Both the position numbers and the translations under genes were made by a program. Positions 1 through 64,000 of a DNA stretch of 64,000 bases are shown piece by piece. The DNA is taken from NCBI GenBank assembly GCA_964396685.1, contig CAYNFS010000001.1, positions 16,638 to 80,637 of the forward strand, in the 5' to 3' direction. Below the pieces are notes generated by a model. The model worked only from the letters and a program-made list of their open reading frames with translations, made no database searches and was not told the origin of the DNA. Each line of letters starts with the position of its first letter. Positions within the stretch are counted from its first letter, which is position 1. This DNA comes from an uncultured Candidatus Saccharibacteria bacterium (GTDB lineage Bacteria; Patescibacteriota; Doudnabacteria; UBA920; 2-01-FULL-46-14).

Positions 1-859
1 TTTGGTTGCGGAGTACCGTATAGTCGCCGATAACAGTTCCTCCGGCTTCGGCATCCTCTCTCCAGCCGTTTATCTGCTCGTCAGTGATTGGCAAAGGTAA
101 AGGATCAGGATCCGGTTCTCCAGGATAAGGAAAAGTTTCAGTGCCGGTAACTACGCAAGCGCTTTTTGTCGTATAATAGGCATTGCCGCTTATTGTACAA
201 TTGCTAATTGCATTGGCAAAGACACTTCCTGTGACCGTAAAATTATCCATAATCTGCCCGAACGCGCTGCCGCCAACAATGACTTGCGTGTCAATCTGGT
301 GGGCATGGGCGTGTCCGGAAACGGTCAGGCGATCAAAAATTCTCCCAAGCGCTCCTGCGGAAAAAGCATCGCCGGTGATTCTGGCTCCCGCTCCGCCGTC
401 TATCGGACCGTTGCTGTAGACATTGCCCAAGATGCTGGAATTATTGTCCATCACGAGTCCTCCGTCGCCGACCTGCACGCCGTAAAAAAAACTTGCCGAA
501 GTGGCGCTGATGCTAACAACGGCTCTGACCTCTTTTTGGGCCTTGGGCTGATTTTTCCCTGGAACATAACCAATTGCCGTAATTTCTTTTCGCGTGGGAT
601 TGATCGGAGCGACACTCACGTCAAACTCGCCTGTCGCGAGTACTGTGCCAGTCTCGCCTATGTAGTTTCCGGCAGTCTCGTTGAGCTTAAAGATTGCCTT
701 ATCTATGCCGGCATCAGCAAGCTGCAAGGCCTGTTCTTTGGCCAGCGCGTTTCTGGTGGCCGCGACGTTCTGAAAAACAAACCCCAAAAGGCCAATAGCC
801 AAAGCCAGGATCACCACCATGAAAATCAGCGAAATTATCAAAACCTGACCGCGTTGCAT
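1..859 (-). CDS. PilX-like / minor-pilin-like protein, C-terminally truncated by window start (N-terminus MQRGQVLIISLIFMVVILALAIGLLGF..., Gly-rich extracellular part)
   Basis: Checked codon by codon: the minus-strand frame starting at ATG 859-857 has no stop down to position 2. Single N-terminal TM helix resembles PilX_N. Sits directly downstream of two prepilin genes. Absent from the ORF track, presumably because it has no stop inside the window. Confidence 0.45.
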   Translation of the reverse strand, partial: MQRGQVLIISLIFMVVILALAIGLLGFVFQNVAATRNALAKEQALQLADAGIDKAIFKLNETAGNYIGETGTVLATGEFDVSVAPINPTRKEITAIGYVPGKNQPKAQKEVRAVVSISATSASFFYGVQVGDGGLVMDNNSSILGNVYSNGPIDGGAGARITGDAFSAGALGRIFDRLTVSGHAHAHQIDTQVIVGGSAFGQIMDNFTVTGSVFANAISNCTISGNAYYTTKSACVVTGTETFPYPGEPDPDPLPLPITDEQINGWREDAEAGGTVIGDYTVLRNQ

Positions 860-875
860 AAATTTTGCTCCTGAA

Positions 876-1427
876 TTATTTGTTGCGCAGGCTCGCCGAG
901 CCGGCAATTTGATCCGAAGCCGGGTATCTGCCAGTCTGCCGAACCTTAATTGTGTAATCCACTTTTCTTGCCAGTGATAAATCGGAATTGTCATAGGTAA
1001 AACTCAAGCTTGTCAAAGCCGGAGTTAGTTCGTGAAAGCGGGGCAGGCGGAGGCTTGAGGGATGAGGATCGACGATAAGAATCAGGCGATTTGCGGCATT
1101 TGGATCCTGCGCCACAATAACGTAATCAAAAATGCCGCTGATGATTTGTCCCTGCGAATTAATGGCCGGAATTTCCAAAACCAGCACTGTGGCACCAGTG
1201 GCATAGTTAACGCCGTCATAAACTCTTGAAGCCGCAAATTTTGTCGCCGCCCGGGTATACTCGTTGATGCGGTCCGCGGCCTCGCGGGTAGCATTATTGT
1301 TTAAAACTTTGCCCGACTCATTTTCGTAAAACTTGTTGTTGGACAAAAAAATCCCCACGCCTAAAGTGACTAATATCGCCAAAAGGAAAGTCACCACCAA
1401 AACTTCAGCCAATGTAAAGCCTCTCAT
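876..1427 (-). CDS. type IV prepilin / pseudopilin (N-terminal methylation motif GFTLAEVLVV)
   Basis: Class III signal-peptide motif G|FTL.E followed by a hydrophobic helix. In an operon with PilB/PilC. Confidence 0.7.
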   Translation of the reverse strand: MRGFTLAEVLVVTFLLAILVTLGVGIFLSNNKFYENESGKVLNNNATREAADRINEYTRAATKFAASRVYDGVNYATGATVLVLEIPAINSQGQIISGIFDYVIVAQDPNAANRLILIVDPHPSSLRLPRFHELTPALTSLSFTYDNSDLSLARKVDYTIKVRQTGRYPASDQIAGSASLRNK

Positions 1428-1840
1428 TGCTTATTTAATCCGTTTTTACTCATCAAAGTTTCAAGCGCCACGCTCTTGGCGGGTCCCACCGGATCAGTCC
1501 AGACCACAGTCACGGTCACTTTTTTGATGTCGCTTGCTCCTTCATAATCGGCAACTGTAAGCGCGCCGCTTGCGTTTTCGAGCTTGTTTAAGGCTGGATC
1601 AGAAAAAGAGCCGCTTGATGGGAGGGAATTAAAAGGCGTATTGCGCAGTTCCTCAATTTTTTTGGCGGCGATGTGGTAGGCCAAGTTTTGGTTTCTTGCG
1701 GCTTTGGTTAAAGGAATTGAGGAAAGAACCGAGCTGAAAATTATGATGGTGGCCATCAGCAGGGCCAAAGCAATGATCACCTCTATCAAAGTAAACCCCG
1801 TCACCACTCTAACATCATGTCGCGAGTGGCATTGGGTCAT
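1424..1840 (-). CDS. type IV prepilin-like protein (leader MTQCHSRHDVRVVTG|FTLIEV); ORF extends to 1960 but the likely start is ATG 1840
   Basis: GFTLIEV(I)IAL motif with Glu at +5. Starting at 1960 would give a 62-aa leader, atypical for prepilins. ATG 1840 gives a 15-aa leader. Confidence 0.6.
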   Translation of the reverse strand: MTQCHSRHDVRVVTGFTLIEVIIALALLMATIIIFSSVLSSIPLTKAARNQNLAYHIAAKKIEELRNTPFNSLPSSGSFSDPALNKLENASGALTVADYEGASDIKKVTVTVVWTDPVGPAKSVALETLMSKNGLNKQ

Positions 1841-1920
1841 TCTGCTTCGCGTTTCTTCAGACCATTCATCCACGGGTTTACACTCGTTATATTCTGGTGA
1901 CGGGGTAAACCCCAAAAGAA

Positions 1921-1948
1921 TTTTTGATTTTTGATTTTTGATTTTTGA
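1921..1948. repeat. heptanucleotide tandem repeat (tttttga)x4 between PilC stop and pilin start
   Basis: Four perfect 7-mer units read directly from the sequence. Lies 9 nt after the pilC stop, in the putative pilin promoter/5' region (or in the N-terminal extension if ATG 1960 is used). Confidence 0.9.
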
Positions 1949-1956
1949 TATTTTTA

Positions 1957-3171
1957 TCATAGGTTCTGTCCGATATTGTAAATCGGCAAAATGAGTCCCA
2001 CGGCCAAGACGCCAACTACGGCGCCGATCAAAATGACCAGGACAGGCTCAATTATGGATGAGAGATTTTTGACGGTGTCGTCAATTTCCGCCTCGTAAAA
2101 ATTGGAAACTTCCGCCAACACCTTTTCCATGGTTCCTGTCTCCTCGCCGACCTGAATCATCTGCGTTACCATCGGGGTGAAAAGTTTGGGATATTTCTCC
2201 AAAACCACCACCAAATCAACCCCGACTTTCACTTTTTCGGAAGCGTCGGCTATGGCTTGCCGGTAGTAAACATTGTTCATGGTGTCGCTGGTAATCTTCA
2301 AAGCCTCGACAATCGGCATGCCGGAACGAAGAAGGCCGCTAAAAATGATAGTAAACCTCGCCAGATTGAGTTTTTTCACGATTTTGCCGATGATCGGCAG
2401 ACTTAGATTGAGCTTATGAAAAAACGCGTGGCCTGATGCGGTTTTGTGCCAAAACCATATCCCGAATACCGACACTGCGATAACCGCCAAAAGGACCAGC
2501 GAATAGCTCGCGAATAAGTCCACAATCCTGATGATGATTTTGGTGAGCACCGGCAATTCGGCATCGAACTCCTGGAATGTTGAGGTTAGCTTCGGCAGAA
2601 CGAAGGAAAACATGATATAGCCGATGATGAGCAACGCAGCCATCACGACTGCCGGATAGGTGAGCGCCCCTTTGGTGCGGCGCAACAAATTGTAATCACG
2701 CCCTATCTGGGTGCCCAGATACTCCAAGGTTTTATCCAGCTCGCCGCTTTGTTCTCCAACCTTGACCATATTGACAAAGATGGCAGAAAAAATATTGGGA
2801 TATTCACCCAGGCTTTCAGACAAAGTTTTGCCGCCTTCCACATTGTGCGCCACCGCGCTGATGACATTCCGAAAATAGGGATTCGGCATTTGTCTCGTCA
2901 GCACAAGCAAAGCTTTGGATACCGGAAGGCCGGCTTTGATGGTTACGGCCAGGTTGTTTATAAAAGTCAGCTTCTCCAGCAATGAAACATGAGAAAAAAT
3001 TACGTTTAAGGCTCGACTTCTCAAGGAGCCCAGTCTTCGTTCCTCAATTGAAGTAGGAAGCAGGCCCTTGCTTCTTAGAGCCTGCCCTACTGCTTCCCGG
3101 GACGGCGCTTCTGCGATGTCCGAGACCATTTTGCCTTCCTGGTCCCGCGCTGTATATATAAATTCAGGCAT
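1957..3171 (-). CDS. pilC: type II secretion / type IV pilus platform protein PilC/GspF family
   Basis: Two T2SSF-like repeats and polytopic membrane segments. Adjacent to a GspE-type ATPase. Stop overlaps ATG 1960 (ATGA). Confidence 0.85.
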   Translation of the reverse strand: MPEFIYTARDQEGKMVSDIAEAPSREAVGQALRSKGLLPTSIEERRLGSLRSRALNVIFSHVSLLEKLTFINNLAVTIKAGLPVSKALLVLTRQMPNPYFRNVISAVAHNVEGGKTLSESLGEYPNIFSAIFVNMVKVGEQSGELDKTLEYLGTQIGRDYNLLRRTKGALTYPAVVMAALLIIGYIMFSFVLPKLTSTFQEFDAELPVLTKIIIRIVDLFASYSLVLLAVIAVSVFGIWFWHKTASGHAFFHKLNLSLPIIGKIVKKLNLARFTIIFSGLLRSGMPIVEALKITSDTMNNVYYRQAIADASEKVKVGVDLVVVLEKYPKLFTPMVTQMIQVGEETGTMEKVLAEVSNFYEAEIDDTVKNLSSIIEPVLVILIGAVVGVLAVGLILPIYNIGQNL

Positions 3172-3172
3172 T

Positions 3173-4915
3173 TTACTCCTTCGTCACCCTTAAGATTTCG
3201 GAGATTGTTGTAAGCCCCATATGGGCTTTGATGAATCCGTCCTGCCACATCAAAATCATGCTCTCCTCCACAGCCCGCTCTTGGATTTGACTGGTCGCCG
3301 CTCGAGACAGAATAAGTTTGGCAATGTTTTCCGTGATATCCAAGACTTCATAAATGCCGATCCGGCCCCGAAAACCCGTGCGGGAGCATTTTTCGCATCC
3401 TTTGCCGTGGTAAAAATCCACGTCTTTGAGATTTTTGGCTTTTTTGTCCAAAACCCCTTCCCGCTTCATCACTTCCATAAGGTGCAGGAGATCAAAATCC
3501 AAAGATAAACTCTGAACGGTCTTTTCGTCCAGACGCATCGGAGTTTTGCAGTCCTGACAGATTCTGCGCACCAGCCGTTGTCCCACAATGGTATGGATGG
3601 TTGAGGCAATTAAGTATGGTTCAACCCCAATGTCCAAAAGACGGGGAAGAGCCCCGGCCGCATTATTGGTGTGAAGCGTGGAAAGCACGATGTGGCCGGT
3701 CATAGCGGCGTGCACCGCTTCTTCGGCTGTTTCCAGATCGCGGATCTCCCCGATCATGATGATATTGGGATCCTGCCGCAAAAGAGCGCGCAGCCCCACC
3801 GCAAAAGTGAGGCTGATTCTGGGATTGACCTGCATTTGATTGACTCCCGGGACACGGTACTCAATCGGATCCTCAATGGTGCTGATATTTACCGATTTTG
3901 TATTTAATTTGCTCAAAATAGTATACAGTGTCGTGGATTTACCAGAACCGGTGGGGCCGGTAATAAGCGTCATGCCGTGAGGTCTGCTTAAATTTCGCTT
4001 GATGACCTCAAGAGAGGTCCTGGCAAAGCCCAAATCTTCAAAGGTCAAAGCTTTGGCCCCCTCATCCAGAAGCCGCATTACTACTTTTTCCCCGTCAAAC
4101 ACCGGGATGGTGGAAACGCGAAACGAGATATTGTATTCGTCAGTCTGAAGCTTAAAGCGGCCATCTTGGGGAAGACGATGCTCGTCAATTTTGAGATTGG
4201 ACAGAACCTTGATCCGGGCGATTAGTGCCGGCTGAATGACTTTCGGCAAGGTCATGACATCGTGCAAAATGCCGTCGATGCGGTAACGCACTGTCACTTC
4301 TTTTTCCTGCGGCTCAATGTGGATGTCCGAGGCCCCTTCAAAAATGGCGTACTCAAGCAGAGTATCCACCACCCGCACCACCGGAACTTCCTCCGCCATT
4401 TTTTTGAGCTCCTGACCTTCTTCCGCAGGCGCCGCTTTTTCCGCTTTTTTCGTGGTGAGGATTTTTTCAAACTCGGCCTTGAGGCTGGTATGATACTGGG
4501 AAAGCGCGTAGTCCATCCCGGTTTTGGTGGCCAAATACGGCTTGATTACAAAACCGGTTTTCTTTTTGACAAACTCCCTGGTTTGCAAATCCTCGGGATC
4601 AGTCATAGCCAAGTCAAGCTCGTTGCCCTTTTTGCGAAAAGCGATCACCTGATGACGGCGAGCTATTGGCTCGGGTATGATTTTTAAATCTTCCTGCGCA
4701 ATTTTTACCTTTGTCAGATCCGCAAACTCCACTTGCAGAAAATCGCTGACGAGCTTTGCGAGCTTGTCTTCCGGAATGATCTTGCGCACCACCAAATAGG
4801 AAGCCAGATTCTGATTTTTGCTCTCGGCCTCGGCTTTGAGTTTTTCAAAATCCTGCTCCGCGATAATTTTCTGCCCGACCAGAATTTTTTTCAGGTCAGT
4901 TGAAGCAAGCGCCAT
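3173..4915 (-). CDS. pilB: type IV pilus assembly ATPase PilB (GspE family, with N-terminal GSPII_E_N domain)
   Basis: Walker A GPTGSGKST, Asp and His boxes, C-terminal tetracysteine (CQDC...CEKC), N-terminal GspE_N-like region. Confidence 0.9.
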   Translation of the reverse strand: MALASTDLKKILVGQKIIAEQDFEKLKAEAESKNQNLASYLVVRKIIPEDKLAKLVSDFLQVEFADLTKVKIAQEDLKIIPEPIARRHQVIAFRKKGNELDLAMTDPEDLQTREFVKKKTGFVIKPYLATKTGMDYALSQYHTSLKAEFEKILTTKKAEKAAPAEEGQELKKMAEEVPVVRVVDTLLEYAIFEGASDIHIEPQEKEVTVRYRIDGILHDVMTLPKVIQPALIARIKVLSNLKIDEHRLPQDGRFKLQTDEYNISFRVSTIPVFDGEKVVMRLLDEGAKALTFEDLGFARTSLEVIKRNLSRPHGMTLITGPTGSGKSTTLYTILSKLNTKSVNISTIEDPIEYRVPGVNQMQVNPRISLTFAVGLRALLRQDPNIIMIGEIRDLETAEEAVHAAMTGHIVLSTLHTNNAAGALPRLLDIGVEPYLIASTIHTIVGQRLVRRICQDCKTPMRLDEKTVQSLSLDFDLLHLMEVMKREGVLDKKAKNLKDVDFYHGKGCEKCSRTGFRGRIGIYEVLDITENIAKLILSRAATSQIQERAVEESMILMWQDGFIKAHMGLTTISEILRVTKE

Positions 4916-7156
4916 TTATTTTTTGCACTTTGTTTCAAGCTCTTTCAAAAACTCCTGCCCTTCTTGCTGAAAGACAGGATTAAGCCTAATGGTTTCCAAA
5001 ACTTGAATGCGCGCGTTGTCGGTATCGCAAATCTCGCCATAAGCCACCGCAAGTTTGGCGTGAAGCTCGGCATTTTGCGGATCCAACTCTGCGGCTTTTT
5101 GGTAGCTTTCCGCCAATTTGAAATTATCCCCTGCCTCCAAATAGGCTCTGGCCAAATTGGTATAATCTCTGGAAGTAAGCTCGTATCCTAACTCTTTAAG
5201 TTTTGCCAGTTCCTCGGTAGCGATGTCCTCCCGTTTCGCGATAATCCCGGCCAGCAGGTAATTAAAATGCGACTCTTTGGGCTCGGGATTCTGGGCAATC
5301 GCCGATCTAAAGTACTCAAGGCCCTCTTCAAACTGCTTTTTGGAAAAAGCCGCTTGACCCAATTCAAAATAAATTTGGGGCCTCGTGGGAGAAAGCGCCA
5401 AGGCCTTTTGCCCCAAACTTAGCGCCTCGTCAATCATTTGTTGATTGCCCGTAAAGCGGTTTATCACGCTTACGAGATACAAATAATTTTTGACATCTTC
5501 CGGAAAATCTCTGATGCTTTTTCTAAGCTCGTCCATTACATATTGATAGACCTCGCTTTGCTCTTGAGAAGAAAGCTGTCCCGAGAACACAGCTTCGCTG
5601 GCATAATCCACCAGCCTCTGCCGGATTTCTTCATCCATATAAGTCCCGTAAGATAGGGCTTTTTTGAAAGTCGGCAAAACTTCCCGGTACTGCTTGACTT
5701 TTGCGGCCTTGATCCCTTGGGTCGTATAGTAGTTTGCAAAAGCGGGTCTCAAGTTTACGAAGAGAGCCGCAAAAAACATCAAGACGGCTAAGATCGTCGG
5801 CATCACAAAGCCCGGATGATAACCGGTGCGAGCTTTGGCCGGAGAAGATGACAGATATTGATTCGTCAAAAAAGCGATGTTGCCAAAAAGCAAAAATGAA
5901 AGCATGTAAGTTGCTTGTGTGTCAAACACAAAAAGATTCTGCAGGAAATAACCTGCCAGAAGCACGCCCAAAATTAAAATCATTCTAGGTTCCAAGTCCG
6001 GAGGCTTTTGAAGCCAAAGTTTAAATAAAATCCAGAAAGCCGCCGCAAACATGACAAGATACGCCAAAAAACCAATCAAACCGGCTTGTACCAGAACGTC
6101 AAAGACCACGTTGTGGGCGCGGTCAAACCAGATTTGACTGCCCTGATCTTTGAAAATTCGGGCTGGAAAATATTTGTTGAAGGCAATGTGATAATTTTCA
6201 TAGCCCCAGCCGAAAACCGGTCGGTCTTTGAACGCCTGGTAAGAAGCATTCCAGGTGTCCAAGCGCGACTGGGTCGTGATATCCCTTGGCGAAATGGTCG
6301 CAAGCCTGTAAAGCGTGTTGCTTCGGCTCACCCAGGAAGCGTCGCGGTTGAAATACAAAATGAAACCAAACGCCAAAAGCAAAGCCAAAAAGCCAAGCGA
6401 GAGGATTTTGGTCTTGCGTTTTTGGGATTTAAAGACATTGACTAAAAAATATAAACCGAAAGCCAGAGCCGCCGCCAGAATCGCCCCTCGAGTCTCTGTT
6501 TGGTACAGGATGTATAGTTCAAACCAAAACACAAACCAAAGATATACGCGCTGCGTTTTGGATTTTGCCTCCTGCAGGAGGTAGAGGGAAAGAAAAACTC
6601 CAAATAGCATCACTGCCGCAAAAAACGAAGCGTTGCCGATGGTGCCCACGATCCGGCCGCCGCGGAAAATGTTTGAAAGAATTGGCAAATCCAAAAGCTG
6701 GCTTAATCCCACCAAGGCGTTCAAAAAAGTCATGGTAATGGCGGCCAACAAATACCTGTGCCAATCGCGGCGAGTCTGAAATACCGCCGGCAAAATCGTA
6801 AAGTAAGCCGCGAAATGAAGTATGGTAACAAGCCCCTCGCCCCGCTCGATCGTCCCCCAGAAACTGTGGTTGAAATTCACGCCAAAAAGGCTTGCGACAA
6901 AAATTACACCGATATAAATCCATACTGCTTTTGTCAGCCAATTCCACTTAATTCTCAATTCCGGGTACTTTACGGCCAAAACCGCATAAACCACGACGGC
7001 CAGTTCCACCAAAAGCCTGAAATACAAAATTTTCGTGGTAATAAATGGAAACAAAAAAACGCTCCACACCAGAAGCGGCATGACGAGCAAGGCATACAGA
7101 ATTAATCTTAGGAGTTTATACCACTTATTTGTTTCCAGCGCGTCACTGTTTGCCAT
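4916..7156 (-). CDS. O-antigen ligase (Wzy_C) family polytopic membrane protein with C-terminal TPR domain; candidate O-oligosaccharyltransferase/ligase
   Basis: Wzy_C-type segment (ETRGAIL..., FGWGYENY...AHNVVFDVLVQAGLIGFL), more than 10 TM helices, C-terminal TPR repeats. Immediately upstream of pilB. Confidence 0.7.
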   Translation of the reverse strand: MANSDALETNKWYKLLRLILYALLVMPLLVWSVFLFPFITTKILYFRLLVELAVVVYAVLAVKYPELRIKWNWLTKAVWIYIGVIFVASLFGVNFNHSFWGTIERGEGLVTILHFAAYFTILPAVFQTRRDWHRYLLAAITMTFLNALVGLSQLLDLPILSNIFRGGRIVGTIGNASFFAAVMLFGVFLSLYLLQEAKSKTQRVYLWFVFWFELYILYQTETRGAILAAALAFGLYFLVNVFKSQKRKTKILSLGFLALLLAFGFILYFNRDASWVSRSNTLYRLATISPRDITTQSRLDTWNASYQAFKDRPVFGWGYENYHIAFNKYFPARIFKDQGSQIWFDRAHNVVFDVLVQAGLIGFLAYLVMFAAAFWILFKLWLQKPPDLEPRMILILGVLLAGYFLQNLFVFDTQATYMLSFLLFGNIAFLTNQYLSSSPAKARTGYHPGFVMPTILAVLMFFAALFVNLRPAFANYYTTQGIKAAKVKQYREVLPTFKKALSYGTYMDEEIRQRLVDYASEAVFSGQLSSQEQSEVYQYVMDELRKSIRDFPEDVKNYLYLVSVINRFTGNQQMIDEALSLGQKALALSPTRPQIYFELGQAAFSKKQFEEGLEYFRSAIAQNPEPKESHFNYLLAGIIAKREDIATEELAKLKELGYELTSRDYTNLARAYLEAGDNFKLAESYQKAAELDPQNAELHAKLAVAYGEICDTDNARIQVLETIRLNPVFQQEGQEFLKELETKCKK

Positions 7157-7197
7157 GATTTAATTTTACTAAATTTTCCCCAATCGGTCAATGCGCT

Positions 7198-7602
7198 TTA
7201 TTTCTTTCTCTTTCTGGCCAATTGGCGCACAGCCGGTTCGTCAAAGCCGAAATGATGGGCGACTTCATGCCAGACCGTGTCTTTGACCAGCTTTTTTATT
7301 CTTTCAGGATCCGAGCCTGACGCCATCTCCACGGGCTTTTGAAAAATCGTGATCTTGTCAGGTAAAACCATCGTATAAAAAGGCCCTCTTTTGGTCCGCG
7401 GCACCCCTTCATAAAGACCCAAAAGCAGGTCTCCTCTTAGCGTCCCACCCTTGCTCATCTGCTCTTTAGTAGGAAAATCCTCTATGACGATTCCCACATT
7501 ATCCATGAGCCTGCGCAACCGTTTGGGAATATCAAGCAGGGCATTTCTTACTAATTGTTCAAAGTCTTCCCGCGACATGGGTTTACTCACCCTCATCATC
7601 AA
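7198..7602 (-). CDS. zincin-like metallopeptidase family protein (HEVAHHFG motif)
   Basis: HExxH-type motif HEVAHHFGFDE in a protein of about 130 aa, typical of the Zincin_1 'possible metallopeptidase' family. Confidence 0.6.
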   Translation of the reverse strand: MMMRVSKPMSREDFEQLVRNALLDIPKRLRRLMDNVGIVIEDFPTKEQMSKGGTLRGDLLLGLYEGVPRTKRGPFYTMVLPDKITIFQKPVEMASGSDPERIKKLVKDTVWHEVAHHFGFDEPAVRQLARKRKK

Positions 7603-8479
7603 CCTGATTTTCTAACTGGTGCAGACTGTCTAGCATATGAAATACGGCGGCGTATTTTTCCAAATAACTTTTTAAGCGATATTTCTCTTCCAAAATCCTG
7701 TTCGTTTGAACCCACTCCTTGCCTATCCTGTCCCATTCCACGTCTTTGTGAAAAGCATGCGGCAAAGGATTTTGTCCATTTACACGAAACCTGCTGATTA
7801 GTGTCAGAGCAGCTCTGAAATTTGCTTTTTCAAGATCATCTACCTCTTGATTATTTGTCTCCCGAATTTTTGCCCATCCGCCCGCAACCCCGGCGCCCGC
7901 AAGCCCTCCAGCCATGGAGGCTAAAAACTTCCTGCGCGTAATGCCCTTTTCAGGGGCTAAATCCTCTTCCTTCGCCCTCTTTCTGGAAAGCTCGGGTGAG
8001 GCAAGAATGCTGGCTACACCGCTTCCGGCAAGACTGCCGTACAGGGCGGCACGCAGAATTTTTTCTTTTGCCTTTTTCGACCTTGTACTCTCAACTACAG
8101 GCGCTACGGCCTGAATACCCCGGATAAGCTCCGGCTTTAATTTCTCCACTACTTGTTCAACGGCAAGCTTCTTTCGGCCGAGTCTTTTTACAATTTCTTT
8201 TTTCAGCCCTTCTTCGAAGTTGCGAATTTCTTGCACTTCCTGTTCAGGCTTTAATACCCTCGGCTTAATATCAGGCTTTTTCGAAAATTTAATCTCGGCC
8301 TTGAGAACTTGCTCCGGCAACGATTCCGCCACCTTGCCGGAGACGCTGGCTGAACCCAAAATCGCTCCCGCCTTCAAAAATTCTGCAAGATGTGTTTTTT
8401 TCTCGTTGCTTTCCGCCTCTGGTTCTTTCGGCTGTCCTTCATATTCTTCTGGAATAAATCCCGGGGTTTCTTGGGTCAT
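7583..8479 (-). CDS. hypothetical protein, Lys/Glu-rich, with an internal twin-arginine-like motif TRRKFLASMAGGLAGAG
   Basis: Long ORF with a coherent low-complexity charged N-terminus. No recognisable domain. Confidence 0.35.
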   Translation of the reverse strand: MTQETPGFIPEEYEGQPKEPEAESNEKKTHLAEFLKAGAILGSASVSGKVAESLPEQVLKAEIKFSKKPDIKPRVLKPEQEVQEIRNFEEGLKKEIVKRLGRKKLAVEQVVEKLKPELIRGIQAVAPVVESTRSKKAKEKILRAALYGSLAGSGVASILASPELSRKRAKEEDLAPEKGITRRKFLASMAGGLAGAGVAGGWAKIRETNNQEVDDLEKANFRAALTLISRFRVNGQNPLPHAFHKDVEWDRIGKEWVQTNRILEEKYRLKSYLEKYAAVFHMLDSLHQLENQVDDEGE

Positions 8480-8566
8480 ATCTTGATGTTATCATATGCA
8501 AAGCTTTCTCTCCAAACCTGCGAACCTTTGTCCATCGCCTTGATTTTTGCTATACTGACCGCCAGC

Positions 8567-9946
8567 ATGCTGCTCAACAAGCTCAAAAAAATCCTGCTTT
8601 TGGCGGGCGACATCCTCGTCCTTTACGGCTCGCTTTATCTCACTCTTTTGATTCGCTACCAGCAAATCCCGACTAGCCGTGTTTGGAATTTGCTTTTTTG
8701 GCCCTTCTCCATACTTTTTGGTTTCTGGCTCATAATTTTTTACATCAACGGGCTGTATGATATTTCCGCGAGCAAAAACGATGTGGCTTTTTACAATAAA
8801 CTTCTGCGCAACACGCTCATCAATTATGCTCTGGCAGCCGCCTATTTTTATCTTCTCACTGACAAATTTTTTAATATCAAACCGCAGACCGTATTTTTTA
8901 TTTTCATGGCCACAAACCTCGCTATCCTTTCCCTCTGGCGGTTTTGGTACAACAGCTTGGTGCAAAACCCAAATCTCCTGCGCAATATCTTGGTAATTGG
9001 GATGAAAGACGAAGCAAGAGAGCTGGTCGAGGAAATCCAGCGCAAACCCCAGCTTGGGTACAAAATTGCGGCCATCATCCACAACAGTTATAGAGGCCAA
9101 AACGATTTTCCCGGAGTTAAGATGTTTGATTCCAAAGCCGATATCAAACAAATCCTGCGTGAGCACGATATCACCACCGTGCTTACCGCTTTAGATCCCA
9201 GAAGCAACCCGACGCTTGTTAAACACCTTTACGAGAGCCTAGCGCTGAAATTGCAATTTTTTGACCTGCCGACTTTTTACGAAAAATTAACCGGCAAAAT
9301 TCCGGTAACCACCATCGGGCACATCTGGTTTCTGGAAAACTTGGCCGAGAGCGAAAAAGCGATCTATGAACTGGGCAAACGGATTTTTGACATGGTTTTT
9401 TCTACCGTCATCCTCGTCTTATCTCTGCCTTTTATCCCTCTCATCGCTTTGCTGATCAAATTAGACACTAAAGGGCCGGTATTCTTCCGGCAAATCCGCG
9501 TGGGGCTTTTGGGCAAGCCTTTTGAGGCCGTAAAGTTTCGCAGTATGATAGAGGGCGCTGAAAAAAACGGAGAGGCGCAGTGGGCCTCAAAAAACGATCC
9601 TCGCGTCACCAAAATCGGCCGATTTTTGCGCAAGACCAGAATTGACGAAATCCCCCAGCTTTTGAATGTTTTCCGCGGCGAAATGTCGCTAATTGGCCCG
9701 AGACCCGAGCGCCCCGAATTTGTCGCAAAGCTTCTGGAGCTAATTCCTTTTTACAATGAGCGGCATTTGGTCAAACCGGGGCTTACCGGCTGGGCGCAAA
9801 TCAGCTTCCAGTATGGCTCATCCACGGGAGATGCTTTGAAAAAACTCCAATACGATCTTTTTTACATCAAAAACCGCTCGCTTCCCCTGGACATCGGGAT
9901 TGTTCTCAAAACTATTAACATCATCCTTTCAGGAAAAGGGCAGTAA
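8567..9946 (+). CDS. polyprenyl-phosphate sugar phosphotransferase (WbaP/bacterial sugar transferase family), initiating enzyme
   Basis: C-terminal bacterial sugar transferase domain (DEIPQL, GEMSLIGPRPERPEF, KPGLTGWAQI) and N-terminal TM helices. ORF track start 8390 overlaps the upstream gene; ATG 8567 (MLLNKLKK...) or 8486 is more plausible. Confidence 0.85.
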   Translation: MLLNKLKKILLLAGDILVLYGSLYLTLLIRYQQIPTSRVWNLLFWPFSILFGFWLIIFYINGLYDISASKNDVAFYNKLLRNTLINYALAAAYFYLLTDKFFNIKPQTVFFIFMATNLAILSLWRFWYNSLVQNPNLLRNILVIGMKDEARELVEEIQRKPQLGYKIAAIIHNSYRGQNDFPGVKMFDSKADIKQILREHDITTVLTALDPRSNPTLVKHLYESLALKLQFFDLPTFYEKLTGKIPVTTIGHIWFLENLAESEKAIYELGKRIFDMVFSTVILVLSLPFIPLIALLIKLDTKGPVFFRQIRVGLLGKPFEAVKFRSMIEGAEKNGEAQWASKNDPRVTKIGRFLRKTRIDEIPQLLNVFRGEMSLIGPRPERPEFVAKLLELIPFYNERHLVKPGLTGWAQISFQYGSSTGDALKKLQYDLFYIKNRSLPLDIGIVLKTINIILSGKGQ

Positions 9947-10016
9947 TCTTGATTTAAAACGCACGGGACGCTGCTCCCCGTCCGCCAGAGACACTTCATG
10001 GTTCCCGGCGGCTTTT

Positions 10017-10949
10017 TTATGAAAAGGCACTAATCTTATATTTATCCATTACCTGACGCACTAGCTCCAAAGTCAATTCATCGACAATCTGGGCGAGCTT
10101 GTCCGTGAGATTATTCTTCCAATCTCCAACGATGCCCTTGCGGTAATGACTGCCGATTGACTGCTCACCCGGGCGCCGGGGTCTGCCGCCCGAATCAACC
10201 TCTGTCAAACGCTCGAACGAGGCTTCGTTAATCATGTTTTGAATAATCTCGTCACTGTATTTGACTCCCAAATAATCCAGCAGACTCTTTACCGCCTTTC
10301 TGGGATGCTGGTGCAATGCTTCATAAGTCAGACAGTGTATCCCTCCCTCATAAGCCAATAACGATCGAAATTCGGGCTGAATTGTGCCGCGACAATACTC
10401 CTCCACAAACCCGTCTCTAATCGGCTCCTCGGGCGATTTGCGTCCCTTTCGGATGAGATTGAAATGCCAGGAAACCACGACGTCTTTCGGATCGCGGAAA
10501 ATGCAAATCTTTTTTATGTTCGGATAAAAACTATCAATGAAGTCAAGGTGAAAAACATACAGAGGCGTGTCTTCCCCGACCAGCAGTTTGTTTCCCCTCA
10601 TCTTTTCGCACAACTCTTCGTACCTTGCCAAAAAATTTCTATAAACTTCTTCTCGAGGCAGCCGGTCTTTGAGGGGAACCAAGTCAGCAAAGATGCCGTG
10701 CACTTGCGTCAGAAAATTTTCCATCGGCCTGGTAAAAGATTTATCAACGTCGGGTTCAAGACTGGCAAGCGTGTTAAATAAGTGGACCTCGCCGATTCGT
10801 TTCATATCGGACTCTGGATTTTCCGAACGAAAAGGAAGCGCAGGAAAACAGGCAATCTCGGGATGAGAGTTCAAAAGGGCTGAAACCCAGTGGGTTCCGC
10901 TGCGCTGCATGCCGACAATGAGGAAATCTGGTTTGTGCTTTCGCTTCAT
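10017..10949 (-). CDS. sulfotransferase family protein (PAPS-dependent)
   Basis: 5'-PSB-like loop at the N-terminus (FLIVGMQRSGTHWV) and overall Sulfotransfer_1/3-like layout. PAPS synthesis and PAP recycling genes are in the same cluster. Confidence 0.7.
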   Translation of the reverse strand: MKRKHKPDFLIVGMQRSGTHWVSALLNSHPEIACFPALPFRSENPESDMKRIGEVHLFNTLASLEPDVDKSFTRPMENFLTQVHGIFADLVPLKDRLPREEVYRNFLARYEELCEKMRGNKLLVGEDTPLYVFHLDFIDSFYPNIKKICIFRDPKDVVVSWHFNLIRKGRKSPEEPIRDGFVEEYCRGTIQPEFRSLLAYEGGIHCLTYEALHQHPRKAVKSLLDYLGVKYSDEIIQNMINEASFERLTEVDSGGRPRRPGEQSIGSHYRKGIVGDWKNNLTDKLAQIVDELTLELVRQVMDKYKISAFS

Positions 10950-10954
10950 AAAAT

Positions 10955-12019
10955 TTACTCAATCGTGATTACTCGCCCCTTTTCGCGTGATAAATGGGCA
11001 GCCTGAATAACCTTCATAGTATCGAGTCCCCGCTGAAACGATATAGGGCTGTCTTCTGCCTTGATTTTCCCTTCCAAAATCTCCCGGATATGCAAAATCT
11101 CTTCGTAGAAATCATCCGGTCTTGTCTTCTCAATTCTGACTTCGCTCGTAGGCTGTCCCACTCGCCCGAAACGCAACAAATCCCCTTTGTCCCAGCCGTT
11201 TATTAAAATCTCCGCAAAACCCTCTTCACACTGTATTCGCAGCCATTTTTTGTCTGGCTTTGCAATCACGTCCTGGGCGACGCGACCGACAAATCCATCC
11301 TCCGTCGTCAAATTCAAAAAACAAGATTGGTCGTAATCAACCTTGTCGTTTCTCACCATCTGCATCGCCGCAGAGACTTGCCTGACCTTCCCGAATCCCA
11401 AAAAGTGAGCAAAATGCTGCCAAAGATTGGCGGCGTGCGAGTGTTCACCGGAAGCGCCGCCACCTTTCTTCCAAAATCCCAAATAAGTATCATGCGGTCC
11501 GGCAAGCCAAGGGTGAACCGCAAAAATCCCCTGCCAATTCTGGCGAAACTCCACATCCAACGCCTGCGGTCTGCCAAACGGCCTATCCGACAGAACCTCC
11601 TCGGCTTTTTTGACCACCCTGCTCACCGCATGATCATATCCCACAACCACAGCGGTTCGACTCTTTTTAAGTTTTTTTTGAAACTCCGCTACGCCTTCAA
11701 GCGAAGGCGGGCACAAGGGTTTTTCCAGCAACAAAACTTTGGGGTCTTCGTCGAGAACGAAATCTGCCAAGGACATACGAACGTGCGGCGGAGTTCCCAG
11801 CATAATCACTTCAAAACCCCCTTTTGGCTCTTCGCCGAATTTATAAAGCTCGATACTTTCGTCCCAACTACCGTAGCGATTGGGATAAATTTCCTCTCGC
11901 ATCCGCCGCAATGCGCTCTTGTCGGGGTCCACCACCGTAACACCCCACCCCTCCCGTCTCGCCGCTTGCGCCAAATGATTGCCGATCGACCCAGCGCCGT
12001 AGATTTTTGCCTTAATCAT
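10955..12019 (-). CDS. Gfo/Idh/MocA family NAD(P)-dependent oxidoreductase
   Basis: N-terminal Rossmann motif IYGAGSIGNHLA and GFOR-type fold length. Confidence 0.8.
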   Translation of the reverse strand: MIKAKIYGAGSIGNHLAQAARREGWGVTVVDPDKSALRRMREEIYPNRYGSWDESIELYKFGEEPKGGFEVIMLGTPPHVRMSLADFVLDEDPKVLLLEKPLCPPSLEGVAEFQKKLKKSRTAVVVGYDHAVSRVVKKAEEVLSDRPFGRPQALDVEFRQNWQGIFAVHPWLAGPHDTYLGFWKKGGGASGEHSHAANLWQHFAHFLGFGKVRQVSAAMQMVRNDKVDYDQSCFLNLTTEDGFVGRVAQDVIAKPDKKWLRIQCEEGFAEILINGWDKGDLLRFGRVGQPTSEVRIEKTRPDDFYEEILHIREILEGKIKAEDSPISFQRGLDTMKVIQAAHLSREKGRVITIE

Positions 12020-12660
12020 AGACTTTTTATTTTCGCCAAAGTTAATTGCTTGAATCCGTCAATAACCAAGTCTGCTTTGCCCAGGCGGTCCCGGCCGGTG
12101 GTAAAAGTTACAGCGATGCATTTCATCCCTGCCCTTTTAGCCGCTTTGACACCGACCTCGCTGTCTTCCACCACAACACATTCTTCCGGACTTATTTTTA
12201 ACTGCGAGGCGCTTTTCAAATATATGCCGGGGTCAGGCTTCTTTTTTTCAATATCTTCCTGCGTCAAGACTAAATCAAAGTATTTCTCCAAATCAAAACG
12301 CTTGAGAATTATTGCAGTCGAGCGGCGGTCGGAACTGGTAGCCAAACCCAGACGCTCACCCTCCCCGTGGAGCTTTTCAAGCAATTCGGCGGCATCAGAA
12401 AATATCCCGAAAGGCACTTCGTCCAAGATCCGGTAATAAGCCTCTCTTTTTTCGCGGATAATCTCTGCCACGTCGCCGTTAAATCCGTATTTTTTCAGAA
12501 AAAATTCAACAGCCGGGATTTCGTGCTTTCCCAAACGCTCTGGATCGTCTTGCAAAATGACATCGAAACGGTTTTTGAATACCTCCTGATAGGCCTGAAA
12601 CTTCAGCGGTTCGGTATCTACCAATACGCCATCCATATCAAAAATTACTGCCCGAATCAT
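12016..12660 (-). CDS. HAD-IA family hydrolase / sugar-phosphate phosphatase (candidate nonulosonate-9-phosphate phosphatase)
   Basis: Motif I VIFDMDGVLVDTE, motif II and motif IV (VVVEDSEVG). Overlaps the stop of the NeuB-like gene. Confidence 0.8.
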   Translation of the reverse strand: MIRAVIFDMDGVLVDTEPLKFQAYQEVFKNRFDVILQDDPERLGKHEIPAVEFFLKKYGFNGDVAEIIREKREAYYRILDEVPFGIFSDAAELLEKLHGEGERLGLATSSDRRSTAIILKRFDLEKYFDLVLTQEDIEKKKPDPGIYLKSASQLKISPEECVVVEDSEVGVKAAKRAGMKCIAVTFTTGRDRLGKADLVIDGFKQLTLAKIKSL

Positions 12661-14234
12661 AATAGTTCGATGGTTAGTTTTTGTTTTTCATCCAAGTCAT
12701 CAAACTGATGCCGGCCCCAGTTGATAAGCGACGTCTTTCGTTCTGCCAGTGGTTCTTTGTTAATATCCTTATCTGCATAAAACGAATCATTGTGCCAATG
12801 GGTTGTGGAGATTTCTTCGAAAATCGCTCCCTCGGGCGCGAAAAAACCGTGCCACACGCCACGGGGAATAAGCAGAGTATCGCCTGGATAAACCATGCGC
12901 GTGCGCCCTTCGATCTCCGCGTGCAAAACGCCGCTTAACACCTGAAACGTCTCTTCTTTTTTCTTATGATAATGAATGGGGTGAGCCTGCCCGGGAAGCA
13001 TGACGATGATTTTCTTGCAGTACTCACGATTAATGCATTCGATCAAAAACGCCCCGACTTCAAAAAATTTCTCCAGACCGTAATGATGCGACAATTCCAC
13101 GTTAGAGTCGTAATTTACGAAGATACGAGCGCTGTTGAGCATGCCCTTAACCTCGCGAATTGCCCGATAGACAGTATCCTTTTTGGAAAAATTGCGGGAC
13201 TGCAAACCTGCGGAGAGCGGCTCTAGCGCGGCGTAGTCGCGATCGACCACCAAATCTTCTTGCCATTCCCCGCTTTTCAGTTGGCCGGGCTGCAAAGGTA
13301 GGGCGAAGAAAACGTCGGGACGCAAAATGGCGGCCCCTTGTCTTAAAAACCGGCTCGCGTAAACCCCCCGCTGGAACTGACGCAAACTCTTCTCCTCTTC
13401 CACGGAATCGGAAAATGTTGACGTCTCTGGCCGGCCAGCCATGCTTACGGCCTGCTGATAGGCGACGAGCCAGTTTCTTATTTGTTCGGGGCGCGAGGAA
13501 TAGGCGTTGAGTTTTACGCTCTCCAACTCTACTCCAATGTGTCTTTCAAAAATTCTGGCTCCTTTGGAGAAAGCAATCTTTATCGCGTCCACATTGTTTG
13601 GATCCTCATGGGTTGAAAATCCTACGGTTAACTGCGGATAACGGTTTTTCAAAACGGCAATGCGCTCCAAATTCAATTTGTCGCTTGGTGTGGGATAAAT
13701 CGAAACGCAGTGCTCTAAAGCGAACTCCGTGCCCCGGTGTTCAAAAAAACTGACAATTTTATCAACCTCGTTGATTGACAGCCCCGCCGTGGAGCAAATA
13801 ACCGGTTTCCCAGTCTCCGCTATTTTCTCCAAAAGCGGCCAATCAGTTGCGCCACTGCTTGCCACCTTAATCACTTCTATTCCAAGTTTTTCCAAAAGTT
13901 CCACCGACTGTTCGTCGGAAGGTGTTGCCATAGTGACCAGCCCCGCCTCCTTGATGTCTCTGACCAAAATCGCGTAGTGCTCGGGACGAAGTCTGTTGGC
14001 CAAAAAATATGAAATATATTGATATTCGGAATTTCGCCTGTGGTACGGATGAATCAAGGCCTCAAGATCTCGGAACTGAAACTTAATCGCTGCTCTGACC
14101 CCGGCTTCCTTCGCCACCCATGCAAACTCGCGCACAATCAAACGCCCCAATTCCAAACTCCCCTTGTGGTTGTTGGCCATGTCAAAAATAAACAGGCCGT
14201 CAAACTCAAATGATTTTTTCTTTAGAGGAAACAT
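12657..14234 (-). CDS. NeuB-family nonulosonic acid (sialic-acid-like) synthase with SAF domain and extra C-terminal cupin domain
   Basis: NeuB TIM-barrel signature (FDMANNHKGSLELG...AIKFQ), an SAF-like segment, and a C-terminal cupin (PIHYHKKKEETFQVLSG...GDTLLIPRGVWHGF). At 525 aa it is much longer than canonical NeuB. Confidence 0.75.
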   Translation of the reverse strand: MFPLKKKSFEFDGLFIFDMANNHKGSLELGRLIVREFAWVAKEAGVRAAIKFQFRDLEALIHPYHRRNSEYQYISYFLANRLRPEHYAILVRDIKEAGLVTMATPSDEQSVELLEKLGIEVIKVASSGATDWPLLEKIAETGKPVICSTAGLSINEVDKIVSFFEHRGTEFALEHCVSIYPTPSDKLNLERIAVLKNRYPQLTVGFSTHEDPNNVDAIKIAFSKGARIFERHIGVELESVKLNAYSSRPEQIRNWLVAYQQAVSMAGRPETSTFSDSVEEEKSLRQFQRGVYASRFLRQGAAILRPDVFFALPLQPGQLKSGEWQEDLVVDRDYAALEPLSAGLQSRNFSKKDTVYRAIREVKGMLNSARIFVNYDSNVELSHHYGLEKFFEVGAFLIECINREYCKKIIVMLPGQAHPIHYHKKKEETFQVLSGVLHAEIEGRTRMVYPGDTLLIPRGVWHGFFAPEGAIFEEISTTHWHNDSFYADKDINKEPLAERKTSLINWGRHQFDDLDEKQKLTIELL

Positions 14235-14275
14235 AGCTCATCTTATTAAATCAACTTCTCATTCTAACAATATGT

Positions 14276-15025
14276 TCAACGCAAGTCAAGCCTGCGCTTA
14301 AGCAATATTTCAGCCAACAGAAAATCGATCTCGTTGTCAAGATTTACTGAATCCTCTGACTTCATATAAAAATAGGCTATTTTCTCCCCTGAGGTTGATT
14401 TCAGTTTGCGGATAGTCCTAAGCCACATCACATCCATTGCTCCCGTGTGAATATAAACTTCGGGGAGCGCTTGTCTCGACGAGTTGTAAGGTTCCTTCAT
14501 CTTCGTAAAATCCCGAGGCAAAAACGGCTGGAGCCATTGGCCGTCCTTCGATATCTTCCACATTTTGTAAGGATGCTTCGGCGACTCAATAATCGGGCGA
14601 ACAGAATGAGCACCCGGAGTGTCAATGAGTTTCTGAATTCCTTCATCAATATGCGCTGCCGTGCGCAGGGGCGAAGTCGGCGGCAGGCGCAAAACGATGT
14701 CCGGTTCGTAATTCTCCTTTGCTTTGAGCCAATCCAAAGCATGCCGTAAAAACTCCTCTCCCAAAGAAAGATCCCCGGAAATATCTGCCGGACGCAGAAA
14801 AGGAACCTCGGCTCCGTAACGCCTCGCTACGTCGGCAATTTCCTCGCTGTCCGTGGAAACAATCGTGCGCGTTAAGAGTTTCGATTTTTTTGCCTCCTCA
14901 ATGGTCCATGCAATAAGCGGTTTCCCCAAAAGCGGTTTGATGTTCTTTTTGGGTATAGATTTTGACCCTTCTCTGGCACCAATGACCGCCAGGGCTTCAT
15001 ACGACTTGTTGGCTGACTTTGGCAT
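14276..15025 (-). CDS. acylneuraminate (CMP-nonulosonate) cytidylyltransferase family protein
   Basis: CTP_transf_3 N-terminal motif (LAVIGAREGSKSIPKKNIKPLLGKPLIAW). Confidence 0.8.
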   Translation of the reverse strand: MPKSANKSYEALAVIGAREGSKSIPKKNIKPLLGKPLIAWTIEEAKKSKLLTRTIVSTDSEEIADVARRYGAEVPFLRPADISGDLSLGEEFLRHALDWLKAKENYEPDIVLRLPPTSPLRTAAHIDEGIQKLIDTPGAHSVRPIIESPKHPYKMWKISKDGQWLQPFLPRDFTKMKEPYNSSRQALPEVYIHTGAMDVMWLRTIRKLKSTSGEKIAYFYMKSEDSVNLDNEIDFLLAEILLKRRLDLR

Positions 15026-15034
15026 ATCGGCTCC

Positions 15035-15793
15035 TTATTCGTGCATTAACAACTTAATTCTGCGAAAACGATAAGCGAAAAAATTTCTCACAGTTTGCCA
15101 TTCAACTACTTCCCAGAACAAATAATTCAGCAATCTTAATAGACGGGAAGCACTCGGATGACATTGTATCAAAACTCCCCCGTTTAAAACCTCCCCTTGA
15201 TACTGCGTATCGGCATGGCGCTCAAGTGAATAGCCGTACTTTCCGGCCAGGGCCTTGCGAGCCCAATTTCGCTGGATGTGCCGGTGTCCTTCGATATAAA
15301 CAAACCTGACGCTTTTTAAATAACAAAGGTAATGCCAAACGGCATCATTGAACCCGTGACTTGGATCGTCCTCTCCCTTTCTGGCTTGTCCGCCGTCGAC
15401 TACCACCAAATCATACTCTCGCAACGGGGGAAGCATTCGGTAATCTTTGAGAATTTGAAACCGGCCACTAAACTCTTTGAGGTTTTCCGCGAGCTTTTCC
15501 GCAAAATACTGGTCATGCTCATATACGTCCAGTTTGGCTTGCGAATGTTTGAGCACCAAGTAGCTGATGGTCCCCAAACCTCCGCCGAGTTCCAAGACAC
15601 GCTCTGGGTGCTGCTTGCGGCAAAGCTCTAATAAAACGTGCAAAGTTGCGGGTTTGGCGATATGTTCGGAACGCGGAAACTGTCTAAACCGCTCGTATAC
15701 CGCGATGGCTTCTGGGTCAAAGTCAATCAACTTAATTTTTCGAATTGGCATGGGCAAACTCCCTAATGGTATTGATAATTTCCGCCTCCGCAC
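15035..15793 (-). CDS. class I SAM-dependent methyltransferase
   Basis: Motif I VLELGGGLGTISY. Start probably at an internal Met. Confidence 0.55.
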   Translation of the reverse strand: MRRRKLSIPLGSLPMPIRKIKLIDFDPEAIAVYERFRQFPRSEHIAKPATLHVLLELCRKQHPERVLELGGGLGTISYLVLKHSQAKLDVYEHDQYFAEKLAENLKEFSGRFQILKDYRMLPPLREYDLVVVDGGQARKGEDDPSHGFNDAVWHYLCYLKSVRFVYIEGHRHIQRNWARKALAGKYGYSLERHADTQYQGEVLNGGVLIQCHPSASRLLRLLNYLFWEVVEWQTVRNFFAYRFRRIKLLMHE

Positions 15794-17096
15794 GAATACT
15801 GGCTTGACCGTCAGGCGTATGAATCAAATATGTCAGAAACTCATCGCGGCGTTGTTTATCAGTTTGAATAAAATGCCGCTCTGGATTATCCAAAAGTTTT
15901 TCCAGCTCCCGTTCGGTCTTGGCATAAGAAACCAGCTCTGGATAGTGGGTAAAATAATCCCAAGGTTTTGCCGGAATCAAATCGCCGAAATAAGGAGAAA
16001 TTACCAATCGATTGGCCAGGAGTCCTTCGATTAAAGTTGTGGAAAGGTAACCCAAAACCGCAAAAGACGATTCAATGCACTCCCGAGGACTCGGGGCGCT
16101 GGTGATGGTGAGGTTTGGGATCGAGCGGCTAAAATTTTCGCGCTTAATCTTCTGAACATAGTCGAGATAAAAGCCTGCGGCTTTGGTTTTTATCACCACG
16201 CTGATCTCGGGATGTTTGAGGGCATAGTTCATTACCCAGAGATGGAAGTCTTCCGCTCGTCTCTCCCCCAGCTTAATCGTTTCCGGATCGGAAACAAAAC
16301 GCGGCAGACGATGCTTGACATAAAAAGAGAAAAGCACAATTTGCTTCGTTGGAGTCGACCCGCGGGTCTGAAAATAATAATCCAACCGCGGCACGCCGAC
16401 TATTTTTATCTGCTCTTTTGCCAAACCTTTGACTTTGCCGAGCAACGCTCCCAGAATCTTTTCGTTATAGGCCAAAAATTTGTGGCCGACGAACCGCCGA
16501 TTGACATACATGTCCTCCGCCCCTTCAAAAATACCCGCCGACAAGCCTTCTTTATGCAAAACCAGAAAAGGAATATTATCCTCCACACAAACTTTGGCCA
16601 GCTCCTGCTGAACAAGATAACCAAAATTTCCGGAAATGACTGCGTCGATTTTTAAATATCTGCGCAGATACGGAAACATCTTTTTAAGATACAGATAATA
16701 ACGCCGTTTCCCCTCTCGGCCGTGATCGGTGATATGGTAATTTGCTTCGGTCCATCCGGCTCTTTCATCATGATGCGTAAAGTGTTTATAAATAATCGCC
16801 CAGTAACTTTTGTGAACAGAAACATAATTAAGCTTGCCGCTAAACTCGGCCATGGCGCTGATGTCATCGTAAAAAATGCTTCGTCCTAAAACCAAAGCCG
16901 TGTAGTGACTGCCCCGGTCGATTTTTCCGGAAATCAAAGCCAGTACGGCAGCGGTCAGGCGGGGACTGTGAACATAAACACTGCCCTTGATCAGCAGCGG
17001 AAAAAACACCGCTCTCAATTTTACGATAATTTTTCTGCCAAGATCATTTGTCATATTCGATTCCAAAATCGGGCAATCCGAAACAGCGCTGCCCAA
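15732..17096 (-). CDS. large GT-B-like hypothetical protein, paralog 1 (possibly Capsule_synth/KpsS-KpsC-like or TagF-like transferase)
   Basis: Shares architecture and length (about 450-500 aa) with ORFs 25487..26998 and 36774..38201. No classical GT2/GT4 motifs. Confidence 0.4.
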   Translation of the reverse strand: MGSAVSDCPILESNMTNDLGRKIIVKLRAVFFPLLIKGSVYVHSPRLTAAVLALISGKIDRGSHYTALVLGRSIFYDDISAMAEFSGKLNYVSVHKSYWAIIYKHFTHHDERAGWTEANYHITDHGREGKRRYYLYLKKMFPYLRRYLKIDAVISGNFGYLVQQELAKVCVEDNIPFLVLHKEGLSAGIFEGAEDMYVNRRFVGHKFLAYNEKILGALLGKVKGLAKEQIKIVGVPRLDYYFQTRGSTPTKQIVLFSFYVKHRLPRFVSDPETIKLGERRAEDFHLWVMNYALKHPEISVVIKTKAAGFYLDYVQKIKRENFSRSIPNLTITSAPSPRECIESSFAVLGYLSTTLIEGLLANRLVISPYFGDLIPAKPWDYFTHYPELVSYAKTERELEKLLDNPERHFIQTDKQRRDEFLTYLIHTPDGQASIRAEAEIINTIREFAHANSKN

Positions 17097-17857
17097 TAAT
17101 ATCTCGAAAGTCTTTGAAAACGGTTGCCGGCCTCAAGGCTGTATTTCGCGATTTTCCACCGGTTGAAAAAATACTGTTCATGGTTCATTAAGAAACGGTA
17201 CTTGTGGGTAAACTGAAAGACTCCTTCCGCCAATGTCGCTTGATTGGTCAGCCTTTTGCCTTCCTGCGTCCCGTCAATTACCATATTGGCGGGAAGGACC
17301 GCGACTTCCTTCCCGAGGCGCAAAACCTCCAACACCAAGGCTTTATCCTCGGACGGCGGCAGTTTGGGATCATAACCTCGAACATGAAAGAATAGATCTT
17401 TGGAAATAACGATATTCGGTCCGCCGGCTCCTGGATTTGACACCAAAAGCACCTCCATCTTCACCCGACCCGTTGGGATTTTCCAAGGCAAAAGTTTGCC
17501 GTCTTTTTCTATATACACTCCGCTTAAAACGCATTCGGCGCCCTTCTCCAATTCTCTTGAAACATTTTCGAGATATTTCTCATTCCACTGGTTGTCATCG
17601 TCCAAAAAGGCGAGGTACTCACCCTTCGCTACGTATGCTCCGAAATTCCTCGCTTGCGCCGCACCGGCATAAGGCATGATCTCAAGAACCTTAACCCTAC
17701 TGCCAATCTCTTCCAAAAGCTCAACTTTGCCCCGGCCGTTGTTAACCACAATAATTTCGTGCGGCTGATATGTTTGCTTTAAGACAGTGCTAATAGCTCT
17801 CAAAAGCAACTCAGGCCGGTCGCAGGTTGGAATAATACAGCTGATCATTAGATTCAT
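17051..17857 (-). CDS. glycosyltransferase family 2
   Basis: N-terminal GT-A motif (CIIPTCDRPELLLRAISTVLKQTY...) and DxD-type acidic residues. Confidence 0.8.
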   Translation of the reverse strand: MNLMISCIIPTCDRPELLLRAISTVLKQTYQPHEIIVVNNGRGKVELLEEIGSRVKVLEIMPYAGAAQARNFGAYVAKGEYLAFLDDDNQWNEKYLENVSRELEKGAECVLSGVYIEKDGKLLPWKIPTGRVKMEVLLVSNPGAGGPNIVISKDLFFHVRGYDPKLPPSEDKALVLEVLRLGKEVAVLPANMVIDGTQEGKRLTNQATLAEGVFQFTHKYRFLMNHEQYFFNRWKIAKYSLEAGNRFQRLSRYYWAALFRIARFWNRI

Positions 17858-17885
17858 ACCTACCCCATTGCTGTCCAGTTGGACT

Positions 17886-18695
17886 TTAATTCATAAAAGC
17901 ATGTTGCATTATAAAAGCCTTGCTGGCGCTACCCGGAAGCGAAAATATTTCAAGAACGCTAAATCCGTTTTCCTCTGCCGTTTTAATCATCATTTCTTCA
18001 TTTTGCCATCTTGTATTGACAGCAAATATAAGTTTAGCTTGTCTGTATCTTTCCGGTAACTCCCTAAGAGCCCGCACTATCAATTCTCTTCCGGTTGGTC
18101 CGCCATCGGCCGGACGGCCAAAAAGAACTTTTTCCTTAACTGCTGCACTCGGTACGTAAGGAGGATTCCAGGTGATATAATCTGGTTTTTCTGGTAATTT
18201 ATCACTATCGGAAAAAGGGTGATAAATATCAGAATGTATAAATCTCACATTGGCTTTATTAGCTTTAGCCGTTATTTTACTGCTAGCAATATATGGTTTA
18301 TGTATCTCTAAAACAGTCACCGGCATATTCTTTTCGATACTTAAGACGCAAGCTTCGGTCGCAAAGGGCCCAGATCCTATCGCCAATACAGTACTTGTGG
18401 GGTCAATGTATTTAAGCATCGCGGCCATAAGTACCGGCGTGGAATTATCCCACGCACCTTGTCCTTTCAAATCTGGGTCCAAAAAGGGATTTATATCTAA
18501 TCCGAATACTGCTTTTGCAAATGACGCGGAATGGCGCATCCGGGTTATATCTGCCGTAAAACCAAACTTGCTATAAAAATTGCTAAGTTGTGCCGCAAAG
18601 ATTTTTAGACACTCTTCCCTGTTGCGACCTTTTTTTACAGCATTCAAAATAATCTTGAAAGGCGCTTCCTCTTCCTTAATGGAACGGTAAATCAT
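17886..18695 (-). CDS. class I SAM-dependent methyltransferase with NPPY motif (HemK/PrmC-like amino-N methyltransferase fold)
   Basis: Motif I AIGSGPFATEA and catalytic tetrapeptide NPPY (ITWNPPYVPS). Confidence 0.6.
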   Translation of the reverse strand: MIYRSIKEEEAPFKIILNAVKKGRNREECLKIFAAQLSNFYSKFGFTADITRMRHSASFAKAVFGLDINPFLDPDLKGQGAWDNSTPVLMAAMLKYIDPTSTVLAIGSGPFATEACVLSIEKNMPVTVLEIHKPYIASSKITAKANKANVRFIHSDIYHPFSDSDKLPEKPDYITWNPPYVPSAAVKEKVLFGRPADGGPTGRELIVRALRELPERYRQAKLIFAVNTRWQNEEMMIKTAEENGFSVLEIFSLPGSASKAFIMQHAFMN

Positions 18696-18724
18696 CTATA
18701 TCTTCTCCTTAATTAAGTTTAGAA

Positions 18725-20482
18725 TCATTTACGGTGTTTGTTTATCAAATAGCGGCCAATGGCCAGTGCATCCAAACCCGTTGCCCAAAAAGTGCGCAGT
18801 GCATCCTGGATGGAACAGACAATCGGCTCGCCTTTCACATTAAAGGAAGTATTAAGTAGCACAGGAACTCCGGTTTTGCTCTCAAACGTTTTCAGCAGCC
18901 TATGATACAGCGGATTTACGTCCTCTCTTACGGTCTGAACGCGCGCGGTCCCGTCTATGTGCACGATCCCTGGCGCCTCTTTTTTCAATCGGTCATTGGC
19001 GAGAAACGCGAGATTCATAAACGGCGCCTCACAGAATTTATCAAAATAGCGATCCATAGCTTCCAACGGTAGAGACGGACAAAACGGCCGCCAATATTCG
19101 CGGAATTTCACCACGGCATTGACTTTGTCGCGATTTTTCACGTCCCTTGGGTCAGCCAAAATACTTCTCTGCCCAAGCGCCCTGGGTCCCGCTTCCATGC
19201 GGCCCTGAAACCAGGCGACCATACGGCCCGCTGCAAGAGCGCTGGCAACCGGCTTGCAAATGTCATCAAATTTTTCGTACGGAACATGCGTCATTTTCAG
19301 AACCTCCTCTATTTCCTCATCAGAAAATTCCGGCCCCAGGGCCAAGCTTTCCAATTTTTCCGGCCTGGCCCCAGTTTCCTGAAAAGAAGCCGCCAGAGCG
19401 ACGCCAGCCGCTGTGCCCGCATCATTGCATAAAGGATGAGCAAAGATCCGCCCCACTTCCGGCAGTAGAAAAATCGCACTATTCATTTTGATGTTGTGAG
19501 CAATTCCGCCCCCGACGCAGACATTCTGAATTCCCGTTTCCGAAATTGCCCAAAGCGCCAGACGGTTTACCGCTTCCTCTAATTTTTTTTGCACGGCAAA
19601 AGCGAGATTCTCGTGCCAAGCGGTAATCCCCTCGTCAGGCAAACGGGGGTTTTTCCCAAGAAGAACTATCAATTCGTCAGTAAAACGGCCTGAAAAAGAA
19701 TGCTTGCCGTAATGAATGTAGCGCGGATCAAGGCGGTATTCGATTCCATCTTCAGCCTGGCGAATCACCTGGTTAAGCTTGGACGTGAAATCCTCGTCTA
19801 AGCCGCCGTACGCCGACAATCCCATAACTTTGTATTCTCCGTCTTTGGAGCGAAATCCTAAAAATTCCGTAATAGCCGAATACAGCCAACCTAGGGAATG
19901 AGGCATGAGAATTTCCCGCATCGGCTTGATTTCATCTCCCTCGCAGCGCCACACCACGGCGCAGTGCTTGTCACCGGAACCATCTATAGTAAGACAAACA
20001 GCTTCATTAAAACCGGATTGCATGTAGGAATGAAAGGCGTGAGTATAATGATGCGGCATGTGAATGATTGGCGGCATTTTGATGTCGCCAAAAACCTTAC
20101 GCCAGTTCTTGTAATGGATATTTTCCATGCCTTCAAAGTTATGTCCGGAAATCATATAATTCTGCCAAGCTTTGGTTTGATTGTCCACCGGCCATGTTTT
20201 GGCCATCTCATCAAAAAATTTTCTCATAGTCCCGTCAGAATAGGCTTTGACGTTCCATGCTACTCCCACCCCGGCTATATCTTGCATTGATATACCTGCA
20301 CGTTTGAGGCAATATTTCAAAGCTCTGATCGGGTATATCCCGACCCCGTGCTTGTGGCGAATAAAGCGTTCTTCTTCGGCCAGGCCCAAGACTTTTCCAT
20401 CCCTGACTACGGCCACCGACGGATCCACCGGCTCAGCATTTATGCCAAGATAAATTTGTGACTTTTTTTCCATGTTCATCAA
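18725..20482 (-). CDS. carbamoyltransferase (NodU/CmcH/NovN family), full length
   Basis: Carbam_trans_N (ASKHA/Kae1-like) and C-terminal carbamoyl-phosphate-binding domain. Length 585 aa. Confidence 0.85.
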   Translation of the reverse strand: MMNMEKKSQIYLGINAEPVDPSVAVVRDGKVLGLAEEERFIRHKHGVGIYPIRALKYCLKRAGISMQDIAGVGVAWNVKAYSDGTMRKFFDEMAKTWPVDNQTKAWQNYMISGHNFEGMENIHYKNWRKVFGDIKMPPIIHMPHHYTHAFHSYMQSGFNEAVCLTIDGSGDKHCAVVWRCEGDEIKPMREILMPHSLGWLYSAITEFLGFRSKDGEYKVMGLSAYGGLDEDFTSKLNQVIRQAEDGIEYRLDPRYIHYGKHSFSGRFTDELIVLLGKNPRLPDEGITAWHENLAFAVQKKLEEAVNRLALWAISETGIQNVCVGGGIAHNIKMNSAIFLLPEVGRIFAHPLCNDAGTAAGVALAASFQETGARPEKLESLALGPEFSDEEIEEVLKMTHVPYEKFDDICKPVASALAAGRMVAWFQGRMEAGPRALGQRSILADPRDVKNRDKVNAVVKFREYWRPFCPSLPLEAMDRYFDKFCEAPFMNLAFLANDRLKKEAPGIVHIDGTARVQTVREDVNPLYHRLLKTFESKTGVPVLLNTSFNVKGEPIVCSIQDALRTFWATGLDALAIGRYLINKHRK

Positions 20483-21282
20483 TGCAAGCTTTTATAAATT
20501 TTTAGCACCTCGTCATGGATCTTGCTGTTACTCATCAAAACTCCATCCCGATGATAAAGATCCTCTGTGTTATAGACAAACTCCCGTCCCCAAAGATCAG
20601 TAATCCTGCCACCCGCCTCGGAAATCAAGCAATGAGCCGCGGCCGTATCCCACTGTTTCATCTTGTCTGTGGTCGCCAAATACAATTCTACTGTTCCAGC
20701 CGCCACCAACCCAGCCTTTAGTCCGGCGCTGCCCTGCGAAACGTATTCCCGAACGTTCAATTCGCGGGCCAGGCGCTTGTCTAATTCGGACAAATGATGC
20801 CGGCTCACAACTGCCTTTGCCTGCGAAAGCTGATCCACCAAGCTTACCCAAAGTTTTTGCCATTCACCGTTCTGGTTAAGATAAGCTCCCTCCCCTTTTT
20901 GTGCCGCATAATATCGGCCCGTGGCTGGCTGATATATGACCCCCAAAACCGGAGTACCTGCCTCAACCAAGGCGATCATCACACTAAACTCGCCGGTTTT
21001 GCCTATGAAATCCATGGTGCCGTCCAAAGGATCAACAATCCAAATCCGCTGTGCTTGCACTCTCGCGAGATCATCTTCCTGTTCCTCGGAAAGGATTGGT
21101 AGACCGGAGGAACGCAAAAATTTACTTATCGTATCCTGACTAGCACGGTCAGCAACAGTAACCTCCTCGCGATCCTGTTTGAATTCGGTCTCGAATTCAT
21201 AATGGTAAATGGCCATGATCTTGCTCCCGGCCGCTCTGGCGGCATCAATCGCCAACTTGGTTTCGTTCCAAAAATTCATCAT
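20479..21282 (-). CDS. inositol monophosphatase family protein, CysQ-like 3'(2'),5'-bisphosphate nucleotidase
   Basis: IMPase signature WIVDPLDGT and second metal-binding motif. Immediately downstream of the PAPS-synthase fusion. Confidence 0.75.
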   Translation of the reverse strand: MMNFWNETKLAIDAARAAGSKIMAIYHYEFETEFKQDREEVTVADRASQDTISKFLRSSGLPILSEEQEDDLARVQAQRIWIVDPLDGTMDFIGKTGEFSVMIALVEAGTPVLGVIYQPATGRYYAAQKGEGAYLNQNGEWQKLWVSLVDQLSQAKAVVSRHHLSELDKRLARELNVREYVSQGSAGLKAGLVAAGTVELYLATTDKMKQWDTAAAHCLISEAGGRITDLWGREFVYNTEDLYHRDGVLMSNSKIHDEVLKIYKSLH

Positions 21283-24035
21283 ATCAGCCCCTCGCTTTTA
21301 AGAAATTCCCAAACCTTCTGAACGCTTTGCTCAATGCTTTCACGGTTCGTGCTGATTGTGACATCCGGGTTTTGCGGGATCTCATAAGGATTTGATTCTG
21401 AAAAGCCGATAAGGTTTTTGAGTTGGCCGGCTTTTGCCTGCTGGTACAAACCCTTAGTATCGCGCTTCATGCATTCCTCCAAGGGGCAGTCGGCATACAC
21501 CAGAAAAAAGCTGCCCCCTACTATTTCGCGAACCATCTGCCGATCCGCCTCATATGGCGAAATAACCGGCACGAGCACAAAATCATGCTTTTCTCTTTCC
21601 TCCCGGGCCAGCCGGGCAATCAACTCGTTGTTTTTACGGATGTCCTCGCGGGAAAAACCCAAATTTTTGTGCAAAATCGCCCTGATTTCATCGCCATCCA
21701 GCATTTTCACTTGGTGCCCGAAACGCGAAAGTTCTTGTTTTAATCCTTCAGCCACAGCGGTTTTACCCGAACCGGAAAGTCCCGTAAACCAAAGCACGTG
21801 CCCGGCCGGGGCGGCGCTTGGATGTTTGACAAAAACTTCTTCGCCCCGTTTGATCGCTTCAACTATCATTTGGGAAATTTCCGGGCGCATAAACCATTCG
21901 GGTGGGGCCTCCCCCTTTTCAAACGTTTTTCTGGCTTCGGTGCCGCTGATATGAAGCTTGTCCTCTTCTGAATGCTCGATGCTGTCCATCTCATGGACAT
22001 GGGACTGCATTTTTTTGGAATAAAAAACCTGGTCAAACCGAATGGGAACAATGCCCAAATCAGGAAACTTGTCAAAAATCTCGTGGCTGGCCTTGGGGTG
22101 ATAAAAATCACCGACTCCGGTATGGTCGCGCCCCACGACGAAATGGCTGCAGCCGAAATTTTGCCGGCAAATGGCAGTAAACAGCGCCTCGCGCGGCCCA
22201 GCGTATCGAGAATAAGTAGCAAAAGTTCCCAGCACCACGCTGTCTTTGGGATAAAATTTTTGCATCATCATTTCATAAGCGCCGATGATGTATTTGGCGT
22301 GAAAATCCCCGGCCTTTTTCTTGCCGACGACCGGATGCACAAAAAGTCCGTCAGCGGAAGCTTGATCCATCGCCGCGAGCTGAATAAATTCGTGGGAGCG
22401 ATGAATGACGTTTCGGGTATGAAATCCAACGACCCTCTGCCAGCCGCGCTCGGAAAAAAGCCGTCTTGCTTGCCGCGGCGTCAACTCATACTCCTTGGCT
22501 TCGGAAGGCCGGCGGCGGATGAGATCAATTTTTCCGCCTAGAAACCAAGGCTCAAGCTGTTTGACATGCCGAACTCCCGGATGCTCCTCGTTTTGCGTGC
22601 CATACAGCTTTTGCGCCATTTCGTCCAAATCAAAGCGATACTTATCCTCGACATGTAAAAGAGCCGCCGGCTGATCCGACTCGTCAACGAGAACCACCAC
22701 ATCGCCGACATTAAGGGTGTTGGATTTTTCCTCGGAAACATTCAAAGTGATCGGCAGAGGCCAGATGACGCCGTTTGGCAGACGCATGGAATCCAAAACA
22801 CTGGCCAGTTCCTGGCGGCTCATAAATCCTTCTAAGGGACTGAAAGTGCCAATGGCAATTTGCTCCAAATCCATGTGAATTTCCTGGGATATGGAAATGC
22901 TCGCAAGTTTTCTAAAATCAATGCTCGGCATTTCCACTAATACGCGGTTGACCAATTTTCCTCCGTGGGGCGGCACCAATCCGCTGCTTCGATGCTGGAG
23001 CATAGAAGACGCTTTGGGAAAAGTGCCGGGATTGAGCATGGCTTCGGCCTCGGAAATGAGTTTTAGCATCATGTTCACGCTTTTGATCGGATATTTTCCG
23101 ATCGCGGTTTCCGCGGACAGCACTACGCCATAGGCTCCATCCAAAATAGTGCTCACCACATCATTGGCCTCGGCTCTCGTGGGACGCTTATTTTTTACCA
23201 TCGATTCCAAAAAGTTAGTGGCCACAAAAACCCCTTTGCCGAATTTCTTGGCCTGCCCTATGACGTGCTTTTGCAAAAAGGGAAGCTTTTCAATTGGCGC
23301 CTCTTTGCTCAAATCGCCCCGGTCCAAAAGCAGATAATCAGACGCTTTTATGATCCCCTCAAGGTTGTTCAGGGCGTCCGCGCATTCGATCTTGGAAATT
23401 ATTTTCATTTTCCCCATGCATGCCCTTCGTACTTCTTCCACAAAAGAAGCGGAACGCATGAAAGAAGCGGCAATCATATCTATTCCCTGGCTTAAACCGA
23501 GCTTGATGGATTCATAATCTTTGGATGTGAGAGCGGGCAAATCAAACTTCTTGGGAAATCCGGGATCCACAACAACGGCTTTGTTGCGGCCAACAATCCC
23601 GGCGCTTATCGCACGCGCTCTAATAAATCCTTGGGGCACAGTGGAAATATCAGTAACTCGCAAAATGGCCGTGTCAAAATCCACGTGCAACAGATCCCCT
23701 TTCAGGAGCTGGGAGAGAATGTAAGCGGGTTTCAAGGCGATTGTTCCGGGCCCGCCGATTTTGGGATAAGCACAAATTTTTACTTCTTCGTTTTCATCAA
23801 GATAAATCTGCTCATCAGAAAGTTCTCCGGTTCTGATTTGCGATCCCTCGGTGTCAAGAATAAACGGGATGCCGACTTTTTTTGCAAGGGCGATGAAATA
23901 TTCCAAATCGGCAATCGTGGAGTGGGACATGTTGATCCGCACGAAATCAACCCCGCGCGTTTTAATCATGCGCAAATCGGCTTCGCTTCTAGTCGCGGGT
24001 CCTAGAGTGACTATTAATTTTACTTGTTTATCCAT
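21279..24035 (-). CDS. tri-domain fusion: pyruvate-kinase-like barrel (N) + sulfate adenylyltransferase/ATP sulfurylase (middle) + adenylylsulfate (APS) kinase (C), i.e. a PAPS synthase with an N-terminal PK-like domain
   Basis: PK core motifs (LDTEGSQIRTG, DRGDLSKE, TNFLESM, PTRAEANDV, VLSAETA). Sat motifs (PPHGG, GFHTRNVIHRSHEFIQ, VHPVVGKKKAGD, GRDHTGVG). CysC P-loop WFTGLSGSGKTAVA. A single 918-aa ORF with no internal stop. Confidence 0.85.
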   Translation of the reverse strand: MDKQVKLIVTLGPATRSEADLRMIKTRGVDFVRINMSHSTIADLEYFIALAKKVGIPFILDTEGSQIRTGELSDEQIYLDENEEVKICAYPKIGGPGTIALKPAYILSQLLKGDLLHVDFDTAILRVTDISTVPQGFIRARAISAGIVGRNKAVVVDPGFPKKFDLPALTSKDYESIKLGLSQGIDMIAASFMRSASFVEEVRRACMGKMKIISKIECADALNNLEGIIKASDYLLLDRGDLSKEAPIEKLPFLQKHVIGQAKKFGKGVFVATNFLESMVKNKRPTRAEANDVVSTILDGAYGVVLSAETAIGKYPIKSVNMMLKLISEAEAMLNPGTFPKASSMLQHRSSGLVPPHGGKLVNRVLVEMPSIDFRKLASISISQEIHMDLEQIAIGTFSPLEGFMSRQELASVLDSMRLPNGVIWPLPITLNVSEEKSNTLNVGDVVVLVDESDQPAALLHVEDKYRFDLDEMAQKLYGTQNEEHPGVRHVKQLEPWFLGGKIDLIRRRPSEAKEYELTPRQARRLFSERGWQRVVGFHTRNVIHRSHEFIQLAAMDQASADGLFVHPVVGKKKAGDFHAKYIIGAYEMMMQKFYPKDSVVLGTFATYSRYAGPREALFTAICRQNFGCSHFVVGRDHTGVGDFYHPKASHEIFDKFPDLGIVPIRFDQVFYSKKMQSHVHEMDSIEHSEEDKLHISGTEARKTFEKGEAPPEWFMRPEISQMIVEAIKRGEEVFVKHPSAAPAGHVLWFTGLSGSGKTAVAEGLKQELSRFGHQVKMLDGDEIRAILHKNLGFSREDIRKNNELIARLAREEREKHDFVLVPVISPYEADRQMVREIVGGSFFLVYADCPLEECMKRDTKGLYQQAKAGQLKNLIGFSESNPYEIPQNPDVTISTNRESIEQSVQKVWEFLKSEGLI

Positions 24036-24793
24036 AATTTCAGATAATTGTTAAAGTCTTTATATTTTCTCTGCTTATGTTCATCAAAACGTTTTCTTAA
24101 ACTCAAAAGTTTCACTTCCGCGGTCACTTTCCATATCGCGTACGCCAAATAGTCGGTTGGTGAAATTGCGATCCCGAATAATTCCCTTGGAGGAGTTGCG
24201 CTGTTTCTTTTCCATACCTCGATCCAAGATTCCTTACCTATTTTCTCGGAGAAAATCCAAAAATTTATCAGATCAAAATAACGGCTGGAGATTGCCTCAT
24301 ATAGCACCCAATCGATAAAATACAATCTTTCGGCTTCGAAAAAAATGTGATCCATATGAAAGTCCCCATGCGACGAGCTTTGGCTCATCGAAAGCTTGTC
24401 TAAAATTTTGCTCCAAAATTCCCAATCCTCTTTTGCGTGCATTTTGACAAAATCCTCAAAATAGTGCAGGTCACTAAGCAGTTTCAATGAAACCCGCGGC
24501 CAGCTGTGAAAGCTGACAAAAGCCTTTCTGAAATATTCTTTCATCAAATGTTCTTTCTCGGGATGAGAAGCCAATTCCTTAAGAAGCGGGGTTCTGGATG
24601 CATTGAAGAGAAACTTATAAGACGGCAAATACGAGGAAAAATGTGAGTCTTTTTTGACGGCTGCAATATTTCTTTTCTCCAACCCGGCCTCCCGCCAGGT
24701 CACGGAAGATACTGGAAATTTCCAGACTGTTTTTCCGATGCTTATAACCAAACACCTATTTTCGCGAATAATATTTTGACTAAGTATTTTCAT
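24020..24793 (-). CDS. protein-kinase-like fold phosphotransferase (APH/choline-kinase/Kdo-kinase-like)
   Basis: Catalytic-loop-like HGDFHMDH and downstream FIDW, as in APH/ChoK Brenner motifs. Confidence 0.45.
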   Translation of the reverse strand: MKILSQNIIRENRCLVISIGKTVWKFPVSSVTWREAGLEKRNIAAVKKDSHFSSYLPSYKFLFNASRTPLLKELASHPEKEHLMKEYFRKAFVSFHSWPRVSLKLLSDLHYFEDFVKMHAKEDWEFWSKILDKLSMSQSSSHGDFHMDHIFFEAERLYFIDWVLYEAISSRYFDLINFWIFSEKIGKESWIEVWKRNSATPPRELFGIAISPTDYLAYAIWKVTAEVKLLSLRKRFDEHKQRKYKDFNNYLKLWINK

Positions 24794-24795
24794 AA

Positions 24796-25482
24796 TTATG
24801 GCTCCGCGCGAAAGATTGCCCGCCGCCGCCCGCTTCTAAATGAATCGCTTTCGCCGATTTTTTCGACCCGAGAAAAACCGCAGGAGAGCAAAAACCTCTC
24901 AATCCATTCGTGAGGATTTGCCCCCATATCAGGCAGTTTCCGGGACCACTCATGTATGTCCTCATCTGACTGGCCCATTTCAAAAATCATGGCTTTGCCG
25001 ATTTTCGGCCGTAGCTTTTGCAGGATCAAGCGGCAATAATTCTCGCCATTCTTGTACATCATATGGTGCATGACTGACATAAAAATTACCAGATCGAATC
25101 GCGGCAGCTTGTCTAAAAGTTGCTCGTCCACGCTGCCCAACAAAAATCCGGCGGGCATGATTTTTTCCATTACCAGCTGACTTTGTGCCACGTTTAAGCG
25201 ACGGGTGTTTGACTCGATACCCAAAGAAATGCAGCCGCATTCCTTGGCCGCTTGGATGACATAAAATCCTTCAGCGCAACCCAAGTCGAGCACGCTTTGG
25301 GCCCGGAAAGCCGCAATTTCTTTTTTGATCATTTGCCAGCGATCCAAACAATTTCGATCGCCTGTTTTGATCAACTTTCCCTTTTGGTACACCGGCTGAT
25401 AAACGGAAAAAAATCGGATTAATATTCGATAGTGTAATTCCAGGAGCAATCTTGATAATTTCTGCAGTATTTTTCGAAACAT
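24796..25482 (-). CDS. class I SAM-dependent methyltransferase (ORF track extends to 25623; an internal Met avoids overlap)
   Basis: Motif I VLDLGCAEGFYV. Confidence 0.6.
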   Translation of the reverse strand: MFRKILQKLSRLLLELHYRILIRFFSVYQPVYQKGKLIKTGDRNCLDRWQMIKKEIAAFRAQSVLDLGCAEGFYVIQAAKECGCISLGIESNTRRLNVAQSQLVMEKIMPAGFLLGSVDEQLLDKLPRFDLVIFMSVMHHMMYKNGENYCRLILQKLRPKIGKAMIFEMGQSDEDIHEWSRKLPDMGANPHEWIERFLLSCGFSRVEKIGESDSFRSGRRRAIFRAEP

Positions 25483-25486
25483 ATTC

Positions 25487-26998
25487 TTATTGATTATTTT
25501 TGAGCAAATTCCGTTCAATTTCCTTGCGGTAAATCTGCCACAATTCTTCCTTGTCTCCTCTGCCCCTCTCCCAAGCGGCGATATAATCATAATCGAAACC
25601 GGTATCGTAAACGGCTGCGACAAAATTTTCTAAGCGGCGCTCATTTTCCGCAGTCTTGAGATTGAGTCCCAGCACTTCTTTAATTTTGGCGGAAAGCGTA
25701 GTCATATCAGTGTAATGAAACACGGTTGGAAGTTTGAGCGTGGTGCCCAGATTCCCCAGTTGGATTACCGGCTTCAAGCAAAAGGCCGCTTCTGCCAGGG
25801 TGGTGCCGCTCGGCCCGATGATCAGATCAGCTTGCCGCAGCAGTTCCCCGCTCCCGATGCGATAGTCAACCAATTTAACATTGGGGGTGCGCGCAATTTT
25901 TTCGAGATAAGAGGGGGAGCGCATGCCGTACATGGCCGGATGCTCTTTTACAACCAAAGTGTAGTCGTCGGGGAGGGACTGGGCTACCAGTCTGGCGGTT
26001 TCAATTTGATTGCTGAAAAACGGAGAAATAACATCAATCGACTCTTCGGGCTGAACCTGGAGGGGAAAATAAACAAATTTTTTGATTTGCTCGAAAGGAT
26101 AATATTGATAAGTGTCCATAAATTTCTCGTAAGCTCTCCTGGCATAGTGATCGCGCAAAATAATGCGCGGCGGACGGTAATCAATGGTTATCCCCGTGCT
26201 TTCCAAATAATTGATTTGCGGGTGCAAGTACCATTTCAGTATGTGATAGAAAGGCGACAGTTCCCTGCGAATTTTTTGTTTCCAATTCCGGTGTTTGAAC
26301 TGGGCTTGGGGTGACCGGTTGAATGTCTTTCGGAATTCGTCAATGTATTGCCTGGCCTTTGCTCTGTGAGAAGAATCTTCCTGACCGTTGTTCAAGAGAT
26401 CCACACGCTCGTAAAAAAGCCCGCTGTCATCAAGATAGCTGTGGGTGAAAATAAAGTACCCCTGAACTTTGGAATCAGTTATGCCAATCATAGGCACCCC
26501 GCGCTTTCTGGCATAAAGATAGAACATGATGTGCGGCAGGGAAGCAAAATTGGGAGTGATAATCAAGTCAGGCTTGAAATCCCGAAAAATTATTCGGATA
26601 TACTTGTATGTCGCCGTGACAAAATCGATGATGCCTTCATCTGACACATTTTGGCGGAAAGAGTAATAAAATTTGTCTTTGTACGATCTGACATGGTTGC
26701 GCATGGCAGATACCACAGGCCAAATAGAATCAACATTCAACTCCCGACAAATCTCTTCAAGGGAATATTTCTCTTGGCCCAAATATTTTTTGGGATTGCC
26801 CATAATCTCGTCGTTGCCGATTACCAAATCGTACTTGACCTCGTTTTGGTTCATGACAAATTCGTGGACGGTTCGCTTGAGCGTCAAAGCGGCTAGAGCG
26901 CACCCCTCGGCCTGCAGTTTTTTTGCCAAAAAGTGGCCGATGCCCCGCCCCCAATTACGCTGCTGAAAAATCAAGATTTTTTTGCCTTTGAGGTTCAT
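25487..26998 (-). CDS. large GT-B-like hypothetical protein, paralog 2 (putative KpsC/KpsS-like ulosonic-acid transferase)
   Basis: Shared motifs with 36774..38201 (YFPLQVQPEES / YIPLQYQPERT; VVKEHP / YVKEHP; YLEKIARTPNVKLV / YYEKIARIPKVFLV). Confidence 0.45.
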   Translation of the reverse strand: MNLKGKKILIFQQRNWGRGIGHFLAKKLQAEGCALAALTLKRTVHEFVMNQNEVKYDLVIGNDEIMGNPKKYLGQEKYSLEEICRELNVDSIWPVVSAMRNHVRSYKDKFYYSFRQNVSDEGIIDFVTATYKYIRIIFRDFKPDLIITPNFASLPHIMFYLYARKRGVPMIGITDSKVQGYFIFTHSYLDDSGLFYERVDLLNNGQEDSSHRAKARQYIDEFRKTFNRSPQAQFKHRNWKQKIRRELSPFYHILKWYLHPQINYLESTGITIDYRPPRIILRDHYARRAYEKFMDTYQYYPFEQIKKFVYFPLQVQPEESIDVISPFFSNQIETARLVAQSLPDDYTLVVKEHPAMYGMRSPSYLEKIARTPNVKLVDYRIGSGELLRQADLIIGPSGTTLAEAAFCLKPVIQLGNLGTTLKLPTVFHYTDMTTLSAKIKEVLGLNLKTAENERRLENFVAAVYDTGFDYDYIAAWERGRGDKEELWQIYRKEIERNLLKNNQ

Positions 26999-28455
26999 AA
27001 ATGTAAATAATAATACCTATCATCCTCCCGATTAATATGAAATCCAAATTTCTGGAAAAGTTTGAGCGATGCCTGATTGTCCTTTTCAACCTCTGCCACA
27101 ACACTCGAATTTTGGGGCAACCTTTTCAGCCCTTCAGCCAAAAGCTTTTTACCCAATCCTCGTCCTTGAAAAGACGGAGCAAGCGCTATCGAGATACGGT
27201 ATTTCCCCGGCTGCTGCATATCAAATCGACAATAGCCGGCAACCAATCCATCCGCTTCCAAAACGAAACACAAATTATTTTTATTTTGAAAGTATTGTTT
27301 ATTAAACCAAAACTCGTGCGATTCAAACGGTATGGGTTCGGCGTTCATTGAAACGGACCTGGCCTGCGGATGATTGCGAATCTTCCAAACCGCCTCCGCA
27401 TCTTCCTTCCTTGCGAGCCGCACGACAGTCCAAGATCTCGTCCCAATGTAAAAGGAATACTTTGCATCCGGGATTGGAATCCCGTCAAAAATGAAATAAA
27501 TTCTCGCGCATTTGCCGCAGAATAAGTAATTGTCTTCCTTTTTCAAGTCTGATTTGCAAATCGGGCAGACATACTTAAATTGATTGACCCCATTTAATTG
27601 TTCTTTGGTTATGATATGACAAGCCGTTTGGTTCAAAAAAACCCCGTGATTTAGATGAAATGGTTCTCGTGATTTGACATTTTTGAGACTTTTTACGTAG
27701 TGGGGTATGCCTCTTACGTAATCAGTGGCTCTCATGTAAACTTTTTGCGCAAAGTTATCCAGCTCATAAGTTGGCTCAAACAGAACAACCGTTCTTTTAC
27801 TTACTCTGACCATCTCATCAATAACTTTCTTGTAATTGTACGGTATCTGCTCTAAACAATGGGAAGTAAATACTATATCAAAACAATTGTCGGGATAAGG
27901 CAGCGAGACCGCGTCGGCTTTGCATAATTCCACACTACTAACGCCCATTTTCCGGATTTCTTCTCTACCATGAATAAGCCTGTTAAGGGATAAATCCATG
28001 CCGTAATATTGTTTTTCCTTGCCGAAAAATTTCATGACCGGGATTATGGTTGACATTTCACCGGCACCGACTTCTAAAACGCTTTGAAAATCAAATTGTG
28101 AGAGAATTTGATTATATTCATTTTTCTTTTTTTCTTCCTGGTCAATCCATCGCATTTTTTGGATTGTGCCGTCTATGTGACAATAAATCTTGTTCTGACC
28201 GTCTGTGTAATATTTGGCTTTTAGTGCATCACGGCCGGCATGCAGGTCGTATTTCGCCTCGACTCTGTCAGTCGTAAGTCTCCAATCAATATGCCGGAAA
28301 AGTTTTAAAAAAGGCCTAAAAGCAATAATCGCCATTGACTTTACGGTATTTTCAATCACGAACTCTCTGAAAGTGTCCTTTCTCGTAAAAGTAATCGCCT
28401 TGAGAACGGCGGCTAAAAAGTCTGTCAATCTTTTCCTTAATTTCAGTCCTTTCAT
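26995..28455 (-). CDS. fusion protein: SAM methyltransferase + CxxC...CxxC zinc ribbon + C-terminal GNAT acetyltransferase
   Basis: MTase motif I LEVGAGEMS. CPICKS...CGKC ribbon. GNAT motif A (QGRGLGKKLL). Confidence 0.65.
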   Translation of the reverse strand: MKGLKLRKRLTDFLAAVLKAITFTRKDTFREFVIENTVKSMAIIAFRPFLKLFRHIDWRLTTDRVEAKYDLHAGRDALKAKYYTDGQNKIYCHIDGTIQKMRWIDQEEKKKNEYNQILSQFDFQSVLEVGAGEMSTIIPVMKFFGKEKQYYGMDLSLNRLIHGREEIRKMGVSSVELCKADAVSLPYPDNCFDIVFTSHCLEQIPYNYKKVIDEMVRVSKRTVVLFEPTYELDNFAQKVYMRATDYVRGIPHYVKSLKNVKSREPFHLNHGVFLNQTACHIITKEQLNGVNQFKYVCPICKSDLKKEDNYLFCGKCARIYFIFDGIPIPDAKYSFYIGTRSWTVVRLARKEDAEAVWKIRNHPQARSVSMNAEPIPFESHEFWFNKQYFQNKNNLCFVLEADGLVAGYCRFDMQQPGKYRISIALAPSFQGRGLGKKLLAEGLKRLPQNSSVVAEVEKDNQASLKLFQKFGFHINREDDRYYYLHL

Positions 28456-29567
28456 TTCGCTATCATCTCCCAGGTTAAGGGTGTTCCAAATTCAATATCT
28501 CTGGATGCACTTTTGCCCAAAACTTCCTCGTAATATTTTGGCTCAAGCCCGAAAGCCGGCCGGATGACCCGAATGTTTTCTGGACTAAATTTCTCGCCCC
28601 GTCTGATGTCCTTGACTAGAAAAATTGATCGTCTAAATCTTTTGTTGTATTCTTCAGCAGGGTTTACCGGACCATATTTAACTAAACCAGCTTGTGTCTC
28701 CTCTGTAGTAGCGCGCCCATTTATGGGCCGATAAATCGGCATGCTACGAATCTCCTCTACCATCCCTTTAAATTCCTGCGGCTCGAGAGAAAACCGCGCA
28801 TCCGGCCCGCCATCCTCTCGCGACAAAGTTAGATGCTTTTCAATAACCAAAGCCCCTGCTTTCACAGCCTCAATGGGCAATTCAATTCCTGCACTGTTAT
28901 CAGAAAATCCGGTCACTGTATTGAATCTGTCTTGTAAATCTTTTATCGTTGCCAAATTGGCATTTGCCCTGTCTGGTTCCGCGCCGTACGAGGTCAGACA
29001 ATGGAGCAGAACCAAATCAGTCGTTCCGTTATCGCGAAGCGTTTTGACAGCTTCTTCAATCTCTTTAAGGCTTGCAAACCCAACTGATATAATCACCGGT
29101 TTTCCCGTAGCGCCGACTTTTTTGAGAAGCGGGATATCGGTCGCCTCGTAAGAAGCGATTTTGTAGCAAGGGACTCGGAGTTCCTCAAGAAAATCCACCG
29201 CCGTTGCGTCAAAAGGCGTAGAAAAAAATATCAGTCCCAAATCGGTCGCCAAATTTTGCAGTTTTGGATGCCAGTCCCAAGGAGTATAAGCTTTCTGATA
29301 AAGCTTATACAAAGTCTTCCCTTGCCATTCTTTGGGATTATCCGCTCCCCCGACCAAAAACCATTCTTTATCCGAATCAATAGTCATGGTGTCGGCCATA
29401 TAGGTTTGCAATTTCACCGCATCAGCTCCGGCTTCTGCCGCGGCTCTCACTAATTGCTCGGCCCGATTATAATCATGCAGGTGATTGCCGGACAACTCGG
29501 CCACGACAAACACCGGCTGGCCTGGCCCGATTGTTCGATTCTTAATTTTTAGGCCATCAATTTGCAT
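28452..29567 (-). CDS. neuB: NeuB-family nonulosonic acid synthase (N-acetylneuraminate/pseudaminate/legionaminate synthase-like) with SAF domain
   Basis: VFVVAELSGNHLHDYNRAEQLVRAAAEAGADAVKLQTY, HC and C-terminal SAF. Canonical length of about 370 aa. Confidence 0.85.
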   Translation of the reverse strand: MQIDGLKIKNRTIGPGQPVFVVAELSGNHLHDYNRAEQLVRAAAEAGADAVKLQTYMADTMTIDSDKEWFLVGGADNPKEWQGKTLYKLYQKAYTPWDWHPKLQNLATDLGLIFFSTPFDATAVDFLEELRVPCYKIASYEATDIPLLKKVGATGKPVIISVGFASLKEIEEAVKTLRDNGTTDLVLLHCLTSYGAEPDRANANLATIKDLQDRFNTVTGFSDNSAGIELPIEAVKAGALVIEKHLTLSREDGGPDARFSLEPQEFKGMVEEIRSMPIYRPINGRATTEETQAGLVKYGPVNPAEEYNKRFRRSIFLVKDIRRGEKFSPENIRVIRPAFGLEPKYYEEVLGKSASRDIEFGTPLTWEMIAK

Positions 29568-30183
29568 ATTGTCTGGCTCTCAAGGCGTTAATTCCATTCC
29601 TCTCATTTTTTTCAATCCCCCTCATTTTAGGATTATTGTATAGATTCCCGATTATACTCTTCCACCTGCTGGGCTCTTTACTCAAAAGAATGTCCTCGGC
29701 CGCTATAATTTTGACATTGGATTTTCGCAAAGATTCCAAATCAGGTTTGTACTCAATCATCGCTTTAACCCGACCTACATGGCACCGACTAGTAATGATT
29801 AATATTTCTGAAAAACCAGTCTGGCCGAAAGAAACTAAAGCCATAAGCTGCTCATGCGTATTATTTGATTTATGCTCGGTGATTATTCGATTTGTCTGAA
29901 CGCCAAGCTCAACCAGTTCATACTTAATAATGTCCGAGAGATCGGGCCTAGCCGGCTCATCATTGACAACATCGTGACCTCTTTGGCCCGGAACGAAGAT
30001 TATCGCTTCTGGAAAATCATTGGACAAATAATAAGTCGCCCACTCTCGAAGTGTTCCACCAGGAATCCCGTAATCAAAATCCTCATCATCCCAACCAGTG
30101 CTCATCCATTTGCCGTCTTTGCTCTTTACACCAGCGCACAAAATGCAGATTATTTTATTTTTAGAATTCGGATACATTCGCAT
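29557..30183 (-). CDS. DUF218/YdcF-like family protein
   Basis: ILIITSRCHVGRVKAM resembles the DUF218 conserved core. Weak call. Confidence 0.4.
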   Translation of the reverse strand: MRMYPNSKNKIICILCAGVKSKDGKWMSTGWDDEDFDYGIPGGTLREWATYYLSNDFPEAIIFVPGQRGHDVVNDEPARPDLSDIIKYELVELGVQTNRIITEHKSNNTHEQLMALVSFGQTGFSEILIITSRCHVGRVKAMIEYKPDLESLRKSNVKIIAAEDILLSKEPSRWKSIIGNLYNNPKMRGIEKNERNGINALRARQYAN

Positions 30184-30194
30184 ATTCGAATCTC

Positions 30195-31481
30195 TTATCT
30201 CACCTTAAAAATATTAGTGATTGGCTTACCTTTGAGAGCTTTGCGGAGTTGCTCATTGGCAAGCAATACACTTAATTTCGCAAAAATCTCGTCATAAGCT
30301 TCCAAAAGTTTATCTGCATCGCCTTTGGTATGGCTAAAACTCATATTATGACTGCCGTACCACAAAAAACCTCTTTGCAAGAGCTCCTGTTGGATATAAC
30401 TTTTGATTTCCAAATCCGAAAAACCGTTTGATTCGTGAATGCTAAATACTTGCCAGGCTGGATTTCCTTTGACCTCAACAATTCCTCTCAAACCATGGCT
30501 TAAGATTAGATCATTAGTTTTGGTTTGCAAATATGTGCCAAGTTTTTTGATATAGGAAATAACATTGCGTCTTTCCATCTCCTTGATTGTGGCAATCGCG
30601 GCCGCGATGGACAGGATTTCTCCGCCTTGAGTAAACGAATAAAATATATCTTTTATCTTTTCCATGTACTTCCGCTTGCCCACCAGCGCGGAAATCGGCA
30701 TACCGTTGGCCATGGATTTGCCGAAAGCGGCCAAATCCGGCGTAACCCCGAAAAGTTTTTGCGCGCCTCCCAAATCAAACCGAAATCCGGTAATAACTTC
30801 GTCAAAGATGAGCAGTGCGCCATGCTTATGCGCCAGCGCCTTGACCTTGCGCAGGAAATTATCTTTCGGCTCCTCATAACTCATGGGCTCCATAATCACG
30901 GCTGCGACTTGATTTTTATACCGCTTGAAGATTTTTTCGAGTGAAGCAAGATTGTTATATTCAAACTTATGCGTGAGCTGCTGGGTAGATTTTGGCACAC
31001 CCAAATTTCTGGGAGTAGACCCAATATACCAATCATGCCAGCCGTGATATCCGCAAACGGCAAGGTGCTCTCGGTCTGTTGCGGCTCTTGCTAATCTGAT
31101 GGCTCCAGTCGTGGCATCTGATCCATTTTTTCCAAATCTCACCATCTCGGCACAAGGAATATGTTTTTTAAGAAGCGTCGCCAACTCGTATTCCAGAGGC
31201 GAAGGTAGCGAAAAGATGATTCCCTTTTTAAGCTGCTTTTTAATTGCCTCATCCACTGCGGGATATTGGTAGCCCAAAATTACCGGCAATAAGGCATTAA
31301 TAAAATCGAGATATTTATAACCGTCAATGTCCCAAACGTTTGCTCCTTTTCCGCGCTCAAGAAAAAGCGGCGCCGCACCTTTTACAAACTGTAAATAACT
31401 TTTACTGAAGGTTTGGGAGGCTAATGGAATTACCTTCTCGACTTGTTTTAGAAATTGATTACTTTTGCGAAAATGTCTCAT
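30195..31481 (-). CDS. class III (GSA-aminomutase-like) PLP-dependent aminotransferase
   Basis: AT-III fold motifs (FDEVITGFR, PLP Lys region). ORF track start 31547 overlaps the upstream gene; internal Met at 31481 is used here. Confidence 0.8.
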   Translation of the reverse strand: MRHFRKSNQFLKQVEKVIPLASQTFSKSYLQFVKGAAPLFLERGKGANVWDIDGYKYLDFINALLPVILGYQYPAVDEAIKKQLKKGIIFSLPSPLEYELATLLKKHIPCAEMVRFGKNGSDATTGAIRLARAATDREHLAVCGYHGWHDWYIGSTPRNLGVPKSTQQLTHKFEYNNLASLEKIFKRYKNQVAAVIMEPMSYEEPKDNFLRKVKALAHKHGALLIFDEVITGFRFDLGGAQKLFGVTPDLAAFGKSMANGMPISALVGKRKYMEKIKDIFYSFTQGGEILSIAAAIATIKEMERRNVISYIKKLGTYLQTKTNDLILSHGLRGIVEVKGNPAWQVFSIHESNGFSDLEIKSYIQQELLQRGFLWYGSHNMSFSHTKGDADKLLEAYDEIFAKLSVLLANEQLRKALKGKPITNIFKVR

Positions 31482-31491
31482 GACTATATGA

Positions 31492-32274
31492 TTAGACCGA
31501 GGATTTAGTGATAAAGTCGTTAGCAAGCGATTTGAGGAGACCCTCATTCCTGGTAATACTCAAATTCTTAACCGCTACCTTCATATTTTTAGTCAAAAGC
31601 GAAATATGATGAAGGTAGCCATCGGTAATTCGACTGTTGGTAATTAAAAATTTTGCCACCTCGAAATCTTCCTTTTCATCCACCGTGAACCGAAAATGCC
31701 TAAAATCGGCAGGCGCTTTGAGGTTTCCTTTTTTGTACTTTTGGCGTTTGCGTATATACAAAGTTACGTGTTCGCGTTCCGAAAAAAGTTTGGCAAAACG
31801 GTCTGCCTCAAGCAAGGCTTTTCTCGTAAAAACCTCTACATCCAGACCGTCGGGGAAAGTTTCTTCGAGAATATTGGCCGCATAATCGTAACGTTTTAGG
31901 CGGTATAACTTAATCACTTCATAGATAACCTCTGGATCAATCAAAGGGCAATCGCCAGTGACTCGCACGATATTACGGTACTGAGAATATCGCCGGGCGC
32001 ACTCCGCATAACGGTTTAACACATCTTGTTCGGAACCTCGAAAGCACGCAACTCTTAACTTGTTACACAACCTGACTACTTTTATATCCTCTTTATTTGT
32101 TGTTGTTGCAACCACGATCTTGTCAATCCCGTCAGCCAGTTGCACCCTTCTAATCTCGTATGCAAGAAGTGGAATCCCTTTAACTTTAAGCAAAACTTTT
32201 CCGGGCAGCCGGGTTGATCCCAAACGAGCTTGGATGATGCACAGGGTTTTCCCTCTCATTTTCGTTGCACGCAA
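31492..32274 (-). CDS. CMP-sugar cytidylyltransferase (acylneuraminate cytidylyltransferase / SpsF-PseF-like)
   Basis: LCIIQARLGSTRLPGKVL motif. Confidence 0.8.
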   Translation of the reverse strand: MRATKMRGKTLCIIQARLGSTRLPGKVLLKVKGIPLLAYEIRRVQLADGIDKIVVATTTNKEDIKVVRLCNKLRVACFRGSEQDVLNRYAECARRYSQYRNIVRVTGDCPLIDPEVIYEVIKLYRLKRYDYAANILEETFPDGLDVEVFTRKALLEADRFAKLFSEREHVTLYIRKRQKYKKGNLKAPADFRHFRFTVDEKEDFEVAKFLITNSRITDGYLHHISLLTKNMKVAVKNLSITRNEGLLKSLANDFITKSSV

Positions 32275-33215
32275 TATTTTAAGACTTGACTGGCAATCGA
32301 CAGATTGTTGAACGTCTGCTCTCGTCGGCTAACACACTGAAAAAAATATTTTATCTCATCAATGTAAGTCTGGTTAAATACAAAGCCTTTCGGATGCAGC
32401 AGCTTTTTTGTCCGGTTTTTTGACTTAAGCCAGACGACATTTTCGTGAAAATCCCACTCTAAATTCCCCTTTTCCCCCACAACCTTACAGTTTCTGGAGT
32501 AATGCTGCTGCAGATAGTCAGAATGAATGGAAGCAAAAATATCATTTTGAAATCGAAAAATAGCCAGGCTTAAATCCTCAGTTTCAATTTCTAAGTTGCT
32601 GACCCGCTCATAGAAAAATTTAGACTGGCGTACGGGACTGAAATTGTTTAACCAAAAAGCTAAATCAAATTCGTGGATATCGTCCAAAATAATTCCGCCA
32701 CCGGTGTCCCGTCGGGCCGCGAAATTTTTCCTATAATCAGTTTCCGGCCGCCAAAAAGGCAGATAATAACCGAATTCCAAATAAATGCTGTATATTTTAC
32801 CCAACTCCTTATTCGCCAGATAGTTTTTGATGAACCGCAGACAAGGATGAAAACGTAGGTTACATCCGACCATGGTGATTAATTTTTTCCTCTGGCAAAT
32901 CTTGTTTAACATCGCCACTCCAAGCAAATTGTGGGAGAGTGGCTTTTCAATAAAAAGGTGACAACCGGCCTTTGCCGCAAGCATCGCCTGCTTAATATGC
33001 AGATGGTTCGGCGAACAAATGAATGCGACATCAAATTTTTCTAAAGTTCCCATTCCTAAATTTTGAATTTTGAATTTTGAATTTTGAATTTTGCGCGAGT
33101 TAGAATCATAAACATAAACCTGTTCGTAACCCAAGGCGAGCAAGTTCTTATAGTGCCTCTTCCCAATTGACCCAACCCCAATTATTAAAATTTTAGGATT
33201 GAATTGTTTCGGCAT
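32256..33215 (-). CDS. Gfo/Idh/MocA family oxidoreductase carrying an in-frame heptanucleotide repeat
   Basis: Rossmann motif ILIIGVGSIGKRHYKNL. ORF track start 33401 is unlikely (it overlaps the upstream stop); Met at 33215 is used. Confidence 0.75.
   Translation of the reverse strand: MPKQFNPKILIIGVGSIGKRHYKNLLALGYEQVYVYDSNSRKIQNSKFKIQNLGMGTLEKFDVAFICSPNHLHIKQAMLAAKAGCHLFIEKPLSHNLLGVAMLNKICQRKKLITMVGCNLRFHPCLRFIKNYLANKELGKIYSIYLEFGYYLPFWRPETDYRKNFAARRDTGGGIILDDIHEFDLAFWLNNFSPVRQSKFFYERVSNLEIETEDLSLAIFRFQNDIFASIHSDYLQQHYSRNCKVVGEKGNLEWDFHENVVWLKSKNRTKKLLHPKGFVFNQTYIDEIKYFFQCVSRREQTFNNLSIASQVLKYCVQRK
33059..33093. repeat. heptanucleotide tandem repeat (aattttg)x5 inside the oxidoreductase CDS (encodes KIQNSKFKIQN)
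   Basis: Five perfect 7-mer units read directly from the sequence. Confidence 0.9.
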
Positions 33216-34305
33216 ATTGCCTGGTCCGAGCTTCGTATTCCTTAAGAAAATATCTTTTATCATAATATTTTTCGCCCATAAAAAGCGGAATCGTAAACCC
33301 CCCAAAACCGCGCTTAAATTTGGAAATATTGATCTGCTTTGGGGAGAAATAAGGGGTAAGATCGGGTGCAAAATATTGCCATCCCAGCTCGTAAAACTCA
33401 ATCTTACTTTTATGCATCCACTCGATCGCTGCCCACTGAATAAAATGAGACACTGGAATATCTTTTGCTTGCTCCGAAATACCTACGGAACCGTAATAAG
33501 CGTTATTTTTATAAACAAAGAAATAAATGAAACCTAGATAAGCGGCCCCCAGTTTGGCACCAGCCAAAAAAGCCTCACCGCGTTTTGCTGTCTCGTACAT
33601 ACTTTCGTAAGTTTTTGGCGAACGGATAATTCTTTTTGCTTCTTGTTGATGTAACTGAACATAGTTTTCAAAAATCTTGAGAGTAAGCTTATTTTGGTCA
33701 AAAAACTCCGCCTCCAAGGTCTTAGCTCCTTGAGCAATTGCCGCATCGTGGCCATGGCGCAAATCACGACGAAGGACCGACAACGGCTGTTTGAGATCAA
33801 TCACCTGCGTACTGATCGAACAATCCAAGTATCCGAACTTGTGAAGAAAATTAGATCTTCGTCTTAAGGTTTCCTGCAAATAAGATTTGTTCAGGGTGAC
33901 AAACCGAAAACTGGCTCTACTGACACGATGCTTTCGCGCCAACCGGTCAACTTCTTCAAAAATAAACTTCAAGACTTTCTCTCTGATCTTCGGAGATAAA
34001 TCATTCGCCAAAGCCGGAACGGGAAGGGGAATATCACCCATGGTAAACTCGCGGCCAGTAGCCTTGGTCTCAAGAAATAAAGGACAAATCGCCAAAATTT
34101 TGCCGTTGTCTTCCACAATAAAAGATAAGGATAGGGGGTAAAAATCGGTGCGATAATCCAAGTTATACCGAAGCCAAGAAGTAGTATGCCAAAACCAAGC
34201 ATCATCGCTTTTTAGACAAAATTCGTCCCAGAGGAGATAATTTTTTGCAGTCAATTCTTTAATCTCCATTTGAAACTTGGAAAAAGGTTTTAATGACTTT
34301 AGCAA
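33193..34305 (-). CDS. FemAB/BioF2-like GNAT-fold acyltransferase (putative sugar aminoacyl/acyl transferase)
   Basis: Length, charge pattern and C-terminal GNAT-like region resemble Acetyltransf_6/FemAB. Weak. Confidence 0.4.
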   Translation of the reverse strand: MLKSLKPFSKFQMEIKELTAKNYLLWDEFCLKSDDAWFWHTTSWLRYNLDYRTDFYPLSLSFIVEDNGKILAICPLFLETKATGREFTMGDIPLPVPALANDLSPKIREKVLKFIFEEVDRLARKHRVSRASFRFVTLNKSYLQETLRRRSNFLHKFGYLDCSISTQVIDLKQPLSVLRRDLRHGHDAAIAQGAKTLEAEFFDQNKLTLKIFENYVQLHQQEAKRIIRSPKTYESMYETAKRGEAFLAGAKLGAAYLGFIYFFVYKNNAYYGSVGISEQAKDIPVSHFIQWAAIEWMHKSKIEFYELGWQYFAPDLTPYFSPKQINISKFKRGFGGFTIPLFMGEKYYDKRYFLKEYEARTRQYAETIQS

Positions 34306-35380
34306 TAGATTTCACCTCGCCTCGGGAAAGTCTAGGGAAACAGGGTAAAGTCAGGCAAGAACGGTGATAAACTTCGGCGTTGGGAAGTTGTAAATTTTTG
34401 TACCCAATTTTCTGATAATATGGGTGGGAATAAACTGCCGGATAATGAAAATTTACTCCAATTCCCCGCTCTTTCAAAAAACTCATCAAGGGGTCCCGCA
34501 ATTCAGGGTTTGTGACCAGAACCACATAAAGGTGCCAGCCGGAATAATTTCTCGGAAGTTGTTTGGGTAAGACGATCTCTTTGACTTGGTTTAATTCTTG
34601 ATAATACCATTCCGCCACCTTGTGCCTTTTGTGAAGAAAACTATCCAGTCGTTTCAGTTGCGAGAGGCCCAGCGCCGCTTGCAAGTCTGTTGTCCGGTAA
34701 TTATAGCCCAGGTCAATCATGACATTTTTGCCAGCTTGGTCTTTGTAAATCCCGTGATTCCTGAGCGAAACTAATCTCCGATAATATTTTTCGTTATCAG
34801 TCAAAATCGCTCCTCCCTCCGCCGTGGTAATAGCTTTTACTGGGTGAAAACTAAAAACCGCCATGTCACTTTTTAGCGAACCAATTTTTTTATTCCGGTA
34901 TCTGGCCCCCAACGCATGACAAGCATCCTCAATCACAATCAGCCGATATTTTTTTGCCAGCTTTAAAACTTTCTCCATTTCGACCGGCTGGCCGGCAAAG
35001 TGAACAGGGATAATTGCTTTCGTTTTTTTAGTCAGGAGTTTCTCAATTTTCGCTTCATCCAAATTGTAAGTATCAAGGCGGATGTCGGTGAAAACTGGCT
35101 TTGCCCCAACGGCCAAAAGCATATTTGCGGTGGCAGCAAAAGTGTTTGGTGTAGTAATCACCTCATCGCCTTTTTTCAATCCTGCCGCAAGGTACGCCAA
35201 GTGCAAAGCGTCCGTCCCGTGACTCGTGGCCACGGCGTATTTCGCGCCACAGTAACGGGCCAATGCCTCCTCAAAAGCCGAAATGTTTGGTCCTTGGGTT
35301 AACCAATCTGAGCGCAAAACCTTGATGACCGCAGCAATATCCTCGGCACTAATAGTTTGTCGTCCATAAGGGATCGCCAT
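34259..35380 (-). CDS. DegT/DnrJ/EryC1/StrS family PLP-dependent sugar aminotransferase
   Basis: Characteristic N-terminus (IPYGRQTISAEDIAAV...WLTQGP) and PLP-Lys region (FSFHPVKAIT). Confidence 0.9.
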   Translation of the reverse strand: MAIPYGRQTISAEDIAAVIKVLRSDWLTQGPNISAFEEALARYCGAKYAVATSHGTDALHLAYLAAGLKKGDEVITTPNTFAATANMLLAVGAKPVFTDIRLDTYNLDEAKIEKLLTKKTKAIIPVHFAGQPVEMEKVLKLAKKYRLIVIEDACHALGARYRNKKIGSLKSDMAVFSFHPVKAITTAEGGAILTDNEKYYRRLVSLRNHGIYKDQAGKNVMIDLGYNYRTTDLQAALGLSQLKRLDSFLHKRHKVAEWYYQELNQVKEIVLPKQLPRNYSGWHLYVVLVTNPELRDPLMSFLKERGIGVNFHYPAVYSHPYYQKIGYKNLQLPNAEVYHRSCLTLPCFPRLSRGEVKSIAKVIKTFFQVSNGD

Positions 35381-35396
35381 AATAATTTTTCTTTAA

Positions 35397-35810
35397 TTAC
35401 TTATACTCGATATCCCAAATATTCCATTTATCATAGGGAAAACGAATGTCGTCCTTTTCACTTTCTTCTAAGCTTAGGGAAGAAAAGAAAATTACAATTG
35501 TGTCTTCCTCTAAAGTCATAAAACCGTTGGCGTGATTCGGTGGAATCCACAAAATTCGCGGCTTTTCGGCTGCCAGCACGAATTTTTCAACTTCTTCAGT
35601 GTGCAAATTAACCACTCCAACAAATGCCGAACCACGCGCGACATAAACATATTTCTGCTCGGTCTTATGCCCGTGCCAACCACGGATAAAACCTCGTCGA
35701 TGGTTTTCGATCTGATAAAACCGCTTGACGTTTTTGAAATCAAAATCGTTGACGAACCGCACAACGCCGCGTTGATCAAAAACCAAATCACCAGATATTA
35801 AGTTAGCCAT
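35397..35810 (-). CDS. WxcM/FdtA-like cupin (sugar 3,4-ketoisomerase family)
   Basis: FYQIENHRRGFIRGWHGHK and downstream His residues. About 135 aa. Confidence 0.65.
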   Translation of the reverse strand: MANLISGDLVFDQRGVVRFVNDFDFKNVKRFYQIENHRRGFIRGWHGHKTEQKYVYVARGSAFVGVVNLHTEEVEKFVLAAEKPRILWIPPNHANGFMTLEEDTIVIFFSSLSLEESEKDDIRFPYDKWNIWDIEYK

Positions 35811-35833
35811 ATTCTTTCTTCTTAATGTTAATT

Positions 35834-36781
35834 TTAAATTATGCGACTTTTAATAAACTGGGCATTGGAATAGTTAATGTCATTCGGTTCTCGCATCCGG
35901 TGCTCCTCTAAAATCTGGGAAAATTCTTTGATACCGAAAGGTAAGTCATATTTCGGGCGCCAACCATAAGAACGTAGTTTCTCCGAGCTAACTTTATAAT
36001 TACGCAAATCTTCGAATCTGATGTTAGAATAACTAATCCGCGTGTGCGGGATAATTTTTTTCACCTCTTCTGCAATATCGCAAATTCTAAAATTTTTGTA
36101 ATTGATATTAAATATGCCTTGCAAGTTCTGCTCTATGCCGAATAAAACCGCTTCGGCCACATCTTTAACATGAAGTAACGGCCGCCATTGCCCTCCGCCA
36201 AACACGTTAAGATTTCCAAGCAGTATGGCTTGTTTGGTCAGCGCGTTGACTACCAAGTCCATGCGGGGACGCGAGTATCGATCGCCCAGTCCGAAAAGCG
36301 TTGCCAGCCGAAAAATCAGATAATCTTTACTGTGCGCCACGACGCCTTGCTCCGCCTTCAATTTGCTTTCGGCGTAGACAGAAATGGGATTAAGTTTGGC
36401 ATCTTCGTCGAGTAAATCATCATTAATTCCATAAACCGAAGCGGTAGACATAAAGATAATTTTGCCGTGGTAATTTTTTGCCAGCCACTCGACCGGCTTT
36501 GTATTAATCTCAAAAGTCAAGGTTGGATTTACGGCACAAGCCGCGTCCCCAACTAATGCCGCAAGCCAAATCACGATATCAAAATTATTAATAATACTTC
36601 CAAGTCTTTCGTGGTCTCTCACGTCGCCATAAATAAACGAAGCGTTCTTCAAATACCGGGATTCGTACACCAAATTATCGTAAATCGTCACCTCATAACC
36701 CTTTTCTCTCAACAAATCCGTCAAATATCCCCCCACATAGCCGGCGCCGCCGGTAATTAAAATAGTTTTATCTTCAGACAT
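35834..36781 (-). CDS. NAD-dependent epimerase/dehydratase (extended SDR; nucleotide-sugar 4,6-dehydratase/4-epimerase-like)
   Basis: ILITGGAGYVGGYL and YAESK. Confidence 0.85.
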   Translation of the reverse strand: MSEDKTILITGGAGYVGGYLTDLLREKGYEVTIYDNLVYESRYLKNASFIYGDVRDHERLGSIINNFDIVIWLAALVGDAACAVNPTLTFEINTKPVEWLAKNYHGKIIFMSTASVYGINDDLLDEDAKLNPISVYAESKLKAEQGVVAHSKDYLIFRLATLFGLGDRYSRPRMDLVVNALTKQAILLGNLNVFGGGQWRPLLHVKDVAEAVLFGIEQNLQGIFNINYKNFRICDIAEEVKKIIPHTRISYSNIRFEDLRNYKVSSEKLRSYGWRPKYDLPFGIKEFSQILEEHRMREPNDINYSNAQFIKSRII

Positions 36782-38201
36782 GTAATTCCGAAATTATGGC
36801 TTCGCTTAAATTACGAAGTCTCTGTCCAGTGGTCAATTGAGATATGTCGGTATTAAATGGATCGTCTACGGAGCAATGAATCGTTGCGTCATCAAAACTT
36901 TTAAGAAAATTGATGACTGCCTGTGCTTTGATCTTAAAACCATTTCTGATCTTTTCAAACGCCGCACGGCAAGTGGCTACGTCTTCAACTTTGAATACCA
37001 AGGGACAATCGCGATACCATGGATAGCCAAAAATCACGGCCGGCTTGCGCCGCAGAATCGCCTCCCAACCGGGTGTGCCGGTTACCGTTGCGACGGCCTG
37101 AGAGCGATCAATCAGTTCATAGTTGTCGGTTTCAATTGGCACCAAAAAAACTTTCGGGATCCGAGCAATTTTTTCATAATAACCACGATAACGAAAAGGC
37201 GAATATTTACGGCCTTGCCTCCACCATTGTACCGGATGTTCTTTGACATACACTATCCATTGTTCCGGCAGGGTGGCCGCCACGGTTTCGATCATAAAAA
37301 TCAAATCCGCAAAAATTTCTCCAAGCGGCACGGTAGTCCGCTCTGGCTGGTATTGCAAAGGAATGTACACGAATTTTCGCTGATAATCCGGTCTGACTTG
37401 ATACTCGCGATACTCCTTCCAAGCATTGGGACCCAGGCGACTTGCAAAAAAACGATAGGCTAAAACGAAAAGCCGCGGGCTTATCAAATTTTTCCCAAAG
37501 ATTTTCAATTTTCGTCGGAAGTTATTAAAACCCAAATATCGCCGCCTATCAAGTTTTAAATACCAAGGTTTGGCTTCTTCAGTGTCTTTTCCAGTCTGTT
37601 TCAAATAATACGTCTGCAAATCGGGACTCAATTCATTCAAAGAAAATTGCTTGCCTTGATTTTGTTGCAATATCTGCGAAAGTTTCGGGCTTGGTTCCCA
37701 GGGATCAAAGTGAACAAATGTCCTATCGGAAACCGGGGTATCGGAGAACATAATCGTTTTTATGCCACTAAGTTTAGCAAGGCTGTAAAGAAGGTAATTG
37801 TAGTTGTTTGCCGGGGATATTGGAAAAATTATTGCGTCCGGACGAAACTCCTCAAGCACTCCCTGCCAATAACGCAGCAAGTCATAATACAAATGTTTGT
37901 GCTCTTCGAAAGAGAGATAAGGAAATACCTTGTTCGTCATTGTCATAACAATTGACTCCACTCCATAAAGTCTGCGAACAAGATCGGCCGAGGGGGGCGG
38001 ATATTTCCAGACTTCAATACCGGGAGCCGGAATTCCTCGACGGGCATCTTTGTAATTGTGAAAAATAATTTCCGGAAAATTTTTGACCTCCCTATTAAAC
38101 GCCCCTACCCAATAAAGCACCTGATGAGAATGCTTCTGAAGTTCTGTGATCGTATTTGCCGTTTCCGCGCCATGGTTGGCGAAAATTAAAAAAAGACGCA
38201 T
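36774..38201 (-). CDS. large GT-B-like hypothetical protein, paralog 3 (putative KpsC/KpsS-like ulosonic-acid transferase)
   Basis: See paralog 2. Shared PLQ...Q and KEHP motifs. Confidence 0.45.
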   Translation of the reverse strand: MRLFLIFANHGAETANTITELQKHSHQVLYWVGAFNREVKNFPEIIFHNYKDARRGIPAPGIEVWKYPPPSADLVRRLYGVESIVMTMTNKVFPYLSFEEHKHLYYDLLRYWQGVLEEFRPDAIIFPISPANNYNYLLYSLAKLSGIKTIMFSDTPVSDRTFVHFDPWEPSPKLSQILQQNQGKQFSLNELSPDLQTYYLKQTGKDTEEAKPWYLKLDRRRYLGFNNFRRKLKIFGKNLISPRLFVLAYRFFASRLGPNAWKEYREYQVRPDYQRKFVYIPLQYQPERTTVPLGEIFADLIFMIETVAATLPEQWIVYVKEHPVQWWRQGRKYSPFRYRGYYEKIARIPKVFLVPIETDNYELIDRSQAVATVTGTPGWEAILRRKPAVIFGYPWYRDCPLVFKVEDVATCRAAFEKIRNGFKIKAQAVINFLKSFDDATIHCSVDDPFNTDISQLTTGQRLRNLSEAIISELHV

Positions 38202-38203
38202 AT

Positions 38204-40009
38204 TTAAATCTCCCGCAAATGATAAACTTTGAAAAAGTAAGAATCTTTATCCGACAAAAGTTGCCTCGGTTCTCCCTGCTCCACGATCACGCCCTTTTCC
38301 AGAGAGATTAACCGGTCGGTATTCAAAACAGTAGACAGCCGGTGGGCAATCACCAATATGGTAATCTTGCCTTTGAGTTTTTGGATCGATTCCTGAATCC
38401 TTATCTCCGATTCATTGTCCAGAGCGCTGGTCGCCTCATCCAAAATAAGCAACTGGGGGTGCCTAGCCAGAATGCGCGCGATGACTATGCGCTGCCGCTG
38501 TCCCGCGGACAACATGACGCCGCGCTCGCCGATTACCGTCTCAAATCCTTCCGGACGGCCGATGATAAAATCGTAAATATTCGCCTGTTTGGCCGCTTCA
38601 ATCATTGCCTCGTTGTTGATAGCGTCATCATAAAATTTGATGTTGTTTGCGATGGTGTCGTTCATCAAAAAAATGTCCTGCGACACGTAACCGATATTCT
38701 GATACCACTCCCTAAGACCAATTTCGGCGATTTCGTGTCCGTCCAGCAAAATTTGACCCCGAGTCGGGGTCAAAAGTCTCAAAATCAAATCCACTAAGGT
38801 CGTCTTCCCCACTCCGGATGGGCCGATAAGGCCTACCATTTCTCCTTTTTTCAAAACAAAATTAATTTGCAACAAGACGGTTTTTCCCCCGTCATAGGCG
38901 AAATTAACATCTTGAAATTCCAAAGCGCGTTCGAAAATGAAAGGCCTCCCGCTTGACTCAATCTCGCGATGGCGGGAAGATTCTGCTTCATAGTTCAAAA
39001 CGCTCAAAACGTGGGGAACGGAATCATACGCCGTATGCAATGAACTTTGCAATGCCTGGAAATAAGTAAAAATTCGTTCGACCAAATAGATGATCACGGC
39101 CAAAGCGGCAAGATTGAAATTCGGAGATTGATAAAAAAAAGCAAAAATAAAGAGGATAAAAATAACGCCCAAAGGCAGAACAAATGCTCCACCCAATCCC
39201 TTCAGGAACGCTGCCCTGACATTCAGTTCTTTAAGCCTTCGAAAATAACGGCGTCCTTTTTCGGCAACACCGGCCTGCGCAAACAAAGTTTTGACGGTTT
39301 TGATTCCGGAAATATTTTCACTGACATGATGGGTTGCTTCTTTGGCCGTAACCGTTCGTTCGTAGGCTAGATGCTTAATTCTCGAAAATAACGGCTTGAT
39401 GAGGAACATAAACGCCCCGCCAAGAACCAAAGCAGTCAAACTAATCGGCAAAGATACGTTGAACGCCACGAACATATAAACCACCAAGCCTCCGAGCGTG
39501 CTCAGGACAATTGCGAATTGATTGAGCATGCCGCTGCTTGCCGGCACGTCATGCAGGAGTATGGTCTCGAGATAACCGGATTTTTGTTTCATAAGGTGCG
39601 GCCAATTGGCCATGAGAATTCCGTCAAACAGACGGTTGCGGAGTTGTTCTTCATACTCCGAAGTGATTCTGGCTCGAATGAAATTGAGCACCACGCCCAG
39701 AAACGCGCGAAAAATAAACAATGAGCCGATAAAGATCAACAAATAAGTTACAGAGAAATCAATCCCTAACAAACCGAACACCTTCGCGATCTGCCTGGAA
39801 AGAAAATCGCTCCCTCCGTTGCCGTCGCCGAACGCAAAAGAAAATAAAGGGATTAGGGCGGTAATGCCAATACCTTCCAAAAAACTGCTCACAAGACCCA
39901 ACAACGTAAGCAAAACAATCCGCCTCTTGTAAGGCCCGTAAGTTTTCCAAGCAAGCGTAAAGACCTTCATTACGCGATCCAAGTTCAGAAATTTGTCCAC
40001 TTTTACCAT
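38204..40009 (-). CDS. ABC transporter permease/ATPase fusion (MsbA/PglK-type exporter)
   Basis: Six TM segments plus NBD (GPSGVGKTTL, LSAGQRQRIVIARIL, ILDEATSALD). Confidence 0.9.
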   Translation of the reverse strand: MVKVDKFLNLDRVMKVFTLAWKTYGPYKRRIVLLTLLGLVSSFLEGIGITALIPLFSFAFGDGNGGSDFLSRQIAKVFGLLGIDFSVTYLLIFIGSLFIFRAFLGVVLNFIRARITSEYEEQLRNRLFDGILMANWPHLMKQKSGYLETILLHDVPASSGMLNQFAIVLSTLGGLVVYMFVAFNVSLPISLTALVLGGAFMFLIKPLFSRIKHLAYERTVTAKEATHHVSENISGIKTVKTLFAQAGVAEKGRRYFRRLKELNVRAAFLKGLGGAFVLPLGVIFILFIFAFFYQSPNFNLAALAVIIYLVERIFTYFQALQSSLHTAYDSVPHVLSVLNYEAESSRHREIESSGRPFIFERALEFQDVNFAYDGGKTVLLQINFVLKKGEMVGLIGPSGVGKTTLVDLILRLLTPTRGQILLDGHEIAEIGLREWYQNIGYVSQDIFLMNDTIANNIKFYDDAINNEAMIEAAKQANIYDFIIGRPEGFETVIGERGVMLSAGQRQRIVIARILARHPQLLILDEATSALDNESEIRIQESIQKLKGKITILVIAHRLSTVLNTDRLISLEKGVIVEQGEPRQLLSDKDSYFFKVYHLREI

Positions 40010-40269
40010 GGATTGATTTTCTCCACGATCTTTCGTTTAAGTTTCATGTAGGCGCGTTCCACCTGTTTTTCAACTTCCGGAGAGACCAGTCGCAAAAGTT
40101 CCTTGCCCAGAATCCGGTATTGACCGCCGACTTTGTTGGCACGAATAAGACCGCGTTTCAGGAGTCTTTTGATCGTGCTTTCGCTGACTTTCAAAAGCTC
40201 TTGCGTTTCCGCGGTCGTATAAACGGCATTTTCTTTGATTTCTTGGTCCATTTTGTTTGGAGCACACAA
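40003..40269 (-). CDS. small helix-turn-helix DNA-binding protein (excisionase/MerR-like HTH_17)
   Basis: YTTAETQELLKVSESTIKRLLKRGLIRANKVGGQYRI. Confidence 0.5.
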   Translation of the reverse strand: MCAPNKMDQEIKENAVYTTAETQELLKVSESTIKRLLKRGLIRANKVGGQYRILGKELLRLVSPEVEKQVERAYMKLKRKIVEKINPW

Positions 40270-40500
40270 TGCAAAAACCTATTCAAATGATAGCAAAAAG
40301 GGTCAAAAAGTGTCAAGTCGTGCCAGAAACTCATATTTTCCGCTTAAATTAGGCAATACTAACAAATTTGATCTATCCGACTCCCGCCCCGTAGTGTCCC
40401 GACTTTGCGTCGGGACTACTACTGGGGTCAAGAGGTATCAAAAAAATAGGCCCGTTTTGGCTTAAATAAGCTGAAAAGACTAACTTTACGCTCTAAAACC

Positions 40501-41187
40501 TTACTTCTTCACGAGATAGTGCTTGTTAGTTTCCGGGTAGTGGACAATGGTTTGGAATTTGCCTGCGAAAAATTCATCAATGGCTTTTGTGGCTCCGGGC
40601 CATTTGTCCTCACCCTCTGGATGAGCCTCTGTCGGCTGGATATCCTTGTATTCGTCAAAGCATACTACTCCGCCGGGCGACACCCTGTCCCAAAGATTCT
40701 GTAGAATATCCCGGTAAGAAACATAAAGGTCCGCATCAGCGTGCAGAAAAGCGATTTGCCTGTCAGTCGGGAAATTTGGAAGGCTCTTGTCAAAAAAGCC
40801 GGGCACTATCTGGATATTCAAATCAGGATACCACTTGCGAATCCCTGACGCCTCCAGTAAATCCAGAACTGCTTTTTGGTCAACTTTCCATTCTCCTTTT
40901 TGCGGGTTTCGAAAAGATTTGTCCTGCTTGCCAGGTTCTGGAAATCCCTCAAAAGAATCAAAGCCCCAAAGCATGCGGCGGGGCGGCCGAGCTTCTCTGC
41001 CGATTAAGTAAGCGAGCATCGCAAAAGTGGTACCCATTCCCACTCCGCACTCCACCACGTCACCCCGGATCTTTTTGATTTTTTCAAAAAGCGAGATGAA
41101 ATAGCGAAACTGTGCCATCCATCCTACAGGCACGGGAGAAGACGGGGTCCAATTCGGCAGATGTTTGGTCGGCTGTTTGGTTCTCAT
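40501..41187 (-). CDS. TylF/MycF-family (macrocin O-methyltransferase-like) SAM-dependent sugar O-methyltransferase
   Basis: GDVVECGVGMGTTFAMLA and downstream DxD...D pattern typical of PF05711. Confidence 0.7.
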   Translation of the reverse strand: MRTKQPTKHLPNWTPSSPVPVGWMAQFRYFISLFEKIKKIRGDVVECGVGMGTTFAMLAYLIGREARPPRRMLWGFDSFEGFPEPGKQDKSFRNPQKGEWKVDQKAVLDLLEASGIRKWYPDLNIQIVPGFFDKSLPNFPTDRQIAFLHADADLYVSYRDILQNLWDRVSPGGVVCFDEYKDIQPTEAHPEGEDKWPGATKAIDEFFAGKFQTIVHYPETNKHYLVKK

Positions 41188-41370
41188 AATAATGTACTAC
41201 GCGCGAATCAACCGAAAAATCACAAACTTTCTAATAACGAAACGGTCAATTACCAATTTTTTTTCCTTTTGTCGACAAGATAGCATTATTGAGGCTGCTG
41301 GTCAAACATTTGAAAAAAAGAAGCCGAAACGCAAAGCGTCTCGGCAAACCGCAAGACAACCGAGGATGAT

Positions 41371-42234
41371 TCAAACAGTGGAGTCCTCTTCCAGCCCAGC
41401 ACGAATGCGATTCCTGATCTCCTCGACAAACCCGTCGAGGTGTGAATCAAAGTTCGCCTCCGCGCTGGCAAGAAGAATTCCGGCCAGTACTCGTTGCCCG
41501 ACATGCAAAGCGATCTCTGCCGCGTGCACGAGATAGGCTCCGGCATCTCCCGGAGACTCCGTCCACAGTCTTTCGGCTGAAGCCTCCAACAAACGGATGG
41601 CCTCGTTCGGACGCGCCGATGCGATGATGAGCGCCTTGCTGTAGTTGAAACGCGCTACTTCGGCATCATCCGGATGAAGCTTTGGCAGAAATGCCTCGAT
41701 TCTCTTCAGGCAGTCTTTCTTCTGCGCATCCGTGCCCCAGTTGCAAACTGTCCCGGCCAAACGGTGCAAGGCGAAACTCTCGGCCCGAAATCCCGCCACA
41801 GGATCAATCTCGGCGGCCATTTGGGCAAGCTCGATCGCTTCCTGCAAAAGCCGGATATTTTCGGCTACCCCTTCAGGATCCTCTTCGCCGTGCTCGGTTG
41901 GGTAGGAATAGACCATGGCCTGCATGGCCCGAAGCCGGCTTTTGGTCAAGAGGTCTGAAGGCAGAGATGCTGCCTCCTGGAAAATCTCCAAAGCCAGGGG
42001 TAAATCCCCGGCAAACCGCCTCACCCAGTCGCCGATGTTGGCAAGACACTCGGCTCGCAACTGCTTGTTGCTACCCGCTAACCGCAGGACAGCAAGAAAT
42101 ACTGACAATGCTTCTTCGGTCTGACCTCGCATCATGGCGGCGATAGCCGCCTGATTCTGGTCACGGACCAGCTGTTCAACCGTGACAGCGGCCTTAAGCG
42201 CGTCCCAAATCCGTTCACCTAACGTCTTGTTCAT
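41371..42234 (-). CDS. hypothetical all-helical (TPR/HEAT-like) protein in a GC-rich segment
   Basis: ORF with GGAGGG 6 nt upstream of ATG 42234. Composition differs from the flanks. Confidence 0.4.
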   Translation of the reverse strand: MNKTLGERIWDALKAAVTVEQLVRDQNQAAIAAMMRGQTEEALSVFLAVLRLAGSNKQLRAECLANIGDWVRRFAGDLPLALEIFQEAASLPSDLLTKSRLRAMQAMVYSYPTEHGEEDPEGVAENIRLLQEAIELAQMAAEIDPVAGFRAESFALHRLAGTVCNWGTDAQKKDCLKRIEAFLPKLHPDDAEVARFNYSKALIIASARPNEAIRLLEASAERLWTESPGDAGAYLVHAAEIALHVGQRVLAGILLASAEANFDSHLDGFVEEIRNRIRAGLEEDSTV

Positions 42235-42419
42235 CAGTGCCCTCCGTTTCGAATTGACAACTAGGCATAATAACAAAGCCGGACGGTTTGAGTCAAGAGT
42301 TTGATGACGCGAATATTATTTCCGCAGGGACTGATAAAGCAGGGAAAAAGCCGCGGCGGCAAGAAAGGCCGGGATAAAGGCCTGCGGATAAAAGTAAATC
42401 AGATTAAGCTCTTTTTTTA

Positions 42420-43553
42420 TCATTGCACGTCGCGGATAAATGCCAAAATTGAGGCCGCCCTTAAGTCCCAGGTGAATTTACGCGCTTTTGCTCTGGCCCT
42501 GGCCGAAATGCTCTCTCCCAACTTTTCGTCGCTCAACACCTTCTTGATTCCCCGAGCCAAGCTTTGCGCGTTGTCCGGCTCGACGAAAACAGCGCTTTCC
42601 TCGTCAAGGACTTCCCGGATGCTCGGCAAATCCGAAGCCACGATCGGCCGCCCGGAAGCCATGTATTCAAAAAGCTTCAAAGGCGAAATAAAATACGCAT
42701 AATGGTCATTCTGGGGAAACGACAACAAGAGCACATCAAAGGCTTTTTGGTACCAAGCCAGCTCGGATAATCCCACGCGACTCCTAAATTCCACCCAGTC
42801 TTTAACCCCCAAGCTTTCCGCCAATACTTTATACTCTTTGATATGCCGCGGCAAGCCGCCCACCGCGATGAATTGCACGTTCTTGTCAGAAAGCAGGGGC
42901 ATGGCGTGAAGAATCGTGCTAATTCCCTTCTCCATTTCATTGGTCTTGAGGCTTCCGGTGTAGCCTAAAATTACCTTATCAACCGGCAGACCAAGTTTTT
43001 GCCGCGCTTCCGTTTTTGACATCTTAAGATCAAACACCTTGAGATCCACCGCGTCCGGCGCCACGATGATCTTATCGGCGGGCATTCCGGCCGCCGCAAG
43101 ACGCTCGTTGATAAACCTCGTGGTCACCACGATTTTTCTCGCTCTCCCCCACACCGAGAGGTCGCGCTTCTTAATCTCGCGCGGCAGAGTGTGAGTTTCG
43201 AGAATGAAATCACGAAAAAACAGCCCGCTCATGTGCTCGCGGATATAGAGCACATCATAACCTCGAAAAGCGAGGTAAATCTTGGCAGAGAGTAAAAAGC
43301 TCAAACGCGAAAGCCAGCTGCCATATTTTGGAATGAGATTTACCAAATCTAGTGACCAGATTCTGGTAATCCGAAAATTGCGTTTGATCCCATAATATTC
43401 AAACGGATCGGTTTTGATCAGATTCTTGCGCCTCGACACAATCAATTCCACATTGTGGTTTGCTTGAGCAAACGCCTCGCACATTTTCATGATCTGATAG
43501 CCATGCGCCTTTTCCGTGGGCATCCTTACGCTTGCTAAATAAACTAGCCGCAC
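42420..43553 (-). CDS. glycosyltransferase family 4 (GT-B)
   Basis: C-terminal GT4 motif (LFEYMASGRPIVASD). Confidence 0.85.
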   Translation of the reverse strand: MRLVYLASVRMPTEKAHGYQIMKMCEAFAQANHNVELIVSRRKNLIKTDPFEYYGIKRNFRITRIWSLDLVNLIPKYGSWLSRLSFLLSAKIYLAFRGYDVLYIREHMSGLFFRDFILETHTLPREIKKRDLSVWGRARKIVVTTRFINERLAAAGMPADKIIVAPDAVDLKVFDLKMSKTEARQKLGLPVDKVILGYTGSLKTNEMEKGISTILHAMPLLSDKNVQFIAVGGLPRHIKEYKVLAESLGVKDWVEFRSRVGLSELAWYQKAFDVLLLSFPQNDHYAYFISPLKLFEYMASGRPIVASDLPSIREVLDEESAVFVEPDNAQSLARGIKKVLSDEKLGESISARARAKARKFTWDLRAASILAFIRDVQ

Positions 43554-44200
43554 AAAATTTGGTTATATCCTTTAAGTTCTCTCGCTCTTTTCTCCGCATA
43601 TTTGAAGTCCGGATCAGGCATCGCAACAACATAAAAATGCGGATAAATCGGATCAAAAAGTTTGTCTAAAGTTTTATTGCCAAAATGAAAACCTCTGATT
43701 ACCCTAACCTTCCACCCCGCCCGCTCTACAGTCGTAAGGAGCGTGGCCTGGGTAAAAAAATTGATATGCGCACTGGCCAAACTGCCGCGAAATTTTTTTA
43801 AGCGCGATAATGACGCAATTTTTGGGACGCAAGGAACACCAAGGATTAAATTTCCTTCTGATTTCAGATAGCTTTTTATTTTAATCAAAAAATTATGAGG
43901 TGAATAAAGGTGCTCTAATAAATTATTTGAAAAAATTGCATCAAATTTTTCGGACAAGACAAAATCATCCGCTTCGATGTTCCCCAATCTGACGTCGAGC
44001 CCAAGACTTGTCCCGTACGATACTTCTTCAGGTATAATGGTGATGCCGGCGCTGCCTTTGCCGAAATGAATCAAGAACTCGCCGTAAGAACAGCCGATAT
44101 CGAGAACCGCCTTTTTATCCAAATCAAAAAGGCGTAAAATGTTTCGAAAAGTTTTTGAACGCGAAACATTTTTGAAGCGATTTGCTATTTCTTGGCTCAT
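43544..44200 (-). CDS. class I SAM-dependent methyltransferase
   Basis: Motif I VLDIGCSYGEF. Confidence 0.7.
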   Translation of the reverse strand: MSQEIANRFKNVSRSKTFRNILRLFDLDKKAVLDIGCSYGEFLIHFGKGSAGITIIPEEVSYGTSLGLDVRLGNIEADDFVLSEKFDAIFSNNLLEHLYSPHNFLIKIKSYLKSEGNLILGVPCVPKIASLSRLKKFRGSLASAHINFFTQATLLTTVERAGWKVRVIRGFHFGNKTLDKLFDPIYPHFYVVAMPDPDFKYAEKRARELKGYNQILCG

Positions 44201-44237
44201 GAACTAATAAATCTCATCCTTAGCATTTTATCAAAAT

Positions 44238-45263
44238 TCAAAAAACTTTGCCATGGTAAAGCTTAACCAATACGTTGGCGAACACTCCGCCGGCGACCGC
44301 GATTTTATCATAAGGAATTTTGGTTCCCGCGTTCCGCACGAGCTGCGTCAAGATTTCTTCCAATCTTTTTTGGGCGGCCGCGGCGACATCTTCGCGACTG
44401 GCCTCGCCCAAAAAAGTTTTCATTCGTTCCGGTTCATAGCTGGTCCAGTCTGGAATCAGCCTCAATTCGTCAAAAAATAAACTCTCTCGCGAATGAAATC
44501 TTAGGCCTTTGCAAAAAATTGCCTGCCTCATTTTGCCAATCAATTTATCCGGGTTGCCGCGAGCGGCAAGGCCGGTGGTTTTACCGCCGTGGCGGGTGCC
44601 TGAACGAAAACCGCAGGTTTTGGTGATACTGCCCCAAAAAGTACCGGCCGAATGGGGTAAAAAAGTTTTATCAATGATTGTAATTTTTCCCCGCTCTCCC
44701 CTGCTGACCGTGGAAGTGAGCAAATTGCCTGCGCCATCCACCGTTATAATCAAAGTGTTTTCCCACGGAGAGGTAAAATAAGCCGACGCGGCATGAGCCA
44801 AGTGATGATCTATGCAGGAAATTCTGGCCTTGGGAAAATTTTGCTTGATGAAATCCCGCCAATAGTATTTGAGCGTAAATTCTTCCTGCTCTTGATTTTG
44901 CGGTTTTGCCAATTTCTTAACATTTTTTTCTCTTACGATGATTCGCCATATTTGCTGATATGTGCGATACGACAAAAGACGGCCCCTTCGTTCCCGCCAG
45001 AGAAACTCTAGAAACCGCCCCACCTTTTGGACAAAAGTCAGGGTCGGCACCGCCACCCACGCGATTTGTTCGCGTCTGACACCCGTATAGTCAAGCATGG
45101 CTTGAATAGACATTGCCGGAAAATCCCCGTCCTGTTTTTTGCGCGAAAGCCGCTCCTCGTTCACGGCGAAGAGCACATTGCCTTCCATATCCAGCAAAGC
45201 CACCCCCGATTCGTGACAGCGCGATTTGAGCGGTAAATTGATTCCTAATATGTATCTTTTCAT
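44238..45263 (-). CDS. carbamoyltransferase N-terminal (Kae1/ASKHA-like) domain protein lacking the C-terminal carbamoyl-phosphate domain
   Basis: DHHLAHAASAYF motif and Carbam_trans_N-like sequence. About 340 aa, with no C-terminal domain. Confidence 0.65.
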   Translation of the reverse strand: MKRYILGINLPLKSRCHESGVALLDMEGNVLFAVNEERLSRKKQDGDFPAMSIQAMLDYTGVRREQIAWVAVPTLTFVQKVGRFLEFLWRERRGRLLSYRTYQQIWRIIVREKNVKKLAKPQNQEQEEFTLKYYWRDFIKQNFPKARISCIDHHLAHAASAYFTSPWENTLIITVDGAGNLLTSTVSRGERGKITIIDKTFLPHSAGTFWGSITKTCGFRSGTRHGGKTTGLAARGNPDKLIGKMRQAIFCKGLRFHSRESLFFDELRLIPDWTSYEPERMKTFLGEASREDVAAAAQKRLEEILTQLVRNAGTKIPYDKIAVAGGVFANVLVKLYHGKVF

Positions 45264-45979
45264 TTTATCGAAAAAAAGCGGCGAAGAATTTTTTTTGTGT
45301 ACCGCCAAAAACCCGGCAAATAATCCTCAATCCAGACGTCAGAGCCGCTTACTTTGCCTATTTCGCCAATAGCCGCGCGGTAAATGACAGAAGCTACTGT
45401 TCGAGGATTAGCGCCTTTTCCTCCCCCCATGCCGCTATTGGTCAAAGGTGGGTGCAGAGCTAAAATCCTCAAGGCGGGCCATTCTTTGGCCAAAGCCTGC
45501 GTCATGCCGCGAATGCCGAATTTTGCCGAACAATACGCGGCCAGATTTTTCTTGCCCAAGCGGCTCAAGTTGCTTCCGACATTGATCACAGCCTCTTGGA
45601 CCGCCGGCAAAAGCAAGCTCGTAAATTTCAAAGGTCCCAAAAGACTGACATTCACCTGCTGATCTATCTCCTCAAAACTTTGTTCGGACAATTTGCCTGA
45701 AACAAGTATTCCCGCATTGTTAACCAATATATCTATCCTCTCAAATTTGGCCATGATTTTTTGCGCGCACTCCCGGATACTGCCTTCATCCGAGAGATTA
45801 AGCCTCAACGCAAAAGCTTGAGGTGCGTCCAGCGCCAAGCAGTGTTTGACTACTTCTGCCACGCGCCCTTCCTCACGATGAAAAGTCAGCGCCAAGGCGC
45901 TGTCCCTTTTGGCAAACTCGTATGCCAGCTCCTCTCCGATTCCCCGGCTTGCCCCGGTTATTACGACAACTCTGCTCAT
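45260..45979 (-). CDS. SDR family short-chain dehydrogenase/reductase
   Basis: VVITGASRGIGEELA, NNAG, YCSAKFG. Confidence 0.85.
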   Translation of the reverse strand: MSRVVVITGASRGIGEELAYEFAKRDSALALTFHREEGRVAEVVKHCLALDAPQAFALRLNLSDEGSIRECAQKIMAKFERIDILVNNAGILVSGKLSEQSFEEIDQQVNVSLLGPLKFTSLLLPAVQEAVINVGSNLSRLGKKNLAAYCSAKFGIRGMTQALAKEWPALRILALHPPLTNSGMGGGKGANPRTVASVIYRAAIGEIGKVSGSDVWIEDYLPGFWRYTKKILRRFFSIK

Positions 45980-47205
45980 AACCCTTTGATTTTAACTGAT
46001 TGAATAATATCCGCAAGCTCATCAATTAACACTTCATAAGTATAATTTTGGAGCACGCGCTGCCGTCCCGCCTGCCCCAAACGATGGCGTAACGCCTCAT
46101 CCGACAAAAGTTTTACTGCCGCTTGCGCCAGCGTTTTGGCATCGGCCGGGGGCACGACCAAGCCGGTTTGGTTGTGCAAATTTATTTCCGGACCCCCACC
46201 CAAGCTGGTCGTGATTACTGGCAAGCCTGCGGCCATGGCTTCAATCGTGACCTGGCCGAAATGCTCAACCCAAGTGGAGGGGACAATCAAAGCGTCTACG
46301 GCATTCAGGTACTCCGGAAGTTTTTCAAACGGCTTAAGCCCCACAAGTTGCACGTGTTCACGAATGCCCAATTTTTCAATAAGCGCCTTCATTCTCTCAC
46401 TCTCTCCTCCGCCGCCAATAATAACCAGGTTGACGTCCGGAAATTTTGCGATAATGTCCGGCATGGCCTGAAGAAGATAACCAATGCCTTTTTCCGCAAA
46501 ATTTATTCGGCCGATGAAAAGCAAAACTTGCTCGCCACGAATACCCAATTGTTTCTTCCACAATAATTTATCATCGCGCGGGGCAAAAAGATCCGCCTCA
46601 ATGCCAACTGACCAGACTGCGACTTTCTTTGCCACAACACCCAGAGGCCTTTCGGCTTCGGCCGCGGCACGACTCACAAATAATATTTTGGCGGCCTTTT
46701 CATAAATTGTCTTCGCAAACCGACGCTGATTTTTGCGATCCAAAACCCATTCCAAAAAAGGGATTTTGGCAGCGGGACGAGAAAGATGCCATTGCCAAGC
46801 CGTGATTTGTCGAAACATAAACGGAGCGCGCAGCCGGTCACAAATCTTGGCCACCGCAAAACCAGTCTCCCTAGCTTGCCAAACGAGAATCGCGTCATAC
46901 TTCACCGCTCTGTCCAATTTTAACACTGTCTTTCTGGTAGCCCAGAAATACCAAAGCCGCAGCGGTCGGGAAAGAAAAAACAATTTACGGCTATTCCAAA
47001 GCGGGGGGTAGTATCGACAAACCTTCACTCCGCCGACATCTATGCTGCCCTTCTTGAAAAAAGACAGCCACGGCGCCGCCACCAGAACTTCGTGTCCCGA
47101 AGCCGCAAGCCTGCGCATCATTTCTATAAAGTAATGATAGGTGCCCAAGTGTCGCCCCAGCTCTTCCTCCGTTCCAAATTTGTAAGCGACAACGAGAAGC
47201 TTCAT
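45976..47205 (-). CDS. glycosyltransferase family 4
   Basis: EHFGQVTIEAMAAGLPVITT. Confidence 0.85.
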   Translation of the reverse strand: MKLLVVAYKFGTEEELGRHLGTYHYFIEMMRRLAASGHEVLVAAPWLSFFKKGSIDVGGVKVCRYYPPLWNSRKLFFLSRPLRLWYFWATRKTVLKLDRAVKYDAILVWQARETGFAVAKICDRLRAPFMFRQITAWQWHLSRPAAKIPFLEWVLDRKNQRRFAKTIYEKAAKILFVSRAAAEAERPLGVVAKKVAVWSVGIEADLFAPRDDKLLWKKQLGIRGEQVLLFIGRINFAEKGIGYLLQAMPDIIAKFPDVNLVIIGGGGESERMKALIEKLGIREHVQLVGLKPFEKLPEYLNAVDALIVPSTWVEHFGQVTIEAMAAGLPVITTSLGGGPEINLHNQTGLVVPPADAKTLAQAAVKLLSDEALRHRLGQAGRQRVLQNYTYEVLIDELADIIQSVKIKGL

Positions 47206-48293
47206 AGACTAAATTCCTCAATGATTTTTTTCACCAGATTATTCAAATCATGTTCTCTGGCCACCCAGTCTCGCAATTTCTTTGCGAGTGTATGTTTTTC
47301 AGATACCGGAAGATTTTTCATTTGGACTATTCTCACGGCCAGTTCTTCCGGCCTGTCTCTTTGAAAAAAAAGAAGCGAAGATATTTCCCCGAGTGGTTTG
47401 GCAAACGCTTCATTCGAGGTCAAAACCGGAATCCCGCAGGCCGCCGCTTCCAGCACCGTTTTGTCAATACTGCCGGTCTGGCTTAAATTCACAAATAAAT
47501 CCGCTTCCTGATACGCTTCATCAGCATACTCATAGTTCAGCTCGCCTTGGAATTTGACGATCCCCTCCAGATCAGCATTATGAATAAATTCAATCAGAGA
47601 ATCTAGATAGCTCTGATGCTCCGGCAGGCCGATTTTGCCGTAAATTTCAACCACAAAATCCTTAATTTGTTTCTCGTAATATAAAATTTGCGCGGCTTTA
47701 ACGAGAGTTTCATAATCCTTCACAGGCGAAATCCGGCCAATACTTAGTATTTGGAATTTGACCCCCTCTCTTTCTCCCCCTGTCCGCTTGAGGCGGATAG
47801 GGGGAGATGAAGTGGGGGTAAATTTTTCTATATCAATCCCGTGCCCCACCACTTTCACTTTCTTTGACGGCATTCTGAAACTCTCTTTTGACGCCGTAAA
47901 AACCGTATCAACCAAAGCATGAGCGATTTTTAATTTCCAATCTACTGCCTTGTGCGTGTACCATAAAATTATTTTTTTGCCGAAAATTTTGGCTGGCAGC
48001 CAAGCGATGATCGCGTAAAAAGGATGCATGTGCACAAAAAAGCCGTCAGTTTTTTGGGCTAACCTAAAAGCTATAAGCCATAAGCTACAAGCTTGTCTTA
48101 TTTTCCCATACCCCTTCTCTTTGCCGAAAGAATAAACCTCGATATTCGAAGCCAAACCAGAAGTGTCGCCTTTTTCTTGGCAGATGACATAGAGTTTTTC
48201 CAACCTTGCCGCGAGATTGTTAAGCCAGCCAAACACAAACCCCGTTAGCGAATCTCCTCTATCAACTTTTCTGGTTATAAAAACTAACCCCAT
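47202..48293 (-). CDS. glycosyltransferase family 4 (contains in-frame palindromic element A1)
   Basis: TVLEAAACGIPVLTS. Element at 47762-47818 encodes PTSSPPIRLKRTGGEREGV before the conserved ILSIGRISPVKD. Confidence 0.85.
   Translation of the reverse strand: MGLVFITRKVDRGDSLTGFVFGWLNNLAARLEKLYVICQEKGDTSGLASNIEVYSFGKEKGYGKIRQACSLWLIAFRLAQKTDGFFVHMHPFYAIIAWLPAKIFGKKIILWYTHKAVDWKLKIAHALVDTVFTASKESFRMPSKKVKVVGHGIDIEKFTPTSSPPIRLKRTGGEREGVKFQILSIGRISPVKDYETLVKAAQILYYEKQIKDFVVEIYGKIGLPEHQSYLDSLIEFIHNADLEGIVKFQGELNYEYADEAYQEADLFVNLSQTGSIDKTVLEAAACGIPVLTSNEAFAKPLGEISSLLFFQRDRPEELAVRIVQMKNLPVSEKHTLAKKLRDWVAREHDLNNLVKKIIEEFSL
47762..47818. repeat. palindromic element family A, copy A1 (ccccctctctttctccccc-N19-gggggagatgaagtggggg)
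   Basis: Imperfect inverted C5/G5-bounded arms. 57 nt, in frame in a GT4 gene. Confidence 0.8.
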
Positions 48294-48709
48294 TGTTTCG
48301 GGATAATGAAACTAAAGGTCTTAGGATGAATAATAGGAATACCGCGAAATGTCTTGATTTTGAGCAAGTGCTTATCCATAGTTACAATCAGATTTGCCTT
48401 AGCCGCAACCGCACATTCCAAAATTTTATTATCATCGGGATCTTTCTCGACAACTCGTACCTGTTCTCTAACTGCAACAAATCGACAACGCCTTAAAATT
48501 AATTGCTTAAAATCCTCGATATCGGATGAGGCAGCCAATCCCTTTTCCGGAAATATAGATAATTTAGCAAATATTTCTTCTAATATTTCTGCAGAAATGA
48601 ATAAAAAATAACCATTCTTTGGATCAAGAACAGTCTGCAAAAGTCTGTACGAAAAGCCGCGACTCAATACTGCTGAAACAAAAATATTGGAATCGAAAAT
48701 GATTCTCAC
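48284..48709 (-). CDS. vapC: PIN-domain protein (VapC-like toxin)
   Basis: MRIIFDSNIF...DPDDNKILECA...LIVTMDKHL acidic quartet. Confidence 0.7.
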   Translation of the reverse strand: MRIIFDSNIFVSAVLSRGFSYRLLQTVLDPKNGYFLFISAEILEEIFAKLSIFPEKGLAASSDIEDFKQLILRRCRFVAVREQVRVVEKDPDDNKILECAVAAKANLIVTMDKHLLKIKTFRGIPIIHPKTFSFIIPKQWG

Positions 48710-48716
48710 AGATATT

Positions 48717-48956
48717 TTAGCCGAAATACTTCTCCACGTCCTCTTCCGTTTTTATTCCAAGTTTTTTGGCGGCCCGTCCAAAAATTTTCTGAAGCCGGTC
48801 AAGTTCACTTTTCACGACATAACTGCTGAACGCATCTTTAGCCGCTTGACTCACGGGAATTCCTCGGTCTTTAGAAAATCTAATAACCTCCTCTTTGAGG
48901 GATTTAGGGAGCGAAACGCTAAGAATTTCTGTTTTATTGCGGTTAGCTTGAGGCAT
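48717..48956 (-). CDS. ribbon-helix-helix (CopG/Arc-like) antitoxin candidate
   Basis: Small basic protein 7 nt upstream of the PIN gene. LSVSLPKSLKEEVIRFSKDRGIPVSQAAKDAF. Confidence 0.5.
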   Translation of the reverse strand: MPQANRNKTEILSVSLPKSLKEEVIRFSKDRGIPVSQAAKDAFSSYVVKSELDRLQKIFGRAAKKLGIKTEEDVEKYFG

Positions 48957-49097
48957 GTTATTTATGAATTAATTTTTATTACTCTGTAATAAGATTACAT
49001 TATTCAAACGCGATTTGTCAAGGGAGAGGAGATGGGATGCTTGTCACACTCCCCTACCTAGCCCCTCCCATCCAGGGAAGGGAAAATTAAGCTTAAA

Positions 49098-49817
49098 TTA
49101 CCTAAACAATCCATACCTTACTATCCACCAAATCGCGGCAACGCCGTCTTTCCAGTTGATCTTTTTGCCCTCTTCATAGGTGCGGCCGTGGTAGGAAATG
49201 CCGGCTTCATAAACCCGCAATTTGAATTTCGAAGCGAGTGAGACGAGCTCTGGTTCGATTCCAAATCGCTTAGAGGAGAGACGGGCTTTGATCAAATCAA
49301 CGGCTTTGCGGTTAAACGTTTTGTAGCAGGCGTAAACATCGGATAGATTAAGATTGGTGAACATGTTGGAAAAAGTGGTCAAGGCGCGATTTCCCAGATA
49401 ATGCCAGAAATACAAGACGCGGTGGGGGCGTTCGGAAATAAACCGCGAGCCAAAAACCGCATCAGCCTCTCCCGCCACAATCGGGGCGACAAGCGCTTGA
49501 TACTCGTCTGGGTCGTATTCCAAATCCGCATCCTGAATAATCACGAAATCGCCGGTCGCGGCCAAAAAGCCCGCCTTTACCGCAGCACCTTTTCCTTCGT
49601 TTCTTTCCTTAAAAATTATTTTGTATTCGTTTGCGACACCTCGCAAAATTTTCCGCGTCCCGTCGGTTGAGCAGTCATCAATGACAATGATTTCTTTTTC
49701 AATTCCCAAAAGCTTGCTCTGCTTAACCCGCTGCAGCACTTCCAGAATGGTATTTTTTTCGTTGTAAACCGGGATGATAATAGATAATGTCATGCAGTTT
49801 TGGCAATGTCTTTCCAA
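49098..49817 (-). CDS. glycosyltransferase family 2 (DPM1/polyprenyl-phosphate glycosyltransferase-like)
   Basis: LSIIIPVYNE...DDCSTDGT...QDADLEY. Confidence 0.85.
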   Translation of the reverse strand: MERHCQNCMTLSIIIPVYNEKNTILEVLQRVKQSKLLGIEKEIIVIDDCSTDGTRKILRGVANEYKIIFKERNEGKGAAVKAGFLAATGDFVIIQDADLEYDPDEYQALVAPIVAGEADAVFGSRFISERPHRVLYFWHYLGNRALTTFSNMFTNLNLSDVYACYKTFNRKAVDLIKARLSSKRFGIEPELVSLASKFKLRVYEAGISYHGRTYEEGKKINWKDGVAAIWWIVRYGLFR

Positions 49818-50860
49818 AAATTAACGATTCGAGGAATCGCTTTCTCGGAATCATAAAGCCTCGCCTCCTCCTGCGCTTTCCCACCAAGCCGTGAGCGCAA
49901 ATCGGGACTAGCAATGAGCCTTTCAAGCGTCTTCCTTAATTCCGCCTTGCCGCCAATGTAAACTAAAAGTCCATTTTCGCCGTTTCTGATAATGTTAATA
50001 GCGCCCGGAGTTCTGGTCGCCACAATTGCGCAACGGGCGGCGGCCGCTTCCAAAAGTGCCCAGCCAAAGCTTTCAGTATTGGAAGGCAGAACAAAGATAT
50101 CCGCCTCCCGATATATAGGCGGCAGCTCTTCGTGAGTTTTGAATCCCAAAAATTCAATTTGTTTGGCATCCCTCGCGAGATTTTTAAGCTTACCCTCCTG
50201 CGGCCCTTGGCCTGCAATCTTCAAAACCGCCGCGACTTTCAATTCTTTAACCGCCTCAATGAGCATAGCCACATTTTTCTCGGTGGACAAGCGGCCGACA
50301 AAAAGAATCACGGGAATCGGGTTTGTTTTTTTATCTGGTGTAAAAAAATCCTTAATGGCTACGGGGGTGGGTGCTACCAAAACGGGTTTGCCAATGCCCC
50401 ACTTATCGAGTCTTTCGGCAATATTTGAATTCACTACCCGAAAAGCATCGGCTATTTTGATCGCTTTCTTGATGCAGATATACAAAAACCATTTGAGAGG
50501 GTCTAGCCCGAGCCACTTACTTGTAAAAAACATGCTGTGAATGCTCACAAGCAAAGGCGTGCCGAATTTGGCTTTAAGCCTTGCCCCGACTGGGGAGGCA
50601 AATTCCTGGGTCACGACAAGCTCATATTTGTTTTGGACAAACAGGCGCGCGGCCAGCTGATACGCCTTTTGGTAGTGGAAAAATTTGGTGGAGCCCGTGC
50701 TGTACACTCGAAAATTTGAAGTCCACTCGAGCGCTGACTGGTTTGGCGCAAAAACAATGACGTCCAAAGCGCCAGCACAGTCTGCGTATTTTTTGTGCCT
50801 TTCTGTTACCTCCCCGGCCGTAAAAAGTCTTCTGTCCAAACTGATCATCAAGACACGCAT
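49790..50860 (-). CDS. glycosyltransferase family 4
   Basis: ESFGWALLEAAAARCAIVAT. Confidence 0.85.
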   Translation of the reverse strand: MRVLMISLDRRLFTAGEVTERHKKYADCAGALDVIVFAPNQSALEWTSNFRVYSTGSTKFFHYQKAYQLAARLFVQNKYELVVTQEFASPVGARLKAKFGTPLLVSIHSMFFTSKWLGLDPLKWFLYICIKKAIKIADAFRVVNSNIAERLDKWGIGKPVLVAPTPVAIKDFFTPDKKTNPIPVILFVGRLSTEKNVAMLIEAVKELKVAAVLKIAGQGPQEGKLKNLARDAKQIEFLGFKTHEELPPIYREADIFVLPSNTESFGWALLEAAAARCAIVATRTPGAINIIRNGENGLLVYIGGKAELRKTLERLIASPDLRSRLGGKAQEEARLYDSEKAIPRIVNFWKDIAKTA

Positions 50861-51990
50861 TTTTGCAGTATCTTAATTGTTCTTTCTATCATATTTTTCT
50901 TTGAGAGATTTACCTTAAATTTCTCAAACGCGCTTCTGGCACTGCTCGCAAGCTTTTGCCGTAAGGCAGGATCACTGTAAACTTGCAAAATAGCCTTTTT
51001 CAGCTGCTCTTTATTATTATACTCGATCAAAATCCCGCTTACTTTGTCCTCGACAAGCTCCGCGTTCCCGCCAATGCGAGTCGCAATGACGGGCAACCCA
51101 GCTGACATCGCCTCCAAAATCGTGTGCGACAACCCTTCGTAACCGGTATTGAGCACAAAAAGATCAGACGAGCCGAATTTTTTATACAATTCAGCACGGG
51201 GCAGATCATGATAAATCTCAAGCCTGATATCCGGATAGATTTGTTGCAGCTCTCCTACCGCCTTCCTCAATAATTCAAAGCCTTTCCAAGGAACATCGCG
51301 CCCGGCAGAAACAATCAGAAATTCTGACCCCCTCTCTTTCTCCCCCTTAACAAGGGGGAGATGAAGAGGGGGTATCGCGTTGTAAATTACTTCAACGTGG
51401 CTTTCTTTGACCCCCCAGCCCATAACCAAATTTTTCAAGTACAATGAGGGCACAACGACTTTGCAGGCCGCCTTGCAAACGCGAATCTGGATGTCGCGCA
51501 TCTTGGCAATTTTTTTGGGATAGCGGGGCAATTTCTGAAATTCGTCAATCAATTTATCAGTCAAGCCACGGCCCATGGCCTGCTCCCAGGAATAATCCCC
51601 GGTAATTTTCACGACATAGGGTTTTTTGAGCACGCGAGCGGCCAGAGAGGTCGGGTAGCCGGCCGAGACGGGATCTTGGGCGTAAAATATGTCAAAACCC
51701 CTGCCGAATTTTTTTACAGCGCGGAAATATTTATAGTAATGCCAGGGCTTGAACCAGGAGCGTGTGACGCGTGTTACTAAATAATCGTCATTGCGAGGAG
51801 TCTGCGACGAAGCAACCCCTGTGAGATTGCCGCGCTCCCTGCGGTCGCTCGCAATGACACTAGAATTTCCATAGGTAATCACCCTCACCTCATGCCCTAA
51901 TTTCTTTAACCCCCATGCGAGGAATTCACTATACGTCGCCGGCCCTCCTATCTCGGGCGGGAAAATCCCAGTACAAATTAAGATTCTCAT
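50848..51990 (-). CDS. glycosyltransferase family 4 (contains in-frame palindromic elements A2 and B1)
   Basis: EGLSHTILEAMSAGLPVIAT. Insert peptides PPLHLPLVKGEKERGSE and VIASDRRERGNLTGVASSQTPRNDD. Confidence 0.85.
   Translation of the reverse strand: MRILICTGIFPPEIGGPATYSEFLAWGLKKLGHEVRVITYGNSSVIASDRRERGNLTGVASSQTPRNDDYLVTRVTRSWFKPWHYYKYFRAVKKFGRGFDIFYAQDPVSAGYPTSLAARVLKKPYVVKITGDYSWEQAMGRGLTDKLIDEFQKLPRYPKKIAKMRDIQIRVCKAACKVVVPSLYLKNLVMGWGVKESHVEVIYNAIPPLHLPLVKGEKERGSEFLIVSAGRDVPWKGFELLRKAVGELQQIYPDIRLEIYHDLPRAELYKKFGSSDLFVLNTGYEGLSHTILEAMSAGLPVIATRIGGNAELVEDKVSGILIEYNNKEQLKKAILQVYSDPALRQKLASSARSAFEKFKVNLSKKNMIERTIKILQKCVS
51328..51372. repeat. palindromic element family A, copy A2 (short 7-nt spacer)
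   Basis: Identical left arm. 45 nt, in frame. Confidence 0.8.
51787..51858. repeat. palindromic element family B, copy B1 (gtcattgcga...tcgcaatgac termini)
   Basis: 10-bp perfect inverted termini plus inner cgacgaagcaa arm. 72 nt, in frame. Confidence 0.8.
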
Positions 51991-53681
51991 TTGAATTGTC
52001 CGTGATAAATGTAAAAGGCTTCGCGACCCTGGTCATCATAAATAATCTCCGGAGTAATTCCTTGATTTACAAAATTATCTACCAAAATCTTGGTTTCAGG
52101 GAAATTGACCCGGGACTCGCGAGCCACCTCCTTTCCAGATACCACCAGATATAAGCTGTCTAAATTCAGGCTATTAAACATGGTAAGGTCGTTCTCGCTT
52201 CGGACAACCTTTAAAAATTCTTCCGAAGTCATAATCAAAAAGCGGTGATATTGCTTCCATCTTTCAAAAATCCACATGGTGGCAAACCAGTTTGTTTGAA
52301 GATCGTAAATCAGAAGCGAGGCAAAAGGTGTTGAACCTTCCCGCAGCATCGCGAAATCAACAGCCTCTGGTTTCATGTCTTTGTACCACCAGAGCCTTGC
52401 TGCTTCTTGAACATTGGGCGGCGAGCGTTTACCGGCAAGCAGTTCTGTAATTTTTTGATCCAGCTGGGTATAGCCGTAATTTTCTACACGAAAATCAGAA
52501 TATAAAAATTGACCCCCAACAGGCTTGCGTAAATGATTCGTATTTATGATGTAAAATACAAAAAAAACTGAAACAATTCCTACAAGTGCCCAAACCAGAT
52601 ATTTAAGCTTTTGATAAGAATTGGTCCTTTGCCAAGAACCGAATCCTAAACCCAAAACCAAAGCAGCAAATGGACTTGTCACCCCCAACCATCTGGCGGC
52701 ACCTCCCACAACCGGAAAAATGATTAGCATGGAACTGATTACTAAAACCGGCAAAAGTTTGACCGATAAAAACCGCTCTTTGCGCAGAAAAAAGAGCAGA
52801 GTTGAAAACGATAGGACAACAAGCGCAAAATACGGGATTGAATATCCTTCAACGAGTGTGTTTACAACTGCCCCAAAATTCCACCGCAGCGGCTGGACAC
52901 GATTGGAAAGTAGAGTCCAGTCAGCATGCTGCTGTTTGAAAAGGTCCGAAAACTGGACGTCAAAATGCCCACGAGCCACATACAGCATGAGATTATAAAT
53001 TATTATCGGGCTTATCGCCAAAACGAAAATTATAACGCCCTGCCAGAATTTTTTGTTTGAGAAAATTTGCCTCTGCTTCCAGAGAATATACAAAAAAAGT
53101 CCCGGCAAAACAAAAAGAAAGGTGTATTTGGTCAAAAAGGCCAATCCGAGGTAAAAACCGGCATGCCGGAAAAATTTTGGGCTGTCCTCCAAAGCTTTGA
53201 GCAAATACAAGATACCAAGCAACAGAAAAAAAGTGAAAACACTTTCCAATAATCCAATCCGCCCAGTCCAAATGAAGTAATTATTCAAAACCAAAGCGCC
53301 CATTGAAAGCAGCCCCGCTTCTATTCCCGCCATTCGTTTGCCAATCAAATAAACCAAAACTGCGGAACCCAAAGCGGCAAAAACAGAAGGAAGTCTGGAA
53401 ATCAAAATTGAAACGCCAAAAATTTTAAAAAACCAATTTTGAATCAAAAAAAACAGCATGGGATGATCGTGGAAAGACAAATATGACCACCATGGCCTTT
53501 CCCCAAACCACTGTACCGGAGTGGTCTGTTTCAAAGAGGACAAAAAATCAAAATAGCCAAGCGAACGGAAAGCGTAGTGTCCGTCATCGCCCAGCATGTC
53601 CTGCCGCGTCAGGCGGAAAAAAAGCAGGAACGCGGCGAGCAACATCAGACTGATAAAAATTATTTTCTGATTCTTGGACAC
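51987..53681 (-). CDS. glycosyltransferase family 39/83-like (ArnT/PMT-type) polytopic membrane glycosyltransferase
   Basis: Eleven or more TM helices. N-terminal DDGHYAF-type periplasmic loop resembling the GT-C ArnT/PMT DE/DD motif. Confidence 0.7.
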   Translation of the reverse strand: MSKNQKIIFISLMLLAAFLLFFRLTRQDMLGDDGHYAFRSLGYFDFLSSLKQTTPVQWFGERPWWSYLSFHDHPMLFFLIQNWFFKIFGVSILISRLPSVFAALGSAVLVYLIGKRMAGIEAGLLSMGALVLNNYFIWTGRIGLLESVFTFFLLLGILYLLKALEDSPKFFRHAGFYLGLAFLTKYTFLFVLPGLFLYILWKQRQIFSNKKFWQGVIIFVLAISPIIIYNLMLYVARGHFDVQFSDLFKQQHADWTLLSNRVQPLRWNFGAVVNTLVEGYSIPYFALVVLSFSTLLFFLRKERFLSVKLLPVLVISSMLIIFPVVGGAARWLGVTSPFAALVLGLGFGSWQRTNSYQKLKYLVWALVGIVSVFFVFYIINTNHLRKPVGGQFLYSDFRVENYGYTQLDQKITELLAGKRSPPNVQEAARLWWYKDMKPEAVDFAMLREGSTPFASLLIYDLQTNWFATMWIFERWKQYHRFLIMTSEEFLKVVRSENDLTMFNSLNLDSLYLVVSGKEVARESRVNFPETKILVDNFVNQGITPEIIYDDQGREAFYIYHGQFK

Positions 53682-53789
53682 GTCTTTGAAATAGGAATAT
53701 GCTATTATTAACTCGCCAAAATCATATCATATATCCGCACAACAAACCAATTTATGCTATTATAAACTCATCATATCGCCCAAAAACGA

Positions 53790-53834
53790 GTTATCGGAAA
53801 TATTGCTCTTTTAAAACAAATATTTTTAGGAAGC
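53790..53834. repeat. left arm of an approximately 45-bp imperfect inverted repeat flanking the small ORF cassette
   Basis: gttatcggaaatattgctcttttaaaacaaatatttttaggaagc. Its reverse complement recurs at 54133-54208. Confidence 0.8.
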
Positions 53835-53852
53835 TACATTAAACAACCAAAA

Positions 53853-53858
53853 AGGAGG
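53853..53858 (+). promoter_or_regulatory. Shine-Dalgarno AGGAGG, 6 nt upstream of ATG 53865
   Basis: Perfect AGGAGG. Confidence 0.6.
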
Positions 53859-53864
53859 CGTGCC

Positions 53865-54092
53865 ATGACACGTTATACCGCGCTTGTTATTCAAAGCGGA
53901 GGCGACATTCGCTGTAAACCATACCAGCACAAAGTTACTGGCAAATGGGCTGGAGCAGTAAATCTGTACCATGATGGTTCTCTCCATACCACGCTACTTT
54001 CTTCGAAACCGGTCTTTGAATCTTCCGAGATGGCAGTGGCCTATATGGAGGATGTCGTCAAGCGGGTTCGCGCCGCAAATGTGCTGACCTAA
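53865..54092 (+). CDS. small hypothetical protein (75 aa) inside the IR-bounded cassette
   Basis: Strong SD, ORF followed by two hairpins. No recognisable domain. Confidence 0.45.
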   Translation: MTRYTALVIQSGGDIRCKPYQHKVTGKWAGAVNLYHDGSLHTTLLSSKPVFESSEMAVAYMEDVVKRVRAANVLT

Positions 54093-54132
54093 AGTCAGCT
54101 TCCAAATTTCCGGGGAGACGCAACGTTTCCCC
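54083..54132 (+). terminator. two consecutive hairpins (gctgac-ctaaa-gtcagc; ggggagacg-caa-cgtttcccc) after the small ORF, possible terminator
   Basis: Stems read directly from the sequence. No clean U-tract. Confidence 0.3.
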
Positions 54133-54208
54133 GCTTCCTAAAAATATTTGTTTTATTTTGGCTAACCGCCAAAAGGCTATCGCCTAAAAGAGCAATACAT
54201 CCGATAAC
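54133..54208. repeat. right arm of the inverted repeat (interrupted by an approximately 29-nt insertion containing the ttttggc/gccaaaa mini-hairpin)
   Basis: gcttcctaaaaatatttgtttta ... taaaagagcaatacatccgataac. Reverse complement of the left arm with 2 mismatches. Confidence 0.8.
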
Positions 54209-54295
54209 ACGGCATATCTGAAAAAATAAGCCACGTAGCAGGCTGGTTTTTGGCAAATTGCCGATTTTTCTTTTATTTGTTATGCTTACGCCACC

Positions 54296-54586
54296 ATGGC
54301 ACAAATAAAAATACGCGAGAAAATTCGTAAACAATTTCCTTTATTAAGGGAAAAATACCATGTCAAAAAGATCGGGATTTTTGGCTCTTTTGCCCGTGGC
54401 GAACAAGAAAAGGGAAGCGACTTGGATGTTCTGGTGGAATTCGAAACTCCCGTCAGCTTTTTTGATTTTATCAGGCTGGAAAATTTTTTAACCCATGCTT
54501 TACGCAAAAAAGTGGATTTAGTTTCCAAGAGGGCCGTCAAGCCAGCGGTAAAAAAGGAAATTTTCAAAGAAGTGCAATATGTCTAA
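54296..54586 (+). CDS. minimal nucleotidyltransferase (MNT) antitoxin-type protein
   Basis: GIFGSFARGE...SDLDVLVEF (GS...DxD). Confidence 0.8.
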   Translation: MAQIKIREKIRKQFPLLREKYHVKKIGIFGSFARGEQEKGSDLDVLVEFETPVSFFDFIRLENFLTHALRKKVDLVSKRAVKPAVKKEIFKEVQYV

Positions 54587-54923
54587 AAGAGGGATAAGAC
54601 TCTACCTTGAAGATATCCAGAATTCTATTCGAAAAATAGAGAAGTATACACGTGGCTCTAATTTTGATAAATTTTCCAAAGATGAAAAATTGATTGACGC
54701 AGTCGTCAGGAATCTCTCTGTTATCGGCGAAGCGGTCAGGAGTATTCCCCGGCATATGAAGGCCAAAAATCCAGACATGGCTTGGAAAGAAGTCAAAGGC
54801 ATGAGAAACAAGGTTGTTCATGAGTATTTTGGCATTGATGAAGAAATCTTGTGGAAGACTATTCAAGAAGATCTGCCAGTTTTCAAAAAGCAAATCGCCA
54901 GACTATTAAGCGATATTAAATAA
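54579..54923 (+). CDS. hepT: HepT-like HEPN toxin (DUF86)
   Basis: Rx4-6H HEPN motif RNKVVHEY. Overlaps the MNT gene stop. Confidence 0.8.
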   Translation: MSKRGIRLYLEDIQNSIRKIEKYTRGSNFDKFSKDEKLIDAVVRNLSVIGEAVRSIPRHMKAKNPDMAWKEVKGMRNKVVHEYFGIDEEILWKTIQEDLPVFKKQIARLLSDIK

Positions 54924-54957
54924 AAGAAAAATCGGCAACTTCAGATACACTTGAACG

Positions 54958-56187
54958 TTATGCTTTAACCAATCGCTCGAGAAGCGTTCCCATTTTTTGA
55001 GCGATAATCTCCCAGTCGTATTTTTCTTCCACGAGTTTTCGGCCGTTCTGGCCGAGCTTTTCCCGCAACTGCCCGTCTTCCAGGAGCAGTTTTATTTTTT
55101 CGGCTAAATCTTTGGGGTCATCGGCTTTGACGAACAAGCCGTTAGGATTTGACCCACTCTCACTCTCCCCCTCCGCCCCGTTGGCGAGGAGGAGAAAAGG
55201 AGAAAGAAACTCCGGAATTCCCCCGACCGGAGTGCCAATCACCGGCAATCCCGCGGCCATGGCTTCCAGAAACGAGCTTCCCAAGCCCTCGGAGCGCGAA
55301 GGGCGGACAAAAATGTCGGCTTGGCTTAAGTAATCGGGGATCTTCTCCGACTCGACATTTCCGACAAATTCTACCATGTCTTCCACGTTTAAATCTTTTG
55401 CAAGCTGTTTAAGTTTAACTTCTTCAGGCCCGCTTCCCACAATCAACAACTTGACGTCATTGCGAGGAGTCTGCGACGAAGCAATCTCATGATTTTGGGA
55501 TTGCTTCCTCCTCGACAAGCTCGGGGTCGCAATGACAGCCATTGCGTGAATCAAAATATCAATCCCGTTCTTCGGCACCAGCCGGGAGGTTGTGATTATT
55601 TTAATAATTCTGCCCCCTCTCAATCTCCCCCGTGATAAGGGGGAGAAAACAGAGAAGGTGACTCCATTCGGCACAACTTCAATCGGACGAGTCGCTCCTT
55701 CCGCTTTTGCCCAATCGGCAAGATATTGGCTGATTGCCTGAATGCAGTCCGCTCGCCTGAAAATTTTCTGCCACTGCTTCTTAAAGCCTCTGACCCTGCG
55801 ATGAATGTGGACAATCTCGTCTCCTTCCTGCAATGTCAGCAAAAACTTTACTTGAGGAAACCTGCGCAGATACATCAAAGCCGCGGCTCCCGCGTAAGCC
55901 GCCATAACCCCCCAGACAATTTGATATGGACGCTCCTGATGAAATTTTTTAGCAAGCCTAAATGCCAAAACCGGATACAAATACCTCCCCAAGCGACTGC
56001 CGAATCCTACGCGATAGACATTGACGTTGCCTATCCGCTCGAAAGATTTGTGCTTGCGGCTGAAACGGCAGGTGACCAAATCAAAATCAAAGGACGGCAA
56101 ACGATCGGTAATGTTCCTGACCGCGAGTTCTGCGCCTCCGATCAAGGGCTCGTAAGCAATGCTGAAAATCAAGATACGGGGTTTCAT
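54958..56187 (-). CDS. glycosyltransferase family 4 (contains in-frame palindromic elements B2 and A3, plus a possible degenerate third copy)
   Basis: SFLEAMAAGLPVIGT. Insert peptides VIATPSLSRRKQSQNHEIASSQTPRND and FSPLSRGRLRGGR. Confidence 0.85.
   Translation of the reverse strand: MKPRILIFSIAYEPLIGGAELAVRNITDRLPSFDFDLVTCRFSRKHKSFERIGNVNVYRVGFGSRLGRYLYPVLAFRLAKKFHQERPYQIVWGVMAAYAGAAALMYLRRFPQVKFLLTLQEGDEIVHIHRRVRGFKKQWQKIFRRADCIQAISQYLADWAKAEGATRPIEVVPNGVTFSVFSPLSRGRLRGGRIIKIITTSRLVPKNGIDILIHAMAVIATPSLSRRKQSQNHEIASSQTPRNDVKLLIVGSGPEEVKLKQLAKDLNVEDMVEFVGNVESEKIPDYLSQADIFVRPSRSEGLGSSFLEAMAAGLPVIGTPVGGIPEFLSPFLLLANGAEGESESGSNPNGLFVKADDPKDLAEKIKLLLEDGQLREKLGQNGRKLVEEKYDWEIIAQKMGTLLERLVKA
55456..55536. 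repeat. palindromic element family B, copy B2
   Basis: gtcattgcgaggagtctgcgacgaagcaatc...gattgcttcctcctcg...gtcgcaatgac. Confidence 0.8.
55613..55658. repeat. palindromic element family A, copy A3 (divergent arms)
   Basis: ccccctctcaatctccccc-gtgataa-gggggagaaaacagagaagg. Confidence 0.65.
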
Positions 56188-57095
56188 GAAAGTCCATACA
56201 GTTTTTTAAGTTCCGCAATTCCTTTTTCCAAAGAGTTCTTCGGCTGCCAGCCTAAAAGTTTTCCGGCTTTTGTGTTGTCGGCCAAAGTTACGCGGGTTTC
56301 AGCCGGTCTGGGCGGAATATGCGCGCTTTCTCCGCCGATAATTTTCGCCACCTCATTAATACTGTAATTTTTCCCGGTACCGATATTAAAAATTTCACCG
56401 CCAAGAACTTCCTTTTGCCAAGCCAAAATATTCGCCTCCACTACATCTGAAACGTAAGTAAAATCGCGCTGCTGCTCTCCATCACCGACGATTGGCAGAG
56501 GTTCTCGATTTTTAAATCTATCTAAAAAAATGCCTATGACCGTGGCATAAGGCCCATCGGCTTCCGTAGTTTGCCTCGGCCCATAAACATTGAAGTAGCG
56601 CAAAACCACAGTCGGAAATTTGTAAAGCTCGGAAAAAAGCCGACAGTACATCTCCCCGACCAGCTTTTGCAATCCATAGGGGCTTTTCGGGCGCGGCGTC
56701 ATATCTTCGGTCAGCGGCAACCGATTCTGGTCTCCATACACCGAAGACGACGCGGAGTACACAAGCTTCTTCACCCCTGCTTTGTAAGCGGCCCATAAAA
56801 CGTTCAGAGTCCCGGTGATATTTGACTTGTTCCAAGGCAAAGGATTGGCAATGGACGGCTGGATGCGGGCCTGGGCCGCCAAGTGAAACACGCATTCCAC
56901 GCCTGCAAAATGCGGAGCGATTTTTTCGTAATCGGCAATGTCACATTCTACAAATTTTGCCCGGGGATTTAGATTTTTTTTCTTGCCGGTGGAAAGATTA
57001 TCCAAAACCACAACTTCATGGCCGTCCGCTATGAGCCTGTCCGCCAAATGTGAACCGATGAATCCAGCACCACCTGTGACTAAAAGCTTGGTCAT
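56184..57095 (-). CDS. NAD-dependent epimerase/dehydratase (extended SDR; UDP-sugar 4-epimerase or UDP-glucuronate decarboxylase-like)
   Basis: LLVTGGAGFIGSHL and YGLQK. Confidence 0.85.
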   Translation of the reverse strand: MTKLLVTGGAGFIGSHLADRLIADGHEVVVLDNLSTGKKKNLNPRAKFVECDIADYEKIAPHFAGVECVFHLAAQARIQPSIANPLPWNKSNITGTLNVLWAAYKAGVKKLVYSASSSVYGDQNRLPLTEDMTPRPKSPYGLQKLVGEMYCRLFSELYKFPTVVLRYFNVYGPRQTTEADGPYATVIGIFLDRFKNREPLPIVGDGEQQRDFTYVSDVVEANILAWQKEVLGGEIFNIGTGKNYSINEVAKIIGGESAHIPPRPAETRVTLADNTKAGKLLGWQPKNSLEKGIAELKKLYGLS

Positions 57096-57883
57096 TTTTT
57101 TGCTTTAAGGCGTTCGTTAATCTTGTCCACTTGCTCGAGGAGCCGTAAATCTAAGCCAAGTTTTTGGCCAAGCCAAACTAGGCTTTTGAGATCTTTTGGC
57201 AGGCATTTGCCGTCGTACCCTCGATAGCCTGCGTGCAAGACGTCAAAGTGCGCGTTGTCATTTCTGATTCTCGAATCAGCCGCCAATCCCTCTCGCACCG
57301 TATGATAATCAATCTCAAGCTTTTCGCAAAGATCATAAATATTGTTGGCAAAAATCACTTTGAAAGCGTAATAAGAATTGATGGCATATTTCGCCATCTC
57401 GGCAATGCTTGCCGGCGCAATTTTTTGATAAGGGGCGGATGGCAGAATCTTCAAAACCTGGTCCGCCAAATCCTTGGTTTTTGTGGTATATCCTACAAGC
57501 TGTTTGTCGGGATGCGCAAAATCCTCAATTGCGGTCTTTTCCGTCAAAAATTCGGGGTTGAAGATAAAATTAGCTTGAGAGTACTTTGCTTGATAATTAT
57601 CAGTCGTCCCAGGCACCACCGTGGATTTAATAATAATAATCTGTTTGTCAGGATTAACCAGGTGCGAAACTGTTTTGGCAACGGCATCGTCCATCTCCGT
57701 TAAATCCTGACCGTTGTTGTGCGGAGTCGGAACTGCTACAAAAATCAAATCACTCGCTGCCACTTCTTCGATGGGATCGGAATCCTTGTATTTATCGTAA
57801 ACCTTCACTTTCCCATAATAAGCGGCTATGGCCTTGCCGACTGCTCCGCCGCCAACGATTCCGACTGAAAATTTATTGGTCAT
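57092..57883 (-). CDS. short UDP-glucose/GDP-mannose dehydrogenase-family protein (NAD-binding domain plus catalytic-Cys region, no C-terminal UDP-binding domain)
   Basis: VGIVGGGAVG, VAVPTP, IIIKSTVVPGTT, NPEFLTEKTA, DGKCLPKD. Confidence 0.6.
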   Translation of the reverse strand: MTNKFSVGIVGGGAVGKAIAAYYGKVKVYDKYKDSDPIEEVAASDLIFVAVPTPHNNGQDLTEMDDAVAKTVSHLVNPDKQIIIIKSTVVPGTTDNYQAKYSQANFIFNPEFLTEKTAIEDFAHPDKQLVGYTTKTKDLADQVLKILPSAPYQKIAPASIAEMAKYAINSYYAFKVIFANNIYDLCEKLEIDYHTVREGLAADSRIRNDNAHFDVLHAGYRGYDGKCLPKDLKSLVWLGQKLGLDLRLLEQVDKINERLKAKK

Positions 57884-58712
57884 ACTTTCCTTGGTTTAGG
57901 CGAAGATTCACTTCTTTAGCTTTTTCAAACAAAGACATATCCACGCCCAGTGCTTTCCCTTCGGCAATCACACTTTTGATGTCCTTTGGGAAACATTTCC
58001 CGCCATAGCCACGGTATGCTTCATGACGATTTTGATTAAGGCTTGCCTCGGTATGCCAGATTTCCCAATGGCTTTCTCCCACGCGCTTGTCGGCCACCAC
58101 CGCCTCTTTGACCAGTTCATAATCAATTCCTAGAGCTTGGCAAATGTCATAAATTTGATTTGCAAAAATCACGCGCAGGGCCAAAAAAGTGTTAGACGCG
58201 TATTTAATCATCTCCGCAACGGTGGCTGGGACAATTTTCCGGTAAGGCGCTTCCGGCAAAATTTCCAAAAGTTCAGAAATCAAAGGATTATCTTTGGTTT
58301 TGCTTGTAAACCCCGCGATTTGTCTGTCGTTTTTGAGAAAATCATCGTTCGCGGTTTTGTCGCGTAAAAATTCCGGGTTGAAAGCAAAGTTAATCAAGGG
58401 ATATTTTTGCTGATACTTTTCAGTGGTTCCCGGAAGCGCCGTTGATTTGATCACGACTAACTGATTGGCCGAATCAACAAGATGAGTTACCACGTTCTCG
58501 ACCGCCTCGTCCAAAATAGACAAATCAAAACCGCCATTGTATGGGGTAGGTACGCAAATAAAAATAAACCGAGCTTGGGCTACTTCCTCGATTGGGTCAG
58601 AATCTTTATATTTGTCGTAAACCTTGGCGGAGTTAAAAAAATTTTTAACCGCGCTCCCGACTACCCCGCCGCCGATGATTCCAACTAAATGTCCACTCAT
58701 GTTATAATCCAT
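57873..58712 (-). CDS. short UDP-glucose/GDP-mannose dehydrogenase-family protein, tandem paralog
   Basis: VGIIGGGVVG, ICVPTP, VVIKSTALPGTT, NPEFLRDKTA, GGKCFPKD. Confidence 0.6.
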   Translation of the reverse strand: MDYNMSGHLVGIIGGGVVGSAVKNFFNSAKVYDKYKDSDPIEEVAQARFIFICVPTPYNGGFDLSILDEAVENVVTHLVDSANQLVVIKSTALPGTTEKYQQKYPLINFAFNPEFLRDKTANDDFLKNDRQIAGFTSKTKDNPLISELLEILPEAPYRKIVPATVAEMIKYASNTFLALRVIFANQIYDICQALGIDYELVKEAVVADKRVGESHWEIWHTEASLNQNRHEAYRGYGGKCFPKDIKSVIAEGKALGVDMSLFEKAKEVNLRLNQGKYDQ

Positions 58713-58726
58713 TATGTCTTAAAAAT

Positions 58727-59929
58727 ATGGAAAAGTCAATCTGTTTTGTGGTAACCCAGGGAGAATTAGGCGGCGCCCAGCGCTACGTTTTTGATCTGGC
58801 TGCAAGTCTTGCGGGCTCTTATCGAGTTTTGGTCGTGGTCGGAGCCGAAAAGTCAGAATTGCAGCAAAAACTGCAAGAAGCAAACGTTGAAGTGAAAATG
58901 GCTAACAATCTTGTGCGAAAAATTCATCCGATCAAAGACCTTCGCGCAATTTTTGAATTAAGAAAGGTTTTTCGGGAAATAAAGCCGGATATCGTGCATC
59001 TAAACAGCAGCAAGGCGGGAGTTATGGGAAGCATTTCGGCCAGGCTTGCCGGTATCAAAAATGTGATTTTTACGGCGCACGGATTTGCCTTTTTGGAGCC
59101 GCATTCCTGGATAATCAGACAAATTTATTTTTGGGCCGAAAAAATTGCCAGTCTTTTTCGCCGCAAAATCATCTGCGTTTCGGAGTTTGACCGGCAGGAA
59201 GCGATCAAATGGGGCCTTTGCCAGCCGGAAAAACTGGTAACTATTCATAACGGGATTGAACCCTTCAACGTCATTGCGACCCCGAGCTTGGCGAGGGGGA
59301 AGCAATCTCATGAGATCGCCACGGGCTTACGTCCTCGCGATGACAGAAATACGGTAATTGGAACGATAGCCAACCTCTACAAAACCAAAGGCTTGGAATA
59401 TCTGATAGAGGCCGCCCATATACTAAATACTAAATACCAAATACTAAATACTAAATTTCTCGTCATTGGCGAAGGGCAGGAAAGAGGGAATCTGGAATCA
59501 CAAATCAGGAATAATGGTTTACAAGACAAATTCATTTTGCTTGGGGCAAAACCGGATGCCGCGCAATATCTGCCGCAATTTGACATTTTTGTTTTGCCGT
59601 CAATCAAAGAAGGTTTCCCTTATACCATTCTGGAAGCAATGAGTGCGGGGTTGCCAATCGTGGCAACGGCGGTGGGAGGTATTCCGGAAATGCTAACCCC
59701 CTCTCTTTCTCCCCCTATTTCGCAGAGCGAAACAGGGGGAGATGAAGTGGGGGTTCTCGTTCCTCCCAAAGACCCGCAAGCGCAGGCAGAAGCAATCCGG
59801 TTTCTGGTCAACAATCCCGGAATAGCAAAAAAACTCGGACAAAATGCCCAAGCCAAAGTCAAAGAATTCACCGCAGAAAAGATGATAAACAAAACGATCG
59901 GAATTTATGAGTCATTGCGAGGAGTGTAA
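58727..59929 (+). CDS. glycosyltransferase family 4 (contains in-frame elements B3 and A4 and an in-frame (atactaa)5 repeat; element B4 overlaps its stop)
   Basis: FPYTILEAMSAGLPIVATAVGGIPE. TATAAT-like hexamer at 58704-58709 about 18 nt upstream of the ATG. Confidence 0.85.
   Translation: MEKSICFVVTQGELGGAQRYVFDLAASLAGSYRVLVVVGAEKSELQQKLQEANVEVKMANNLVRKIHPIKDLRAIFELRKVFREIKPDIVHLNSSKAGVMGSISARLAGIKNVIFTAHGFAFLEPHSWIIRQIYFWAEKIASLFRRKIICVSEFDRQEAIKWGLCQPEKLVTIHNGIEPFNVIATPSLARGKQSHEIATGLRPRDDRNTVIGTIANLYKTKGLEYLIEAAHILNTKYQILNTKFLVIGEGQERGNLESQIRNNGLQDKFILLGAKPDAAQYLPQFDIFVLPSIKEGFPYTILEAMSAGLPIVATAVGGIPEMLTPSLSPPISQSETGGDEVGVLVPPKDPQAQAEAIRFLVNNPGIAKKLGQNAQAKVKEFTAEKMINKTIGIYESLRGV
59270..59344. 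repeat. palindromic element family B, copy B3 (variant termini gtcattgcga...tcgcgatgac)
   Basis: 75 nt, in frame. Encodes VIATPSLARGKQSHEIATGLRPRDD. Confidence 0.7.
59420..59454. repeat. heptanucleotide tandem repeat (atactaa)x5, with one ataccaa variant, inside the GT4 CDS (encodes ILNTKYQILNTKF)
   Basis: Read directly from the sequence. Confidence 0.9.
59697..59753. repeat. palindromic element family A, copy A4
   Basis: Arms identical to A1. The spacer is itself palindromic (tttcgcagagcgaaa). Confidence 0.8.
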
Positions 59930-59991
59930 CGACGAAGCAATCTCACAGGCTTTAGGATTGCTTCGTCCGCCTCTGGCGGACTCGCAATGAC
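59911..59991. repeat. palindromic element family B, copy B4, spanning the GT4 stop codon and the convergent intergenic region; possible bidirectional terminator
   Basis: gtcattgcgaggagtgtaacgacgaagcaatc...gattgcttcgtc...ctcgcaatgac. Contains the TAA at 59927-59929. Confidence 0.8.
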
Positions 59992-60001
59992 GCGTATCTA
60001 A

Positions 60002-60691
60002 TTAGGTCTTTAGTTTCTCCAACTCTCTTCTCACAGCCTCATTAGTTGGATTGAGTTCCAGGTGTTTCTGGTAGTATTCTATCGCTTTTTCTTTATTGCC
60101 GATTTGCTGATAAAAACTTCCGGTCAAAGAATAGAGATCGGCGGCTTCGGGATTGTTTTTGATTGAGTCCAAAAGCAAAGCCTCGGCCTTGCCGTTGTCT
60201 TTGAGCGCGTAAAAATACAGCTCAAACAAATTGCGAATGGTCGGAATGTCGTCCGGATCGTTAGCTATGGAAATCAGATAATTTTTTTCGGCCTTGTCAT
60301 ACTCTTGAAGCTCAAAGTGGTAAAGAGCGGCAAGATTTGAGAAAGACAAGGAGTTTTGGGGCCGAATGATATTGGCATATTCCCAGGCGTCAATCGCACC
60401 CTCGTAATCTCCCAGATACTGCTTGAGGATGGCGACATCGTTTATACCCTGAAGCGTGTCAAAATTGGCATTGATTACCGCTTCCCGGGCTGTTTTCAGC
60501 TGCTCCAGATATTTATCTCTCTGCTCTTCAGTCAAATCGGTCTTTGTGATTTTTGCTTCCGCGATAATGCTGGCCTTGAGAGCTTCCAGATCAGCATCTT
60601 GAGGCACGGTTTTGCTAAACTCGCGGTACGTAAAAAAACCGGCAGCGGCTACCAATATCAACGCGATTGCGATTTTGACAGTTTTGCCCAT
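60002..60691 (-). CDS. TPR-repeat protein with N-terminal signal/TM segment
   Basis: MGKTVKIAIALILVAAAGFF, then TPR-like repeats (AIEYYQKHLELNP). Confidence 0.6.
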   Translation of the reverse strand: MGKTVKIAIALILVAAAGFFTYREFSKTVPQDADLEALKASIIAEAKITKTDLTEEQRDKYLEQLKTAREAVINANFDTLQGINDVAILKQYLGDYEGAIDAWEYANIIRPQNSLSFSNLAALYHFELQEYDKAEKNYLISIANDPDDIPTIRNLFELYFYALKDNGKAEALLLDSIKNNPEAADLYSLTGSFYQQIGNKEKAIEYYQKHLELNPTNEAVRRELEKLKT

Positions 60692-60713
60692 AGAAAAATA
60701 ATAGCAAAAACTT

Positions 60714-60758
60714 GAACCAAAAACAACCCCGCCCTTTTTGCGAAAAGGGCGGGGTGTT
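60714..60758 (-). terminator. rho-independent terminator (stem ccccgcccttttt/aaaagggcgggg followed on the minus-strand transcript by UUGUUUUUGGUU)
   Basis: Perfect 12-bp GC-rich stem and U-run, read directly from the sequence. Lies downstream of the large surface-protein gene. Confidence 0.6.
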
Positions 60759-60817
60759 TCTCCTCTGCTTCCTTTTTTGAATCAGGAAGCAGTCATAACC
60801 AAGTTTTTATTACCTGA

Positions 60818-63800
60818 TTATTTGGTGAGAGTCTCAGCAGTGGAAGTCACCGGCAGACCTGACACCCGGTACCCGTTGAACCACTCGGCCGTATTGGTCG
60901 CAGTGGAGGAACTGTTGCCGTAGTGCAGATCCGACCAGACAAACTTGCCCTGCTCTTGGTCGGCAATACCAGTGCTGGGGTTGTTGCCGGTCGCCGTGCT
61001 TGCACTTCTGGGATCAGTGTTGGTTCCGCTGAACGCACTGTCGCCGCGGAACACAACTGACACTGACGAACCAGTAACAGCGCTGGCCACGGTCCCGCGA
61101 AGCTCGAAGGTCTTGGACTGGCCCGCCGAGATGAAGCGGAATTCTCCACCATTGCCGACACCGTCAGTGCCGGTATCAAACAATAGGTTGACGCTGTACT
61201 GACCGCCCTTGCCGTCAGAAGAGGTTACAAGCACTGTGCTCACGTCTCTCGCGGCATTGTTGGTCAAGTTCTTCTCGCTTGAGGTATTCGGCTCTTCGAT
61301 AAGCTCGAAGTTGGTTACAGTCGCCGTGGTAGTGGTGATCGCAAAGCTTGCCTTGTAGAAGCCGAGGTCACCCTTGGCATCAGCCGTGACTTTGAACTTG
61401 AACAGCGACACACCGCTGGAGTTGACCAAGGTATTGCTGGAAAGCGCCAGTTTTTGCCAGGTCGGCACGCTCTTGTAGATAGTGTACTCCTGTCCGGTGA
61501 AGGTGCCTGACTTGTTGCCGGCAGCTAGGTTCGTGCCGGAAGAAACACCTTTTGCACTGTATTTATCCTCGGCAACCGAGAAGGATACTCCGTCCCCGGA
61601 ATCACCCACATTGCCGTCACCCTGGTTGTTGGTGACAGCTTGAGTGTCAACCTTCAAGGTCAGCTTTTTGCTGGTGCCCTTCGTGATGACGAATTTCCCG
61701 TCAAGGTTCATAAAGGACACTGCAGAAGTGGTGGTCGGCGCAACGGACGCAATTTGGGTTGAGCCGTCAAAGAGGTAGGCCATCGAAAATTCATCATTGA
61801 TATTCCCGCCATTTACCTGTGTGCGACTAAAGTGAATCTCCGTAAGATCTACGTTCTCATTGTTGGCCGATAACAGTAATTCTCCCACTGTCACTTTGCT
61901 TGCCCCGCCAGTTATCAAGGCACCCTGGCTCGGGTTGGACGCGTCTGTTGCGACCGTCATTGAACCAGAGTCCGCGATGGTCATGGTCTGACCCTCGCTC
62001 ACAGCCACGGTTTCGGTAACCGTGTTGCCTGTCGTGGCACCTACCGCCGTCACGAGATCCGAGTTGCTTATGCCGAAGGTGTGATCGTCACCTGCAACGC
62101 CCGAAACCAGATCGCCTTTCAAGGTGAGGGTTTTGGACGCGCCTTTAGCAATTACAATCGGACTCGTAAGCGAGAAGGTTGAGGTGGCCGCTAAACCTGC
62201 GACATTGGTTGGCTGGACTATCGGCAGAAGAGCGGTTGTGCCGTCAAATAGCTGAAGGTTTGCAACCTGCGACTGCTCGTTGTTGCCATCAGTCCTGTGC
62301 ACCACCGCAAGCTGTGTTAGGCGAACGTCTTCGCCGGAGTTGGCGGCGTCAAAGATGAAGTTCGCAAACACGAAATCTGTTGCTCCGACGATTACGGATT
62401 GAGCCGCCGGCGTGACAGACGTTGAAACGCTCAATGCTGCGGTTTTCACGGTTACCGTGTCAAGCGACAGATCGCTTGTCGGATTGGCCGTGATGGTCTG
62501 ATTGGTTACTTCGCCTTTGGCGGTAACCAGACCGTCTGGGTCGGACAGTCTCAACGTAATCGTGTCGTTTGCCGAATAACTCGAATTCAAAGTTCCGTAG
62601 ACCGTGTAAGTGTGAGTCCCCACCGGGAAGACAATGGTGTCGGTCGAAGTTGCGCTTCCCAAGGTGGTCAGGCCTGACGCCACGGCCGGATCAAACGGAC
62701 CGGCAACTGCGACGCCGCTTTCATCCTTCACTGTCAAGTCGCTCAAGTTAGCAATCGCGGCAGTAGAAGTAACGCCGATAATCAACTGGGTCACGCGAAT
62801 CGCTTCACCCTGAACCGTGGACTTGAACGCGCCCAAAGCTTGTGCGCTTGCGCCTTCCGCCACATTGAGGGATGACAATACTCCTTTCGAGTAGGTTATG
62901 GAACCGTTCCCAATCGTCGTGTCGGCGGGGTTGTAGAACGGACTCGTAGTGACTGCCACAGCAGCGCTGGTCTGGTAGGTCGGCACTACGTAGAAACCGT
63001 AAGTTTGACCCTTTACAACCACATCGGCCTTTTTGTCAATGTCCAAGCTGATAGCGCGGGCTGATCCGTCGACGATGTCCAAGCGCAAATCCAGATTCTT
63101 GGTTTGACCTTTGTCAACTACCAAGGGACTTGCGAGAACAAACTGGGCTTTCTTCGCGCTTGGCGAAGCGACACTGGTCAGCGCGGAGCCGTCCACCATT
63201 AACTCCAAGTCTTTCACATCAGTGTCTCCGGCACTGCCGTTCTGGGTGAACGTGATGCTGGAGAGTTCAACTTTTTCTACGGAGTTGTTGATGATCTGAA
63301 GTGAAGAGACAATGTAATCAACGGTACCGACGTTTTGCGTCGTGGCCGAAGGAGTAGCGCTGGCTTTGACCGTGACCGCGGCAATCGTGACCGAGTTGTT
63401 CATGGTCATGGCATTACCCGCAATTGGCAAAGTGCCAGACTTAGTAGCAGAGCCCGCTACCACCAGATCAATCAATTCTAGCTTGGCTTGCTCTGCGGCC
63501 TGCAGGGTGCCGGCCATGTTGGCCGCAATCATGACACTCTTGGTCGTGCCGCTTTTGACGACCATATCGTCGCCAAACGAGGCTTTGTGTGTGGAACTCA
63601 AGGATTTCTCATTGCCGATCTGGGTTGCTTGACCGACTGAAATACCTCCGGAAACATCAAGCAAGATGATATCCGTGAAGTTGGAGTCGGACGAAACCCC
63701 GGTTCGCTCCACAGTGAGGGAATCAATCGTGACGTCCCCGCCTGTGGCAGTGAAGTTGACTTTGGTAAAGCCGACGCGAGCCGCATTTTTGACAACTGTT

Positions 63801-64000
63801 GCGGCAGCAGGCGTGTCAGAGGCCAAAGACATGGTAAGCGTGCCAGTAGACGGTGTTGTCGGAGGGGTAATCACTTCTTCCGCGCAGTAGTTGGAACCGG
63901 CAGTCAGTCCCGAAGTAGAGCCCGCAACCGGCGTTGAGAAGCTAAATCCAAAACCGGTATAGCAGGAAGCTGTCGGGAATCCGCGCTTGGCGGTCGCTGT
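60818..64000 (-). CDS. very large Ser/Thr/Val/Ala-rich repetitive surface protein (S-layer/adhesin/pilus-associated candidate), N-terminus beyond window end
   Basis: The ORF track 'M' at 63874 is a GTG. The same frame stays open, with no stop, up to position 64000 (checked by hand). Composition is typical of extracellular beta-rich, potentially O-glycosylated proteins. Confidence 0.6.
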   Translation of the reverse strand, partial: TATAKRGFPTASCYTGFGFSFSTPVAGSTSGLTAGSNYCAEEVITPPTTPSTGTLTMSLASDTPAAATVVKNAARVGFTKVNFTATGGDVTIDSLTVERTGVSSDSNFTDIILLDVSGGISVGQATQIGNEKSLSSTHKASFGDDMVVKSGTTKSVMIAANMAGTLQAAEQAKLELIDLVVAGSATKSGTLPIAGNAMTMNNSVTIAAVTVKASATPSATTQNVGTVDYIVSSLQIINNSVEKVELSSITFTQNGSAGDTDVKDLELMVDGSALTSVASPSAKKAQFVLASPLVVDKGQTKNLDLRLDIVDGSARAISLDIDKKADVVVKGQTYGFYVVPTYQTSAAVAVTTSPFYNPADTTIGNGSITYSKGVLSSLNVAEGASAQALGAFKSTVQGEAIRVTQLIIGVTSTAAIANLSDLTVKDESGVAVAGPFDPAVASGLTTLGSATSTDTIVFPVGTHTYTVYGTLNSSYSANDTITLRLSDPDGLVTAKGEVTNQTITANPTSDLSLDTVTVKTAALSVSTSVTPAAQSVIVGATDFVFANFIFDAANSGEDVRLTQLAVVHRTDGNNEQSQVANLQLFDGTTALLPIVQPTNVAGLAATSTFSLTSPIVIAKGASKTLTLKGDLVSGVAGDDHTFGISNSDLVTAVGATTGNTVTETVAVSEGQTMTIADSGSMTVATDASNPSQGALITGGASKVTVGELLLSANNENVDLTEIHFSRTQVNGGNINDEFSMAYLFDGSTQIASVAPTTTSAVSFMNLDGKFVITKGTSKKLTLKVDTQAVTNNQGDGNVGDSGDGVSFSVAEDKYSAKGVSSGTNLAAGNKSGTFTGQEYTIYKSVPTWQKLALSSNTLVNSSGVSLFKFKVTADAKGDLGFYKASFAITTTTATVTNFELIEEPNTSSEKNLTNNAARDVSTVLVTSSDGKGGQYSVNLLFDTGTDGVGNGGEFRFISAGQSKTFELRGTVASAVTGSSVSVVFRGDSAFSGTNTDPRSASTATGNNPSTGIADQEQGKFVWSDLHYGNSSSTATNTAEWFNGYRVSGLPVTSTAETLTK

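Follow-up and report, generated by a model that had tools for sequence, protein, structure and literature searches.

In the current study, sequence comparison places two of the three GT-B proteins encoded in the window (the whole stretch of 64,000 nucleotides that was analysed), ORF2 and ORF3, as true homologues or paralogues whose closest characterised relative is the Acinetobacter pseudaminic acid (Pse) transferase KpsS1 (GT118), and ORF1 as a third GT-B protein of another family. On balance, we favour the explanation that ORF2 and ORF3 are KpsS1-like nonulosonate transferases, that ORF1 is a nonulosonate transferase of the other family, and that an ABC exporter flips the product.

According to this explanation, the window would hold a large surface-glycan cluster encoding two CMP-ulosonic-acid pathways, and ORF2 and ORF3 would each work in the cytoplasm, transferring a CMP-activated nonulosonate to a lipid-linked glycan. 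The His of their K-E-H-P motif may act on the CMP phosphate, and the invariant Glu of Q-P-E would sit at the site of the nucleophilic Asp of retaining Kdo transferases. ORF1 would serve the second ulosonic acid, probably by a different mechanism, since in ORF1 the nucleophile position holds no conserved acidic residue and K289-T290-K291 stands where ORF2 and ORF3 have K-E-H. Flipping of the product would then fall to the adjacent MsbA/PglK-type exporter. The donor, acceptor and stereochemistry are those that we infer from the observed homology, motifs, fold and gene neighbourhood. As the candidates number three and the pathways two, they do not pair one-to-one, and related loci hold differing subsets of the three families; the sequence-only reading, which had matched three enzymes to the two pathways, gives no one-to-one match, and any pairing of enzyme with pathway would be provisional.

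Gene cluster and division of the three proteins into two families

The ORF check of the window confirmed that all three reading frames are real and lie on the minus strand (Table 1). ORF1 probably begins at 17054 and not at the listed TTG start further upstream, at 17096; the database protein P0241, also of 440 aa, begins at Met15, and with the start at 17054, ORF1 and the stop of the GT2 gene upstream share 4 nt.

Table 1. Features of the glycan cluster and its surroundings in the window.
Feature	Position	Strand	Assignment
Wzy_C + TPR protein	4916..7156	(-)	O-antigen-ligase-like; between type IV pilus genes and glycan cluster
Bac_transf	8390..9946	(+)	Initiating phosphoglycosyl transferase
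NeuB-Cupin_2 fusion	12657..14234	(-)	Divergent NeuB; pathway B synthase
Cytidylyltransferase B	14276..15025	(-)	CTP_transf_3; PseF-like, below cutoff
Methyltransferase-like gene	15035..15793	(-)	Downstream of ORF1; weak KsgA-like match
ORF1	15732..17054	(-)	440 aa from Met at 17054; separate GT-B family, distant BFO_1060/TIGR04396 kin; candidate transferase for second ulosonic acid
GT2 glycosyltransferase	17051..17857	(-)	Directly upstream of ORF1
ORF2	25487..26998	(-)	503 aa; ORF3 paralogue from the same superfamily, very conserved
Methyltransferase + GNAT fusion	26995..28455	(-)	PseH-like GNAT; directly upstream of ORF2
PseI-type nonulosonate synthase	28452..29567	(-)	Pathway A; TIGR03586, 414 bits (cutoff 340)
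Cytidylyltransferase A	31492..32274	(-)	CTP_transf_3; profile match
PseC-type aminotransferase	34259..35380	(-)	Pathway A; TIGR03588, 458 bits (cutoff 423.5)
ORF3	36774..38201	(-)	475 aa; KpsS1-like Capsule_synth (PF05159) GT-B protein, candidate CMP-nonulosonate transferase
ABC exporter	38204..40009	(-)	Fused TMD-NBD, MsbA/PglK/HepA type (Pfam + NCBIfam); directly upstream of ORF3
Small ORF, ~80 aa	40003..40269	(-)	Upstream of ABC gene; HTH-like by sequence reading only

Pathway A is represented by PseC and PseI equivalogs, and pathway B by the NeuB-cupin fusion, a HAD phosphatase and the PseF-like cytidylyltransferase. Both NeuB synthases and both cytidylyltransferases that had been proposed for the cluster were located by profile matches. 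No PseG or NeuC homologue was found within the window by sequence and small-profile searches, and no Kdo synthesis genes were identified there. An HTH_17 gene occupies the position of the small ORF, upstream of the ABC gene, in L002, L122 and L123. The nearest relatives of the cluster are almost all Patescibacteria (candidate phyla radiation).

The three proteins had been read as paralogues, the first more divergent, that share collinear motifs and resemble the Capsule_synth family, and this holds for ORF2 and ORF3 only. Their BLASTP alignment (26% identity over 356 aa, E 8e-17) and the hhalign comparison of their family profiles (probability 99.7%, E 2.3e-25, 388 columns) demonstrated homology, the motifs were found in ORF2 (FPLQVQPEES, VVKEHP and SYLEKIARTPNVKLV) and in ORF3 (IPLQYQPERT, YVKEHP and GYYEKIARIPKVFLV), and both proteins exceed the Pfam PF05159 gathering score (22.4 bits for ORF2 against a cutoff of 20). 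ORF1 showed no significant pairwise similarity to either protein in BLASTP (E about 1 to 4), lacks the shared motifs, including HP, and had no Capsule_synth match, which rules it out as a paralogue of the other two. Profile–profile comparison of ORF1 with ORF2 and ORF3 gave 66–70% probability over ~100 columns, restricted to the C-terminal Rossmann domain.

ORF1 and the adjacent nonulosonate synthases

In the ORF1 family, 28 of 29 members match NF046086 (best E 3e-25) and TIGR04396. ORF1 itself scores far under the curated cutoffs (44.8 versus 200 bits for NF046086, with the match limited to the C-terminal half, and 19 versus 125 bits for TIGR04396), which counts against the assignment. NF046086 is named for a Tannerella protein whose deletion leaves CMP-Pse in place but strips Pse or Leg from the O-glycan (PMC5420450).

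NeuB and a cytidylyltransferase accompany the ORF1 homologue in each of the 14 metagenomic loci that reach 10 kb or more, and in about a dozen loci NeuB starts 0–80 nt downstream of the homologue, even at 22–27% identity. The NeuB partners are of three types, namely long forms of 736–756 aa, which resemble the NeuB + Epimerase_2 (NeuC-like) fusion annotated in L004, NeuB-cupin fusions (as in L087, L101 and L114), and short NeuB whose operon also encodes a HAD phosphatase. The occurrence of one family beside such varied upstream chemistry favours a role downstream of CMP activation. ORF1 also adjoins a GT2 gene, and a block of ORF2 homologue, GT2 and ORF1 homologue recurs in L095, L098 and L099; in P0270, the counterpart of the downstream methyltransferase-like gene is fused to an ORF1-like protein.

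The tight adjacency to NeuB would also suit a hydrolysing 2-epimerase like NeuC or a phosphotransferase like TagF/TarL, but in L004, and probably also in L085 and L086 (NeuB of 736–756 aa), the neighbouring NeuB already includes a genuine NeuC domain by fusion, and L105-type loci, with short NeuB and a same-operon HAD phosphatase, should need no NDP-sugar hydrolase. The missing HP motif also speaks for such an enzyme, as do the invariant GxPRxD and (H)KEG of the family, which may resemble TagF-like and 2-epimerase motifs; however, Pfam gave no Epimerase_2 or Glyphos_transf match at E up to 10, none of the 29 family members matched NeuC or WecB in NCBIfam, and the relatives that do score form the Tannerella transferase family. 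Based on this evidence, we regard it as unlikely that ORF1 is an epimerase or phosphotransferase rather than a nonulosonate transferase.

ORF2 and ORF3 as KpsS1-like proteins

Structure prediction of ORF3 (pLDDT 91) gave KpsC, WbbB and KrkA, all ulosonic-acid transferases, as the nearest structures. The invariant residues are Q285-P286-E287 and K320-E321-H322(-P323) in the ORF3 family, and Q314-x-Q316-P317-E318 and H353-P354 in the ORF2 family. The KpsS1-type reference was a 480-aa ORF of A. baumannii that carries the Y131-E132 described for KpsS1 (PMC12887879) and adjoins a complete PseB/C/F/G/H/I set in which every member exceeds its NCBIfam cutoff. It was matched by the ORF3 family with probability 99.1% (E 4.5e-19) and by the ORF2 family with 97.6% (E 3.9e-12, hhalign).

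The sequence-only reading held that, if it was right, such a family would be unusual for the transfer of nonulosonates, which does not stand. KpsS-like nonulosonate transferases were already proposed in 2014–15, the PF05159 proteins KpsS1, KpsS2 and Gtr59 were assigned to Pse, Aci and 8eLeg transfer in 2015 (PMC4487303), and KpsS1 is a retaining Pse5Ac7Ac transferase and the founder of GT118 (Walklett 2024, as cited in PMC12887879). The enzyme type of ORF2 and ORF3 is, as judged by homology, already known. The less explored aspect is the setting, as all three families are abundant in Patescibacteria and the host, likely from the candidate phyla, is unstudied. The further proposal that all three proteins transfer CMP-nonulosonates is plausible from KpsS1-type homology and gene neighbourhood.

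Among the 37 loci of the ORF3 family that were flanked by at least 9 kb on each side, NeuB was present in 24, NeuB or a cytidylyltransferase in 31, and the ABC exporter in 34; both NeuB and a cytidylyltransferase were missing within 10 kb in 6 of the 37, which counts against the favoured explanation. The ORF3 homologue lies directly downstream of the exporter gene (ABC homologue at most 300 nt upstream) in 49 of 68 loci. This arrangement, and the ABC-transporter-dependent pathways of the closest structures, KpsC and WbbB (PMC10148158, PMC12887879), would fit a KpsS/WbbB-like function in which ORF3, and possibly ORF2, adds an ulosonic-acid primer on lipid or a chain-terminating export cap instead of a repeat-unit residue. 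We consider this very unlikely, since the exporter is a fused MsbA/PglK-type half-transporter in which no carbohydrate-binding module could be recognised, the window encodes a Bac_transf initiating enzyme, and in L124 the ABC gene is followed directly by a PseB-like gene without an ORF3 homologue.

As the PseC and PseI equivalogs of the window come without any PseG or NeuC homologue, a hydrolase role is conceivable for one of the GT-B proteins. The likeliest candidate would be ORF2, which, in a pseudaminic-type pathway without PseG, would supply the absent nucleotide-sugar hydrolase, free a 2,4-diamino-trideoxyhexose for the PseI-type synthase and leave two transferases for two pathways. PseI-like and ORF2-type genes occur without PseG in L003, L018, L057, L091, L095, L097 and the window, and loci with clear PseG (L110, L112, L113, L119 and, more weakly, L048) have no ORF2-type gene, although this complementary distribution comes from few loci, ±10 kb, and a PseG search by single sequence or small profile. 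Conservation in the ORF2 family is unusually high (58–83% identity among the matches listed). The fusion protein P0195 joins a PseH-like GNAT to an ORF2-like part, much as L110 and L119 apparently pair PseG with GNAT, and this counts against the transferase reading. However, ORF2 has the signature of KpsS1, a characterised transferase whose organism also owns PseG, and retains the invariant Q314, the ulosonate-carboxylate-binding Gln in Kdo transferases (PMC12887879). ORF2 homologues end the NulO module in L003 and L124, and those of L122 and L123 head operons of glycosyltransferase and modification genes (GT4, pyruvyl-transferase, methyltransferase) divergent from the biosynthetic operon. A hydrolase role of ORF2 is, in our estimation, quite unlikely.

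Two further observations were made in these loci. In L019, where PseG is clear, a second gene of the Capsule_synth type matches ORF2 at a borderline level (E 1.2e-30), and the layout of P0195 resembles the long PseG-like ORFs of L110 and L119, which appear to bear GNAT, judging from the GNAT matches of the profile.

Comparison with known systems

The nucleotide-sugar hydrolases PseG and NeuC share the GT-B fold, and their function, missing from the window, would fit the gene positions; they have no sequence match to the window proteins, and in their catalytic signature ORF2 and ORF3 belong with the KpsS/KpsC clade. The beta-Kdo transferases KpsC/KpsS (GT107) and WbbB (GT99) differ in their invariant QXXXD Asp nucleophile, which is Glu in the ORF2 and ORF3 families and counts against the transferase reading; additionally, the first Gln is variable in the ORF3 family (Q/H/N/G/S), and the window synthases are NeuB-type.

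Concerning ORF1, the Tannerella forsythia enzymes Tanf_01245/TFUB4_00887 (BFO_1060 family), transferases of Pse/Leg derivatives, represent the NF046086 model that its family matches. They are similar in size, about 440 aa, and in strain UB4 they likewise lie beside the CMP-nonulosonate module, with a methyltransferase in between (PMC5420450). Apart from the low, C-terminal score of ORF1, the difference is K-T-K against the reported HP motif of Tannerella, the position being set via the ORF1–ORF2 alignment and not the Tannerella sequence.

Compared with KpsS1, the window proteins have about 25% identity over the aligned part only, HP replaces HK, and the YE motif with the proposed general base Glu132 is F-P in ORF3 and T-P in ORF2, which counts against the transferase reading; the window cluster has an ABC exporter, not Wzx/Wzy, and no PseG. 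On the other hand, ORF2 and ORF3 are homologous to the KpsS1-type protein across both domains (about 260–306 columns), similar in length (475–503 versus 480 aa) and likewise adjoined by a Pse-type gene module, and both families share with it the N-domain His, P-x-x-x-[Q/H]-P-E with Glu replacing the Asp of Kdo transferases, K-x-H, E-A, K-P and G.

ORF2 and ORF3 among the KpsS-like proteins

Translation bore out the three reading frames that the sequence-only reading had described as paralogues of one family, with the start of ORF1 likely at Met15 instead. The single family held for two of them: ORF2 and ORF3 aligned at 26% identity over 356 aa (BLASTP, E 8e-17) and their family profiles at a probability of 99.7% (hhalign, E 2.3e-25, 388 columns), but pairwise BLASTP of ORF1 against either gave nothing significant. 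The resemblance to Capsule_synth (PF05159), proposed for all three, was likewise found for ORF3 (33.5 bits) and ORF2 (22.4 bits), membership being defined as a whole-protein score of at least the gathering score of 20 bits, but not for ORF1, which had no Pfam match at all and was unmatched by Capsule_synth even at E up to 10. The family profiles matched KpsC structures (ORF3 family, E 1e-7; ORF2 family, E 4e-3), and the predicted fold of ORF3 was closest to KpsC and WbbB. ORF2 scored 25.9 bits against NF046086, whose curated cutoff is 200. The TagF-like identity named earlier as an alternative was rejected for ORF2 and ORF3 by the lack of any match to PF04464 (Glyphos_transf).

A tblastn search of the plasmid collection incidentally matched chromosome-sized Acinetobacter baumannii records, in which PseB, PseC, PseF, PseG, PseH and PseI, each above its NCBIfam cutoff, are followed by a 410-aa and a 480-aa ORF. 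KpsS-type transferases have been described beside the psa module (PMC4487303, PMC9676051), and a YE motif, with Glu132 as the proposed general base, has been described for KpsS1 (PMC12887879). Since the 480-aa ORF carries Y131-E132 and lies beside the psa module, we treated it as KpsS1-type. Both the ORF3 family (hhalign probability 99.1%, E 4.5e-19, 306 columns) and the ORF2 family (97.6%, E 3.9e-12, 262 columns) aligned with it, values that denote similarity and not placement in CAZy GT118, and phmmer gave 2e-11 and 2e-13. The ORF1 family aligned with it over 42 columns only.

The most economical reading is that ORF2 and ORF3 are KpsS1-like CMP-nonulosonate transferases, for which we infer donors, acceptors and stereochemistry. 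The function suggested by the sequence-only reading is thereby plausible, but its one-family wording fails, ORF1 probably representing a second kind. Its further suggestion, that this would be an unusual enzyme family for nonulosonate transfer, was overtaken by the literature: PF05159 proteins were assigned as Acinetobacter nonulosonate transferases in 2015 (PMC4487303), and KpsS1 is described as the characterised founding member of GT118 (Walklett 2024, as cited in PMC12887879), the family of pseudaminyltransferases whose mark is transfer of Pse from CMP-Pse with retention. As KpsS-like proteins are already accepted nonulosonate transferases, no new enzyme class is added.

The main caveat lies in the missing PseG/NeuC function. 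Equivalogs of PseC and PseI were present in the region of the first nonulosonate pathway (26998..36800), and none of PseB, PseG (TIGR03590), PseF or NeuC was found in the window; A. baumannii PseG and candidate-phyla-radiation NeuC queries matched no window ORF by phmmer or hmmsearch. One KpsS-like protein, most likely ORF2, might then be a hydrolase rather than a transferase, ORF2 being very conserved and, in one database protein (P0195), fused to a PseH-like GNAT domain. Epimerase_2 (PF02350) reached ORF2 only below threshold (E 0.051, 12.9 bits against a cutoff of 30.6) and gave no match to ORF1 or ORF3 at E up to 10; mutual exclusion of PseG and ORF2 homologues, viewed in a few loci of plus or minus 10 kb, is at most a tentative pattern. 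We consider the hydrolase improbable. In place of the missing equivalogs, separate SDR and cupin, FemAB-like, GFO oxidoreductase, class-III aminotransferase and DUF218 genes recur in the related Patescibacteria loci L002 and L124, and the pathway looks like a non-canonical route.

ORF1 and its separate family

With Met15 most likely as its true start, ORF1 matches the database protein P0241 and overlaps, by 4 nt, the stop of the GT2 gene preceding it. Its predicted model was confident (pLDDT 90). [quoted passage not shown] Neither ORF1 nor its family profile matched PDB sequences beyond chance (TFIID, NF-Y), and tblastn with ORF1 found nothing in the plasmid collection. The family is sizeable (in a full-library profile search, 665 cluster representatives passed E <= 1e-30 and 1471 passed E <= 1e-10), and its invariants include GxPRxD, (H)KEG and GNFGY..QQE.

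The sole sequence families touched by ORF1 were NF046086 (BFO_1060) and TIGR04396 (surface carbohydrate biosynthesis protein), which 28 of 29 family members matched, always far below the cutoffs (best E 3e-25 and 5e-17, respectively). ORF1 itself scored 44.8 bits against NF046086 (cutoff 200; profile positions 196-364 of 365) and 19 bits against TIGR04396 (cutoff 125). Judged by sequence, ORF1 is a distant relative of NF046086 and not a member. BFO_1060 is the FDC 92A2 homologue of Tanf_01245, the two being named together in PMC5420450; when Tanf_01245 is deleted, the Tannerella O-glycan loses Pse5Am7Gra, and CMP-Pse5Am7Gra stays in the nucleotide-sugar pool (PMC5420450). On the most economical reading, ORF1 would be a nonulosonate transferase of a second kind, akin to the Tannerella enzyme; its donor, acceptor and stereochemistry we infer.

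Gene content and neighbourhoods of the glycan cluster

The region is a single long run of minus-strand genes, called from Pfam and NCBIfam scans and listed in the table. The same scans of the cluster confirmed the two NeuB synthases and two cytidylyltransferases counted previously.

Features of the glycan cluster, in gene order, and of its surroundings
Position	Feature	Coordinates	Strand
1	HTH-like small ORF	40003..40269	-
2	MsbA/PglK-type ABC exporter		-
3	ORF3 (475 aa)	36774..38201	-
4	SDR dehydratase/epimerase		-
5	Cupin		-
6	PseC (458 bits, cutoff 423.5)		-
7	FemAB-like protein		-
8	GFO oxidoreductase		-
9	Cytidylyltransferase		-
10	Class-III aminotransferase		-
11	DUF218		-
12	PseI (414 bits, cutoff 340)		-
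13	Methyltransferase-GNAT fusion		-
14	ORF2 (503 aa)	25487..26998	-
15	Methyltransferase		-
16	APH-like kinase		-
17	918-aa fusion: pyruvate-kinase barrel, PUA_2, ATP-sulfurylase, APS kinase	21279..24035	-
18	CysQ-like phosphatase, adjoining the fusion	20479..21282	-
19	Carbamoyltransferase		-
20	Methyltransferase		-
21	GT2		-
22	ORF1 (440 aa)	15732..17054	-
23	Methyltransferase-like gene	15035..15793	-
24	PseF-like cytidylyltransferase		-
25	Divergent NeuB-type synthase with C-terminal Cupin_2	12657..14234	-
26	HAD phosphatase		-
27	GFO oxidoreductase		-
28	Sulfotransferase	10017..10949	-
Outside main run	Bac_transf initiating enzyme		
Outside main run	Wzy_C (O-antigen-ligase-like) and TPR protein	4916..7156	-
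Outside main run	Type IV pilus genes: PilB/PilC-like genes and pseudopilins	876..4915	
	Truncated UDP-glucose/GDP-mannose dehydrogenase-like ORF	57092..57883	-
	Truncated UDP-glucose/GDP-mannose dehydrogenase-like ORF	57873..58712	-
	1018-aa ORF	60818..63874	-

Metagenome-assembled genomes of Patescibacteria dominate all three families. The best species-representative genome matched ORF3 at only 64% identity, and it is on the homologues of these three genes that the window is putatively assigned to Patescibacteria. In the ORF3 family, 49 of 68 loci have the ABC exporter immediately upstream; of the 37 loci that extend 9 kb or more to both sides, 24 contained NeuB, 31 NeuB or a cytidylyltransferase, and 34 the ABC gene. 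In L002, L122 and L123, an HTH_17 gene stands where the window has the small ORF, directly upstream of the exporter, which suggests that a conserved regulator heads the operon.

In the ORF1 family, each of the 14 metagenomic loci that are 10 kb or longer contained NeuB together with a cytidylyltransferase, and NeuB often starts 0-80 nt past the ORF1 homologue, even with relatives at only 22-27% identity. These NeuB partners were of three kinds, namely long proteins of 736-756 aa resembling the NeuB and Epimerase_2 fusion annotated in L004, NeuB-cupin proteins, and short NeuB proteins whose operon also includes a HAD phosphatase. Owing to this variety, action of ORF1 after CMP activation fits better than a step of pathway-specific biosynthesis. 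The NeuB-Cupin_2 fusion, accompanied in the window by HAD phosphatase and GFO oxidoreductase genes, adjoins ORF1 homologues in L087, L101 and L114 (E <= 1e-160). Two database proteins carry ORF1-like fusions, one (P0270) with a homologue of the methyltransferase-like gene at position 23 and the other (P0297) with a radical-SAM domain having a CxxxCxxC motif.

ORF2 homologues stand at the end of a nonulosonic-acid module in L003 and L124, and in L122 and L123 they come first in an operon that encodes GT4, pyruvyl-transferase and methyltransferase proteins; a block of ORF2 homologue, GT2 and ORF1 homologue recurs across loci. L124 holds two nonulosonic-acid modules with ORF2 and ORF1 homologues and no ORF3 homologue, and such differing contents indicate that the three families are used in different combinations.

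Concerning sulfation, the 918-aa fusion, the CysQ-like phosphatase and, farther along the cluster, the sulfotransferase together imply that PAPS is made available to sulfate a glycan; a fusion of pyruvate kinase to ATP-sulfurylase/APS kinase may be unusual. Between the type IV pilus genes and the cluster, the Wzy_C-TPR protein could be a candidate O-oligosaccharyltransferase, in which case pilins could be glycosylated. Elsewhere in the window, the tandem dehydrogenase-like ORFs (263 and 279 aa), each comprising part of the N-terminal domain and the central domain, may represent either a duplication or two gene fragments, and the 1018-aa ORF matched nothing in Pfam or NCBIfam and has no exact counterpart in the protein collection.

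The three families are catalogued almost wholly as hypothetical proteins and are numerous in candidate-phyla-radiation genomes; the value of the analysis lies in annotation and ecology, since a reading of these families as probable nonulosonic-acid transferases is now possible. This reading predicts sialic-acid-like, possibly sulfated, surface sugars on ultrasmall episymbionts. In the full texts available for searching, no paper connected Patescibacteria with nonulosonic acids, and the setting is therefore an under-explored one. A broader reading, offered tentatively and as doubtful in its entirety, is that a surface glycan coupled to an ABC exporter is widespread in Patescibacteria, its two nonulosonic acids being installed by the three lineage-enriched families. 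The glycan of the window would in addition carry sulfate, carbamoyl and methyl groups, the ORF1 family (K-T-K for HP, about 665 clusters at E <= 1e-30) would form a new CAZy-level nonulosonate transferase family, and the adjacent Wzy_C-TPR ligase would attach the glycan to surface proteins, type IV pilins or others.

Catalytic motifs compared with beta-Kdo transferases and KpsS1

The motifs quoted in the sequence-only reading are present in ORF2 and ORF3, but ORF1 has K-T-K in place of K-E-H, I-K-T-K being invariant in its family where ORF2 has V-K-E-H. The first motif aligned as PLQYQPERTT in ORF3, PLQVQPEESI in ORF2, PIHFHPESST in the KpsS1-type protein, VDQTFNDMSV in KpsC-N and PGQVESDASI in KpsC-C, and the HP region as KEHP, KEHP, KDHK, KVHP and KPHP, respectively. 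Across 66 jointly aligned sequences, both window families and the KpsS1-type protein keep an N-domain His, P...[Q/H]-P-E, K-x-H, E-A, K-P and G.

The retaining beta-Kdo transferases (GT99, GT107 and GT140) have an invariant QXXXD with an Asp nucleophile (PMC10148158, PMC12887879), experimentally shown for KpsC and WbbB (PMC10148158). ORF2 and ORF3 resemble them in K-E-H-P, which is invariant or nearly so in both families, but differ in having an invariant Glu in place of this Asp (Q-Y-Q-P-E287 in ORF3, Q314-V-Q-P-E318 in ORF2), as the motif alignment puts the Glu of Q-P-E at the Asp position. The first Gln does not vary in the ORF2 family but does in the ORF3 family, and ORF1 had no QXXXD equivalent. 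The KpsS1-type protein also has the Q-P-E Glu, and this residue offers mutagenesis a specific handle on the GT118 mechanism; the YE Glu132 of KpsS1 is not kept, the aligned residues being F126-P127 in ORF3 and T148-P149 in ORF2.

Follow-up and report, generated by a model that had tools for sequence, protein, structure and literature searches.

Probable REP/RPE-like hairpin repeats in frame within GT4 glycosyltransferase genes of a Doudnabacteria-like genome

Described palindromic repeats and the affinity of family B

Rickettsia palindromic elements (RPE) were reportedly described by Ogata and colleagues in 2000, and RPE-1 is roughly 100-150 nt long. The repeats analyzed here, found in a 64-kb window (the whole stretch of DNA under study), fall into two families, A and B. 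They resemble RPE in being palindromic, in frame and translated within protein genes, placed in predicted surface loops, and devoid of a known transposase; in both cases, one gene may hold several inserts. They differ from RPE in sequence, phylum, and length (45-81 nt), and two unrelated families, together with an AT-rich third one in relatives, compete here for the loops of a single enzyme family. In REPIN/RAYT systems (Bertels and Rainey; Nunvar; Ton-Hoang), as in the repeats analyzed here, REP units form inverted doublets with long hairpins, populations stay close to a master sequence, and the working model is mobilization in trans through single-stranded DNA. REPINs, however, bear a GTAG tag, are accompanied by a single-copy RAYT gene flanked by REPs, and are said to be inherited vertically and confined to particular lineages; the tag of family B is CGTC, no gene is linked to it, and its termini are the same across phyla and in viral contigs. 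Bacterial MITEs (Correia/NEMIS, Nezha, RUP, and Coxiella MITEs) are likewise short, non-autonomous, and hairpin-forming with inverted ends, and now and then extend or interrupt ORFs, but the elements here show neither a target-site duplication nor a parent insertion sequence, and in them the palindrome constitutes the entire element and is much shorter than most MITEs.

The assignment of family B to the CGTC-tagged REP superfamily is supported by its sequence, which fits the published description (Di Nocera, De Gregorio and Rocco 2013, BMC Genomics 14:522, PMC3733652). According to that study, the superfamily includes RPE-4 (CGTC-4) and RPE-6 (CGTC-1), was reported from five phyla, follows a convergent pattern in which the repeats adjoin both 3' ends of genes, and comprises four families with an uninterrupted 8-9 bp stem and a 4-5 nt loop; the supplement gives the peptides VIPAKAGI for CGTC-1 and VIAGLDPAIH for CGTC-3 (PMC3733652). 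Novosphingobium, a CGTC-2 host in the same source, also carries family B-like copies. Family B shares with these published repeats the CGTC/TGTC terminal tag, the AT-start stem, the short CCA-type tail, and head-to-head dimers, as well as occurrence in several phyla, the lack of an associated transposase, a position adjoining convergent genes at their 3' ends (matched by copy B4), and a minority of intragenic copies that encode 20-30 residues, including those in uvrA, tRNA synthetase, and PBP genes. The RPE-like nature put forward in the original prediction is supported, and the likeness is closer than was supposed there, given the tag, stem, and tail of family B. The core of the family B unit differs from the CGTC-1 and CGTC-3 peptides, and Patescibacteria, Chloroflexi, Planctomycetota, Nitrospirota, and Cyanobacteria, in which family B occurs, lie outside the five reported phyla. 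The stem of family B consists of 5 bp, an internal loop, and a variable inner hairpin, unlike the uninterrupted published stem.

Copies in the window and their host genes

A 12-kb stretch of the window held four family A hairpins, four family B palindromes, and one degenerate A-like copy (A'); eight of the nine are intragenic, in four GT4 genes, and leave the reading frame unbroken. Neither family was found in the remaining 52 kb. All eight copies originally listed were confirmed at their coordinates, and A' had been overlooked. Family A is a nested C-tract/G-tract hairpin (TCTCCCCC-loop-GGGGGAGA within CCCCC...GGGGG). In family B, two CGTC-tagged REP-like units are joined head to head as a heterodimer; each has the form (C/T)GTC-ATTGC-(variable inner hairpin, in many cases a GCGAAGC mini-hairpin)-GCAAT-C(C/T)N, and GTCATTGCGA is common to all family B termini. 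A scan of the window returned six matches to CCCCCTCTCTTTCTCCCCC with three or fewer mismatches (0.02 expected) and six to GAAGCAATC (0.93 expected). Folded as single-stranded DNA against 200 shuffles per copy, A1, A2, A4, B1, B2, and B4 lay far beyond the shuffles (z -3.3 to -7.0; 0/200 shuffles equal), and A3, B3, and A' gave degenerate folds (z -1.3 to -2.6).

All four host ORFs have Glyco_transf_4 and Glycos_transf_1 domains and are GT4 enzymes, as designated earlier; copies are given below without strand. In the first gene (47202-48293, minus strand, 363 aa), A1 (47762-47818, 57 nt; residues 159-178, TPTSSPPIRLKRTGGEREGV) occupies the linker directly ahead of the C-terminal Rossmann domain and folds at -22 kcal/mol (z -6.25), with a small nested hairpin within its loop. 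The second (50848-51990, minus strand, 380 aa) contains A2 (51328-51372, 45 nt; residues 207-221, PPLHLPLVKGEKERG; z -4.5) in the inter-domain linker and B1 (51787-51858, 72 nt, two CGTC-type units in a heterodimer; residues 45-68, VIASDRRERGNLTGVASSQTPRND; z -3.3) in a loop of the N-terminal domain. Three inserts lie in the third gene (54958-56187, minus strand, 409 aa; P0001): A3, with a degenerate right arm, in the inter-domain linker (55613-55658; residues 177-192, TFSVFSPLSRGRLRGG; z -2.6), B2 past the first helix of the C-terminal domain (55456-55536, 81 nt; residues 218-244, VIATPSLSRRKQSQNHEIASSQTPRND; z -4.75), and A' (55153-55205; residues 328-345, LSPFLLLANGAEGESESG; z -1.6) at a loop position equal to that of A4. 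The fourth (58727-59929, plus strand, 400 aa) has two inserts, B3 in the inter-domain linker, also with a degenerate right arm (59270-59344, 75 nt; residues 182-206, VIATPSLARGKQSHEIATGLRPRDD; z -1.25), and A4 in the loop after GGIPEML (59697-59753, 57 nt; residues 324-343, TPSLSPPISQSETGGDEVGV; z -5.5), plus B4 at its stop codon (59911-59991, 81 nt; -24.9 kcal/mol, z -7.0). As had been proposed, B4 contains the TAA stop, preceded by the last six codons of the gene, and it fills the convergent gap to a TPR gene (stop at 60002), ending 11 nt short of the TPR stop. The proposed placement of three family A copies (A1, A2, and A3) ahead of the C-terminal Rossmann domain likewise held, and B3 is the fourth copy at the inter-domain linker. 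Frames are preserved throughout, as claimed, but the rule that intragenic lengths are multiples of three failed for A3, which measures 46 nt as delimited because its right arm is degenerate, and the lengths given at the time (45, 57, 72, and 75 nt) omitted the 81 nt of B2 and B4.

Structure prediction, suggested as a check on the original reading, placed the inserts of the third gene product in low-confidence coil. In its AlphaFold model (mean pLDDT 85.6), the three inserts match three low-confidence stretches, all of them coil between regular secondary-structure elements: A3 is a low-pLDDT coil, B2 has the lowest pLDDT of any segment (blocks 57 and 49), and A' has a lowered pLDDT of 65-73. 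Insert-bearing loops are also filled in 19-39 of 120 homologs, the A4 loop in 19. A location of the inserts in surface loops of GT4 enzymes is supported by this predicted structure.

A 19-nt arm is common to A1, A2, and A4 (19/19 nt), and the 41-nt arm of B3 is 93% complementary to B2. Palindromy had been expected to yield similar peptides in either orientation. This proved correct for A1 and A4, whose orientations with respect to their hosts are opposite and whose peptides are TPTSSPP...GGEREGV and TPSLSPP...GGDEVGV, but not for B2 and B3, whose peptides are alike because both have the same orientation relative to their hosts. The frame of A2 differs from that of A1, A3, and A4. An origin as ancestral linker peptides, gene-duplication leftovers, or assembly artifacts, for which nothing speaks beyond co-occurrence in paralogous genes, is scarcely credible and was rejected: repeat arms are 95-100% identical versus 20-36% for the host paralogs, orthologs lack the segments or carry another family or another frame, and the elements, with both families present in hundreds of unrelated contigs, recur in hundreds of independent assemblies and in isolate genomes. 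The intact frames also argue against such an origin.

Orthologous loops in Doudnabacteria relatives

Gene order is kept in the syntenic loci of three Doudnabacteria relatives (L361, L362, and L364), and their shared loops show absence, a swap of family, or a change of frame. The A1 site holds a diverged family A copy in the L362 ortholog (15053-16129). A2 is missing from the orthologs of L362 (12822-13901) and L364 (12836-13933), in which a family A element takes the place of B1. At the A3 site, the same element occurs in an equal frame in L364 and in another frame in L362. The GT4a linker, which is the B3 site, has a B-like insert in L361, an A-like insert in L362, and none in L364, and the A4 loop has an A-like insert in L361 and none in L362 and L364. 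Across orthologs more widely, the B2 site shows nothing, a single unit (VIA...KQS), a VILEGAKRLIG-type single-unit remnant, or other dimers; A' is absent in most and replaced by longer C/G-tract inserts in others; and GT4 orthologs of 363-376 aa are without the inserted segments. The relatives carry an AT-rich third family in GT4 loops. Mobility, which formed part of the original prediction, is suggested by this presence and absence at orthologous sites, and the dispersed, non-autonomous character of the elements and their permissive loops were upheld. Comparison with these relatives revealed neither a transposition event nor a target-site duplication nor a clean empty site; at 55-72% amino-acid identity, they are too diverged for insertion boundaries to be defined.

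It had also been proposed that the palindromes might serve as recombination sites at which GT4 paralogs exchange N- and C-terminal domains, or might diversify the glycan in some other way. Three paralogs spread over 12 kb do share identical arms at their domain boundary, which would offer short stretches of homology, but an arm length of 19-31 nt is small for homologous recombination, the relatives retain the gene order, and both halves of all four hosts find their best match in the same syntenic ortholog, with cross-paralog identity of at most 36%. This proposal was not sustained, and we consider it highly improbable.

In the GT4c copy pair of L362 and L364, 45/45 nt are identical and 15/15 synonymous third positions are equal, versus 58.7% identity and 82/185 synonymous third positions in the remainder of the gene; by this nucleotide comparison, the elements appear younger, or more constrained, than their host genes, and the 19-nt arm that A1, A2, and A4 share within paralogs of 20-36% identity points the same way. 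Such identity at synonymous sites far above the flanks would also suit hairpins kept for a function, whether through mRNA structure, with ribosome pausing between the two Rossmann domains or adjusted expression of the glycan cluster, or through the encoded Pro/Gly/charged peptides as flexible linkers. The joint position of A1, A2, A3, and B3 at the inter-domain linker, the family A element in the GT4b linker of the window, L362, L364, and many database orthologs (FSPL.RGRLRGG), near-perfect nucleotide conservation at some orthologous sites, and the preserved stems and variable loops all fit a selected function. A functional role nevertheless seems unlikely. Reading frames differ for one and the same DNA (L362 against the window; A2 against A1 and A4), so the peptide is not the conserved entity; many orthologs have either no insert or one of an unrelated family at the corresponding position; decay is evident in A3, B3, and A'; and copies elsewhere are mostly intergenic or lie in unrelated host genes.

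We also give little weight to the possibility that the copies are old, vertically inherited residents whose likeness to the consensus is maintained by concerted evolution, through gene conversion between dispersed copies, in place of repeated insertion. Occupied shared loops in long-diverged orthologs, copies close to consensus within and between genomes, and the single-unit remnants at the B2 site are in keeping with long residence, but the family swaps (A in L362 and L364 versus B1; B, A-like, or nothing at the GT4a linker) and the frame differences would require new insertions or replacements, and filled/empty pairs are known in other genes. This alternative overlaps with the explanation that we prefer, altering only the mode of copy renewal and not the identity of the elements.

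Distribution and proposed origin

The elements are dispersed through many bacterial genomes, chiefly between genes. The family B architecture occurred at at least 120 genome loci in about nine phyla (Alpha-, Gamma-, and Deltaproteobacteria, Bacteroidota, Cyanobacteria, Chloroflexi, Planctomycetota, Nitrospirota, and Patescibacteria), for an estimated chance expectation of ~0.2 genome matches, as well as in at least 120 viral contigs and on alphaproteobacterial megaplasmids; family A was found in at least 120 metagenome contigs. Among 128 genome copies of family B, the units pair head to head, GTCATT is preceded by C in 66% and by T in 27%, the first GCAAT is followed by a CCA tail in 58%, GCGAAGC or its complement GCTTCGC is present in 87, and lengths are evenly spread modulo 3 (47/47/34). 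Only 10-19% of copies are intragenic in other low-GC contigs. Hosts elsewhere are unrelated housekeeping genes and others, and include tRNA synthetases, a 5'-3' exonuclease, UvrA, GMP synthase, PBP transglycosylase, Lgt, Mur ligase, and a phage portal protein. One filled/empty pair differs by 51 nt within a 5'-3' exonuclease gene, and one intergenic pair was found for family B. No protein family attributable to the elements recurs among the neighbors of the copies. A Pfam scan of 20 window ORFs (mostly small or unannotated) found no transposase family, in line with the original prediction; nine further window ORFs were scanned for domains.

We judge it likely that the two families belong to the REP/RPE kind of repeat, being short, non-autonomous, and able to form hairpins, dispersed and present in frame in permissive loops. 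Copies would have entered, or been copied into, the GT4 genes of this Doudnabacteria-like (Patescibacteria) genome, where selection would spare only those with a multiple-of-three length, no stop codon in the host frame, and a surface-loop position, so that survivors would be translated as coil segments of 15-27 residues. The even modulo-3 lengths of family B in general, set against the frame preservation of every intragenic copy in the window, point to such a filter; the filter alone does not explain why eight of nine copies are intragenic, all in GT4 genes, versus 10-19% elsewhere. The permissive sites comprise the inter-domain linker, an N-terminal loop (between VRVITY and VTRV), and two C-terminal Rossmann loops, a small set that is occupied repeatedly in orthologs by differing families and in differing frames, with element DNA staying near the family consensus while the host gene diverges. 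Spread may involve single-stranded hairpins as intermediates, acted on in trans either by an enzyme whose gene lies elsewhere, possibly a Y1/HUH-type transposase on the model of REP/RAYT and IS200/IS605, or by the replication and repair functions of the host, and resident copies may be refreshed by gene conversion. The repeats would represent a new instance of known selfish DNA, REP/RPE-like in character, rather than a new kind of system.

Palindromic repeats within four GT4 genes

Reading of the four regions confirmed the eight repeats of the original prediction, comprising four copies of family A (A1, 47762-47818; A2, 51328-51372; A3, 55613-55658; A4, 59697-59753) and four of family B (B1, 51787-51858; B2, 55456-55536; B3, 59270-59344; B4, 59911-59991). 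Family A has the form CCCCCTCTCTTTCTCCCCC-loop-GGGGGAGATGAAG(T/A)GGGGG, with an identical left arm in A1, A2, and A4. Allowing up to three mismatches, this arm had six matches in the window, where shuffles predict 0.02, and one of the six revealed a ninth, degenerate A-like copy (A', 55153-55205) that had not been predicted. Family B has the form GTCATTGCGA-[hairpin]-G(A/C)(A/G)GCAATC-loop-GATTGC...-[hairpin]-TCGCAATGAC; a terminal decamer marks the ends of all copies, and the inner GAAGCAATC was over-represented six-fold. Each B copy in the window is a heterodimer of differing units, with one unit common to B1 and B2 and another to B2 and B3. When folded as single-stranded DNA, six copies outperformed all 200 shuffles (z, -3.3 to -7.0). 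A3, B3, and A' are decaying. A hairpin scan and a repeat scan detected no further A or B copies in the remaining 52 kb of the window. Neither the window nor 13 loci bearing consensus-like B copies gave an Rfam match at the gathering score, and a permissive E-value returned only chance microRNA-like hairpin matches, on A copies; on these results, a known structured RNA was rejected as the identity of the repeats.

The hosts are four GT4 glycosyltransferase genes, namely 47202-48293 (A1), 50848-51990 (A2 and B1), 54958-56187 (A3, B2, and A'), and 58727-59929 (B3 and A4), which carry eight copies internally with the frame intact. As predicted, B4 supplies the stop codon of gene 58727-59929, together with its last six codons, and ends 11 nt short of the stop of the convergent TPR gene. 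Every host ORF keeps its frame, as originally stated, but the stated lengths need small corrections: A3 as delimited measures 46 nt, and B2 and B4 are each 81 nt long. The idea that palindromy yields similar peptides in either orientation applied to A1 and A4, which are alike because the element is palindromic and the two copies lie in opposite orientations, but not to B2 and B3, whose resemblance reflects their same orientation relative to their genes. At 51039-51090 in gene 50848-51990, the codons of the conserved motif PVIATRIGGNAELVEDKV have two exact stretches in common with one B2/B3 unit, an 11-mer (GTCATTGCGAC) and a 14-mer (GAGCTTGTCGAGGA), which are 15 extra bases apart and read in a different frame. 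By a rough, post hoc estimate the chance of this match is ~10^-3, and it may represent a coincidence or a trace of gene-repeat exchange.

The AlphaFold model of the 409-aa product of gene 54958-56187 (mean pLDDT, 85.6; pTM, 0.84) placed its three inserts in predicted coil between regular secondary-structure elements, in keeping with the loop location originally proposed. These inserts coincided with three of the low-confidence stretches of the model, at residues 177-192 for A3 (pLDDT block, 57), 218-244 for B2 (blocks, 57 and 49), and 328-345 for A' (blocks, 65-73). The inserts of the other three hosts lie at the linker or in equivalent loops, as judged by Pfam domains and alignment. The original prediction had also suggested that the elements might promote shuffling of N- and C-terminal domains among the seven GT4 paralogs of the window, which are 20-36% identical. 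In all four hosts, however, the halves flanking the linker element shared one syntenic ortholog as best hit, and gene order was the same in relatives. Domain exchange among the paralogs was rejected, as neither half-gene matches nor gene order showed any sign of it.

Turnover of copies among orthologs

The best named relatives of the 409-aa host (P0001) were Candidatus Doudnabacteria proteins, and its orthologs ranged from 363 to 453 residues. Alignment of 25 orthologs, proposed initially as a check on insertion, revealed that length varied at three places, which were exactly the A3, B2, and A' sites. Three syntenic loci from related assemblies (L361, L362, and L364) allowed a comparison site by site. 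At the linker of gene 58727-59929 (GT4a), B3 of the window is replaced by a B-like insert in L361 and an A-like insert in L362, with none in L364; in the loop after GGIPEML, A4 has an A-like counterpart in L361 and none in L362 or L364. In gene 50848-51990 (GT4c), the N-domain loop holding B1 contains family A in both L362 and L364, and the linker holding A2 is empty in both. The linker of gene 47202-48293 (GT4e), occupied by A1, has a diverged A copy in L362. At the linker of gene 54958-56187 (GT4b), the position of A3 is taken by an unrelated AT-rich repeat in L361, by family A in another frame in L362 (LSPPHEGERKRG versus FSPLSRGRLRGG), and by family A in the same frame in L364. Two dispersed repeat families lie in frame in GT4 loops and vary in presence, family, and frame among orthologs, and this comparison of sequences points to insertion, turnover, and hot loops.

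The GT4c copies of L362 and L364 were identical at 45/45 nt, including 15/15 synonymous third positions, whereas the remainder of the gene was 58.7% identical, with 82/185 such positions the same. It is therefore the DNA, rather than the peptide, that is kept; either the copies arose long after the genes, or a consensus constrains them. In 120 homologs of GT4a, an insert of at least eight residues was present at the linker in 39 and at the A4 loop in 19, many of them recognizable REP-type peptides of other families. Examples from other Patescibacteria include the CGTC-1-like SFPRRRES and HPGLDPGSR in P0203, and further homologs of gene 58727-59929 contain four tandem PEFISGSPHRH units (P0161) or CHSEPAKNL (P0218). 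A third, AT-rich repeat (TTCCAAATTCCAAAATCCAAATTTCAAA...; peptides such as FQIPKSKFQINSK and FQFSISNFQSKSK) occurs at the inter-domain linker of orthologs of the 409-aa GT4, carried by L361 (about 10530-10590), P0002, P0010, P0013, P0020, P0030, and P0034.

Several other features of the window were observed. Between the PMT gene and the GT4 gene 54958-56187 lie ~1.27 kb (53682-54957) that are missing in L362 and L364, where both genes abut. This segment, which looks like an inserted cassette, contains a toxin-antitoxin pair of a nucleotidyltransferase (MNT, 54296-54586) and a HepT-like protein (54579-54923), flanked by the two arms of a 29-nt inverted repeat (54255-54283, 54913-54941). It also holds a long inverted repeat at 53787-54211 with arms of ~50 nt (53787-53834 and 54133-54211; perfect stretch, 23 nt) enclosing a 75-aa ORF without a Pfam match (53865-54092); this repeat may represent either a structured RNA or an element of the MITE-like kind. 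In the glycan cluster, a PIN-domain toxin gene (48284-48709) is overlapped by an opposite-strand 100-aa ORF (48687-48989) with no Pfam match. A perfect 13-bp G+C-rich hairpin (ACCCCGCCCTTTT-TGCG-AAAAGGGCGGGGT, 60726-60755), unrelated to families A and B, separates the TPR gene from a 1018-aa gene and looks like a two-way terminator. The latter ORF (60818-63874) has no Pfam match, nor do its counterparts of ~1290 aa in syntenic relatives.

Family B as a CGTC-tagged REP and the distribution of both families

A scan for the B architecture (26 specified bases) across 596 Gb, with one genome per species, returned at least 120 genome loci against ~0.2 matches estimated by chance. Hosts among the matches listed included Bradyrhizobium, sphingomonads, Micavibrio, Gamma- and Deltaproteobacteria, Mucilaginibacter, Pedobacter, Nostoc, Microcoleus, Chloroflexi, Planctomycetota, and Nitrospirota, together with three Patescibacteria genomes. 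The pattern also occurred in at least 120 IMG/VR contigs, many with common phage or gene-transfer-agent-like head and tail genes, and in unannotated stretches of alphaproteobacterial megaplasmids. In homologous phage or gene-transfer-agent-like IMG/VR clusters, a B copy forms the spacer between a stop and the next start (L263, 319-400; L274, 1784-1864; L260, 3563-3645), and the same spacer lacks a B copy and spans ~10 nt in L280 (about 3609-3625) and L297 (about 2531-2553). The family A pattern, CCCCCTCTCNNTCTCCCCC-N(4-30)-GGGGGAGA, was found in at least 120 metagenome contigs; many of these copies close an outer CCCCC/GGGGG stem like those of the window, some have a second small hairpin, and some form arrays. 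L193 contains a tandem array of six family A-like hairpins with a period of 50-51 nt (9606-9891), and L173 contains six dispersed ones within 3.4 kb, each preceded by TAG (6173-9550). Family A lacks a GTAG or CGTC tag, was absent from the 120 family B loci listed, and matched no named element in Rfam or in the literature searched.

CGTC-tagged REPs are recognized by an unpaired CGTC (or TGTC/CCTC) tetranucleotide at one end of the unit, and family B carries such a tag. The base preceding GTCATT was C in 85/128 and T in 35/128 of the genome copies listed (66% and 27%), and C in 88/142 and T in 47/142 of the viral copies listed; in the window, CGTC stands at the left of B1-B3 and GACG at the right of B4. 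All units read GTC-ATTGC...GCAAT, so that the stem starts with complementary A-T pairs at positions 1-2, and consists of 5 bp followed by a GA/GAA internal loop and then an inner hairpin whose length varies. In the genome copies listed, the first GCAAT was mostly followed by a CCA tail (74/128; 58%), and next most often by CTC (19/128); B2, B3, and B4 have CTC, and B1 reads GCAAC-CCC. GCGAAGC, an exceptionally stable DNA mini-hairpin, or its complement occurred in 87/128 of the same copies. The family is multi-copy, dispersed, and without a linked transposase, and head-to-head dimers were formed by 4/4 window copies and by all scanned copies, although the search pattern itself demanded dimers.

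These properties correspond to the CGTC-tagged REPs of Di Nocera and colleagues (2013), which have a CGTC or TGTC tag, an AT-starting stem, and a CCA tail, form mostly head-to-head dimers, and occur in several phyla without a dedicated transposase (PMC3733652). They adjoin the 3' ends of convergent genes, with a minority present as intragenic dimers encoding 20-30 residues, and the host genes listed there resemble ours (PMC3733652). The families CGTC-1 to -4 described there have stems of 8-9 bp and loops of 4-5 nt, with variable loop length in Bradyrhizobium CGTC-1 (PMC3733652). In family B, an internal loop and an inner hairpin of varying length break up the stem, and the core differs from the peptides given for CGTC-1 and CGTC-3 in the supplement (PMC3733652). 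Family B is therefore placed in the CGTC REP superfamily but is not assigned to any one of the four published families.

As with Rickettsia palindromic elements (RPEs), the eight intragenic copies leave the ORF intact, insert-free orthologs exist, and the inserts lie on the predicted protein surface outside the fold core in the one host modeled out of four. CGTC-1 and CGTC-4 are equated with RPE-6 and RPE-4 in that paper, and the R. conorii CGTC-1 and CGTC-4 peptides of its supplement (VIPAKAGI, SFPRKRES, VIPWLDHGI) differ from the VIA...KQS...RND found here, leaving only the CGTCATT/AATGACG termini in common (PMC3733652). Membership in RPE-1 to RPE-8 would call for similarity to their consensus and restriction to Rickettsia, and the host here is a Patescibacteria genome. 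The repeats thus work like RPEs but are not members of any RPE family. The RPE-like reading of the original prediction was right in substance: family B falls within a published superfamily, and in-frame REP insertions are documented. Literature searches on these sequences, their encoded peptides, or in-frame palindromes in candidate phyla or Patescibacteria returned nothing specific.

REPIN/RAYT systems have a GTAG tag and a REP-flanked RAYT (Y1 transposase) gene, in contrast to the CGTC tag of family B, and Y1_Tnp had no match among the 20 plus nine window ORFs scanned with Pfam. MITEs are expected to have terminal inverted repeats, a target-site duplication, and a related full-length IS; no parent IS was seen here, and no direct repeats flanked the window copies. 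Two filled/empty pairs, a 51-nt difference in a 5'-3' exonuclease gene for family A and a short spacer between two conserved genes for family B, were too diverged to define junctions and, like the window flanks, showed no clear target-site duplication. In agreement with the prediction that the window lacks a transposase, a Pfam scan of 20 of its ORFs, most of them small or lacking annotation, identified toxin-antitoxin genes and sugar-modifying enzymes but no transposase. Clustering of ORFs around 270 B copies (240 loci among the matches listed) revealed no recurrent neighbor family attributable to the elements, but host-gene families and, in viral contigs, common phage or gene-transfer-agent structural genes. 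A possible association with a neighboring GIY-YIG or other nuclease/transposase gene was rejected on this clustering.

Both families are mostly intergenic: in contigs with less than 50% G+C, only 13/68 A copies and 4/42 B copies were located well within a long ORF. The intragenic hosts are unrelated real genes. These include class I and class II tRNA synthetases, 5'-3' exonuclease, UvrA, GMP synthase, a PBP transglycosylase, Lgt, a Mur ligase, and a phage portal protein. The lengths of B copies in general showed no bias toward multiples of three, indicating that frame preservation in the GT4 genes is a survival filter rather than a property of the element.

Concentration in GT4 genes and its implications

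GT4 genes account for ~1/8 of the 64 kb, and all nine copies lie within or at one of them; by our arithmetic, such confinement would be very unlikely under uniform spread over coding DNA (about 10^-7). In L362, C/G-tract hairpins were present in 5/5 complete GT4 genes, four with a family A-type core, and the other called genes of this locus contained no family A- or B-type hairpin. The simplest reading of this excess is that the GT4 fold tolerates inserts and is under selection that is either relaxed or diversifying; targeting to GT4 genes is also conceivable. By analogy with REP/RAYT and IS200/IS605 systems, copies might spread as single-stranded hairpins handled in trans, which would fit the stable DNA mini-hairpin motif. 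Selection would then leave only in-frame, stop-free, loop-located copies, and conversion or replacement may renew resident ones.

A broader scenario, improbable as a joint proposition, would have the near-invariant termini of a pan-bacterial, transposase-less family B recognized by an undiscovered mobilizer or by some universal function of the host, for instance one that processes single-stranded DNA hairpins at the replication fork, with phage, gene-transfer-agent, or plasmid DNA perhaps carrying it across phyla. In streamlined Patescibacteria, both families would be targeted to the linker and loop codons of GT4 genes for surface glycans, or be selectively renewed there, and the conserved hairpin at these sites would itself play a part in translation or local variation.

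Palindromes inserted in frame are a Rickettsia curiosity of the textbooks, and catalogs of such insertions exist for the REPs of a few phyla. What is new here is the host phylum, the copy density, and the repeated occupation of particular loops by different, unrelated families and in different frames; the CGTC-type element is also extended to further phyla and viral contigs. The process known from Rickettsia and REPs now appears in Patescibacteria at an unusual density of nine copies in four genes, and, as the relatives show, unrelated repeat families have come to occupy a few loops of one enzyme fold again and again. As the genomes of Patescibacteria are typically very small, a complete one with apparently active CGTC-type repeats would narrow the search for the long-missing mobilizer of this superfamily to a few candidates. 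Repeat-derived segments in GT4 and many other candidate-phyla proteins inflate length variation and make unrelated proteins look spuriously similar; such segments should be masked when proteins are aligned or their structures predicted.

Follow-up and report, generated by a model that had tools for sequence, protein, structure and literature searches.

A probable integron-like gene cassette with covarying ends, inserted into a glycosylation operon in CPR/Patescibacteria

A 419-bp unit carrying a small ORF between long inverted repeats is probably a CPR/Patescibacteria gene cassette, moved by site-specific recombination that resembles the movement of integron cassettes or of Xer "dif modules." The unit was analyzed within a 64-kb stretch of DNA (the window) and compared with loci in relatives, designated by L-numbers (L002, L016, L069, etc.). 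Together with an adjoining MNT-HepT gene pair, it forms an insertion into a conserved glycosylation operon, with the following features in window coordinates:

53682-54956, unstranded: whole insert (cassette and MNT-HepT), flanked by the start of PMT/GT39 and the stop codon of GT4
53787-53813, +: outer left arm, including boundary box GTTATCGGAAAT (53790-53801)
53812-53834, +: inner left arm TAAAACAAATATTTTTAGGAAGC, on the 5′ UTR side of the frame
53853-53858, +: Shine-Dalgarno AGGAGG, six bases ahead of the ATG
53865-54092, +: 75-aa ORF (family A small protein), ATG at 53865, alpha-beta-beta-beta-alpha fold
54083-54099, +: stop-codon hairpin GCTGAC-CTAAA-GTCAGC, with the stop codon within the hairpin
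54098-54103, +: first GCTTCC copy, an alternative partner for the left-arm GGAAGC
54112-54132, +: G+C-rich hairpin GGGGAGACG-CAA-CGTTTCCCC, directly 5′ of the right arm
54133-54155, +: inner right arm GCTTCCTAAAAATATTTGTTTTA, complementary to the inner left arm
54156-54184, +: variable insert of the right arm, a TTTTGGC-TAACC-GCCAAAA hairpin plus GGCTATCGCC
54185-54211, +: outer right arm, including boundary box ACATCCGATAAC (54197-54208)
54209-54221, +: "tail" ACGGCATATCTGA, forming the 5′ side of the base stem in the post-cassette site
54229-54244, +: post-cassette hairpin 1 (AGCC..GGCT), matching in position the GGTCTTTTCCGAAAGACC-type hairpins of L028 and L069
54255-54283, +: 5′ half of hairpin 2, left arm of a 29-nt inverted repeat around MNT-HepT, overlapping a terminator-like site
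54296-54586, +: MNT-type nucleotidyltransferase (antitoxin-like), Pfam NTP_transf_2 / Polbeta
54579-54923, +: HepT-like ribonuclease (toxin-like), Pfam PF01934, E = 3e-31
54913-54941, +: hairpin 2, 3′ half, serving as right arm of the MNT-HepT inverted repeat
54941-54947, +: "anti-tail" TCAGATA, partner of TATCTGA (54215-54221)
54957-54963, +: GTTATGC, right junction of the insertion, whose TTA is, on the minus strand, the stop codon of GT4

The inverted repeat (53787-53834 and 54133-54211) comprises a 27-nt and a 23-nt part, and its right arm carries an insert of 29 nt. Complementarity amounts to 89% for the 27-nt outer arms and 100% for the 23-nt inner arms, in agreement with a preliminary description of reverse-complementary arms and a right-arm insertion with its own hairpin. 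Within the 64-kb window, neither arm occurs beyond these two places, and none of 100 shuffles contained any arm match at ≤3 mismatches. The two arm mismatches already noted in that description are present, but they are not a sign of decay, since the same two bases (AA on the left versus TG in the reverse complement of the right) recur in every related cassette. A 22-mer of the outer left arm is identical in L016, L018, L019, L028, L031, and L069, and the inner left arm is conserved, with compensatory changes, in 12 distinct cassettes. The insert in the right arm is replaced by other sequences or hairpins in L016, L018, L019, L028, and L069 and is missing in L084. The GCTTCC copy and the left arm also change jointly, as judged by eye (GGGGA / CCCCTC in L028; GGAGAA / TTCTTC in L014).

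The AGGAGG-N6-ATG arrangement and the 75-aa ORF were confirmed, and the ORF is a conserved protein: its homologues formed 22 clusters in one search and 210 representatives in another, and codon-position differences within family A are most frequent at third positions, followed by first and then second positions. The earlier statement that the product has no recognizable domain was borne out by a Pfam search, which gave no match, and by Foldseek, which gave no significant match; the ORF nonetheless represents a conserved family, with an AF2 model of pLDDT 93.7. The alpha-beta-beta-beta-alpha order of its elements is that of the dsRBD / UPF0339 (DUF1508) fold, and the protein is acidic and, judging from its sequence, devoid of basic dsRBD motifs.

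In relatives, the frame surrounds members of the 75-aa family in ~12 independent CPR/Patescibacteria loci, which include members labelled Falkowbacteria, Moranbacteria, and Wolfebacteria as well as some bins labelled archaeon or Ignavibacteriales. The same frame also encloses an unrelated 90-aa family (family B), itself a conserved protein family, and the Shine-Dalgarno sequence is kept in cassettes of both families. Family A and family B cassettes stand in tandem in L028, family B is found in L069/L070, and the cargo of other arm classes consists of a kinase-like ORF (L069), a HAD hydrolase (L018), and a methyltransferase (L084). Distant members of families A and B (L015, L023-27, L029, L075, L080, L082, and L083) lack the frame, so that the proteins are older and more broadly distributed than the cassette.

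Arm sequences fall into at least four classes, all with 5′-GTTnTnnGAAAT...ACATCnnAnAAC-3′ plus the fixed 2×2 mismatch. Only certain arm positions are invariant (GTT, T5, G8, AAAT / ACATC, A, AAC), and the remaining positions covary: 97.2% of cells are paired in the outer arms, compared to 38-56% in slid controls, and 12 of 20 pairs have changed on both sides, which was reached by none of 500 shuffles. In total, the two ends of a cassette are complementary over 22-48 bp. A 16-mer of the arm had 27 matches in viral contigs, none of which extends, so that these were set aside as chance matches.

Cassettes form tandem, co-oriented arrays in L018, L028, L069, and L084, where they are separated by Y-shaped palindromes of about 105-125 nt that are conserved in structure and variable in sequence (fold z = -4.0 to -5.9). 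Each palindrome consists of a tail/anti-tail stem plus two hairpins, located between the ...AAC of one cassette and the GTT... of the next, and the tail/anti-tail stems change jointly across loci. Between anti-tail and GTT the spacing ranges over 7-11 nt, which would be easier to reconcile with a folded site than with a double-stranded core of fixed length.

In the window, GT4 and PMT lie 1,276 nt apart, with opposite-strand genes between them, whereas in L078 and L079, which have the same operon order, the two genes are separated by just 7 nt or share an overlap of 8 nt. The cassette does sit between the GT39 gene and MNT-HepT, as previously described; however, MNT-HepT is itself enclosed by an inverted repeat (29 nt, 90% complementary) and is part of the same insertion. 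The tail is conserved in L016, L019, and L028 and pairs with 54941-54947 in the fold, and the counterpart of the anti-tail, TTCGCATA / TTCGGATG, precedes the next cassette in L069, L028, L018, and L084. With MNT-HepT cut out, the post-cassette site of the window folds like the inter-cassette palindromes (z = -7.0). The placement of the MNT-HepT pair inside the loop of hairpin 2 is predicted by no integron model, and the 108 nt to the left of the cassette (53682-53789) are not accounted for by one crossover at GTT.

Only one gene family recurs in the neighborhood of the cassettes, namely, an XerA/IntI-like tyrosine recombinase, which lies within about 1.2 kb in 4 of ~12 loci (L002 group, L019, L028, and L069/70). 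The preliminary description, which found no recombinase nearby, was thus accurate for the window and inaccurate for relatives; because no recombinase gene is present within 64 kb, the window copy appears to be a lone, CALIN-like cassette. The recombinase gene is divergent in L019, L028, and L069/70 and lies on the same strand in L002. Its NCBIfam scores are highest for XerA/integron integrase (224 bits, against a cutoff of 220) and for integron integrase TIGR02249, where all values (217, 154, and 115 bits) stay under the cutoff of 265; among solved structures, VchIntIA is the best match. The Wolfebacteria recombinase (L070) is without the extra domain specific to IntI, with 16 residues in place of the roughly 59 of VchIntIA, and aligns end to end with archaeal XerA; its real start is probably a downstream Met, since the alignments begin near residue 35. 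The L002 recombinase carries a 43-residue insert at the position of the IntI extra domain, in which an IntI-type motif is not apparent.

The L069 and L070 contigs are 99.9% identical and differ by exactly one cassette, adjoining the recombinase gene. The sequence is ...AAACCAGTTATCGG in L070 and ...AAACCAGTTCTGCG...(850 bp)...GATACGTTATCGG in L069, and GTT comprises the only bases common to both junctions, placing the crossover within GTT in this single natural example (n = 1). Adjacency and this one polymorphism suggest that the recombinase acts on these sites. A simple attP × attB model with identical end spacers was dismissed, as the left and right spacers differ.

In the proposed mechanism, the tyrosine recombinase would cut at G|TT, acting on a single-stranded, attC-like site in its folded form. 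The R box of this site would be CnnAnAAC/GTTnTnnG, its L box the tail/anti-tail stem, and its spacer the small asymmetric loop, while the two hairpins would make up the variable end. In a circular cassette, or with the ORF looped out, the R-box stem would be lengthened by the cassette's own arms, and the junction of the circular cassette would then be ...CACTTGAAC joined to GTTATCGG.

Several features are shared with integrons, in particular with sedentary chromosomal integrons that have long, near-identical attC sites (e.g., Vibrio VCRs) and with CALIN. These include co-oriented arrays of mostly promoterless, diverse, often small ORFs; a toxin-antitoxin pair among the cargo; a divergent Xer/IntI-group tyrosine recombinase at one end of the array (L002 excepted); imperfect palindromes of about 105-125 nt between cassettes, with structure rather than sequence kept; AAC...GTT end triplets, with crossover within G|TT and the new cassette at the recombinase-proximal position, as in the L069/L070 example; and lone cassettes elsewhere in genomes without a recombinase. 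An attC site is an imperfect palindrome of 57-141 nt, R''(RYYYAAC)-L''...L'-R'(GTTRRRY), conserved in structure and with unpaired or extrahelical bases. The sites described here agree with it in length, in the AAC/GTT triplets, in the bulged, structure-conserved stem, and in the variable terminal part.

They disagree at the other positions of the R-box consensus: the boxes are CnnAnAAC / GTTnTnnGAAAT instead of RYYYAAC / GTTRRRY, with agreement only in GTT and AAC. Moreover, in contrast to integrons, the 5′ end of a cassette is complementary to a stretch of 22-48 nt preceding the AAC box of the same cassette, and the stem thereby encloses the cargo gene; such long complementarity across the cargo is unlike known attC sites. 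Further differences are the fixed 2×2 mismatch in the arms, a variable end in the form of a two-hairpin junction that holds two genes in the window, and the CPR/Patescibacteria host. The IntI-specific additional domain around patch III, which defines integron integrases, is lacking in at least one associated recombinase.

Another explanation, considerably less probable than an integron-like cassette, is that the modules are exchanged by a housekeeping single Xer recombinase on double-stranded dif-like sites, in the manner of Acinetobacter pdif modules or IMEX. The sites would then take the forms TTCGCATA-N7-10-TATCGGAAAT on the left and CCGATAA-CACGGC-ATATCTGG on the right, and the inverted repeats would be inward-facing half-sites plus accessory sequence. 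Bacterial dif is GGTGCGCATAA-TGTATA-TTATGTTAAAT, which the junction TTCGCATA..TTATCGGAAAT resembles. The recombinases score as XerA type over the model cutoff and also align with archaeal XerA from end to end. Where a single recombinase is used, the xer gene and its site are linked, and such sites are exploited by mobile elements (PMC2731167, PMC5357621, PMC9765430), an arrangement that favors this explanation. Modules between inversely oriented sites, toxin-antitoxin pairs included, are a hallmark of dif modules, and the pdif (XerC/XerD) modules and IMEX share with the present cassettes their discrete nature (often toxin-antitoxin or single small genes), shuffling between contexts, and a Xer-family recombinase. 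However, the cassettes have no 28-bp XerC/D-type sites with a fixed 6-8 bp center: the half-sites are separated by a spacing that varies from 7 to 11 nt, whereas the duplex cores of tyrosine recombinases have a fixed central region, and complementarity between the ends extends far beyond 28 bp. Recognition of duplex half-sites does not require this complementarity or the compensatory change at non-conserved positions, and the tail/anti-tail stems covary as well. One recombinase gene physically linked to the array; long, folded, covarying sites in place of 28-bp duplex cores; and a chromosomal location in ultra-small genomes likewise set these cassettes apart from pdif modules and IMEX.

The integron-like cassette also appears to contain an expression layer. 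The RNA fold of 53780-54220 has an energy of -165.8 kcal/mol, far more stable than shuffles (-107.8 ± 5.6; z = -10.4), as anticipated by the preliminary proposal of a long-stem RNA structure, and the arms were recovered in a consensus fold of eight cassettes from two ORF families. Across cassettes, the inner arms are 94.9% paired, with nine pairs changed on both sides compared to 2.6 ± 1.2 in shuffles (0 of 500). On the sense strand they contain 10 G·U versus 3 A·C, a small excess that derives in part from a single inherited position, and one inner-arm position forms a U-A, U·G, C-G series across lineages. The two hairpins that had been placed directly after the stop codon are both present, but the first spans it. 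This stop-codon hairpin has changed on both sides in L006 (GCTGGC/GCCAGC) and has a sense-strand U·G in L016, and the G+C-rich hairpin shows compensatory changes in the consensus fold (columns 451-473). The inner frame is kept without the right outer arm in L072, L013, L020, and L002. In a consensus scan, no promoter or terminator consensus was found between the arms and the ORF; the sole sigma-70 site is weak and lies upstream at 53675-53703, and the only terminator-like site, TTGGCAAATTGCCGA plus a T-run, is 3′ of the right arm (54250-54274). A candidate sigma-70 promoter inside the left arm was dismissed by inspection, as its TTGCTC-to-TATTTT spacing is 12 nt. The best match in an Rfam 15 scan of the region (E = 0.38) was far under the gathering score.

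The inner arms thus probably also clamp the 5′ and 3′ UTRs of the mRNA. In this scheme, the inner 23-bp arms, the Shine-Dalgarno sequence, the stop-codon hairpin, and the G+C hairpin would constitute a separable expression module, in which the 5′ UTR would pair with the 3′ UTR in the mRNA, most likely protecting or processing the transcript. Similar long duplexes formed from both sides of a coding or functional RNA are known from hok-type 5′-3′ mRNA pairing and from the RNase III stems that flank rRNA or phage genes, which share the sense-strand covariation. In contrast to hok, the 75-aa protein is soluble and acidic rather than a membrane toxin, and no antisense RNA gene was seen; unlike in either system, unrelated ORFs share the duplex, which here forms part of a recombination cassette.

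The same evidence could suggest that the unit is purely an RNA element, not mobile as such, whose long 5′ UTR-3′ UTR stem stabilizes the mRNA of the small protein, processes it by RNase III, or gates its translation. The fold stability, the covariation and G·U bias on the sense strand, the altered stop-codon hairpin, the inner frame persisting where outer arms have been lost, and the lack of promoter or terminator consensus between the arms and the ORF all speak for RNA-level control, which is plausible for the inner 23-bp part but covers only some of the observations. The empty site in relatives, the one-cassette polymorphism with its GTT crossover, the tandem arrays with unrelated cargo, the invariant GTT/AAC boxes, the fixed mismatch, the inter-cassette palindrome, and the recombinase adjacency would all be left unexplained; furthermore, in cassettes X, Y, and Z (L069, L018, and L084), the start codon lies inside the stem and there is no Shine-Dalgarno sequence. 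A purely RNA-based explanation is therefore improbable.

Neither a transposase-driven MITE nor an invertible switch, the other alternatives proposed earlier, is supported. The cassette is indeed an insertion and belongs to a mobile family of inverted-repeat-bounded units with passenger genes in varying genomic contexts, as would be expected of a MITE or mobile insertion cassette whose terminal repeats are recognized in trans by the transposase of a full-length IS. Yet this explanation is very improbable given that no target-site duplication accompanies any of about 12 insertions, each window or locus holds a single copy, no transposase occurs in any neighborhood examined, the right flank beyond the repeat (tail, hairpins) is conserved, the arms differ among cassettes while remaining complementary, and the GTT crossover lies next to a tyrosine recombinase gene. 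The inverted repeats and the tyrosine recombinases near some relatives' cassettes might be cited for a fim-like switch, in which a recombinase acting on the two arms would invert a promoter or gene. Such a switch is highly improbable, as the ORF has the same orientation relative to the asymmetric AA/TG arms and the tail in every cassette and in two independent assemblies of the window organism.

Beyond the assignment as an integron-like cassette, it is possible, albeit tentatively proposed, that these loci represent an undescribed Patescibacteria gene-capture system parallel to integrons, with an XerA-like recombinase without the IntI domain, folded sites cut at G|TT, a stem completed by the cassette ends, and a hairpin that doubles as an mRNA 5′-3′ clamp. 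In the literature, no description was found of this site architecture, nor of integrons in CPR/Patescibacteria. If true, the integron principle would have been invented in ultra-small symbiotic bacteria either independently or on a very deep branch. The integron/Xer continuum would be extended by a recombinase without the IntI domain that is associated with folded, attC-like sites, a combination that bears on the origin of integron integrases from Xer recombinases, and one duplex would be used twice, as recombination stem and as mRNA clamp. The cassette interpretation accounts for the interruption of a long glycosylation operon in the window by two modules on the opposite strand, and GTTnTnnGAAAT...ACATCnnAnAAC offers a simple, searchable signature for accessory genes in CPR metagenomes. 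CPR genomes are tiny, and little is known of the ways in which these bacteria gain genes; cassettes that obey a site grammar of their own would give them a concrete route of gene exchange.

The ORF of the window cassette lies within a left and a right arm, each made of an outer and an inner segment, and the elements of the cassette are as follows (both arm pairs by sequence reading and repeat finder).

53787-53813 and 54185-54211: outer arms, 27 nt, 89% complementary
53812-53834 and 54133-54155: inner arms, 23 nt, 100% complementary
between the outer and inner segments of the right arm: 29-nt insert, forming TTTTGGC/GCCAAAA
53865-54092: 75-aa ORF, preceded by AGGAGG-N6-ATG
54083-54099: stop-codon hairpin, with the stop codon inside its span
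54112-54132: G+C-rich hairpin, 5′ of the right arm

The inverted repeats and right-arm insertion hairpin of the preliminary description were confirmed by reading 53500-54500 and by the repeat finder, and its ORF and Shine-Dalgarno sequence are as claimed; both hairpins placed after the stop exist, but the first spans the stop codon itself. Each arm sequence occurs at just these two places in the 64-kb window, and dinucleotide shuffles contained no arm matches at ≤3 mismatches. The RNA fold of the full element (-165.8 kcal/mol) is well below those of shuffles (-107.8 ± 5.6). The G+C content of the cassette ORF (53900-54100) is ~50%, compared to 35-42% in its immediate flanks.

The 75-aa ORF (family A) is a real gene, judging from its 22 homologous clusters (57-100% identity, all without informative names), the 210 representatives among the matches listed from a profile search, and differences from relatives that fall mostly at third codon positions (e.g., 14/9/26). 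Its AlphaFold model (pLDDT 93.7) consists of a helix, three strands and a helix, and neither Pfam nor PADLOC returned a domain or defence-system match, in agreement with the earlier reading of the product. One family A cassette (locus L031, 212-648) has intact arms and an ORF frameshifted after approximately residue 54, representing either an assembly error or a pseudogene whose surrounding frame is conserved. Some bins labelled archaeon, Ignavibacteriales and Gammaproteobacteria also contain members of family A or of the unrelated 90-aa family B (P0193 and P0208 among the proteins, L012 and L014 among the loci); these are either misbinned CPR contigs or a sign of spread outside CPR.

Genomic contexts vary among the homologues of the 75-aa ORF, and further copies of the inverted repeats were found in relatives: the same frame surrounds the ORF in ~12 independent loci among the matches listed, with the left arm ~30 nt 5′ of the start and the right arm 27-55 nt 3′ of the stop. 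Locus L028 carries two tandem cassettes with one frame type, the second of which encodes a 90-aa ORF of family B, a conserved family of its own that is also found within this frame in a Wolfebacteria genome. Scanning for GTT...AAC-bounded repeats yielded three more cassettes, which differ in arm sequence and carry enzyme-like cargo:

L069: P-loop kinase-like ORF
L018: HAD hydrolase
L084: methyltransferase

The conserved frame is not specific to the 75-aa ORF. Around a distant family B member, L083 (1-12300) contains ~20 co-oriented small ORFs without the GTTnTnnGAAAT signature, which may be another kind of array. On Moranbacteria-type contigs (L072, L077, L080), large serine recombinases are found within a few kb of distant family B genes, as is a reverse transcriptase in L072; the serine recombinase/reverse transcriptase regions are:

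L072: 5751-7376 and 10238-10300
L077: 9746-10249
L080: 11648-12294

All arm classes share a left 5′-GTTnTnnGAAAT and a right ACATCnnAnAAC-3′. The two arm mismatches noted earlier exist, but they are not decay: the disparity between AA (left) and TG (reverse complement of right) is invariant in every arm class. Positions outside the invariant ones covary. In the outer arms, 97.2% of cells are paired and both sides have changed in 12 of 20 pairs, a level of covariation reached by 0 of 500 shuffles, while slid controls pair at 38-56%; in the inner arms, 94.9% are paired and nine pairs have changed on both sides, versus 2.6 ± 1.2 in shuffles. The three enzyme-like cassettes have outer-type arms only, abutting or including the start and stop codons, and no Shine-Dalgarno sequence. 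Conversely, L072, L013, L020 and L002 (the last from Falkowbacteria) retain the inner frame, defined as inner arms, Shine-Dalgarno sequence, GCTTCC copy and G+C hairpin, with the right outer arm lost or replaced. These two patterns suggest that the inner frame accompanies ORF families A and B and is retained with them, and that the outer boxes are part of the cassette boundary, so that the two would be separable layers.

Sense-strand pairing of the inner arms comprises 298 Watson-Crick, 10 G·U, 3 A·C and 11 other pairs, with one position being U-A in the window, U·G in five loci and C-G in two. Both sides of the stop-codon hairpin have changed in L006, and in L016 this hairpin contains a U·G pair. 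In L028 and L014 the first GCTTCC copy has changed along with the left arm, and RNAalifold on eight cassettes from the two ORF families returned the arms as consensus. A weak promoter-like site lies 5′ of the left arm, and the only terminator-like site (54250-54274) is 3′ of the right arm. Co-transcription of the arms and their pairing in RNA is plausible; we infer it only, because the G·U excess is small and partly inherited.

Junctions between cassettes run in the order ...AAC, tail, two hairpins, an anti-tail complementary to the tail, 3-6 nt, and the GTT of the next cassette. At three junctions with different tail sequences, the single-stranded DNA folds are all Y-shaped (z = -4.0, -5.0 and -5.9). 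These sites resemble attC in their palindrome of ~105-125 nt, AAC/GTT ends, bulges, and conservation of structure rather than sequence. In the window, the post-cassette site also contains a toxin-antitoxin pair:

54296-54586: MNT
54579-54923: HepT
54255-54283 and 54913-54941: 29-nt inverted repeat around MNT-HepT, 90% complementary

Each arm of this repeat supplies one half of hairpin 2, whose loop is 15-95 nt in other loci. When 54197-54965 was folded with both genes replaced by a 4-nt loop, the same Y-shaped palindrome was obtained (z = -7.0), with TATCTGA (54215-54221) pairing with TCAGATA (54941-54947), which places the gene pair within the site's variable loop.

Several other repeats were observed in relatives. 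In L014, the cassette lies between two copies of a perfect 36-nt direct repeat, TTATTTTACCAAACATTCCCTAATTTTAGAAAAAAA (4852-4887 and 5367-5402), each followed by TTCGCATAT / TTCAGATAT; inter-cassette sites may therefore be nearly identical within a genome, as in Vibrio VCRs. Repeated anti-tail-like TTCGCATAACAC(C/G)GA.. motifs (4562-4582, 4696-4709, 4828-4855) between the truncated recombinase and first cassette of L028 may be empty or decayed sites. In L002 (Falkowbacteria GCA_018651725.1, 2777-6600), the perfect palindrome GTTTCACGTGAAAC, with GTT at its start and AAC at its end, occurs at least 10 times in 4 kb. Copies flank the family A cassette as well as the recombinase gene, and one is within the CCA-adding enzyme ORF; a minimal site and a REP-like element are both possible readings.

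The window is indeed devoid of a tyrosine recombinase, as the preliminary description stated for the vicinity of the cassette, but one lies within ~1.2 kb of cassettes in L019, the Wolfebacteria loci L069/L070, the L002 group and, as a truncated gene, L028. The best family matches are to the XerA-type "tyrosine recombinase/integron integrase" model, at 224 bits against a cutoff of 220, and to the integron-integrase model, at 217 bits (below the cutoff of 265), and the closest solved structure is VchIntIA, level with XerA. The Wolfebacteria enzyme is without the IntI extra domain; the Falkowbacteria enzyme has a 43-residue insert at that place, in which no IntI-type motif is apparent.

The L069 and L070 contigs, from different samples, are 99.9% identical and differ by an 850-bp block, which is exactly one cassette, in the recombinase-proximal position, plus the palindrome 3′ of it. 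Comparison of the L070 junction (...AAACCAGTTATCGG) with those of L069 (...AAACCAGTTCTGCG...GATACGTTATCGG) places the crossover within GTT. Homology-driven deletion would favour the longer ACTTCGCAT repeat, where the crossover does not lie. The window also contains an insertion, between two glycosylation-operon genes:

51987-53681: PMT
54958-56187: GT4

These are 1,276 nt apart, versus 7 nt or an 8-nt overlap in two relatives whose gene order matches, so that 53682-54956 is an insertion; at its right junction, GAAC|GTTATGC, lies the stop codon of GT4. The 108 nt from the PMT start to the cassette contain a direct repeat, TATGCTATTAT(T/A)AACTC (53698-53714 and 53753-53769, copies 55 nt apart), one copy of which reads TATAAT on the minus strand and may provide a PMT promoter after the operon split. 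Nearby, TATCGCCCAAAA (53774) resembles TATCGCCTAAAA of the right arm (54178) and may be what is left of the end of another cassette.

No account of integrons, attC sites or dif modules in CPR/Patescibacteria turned up in full-text literature searches; from elsewhere, Xer systems with one recombinase and linked sites are known, along with elements exploiting such sites (PMC2731167, PMC5357621, PMC9765430). The system described here departs from integrons in the strict sense in the IntI domain and R-box consensus, and from Xer dif modules in their fixed core spacing. The whole of the evidence is comparative, with recombination, a cassette circle and transcripts predicted from it, and points to a cassette system that would work in the manner of integrons or Xer dif modules.
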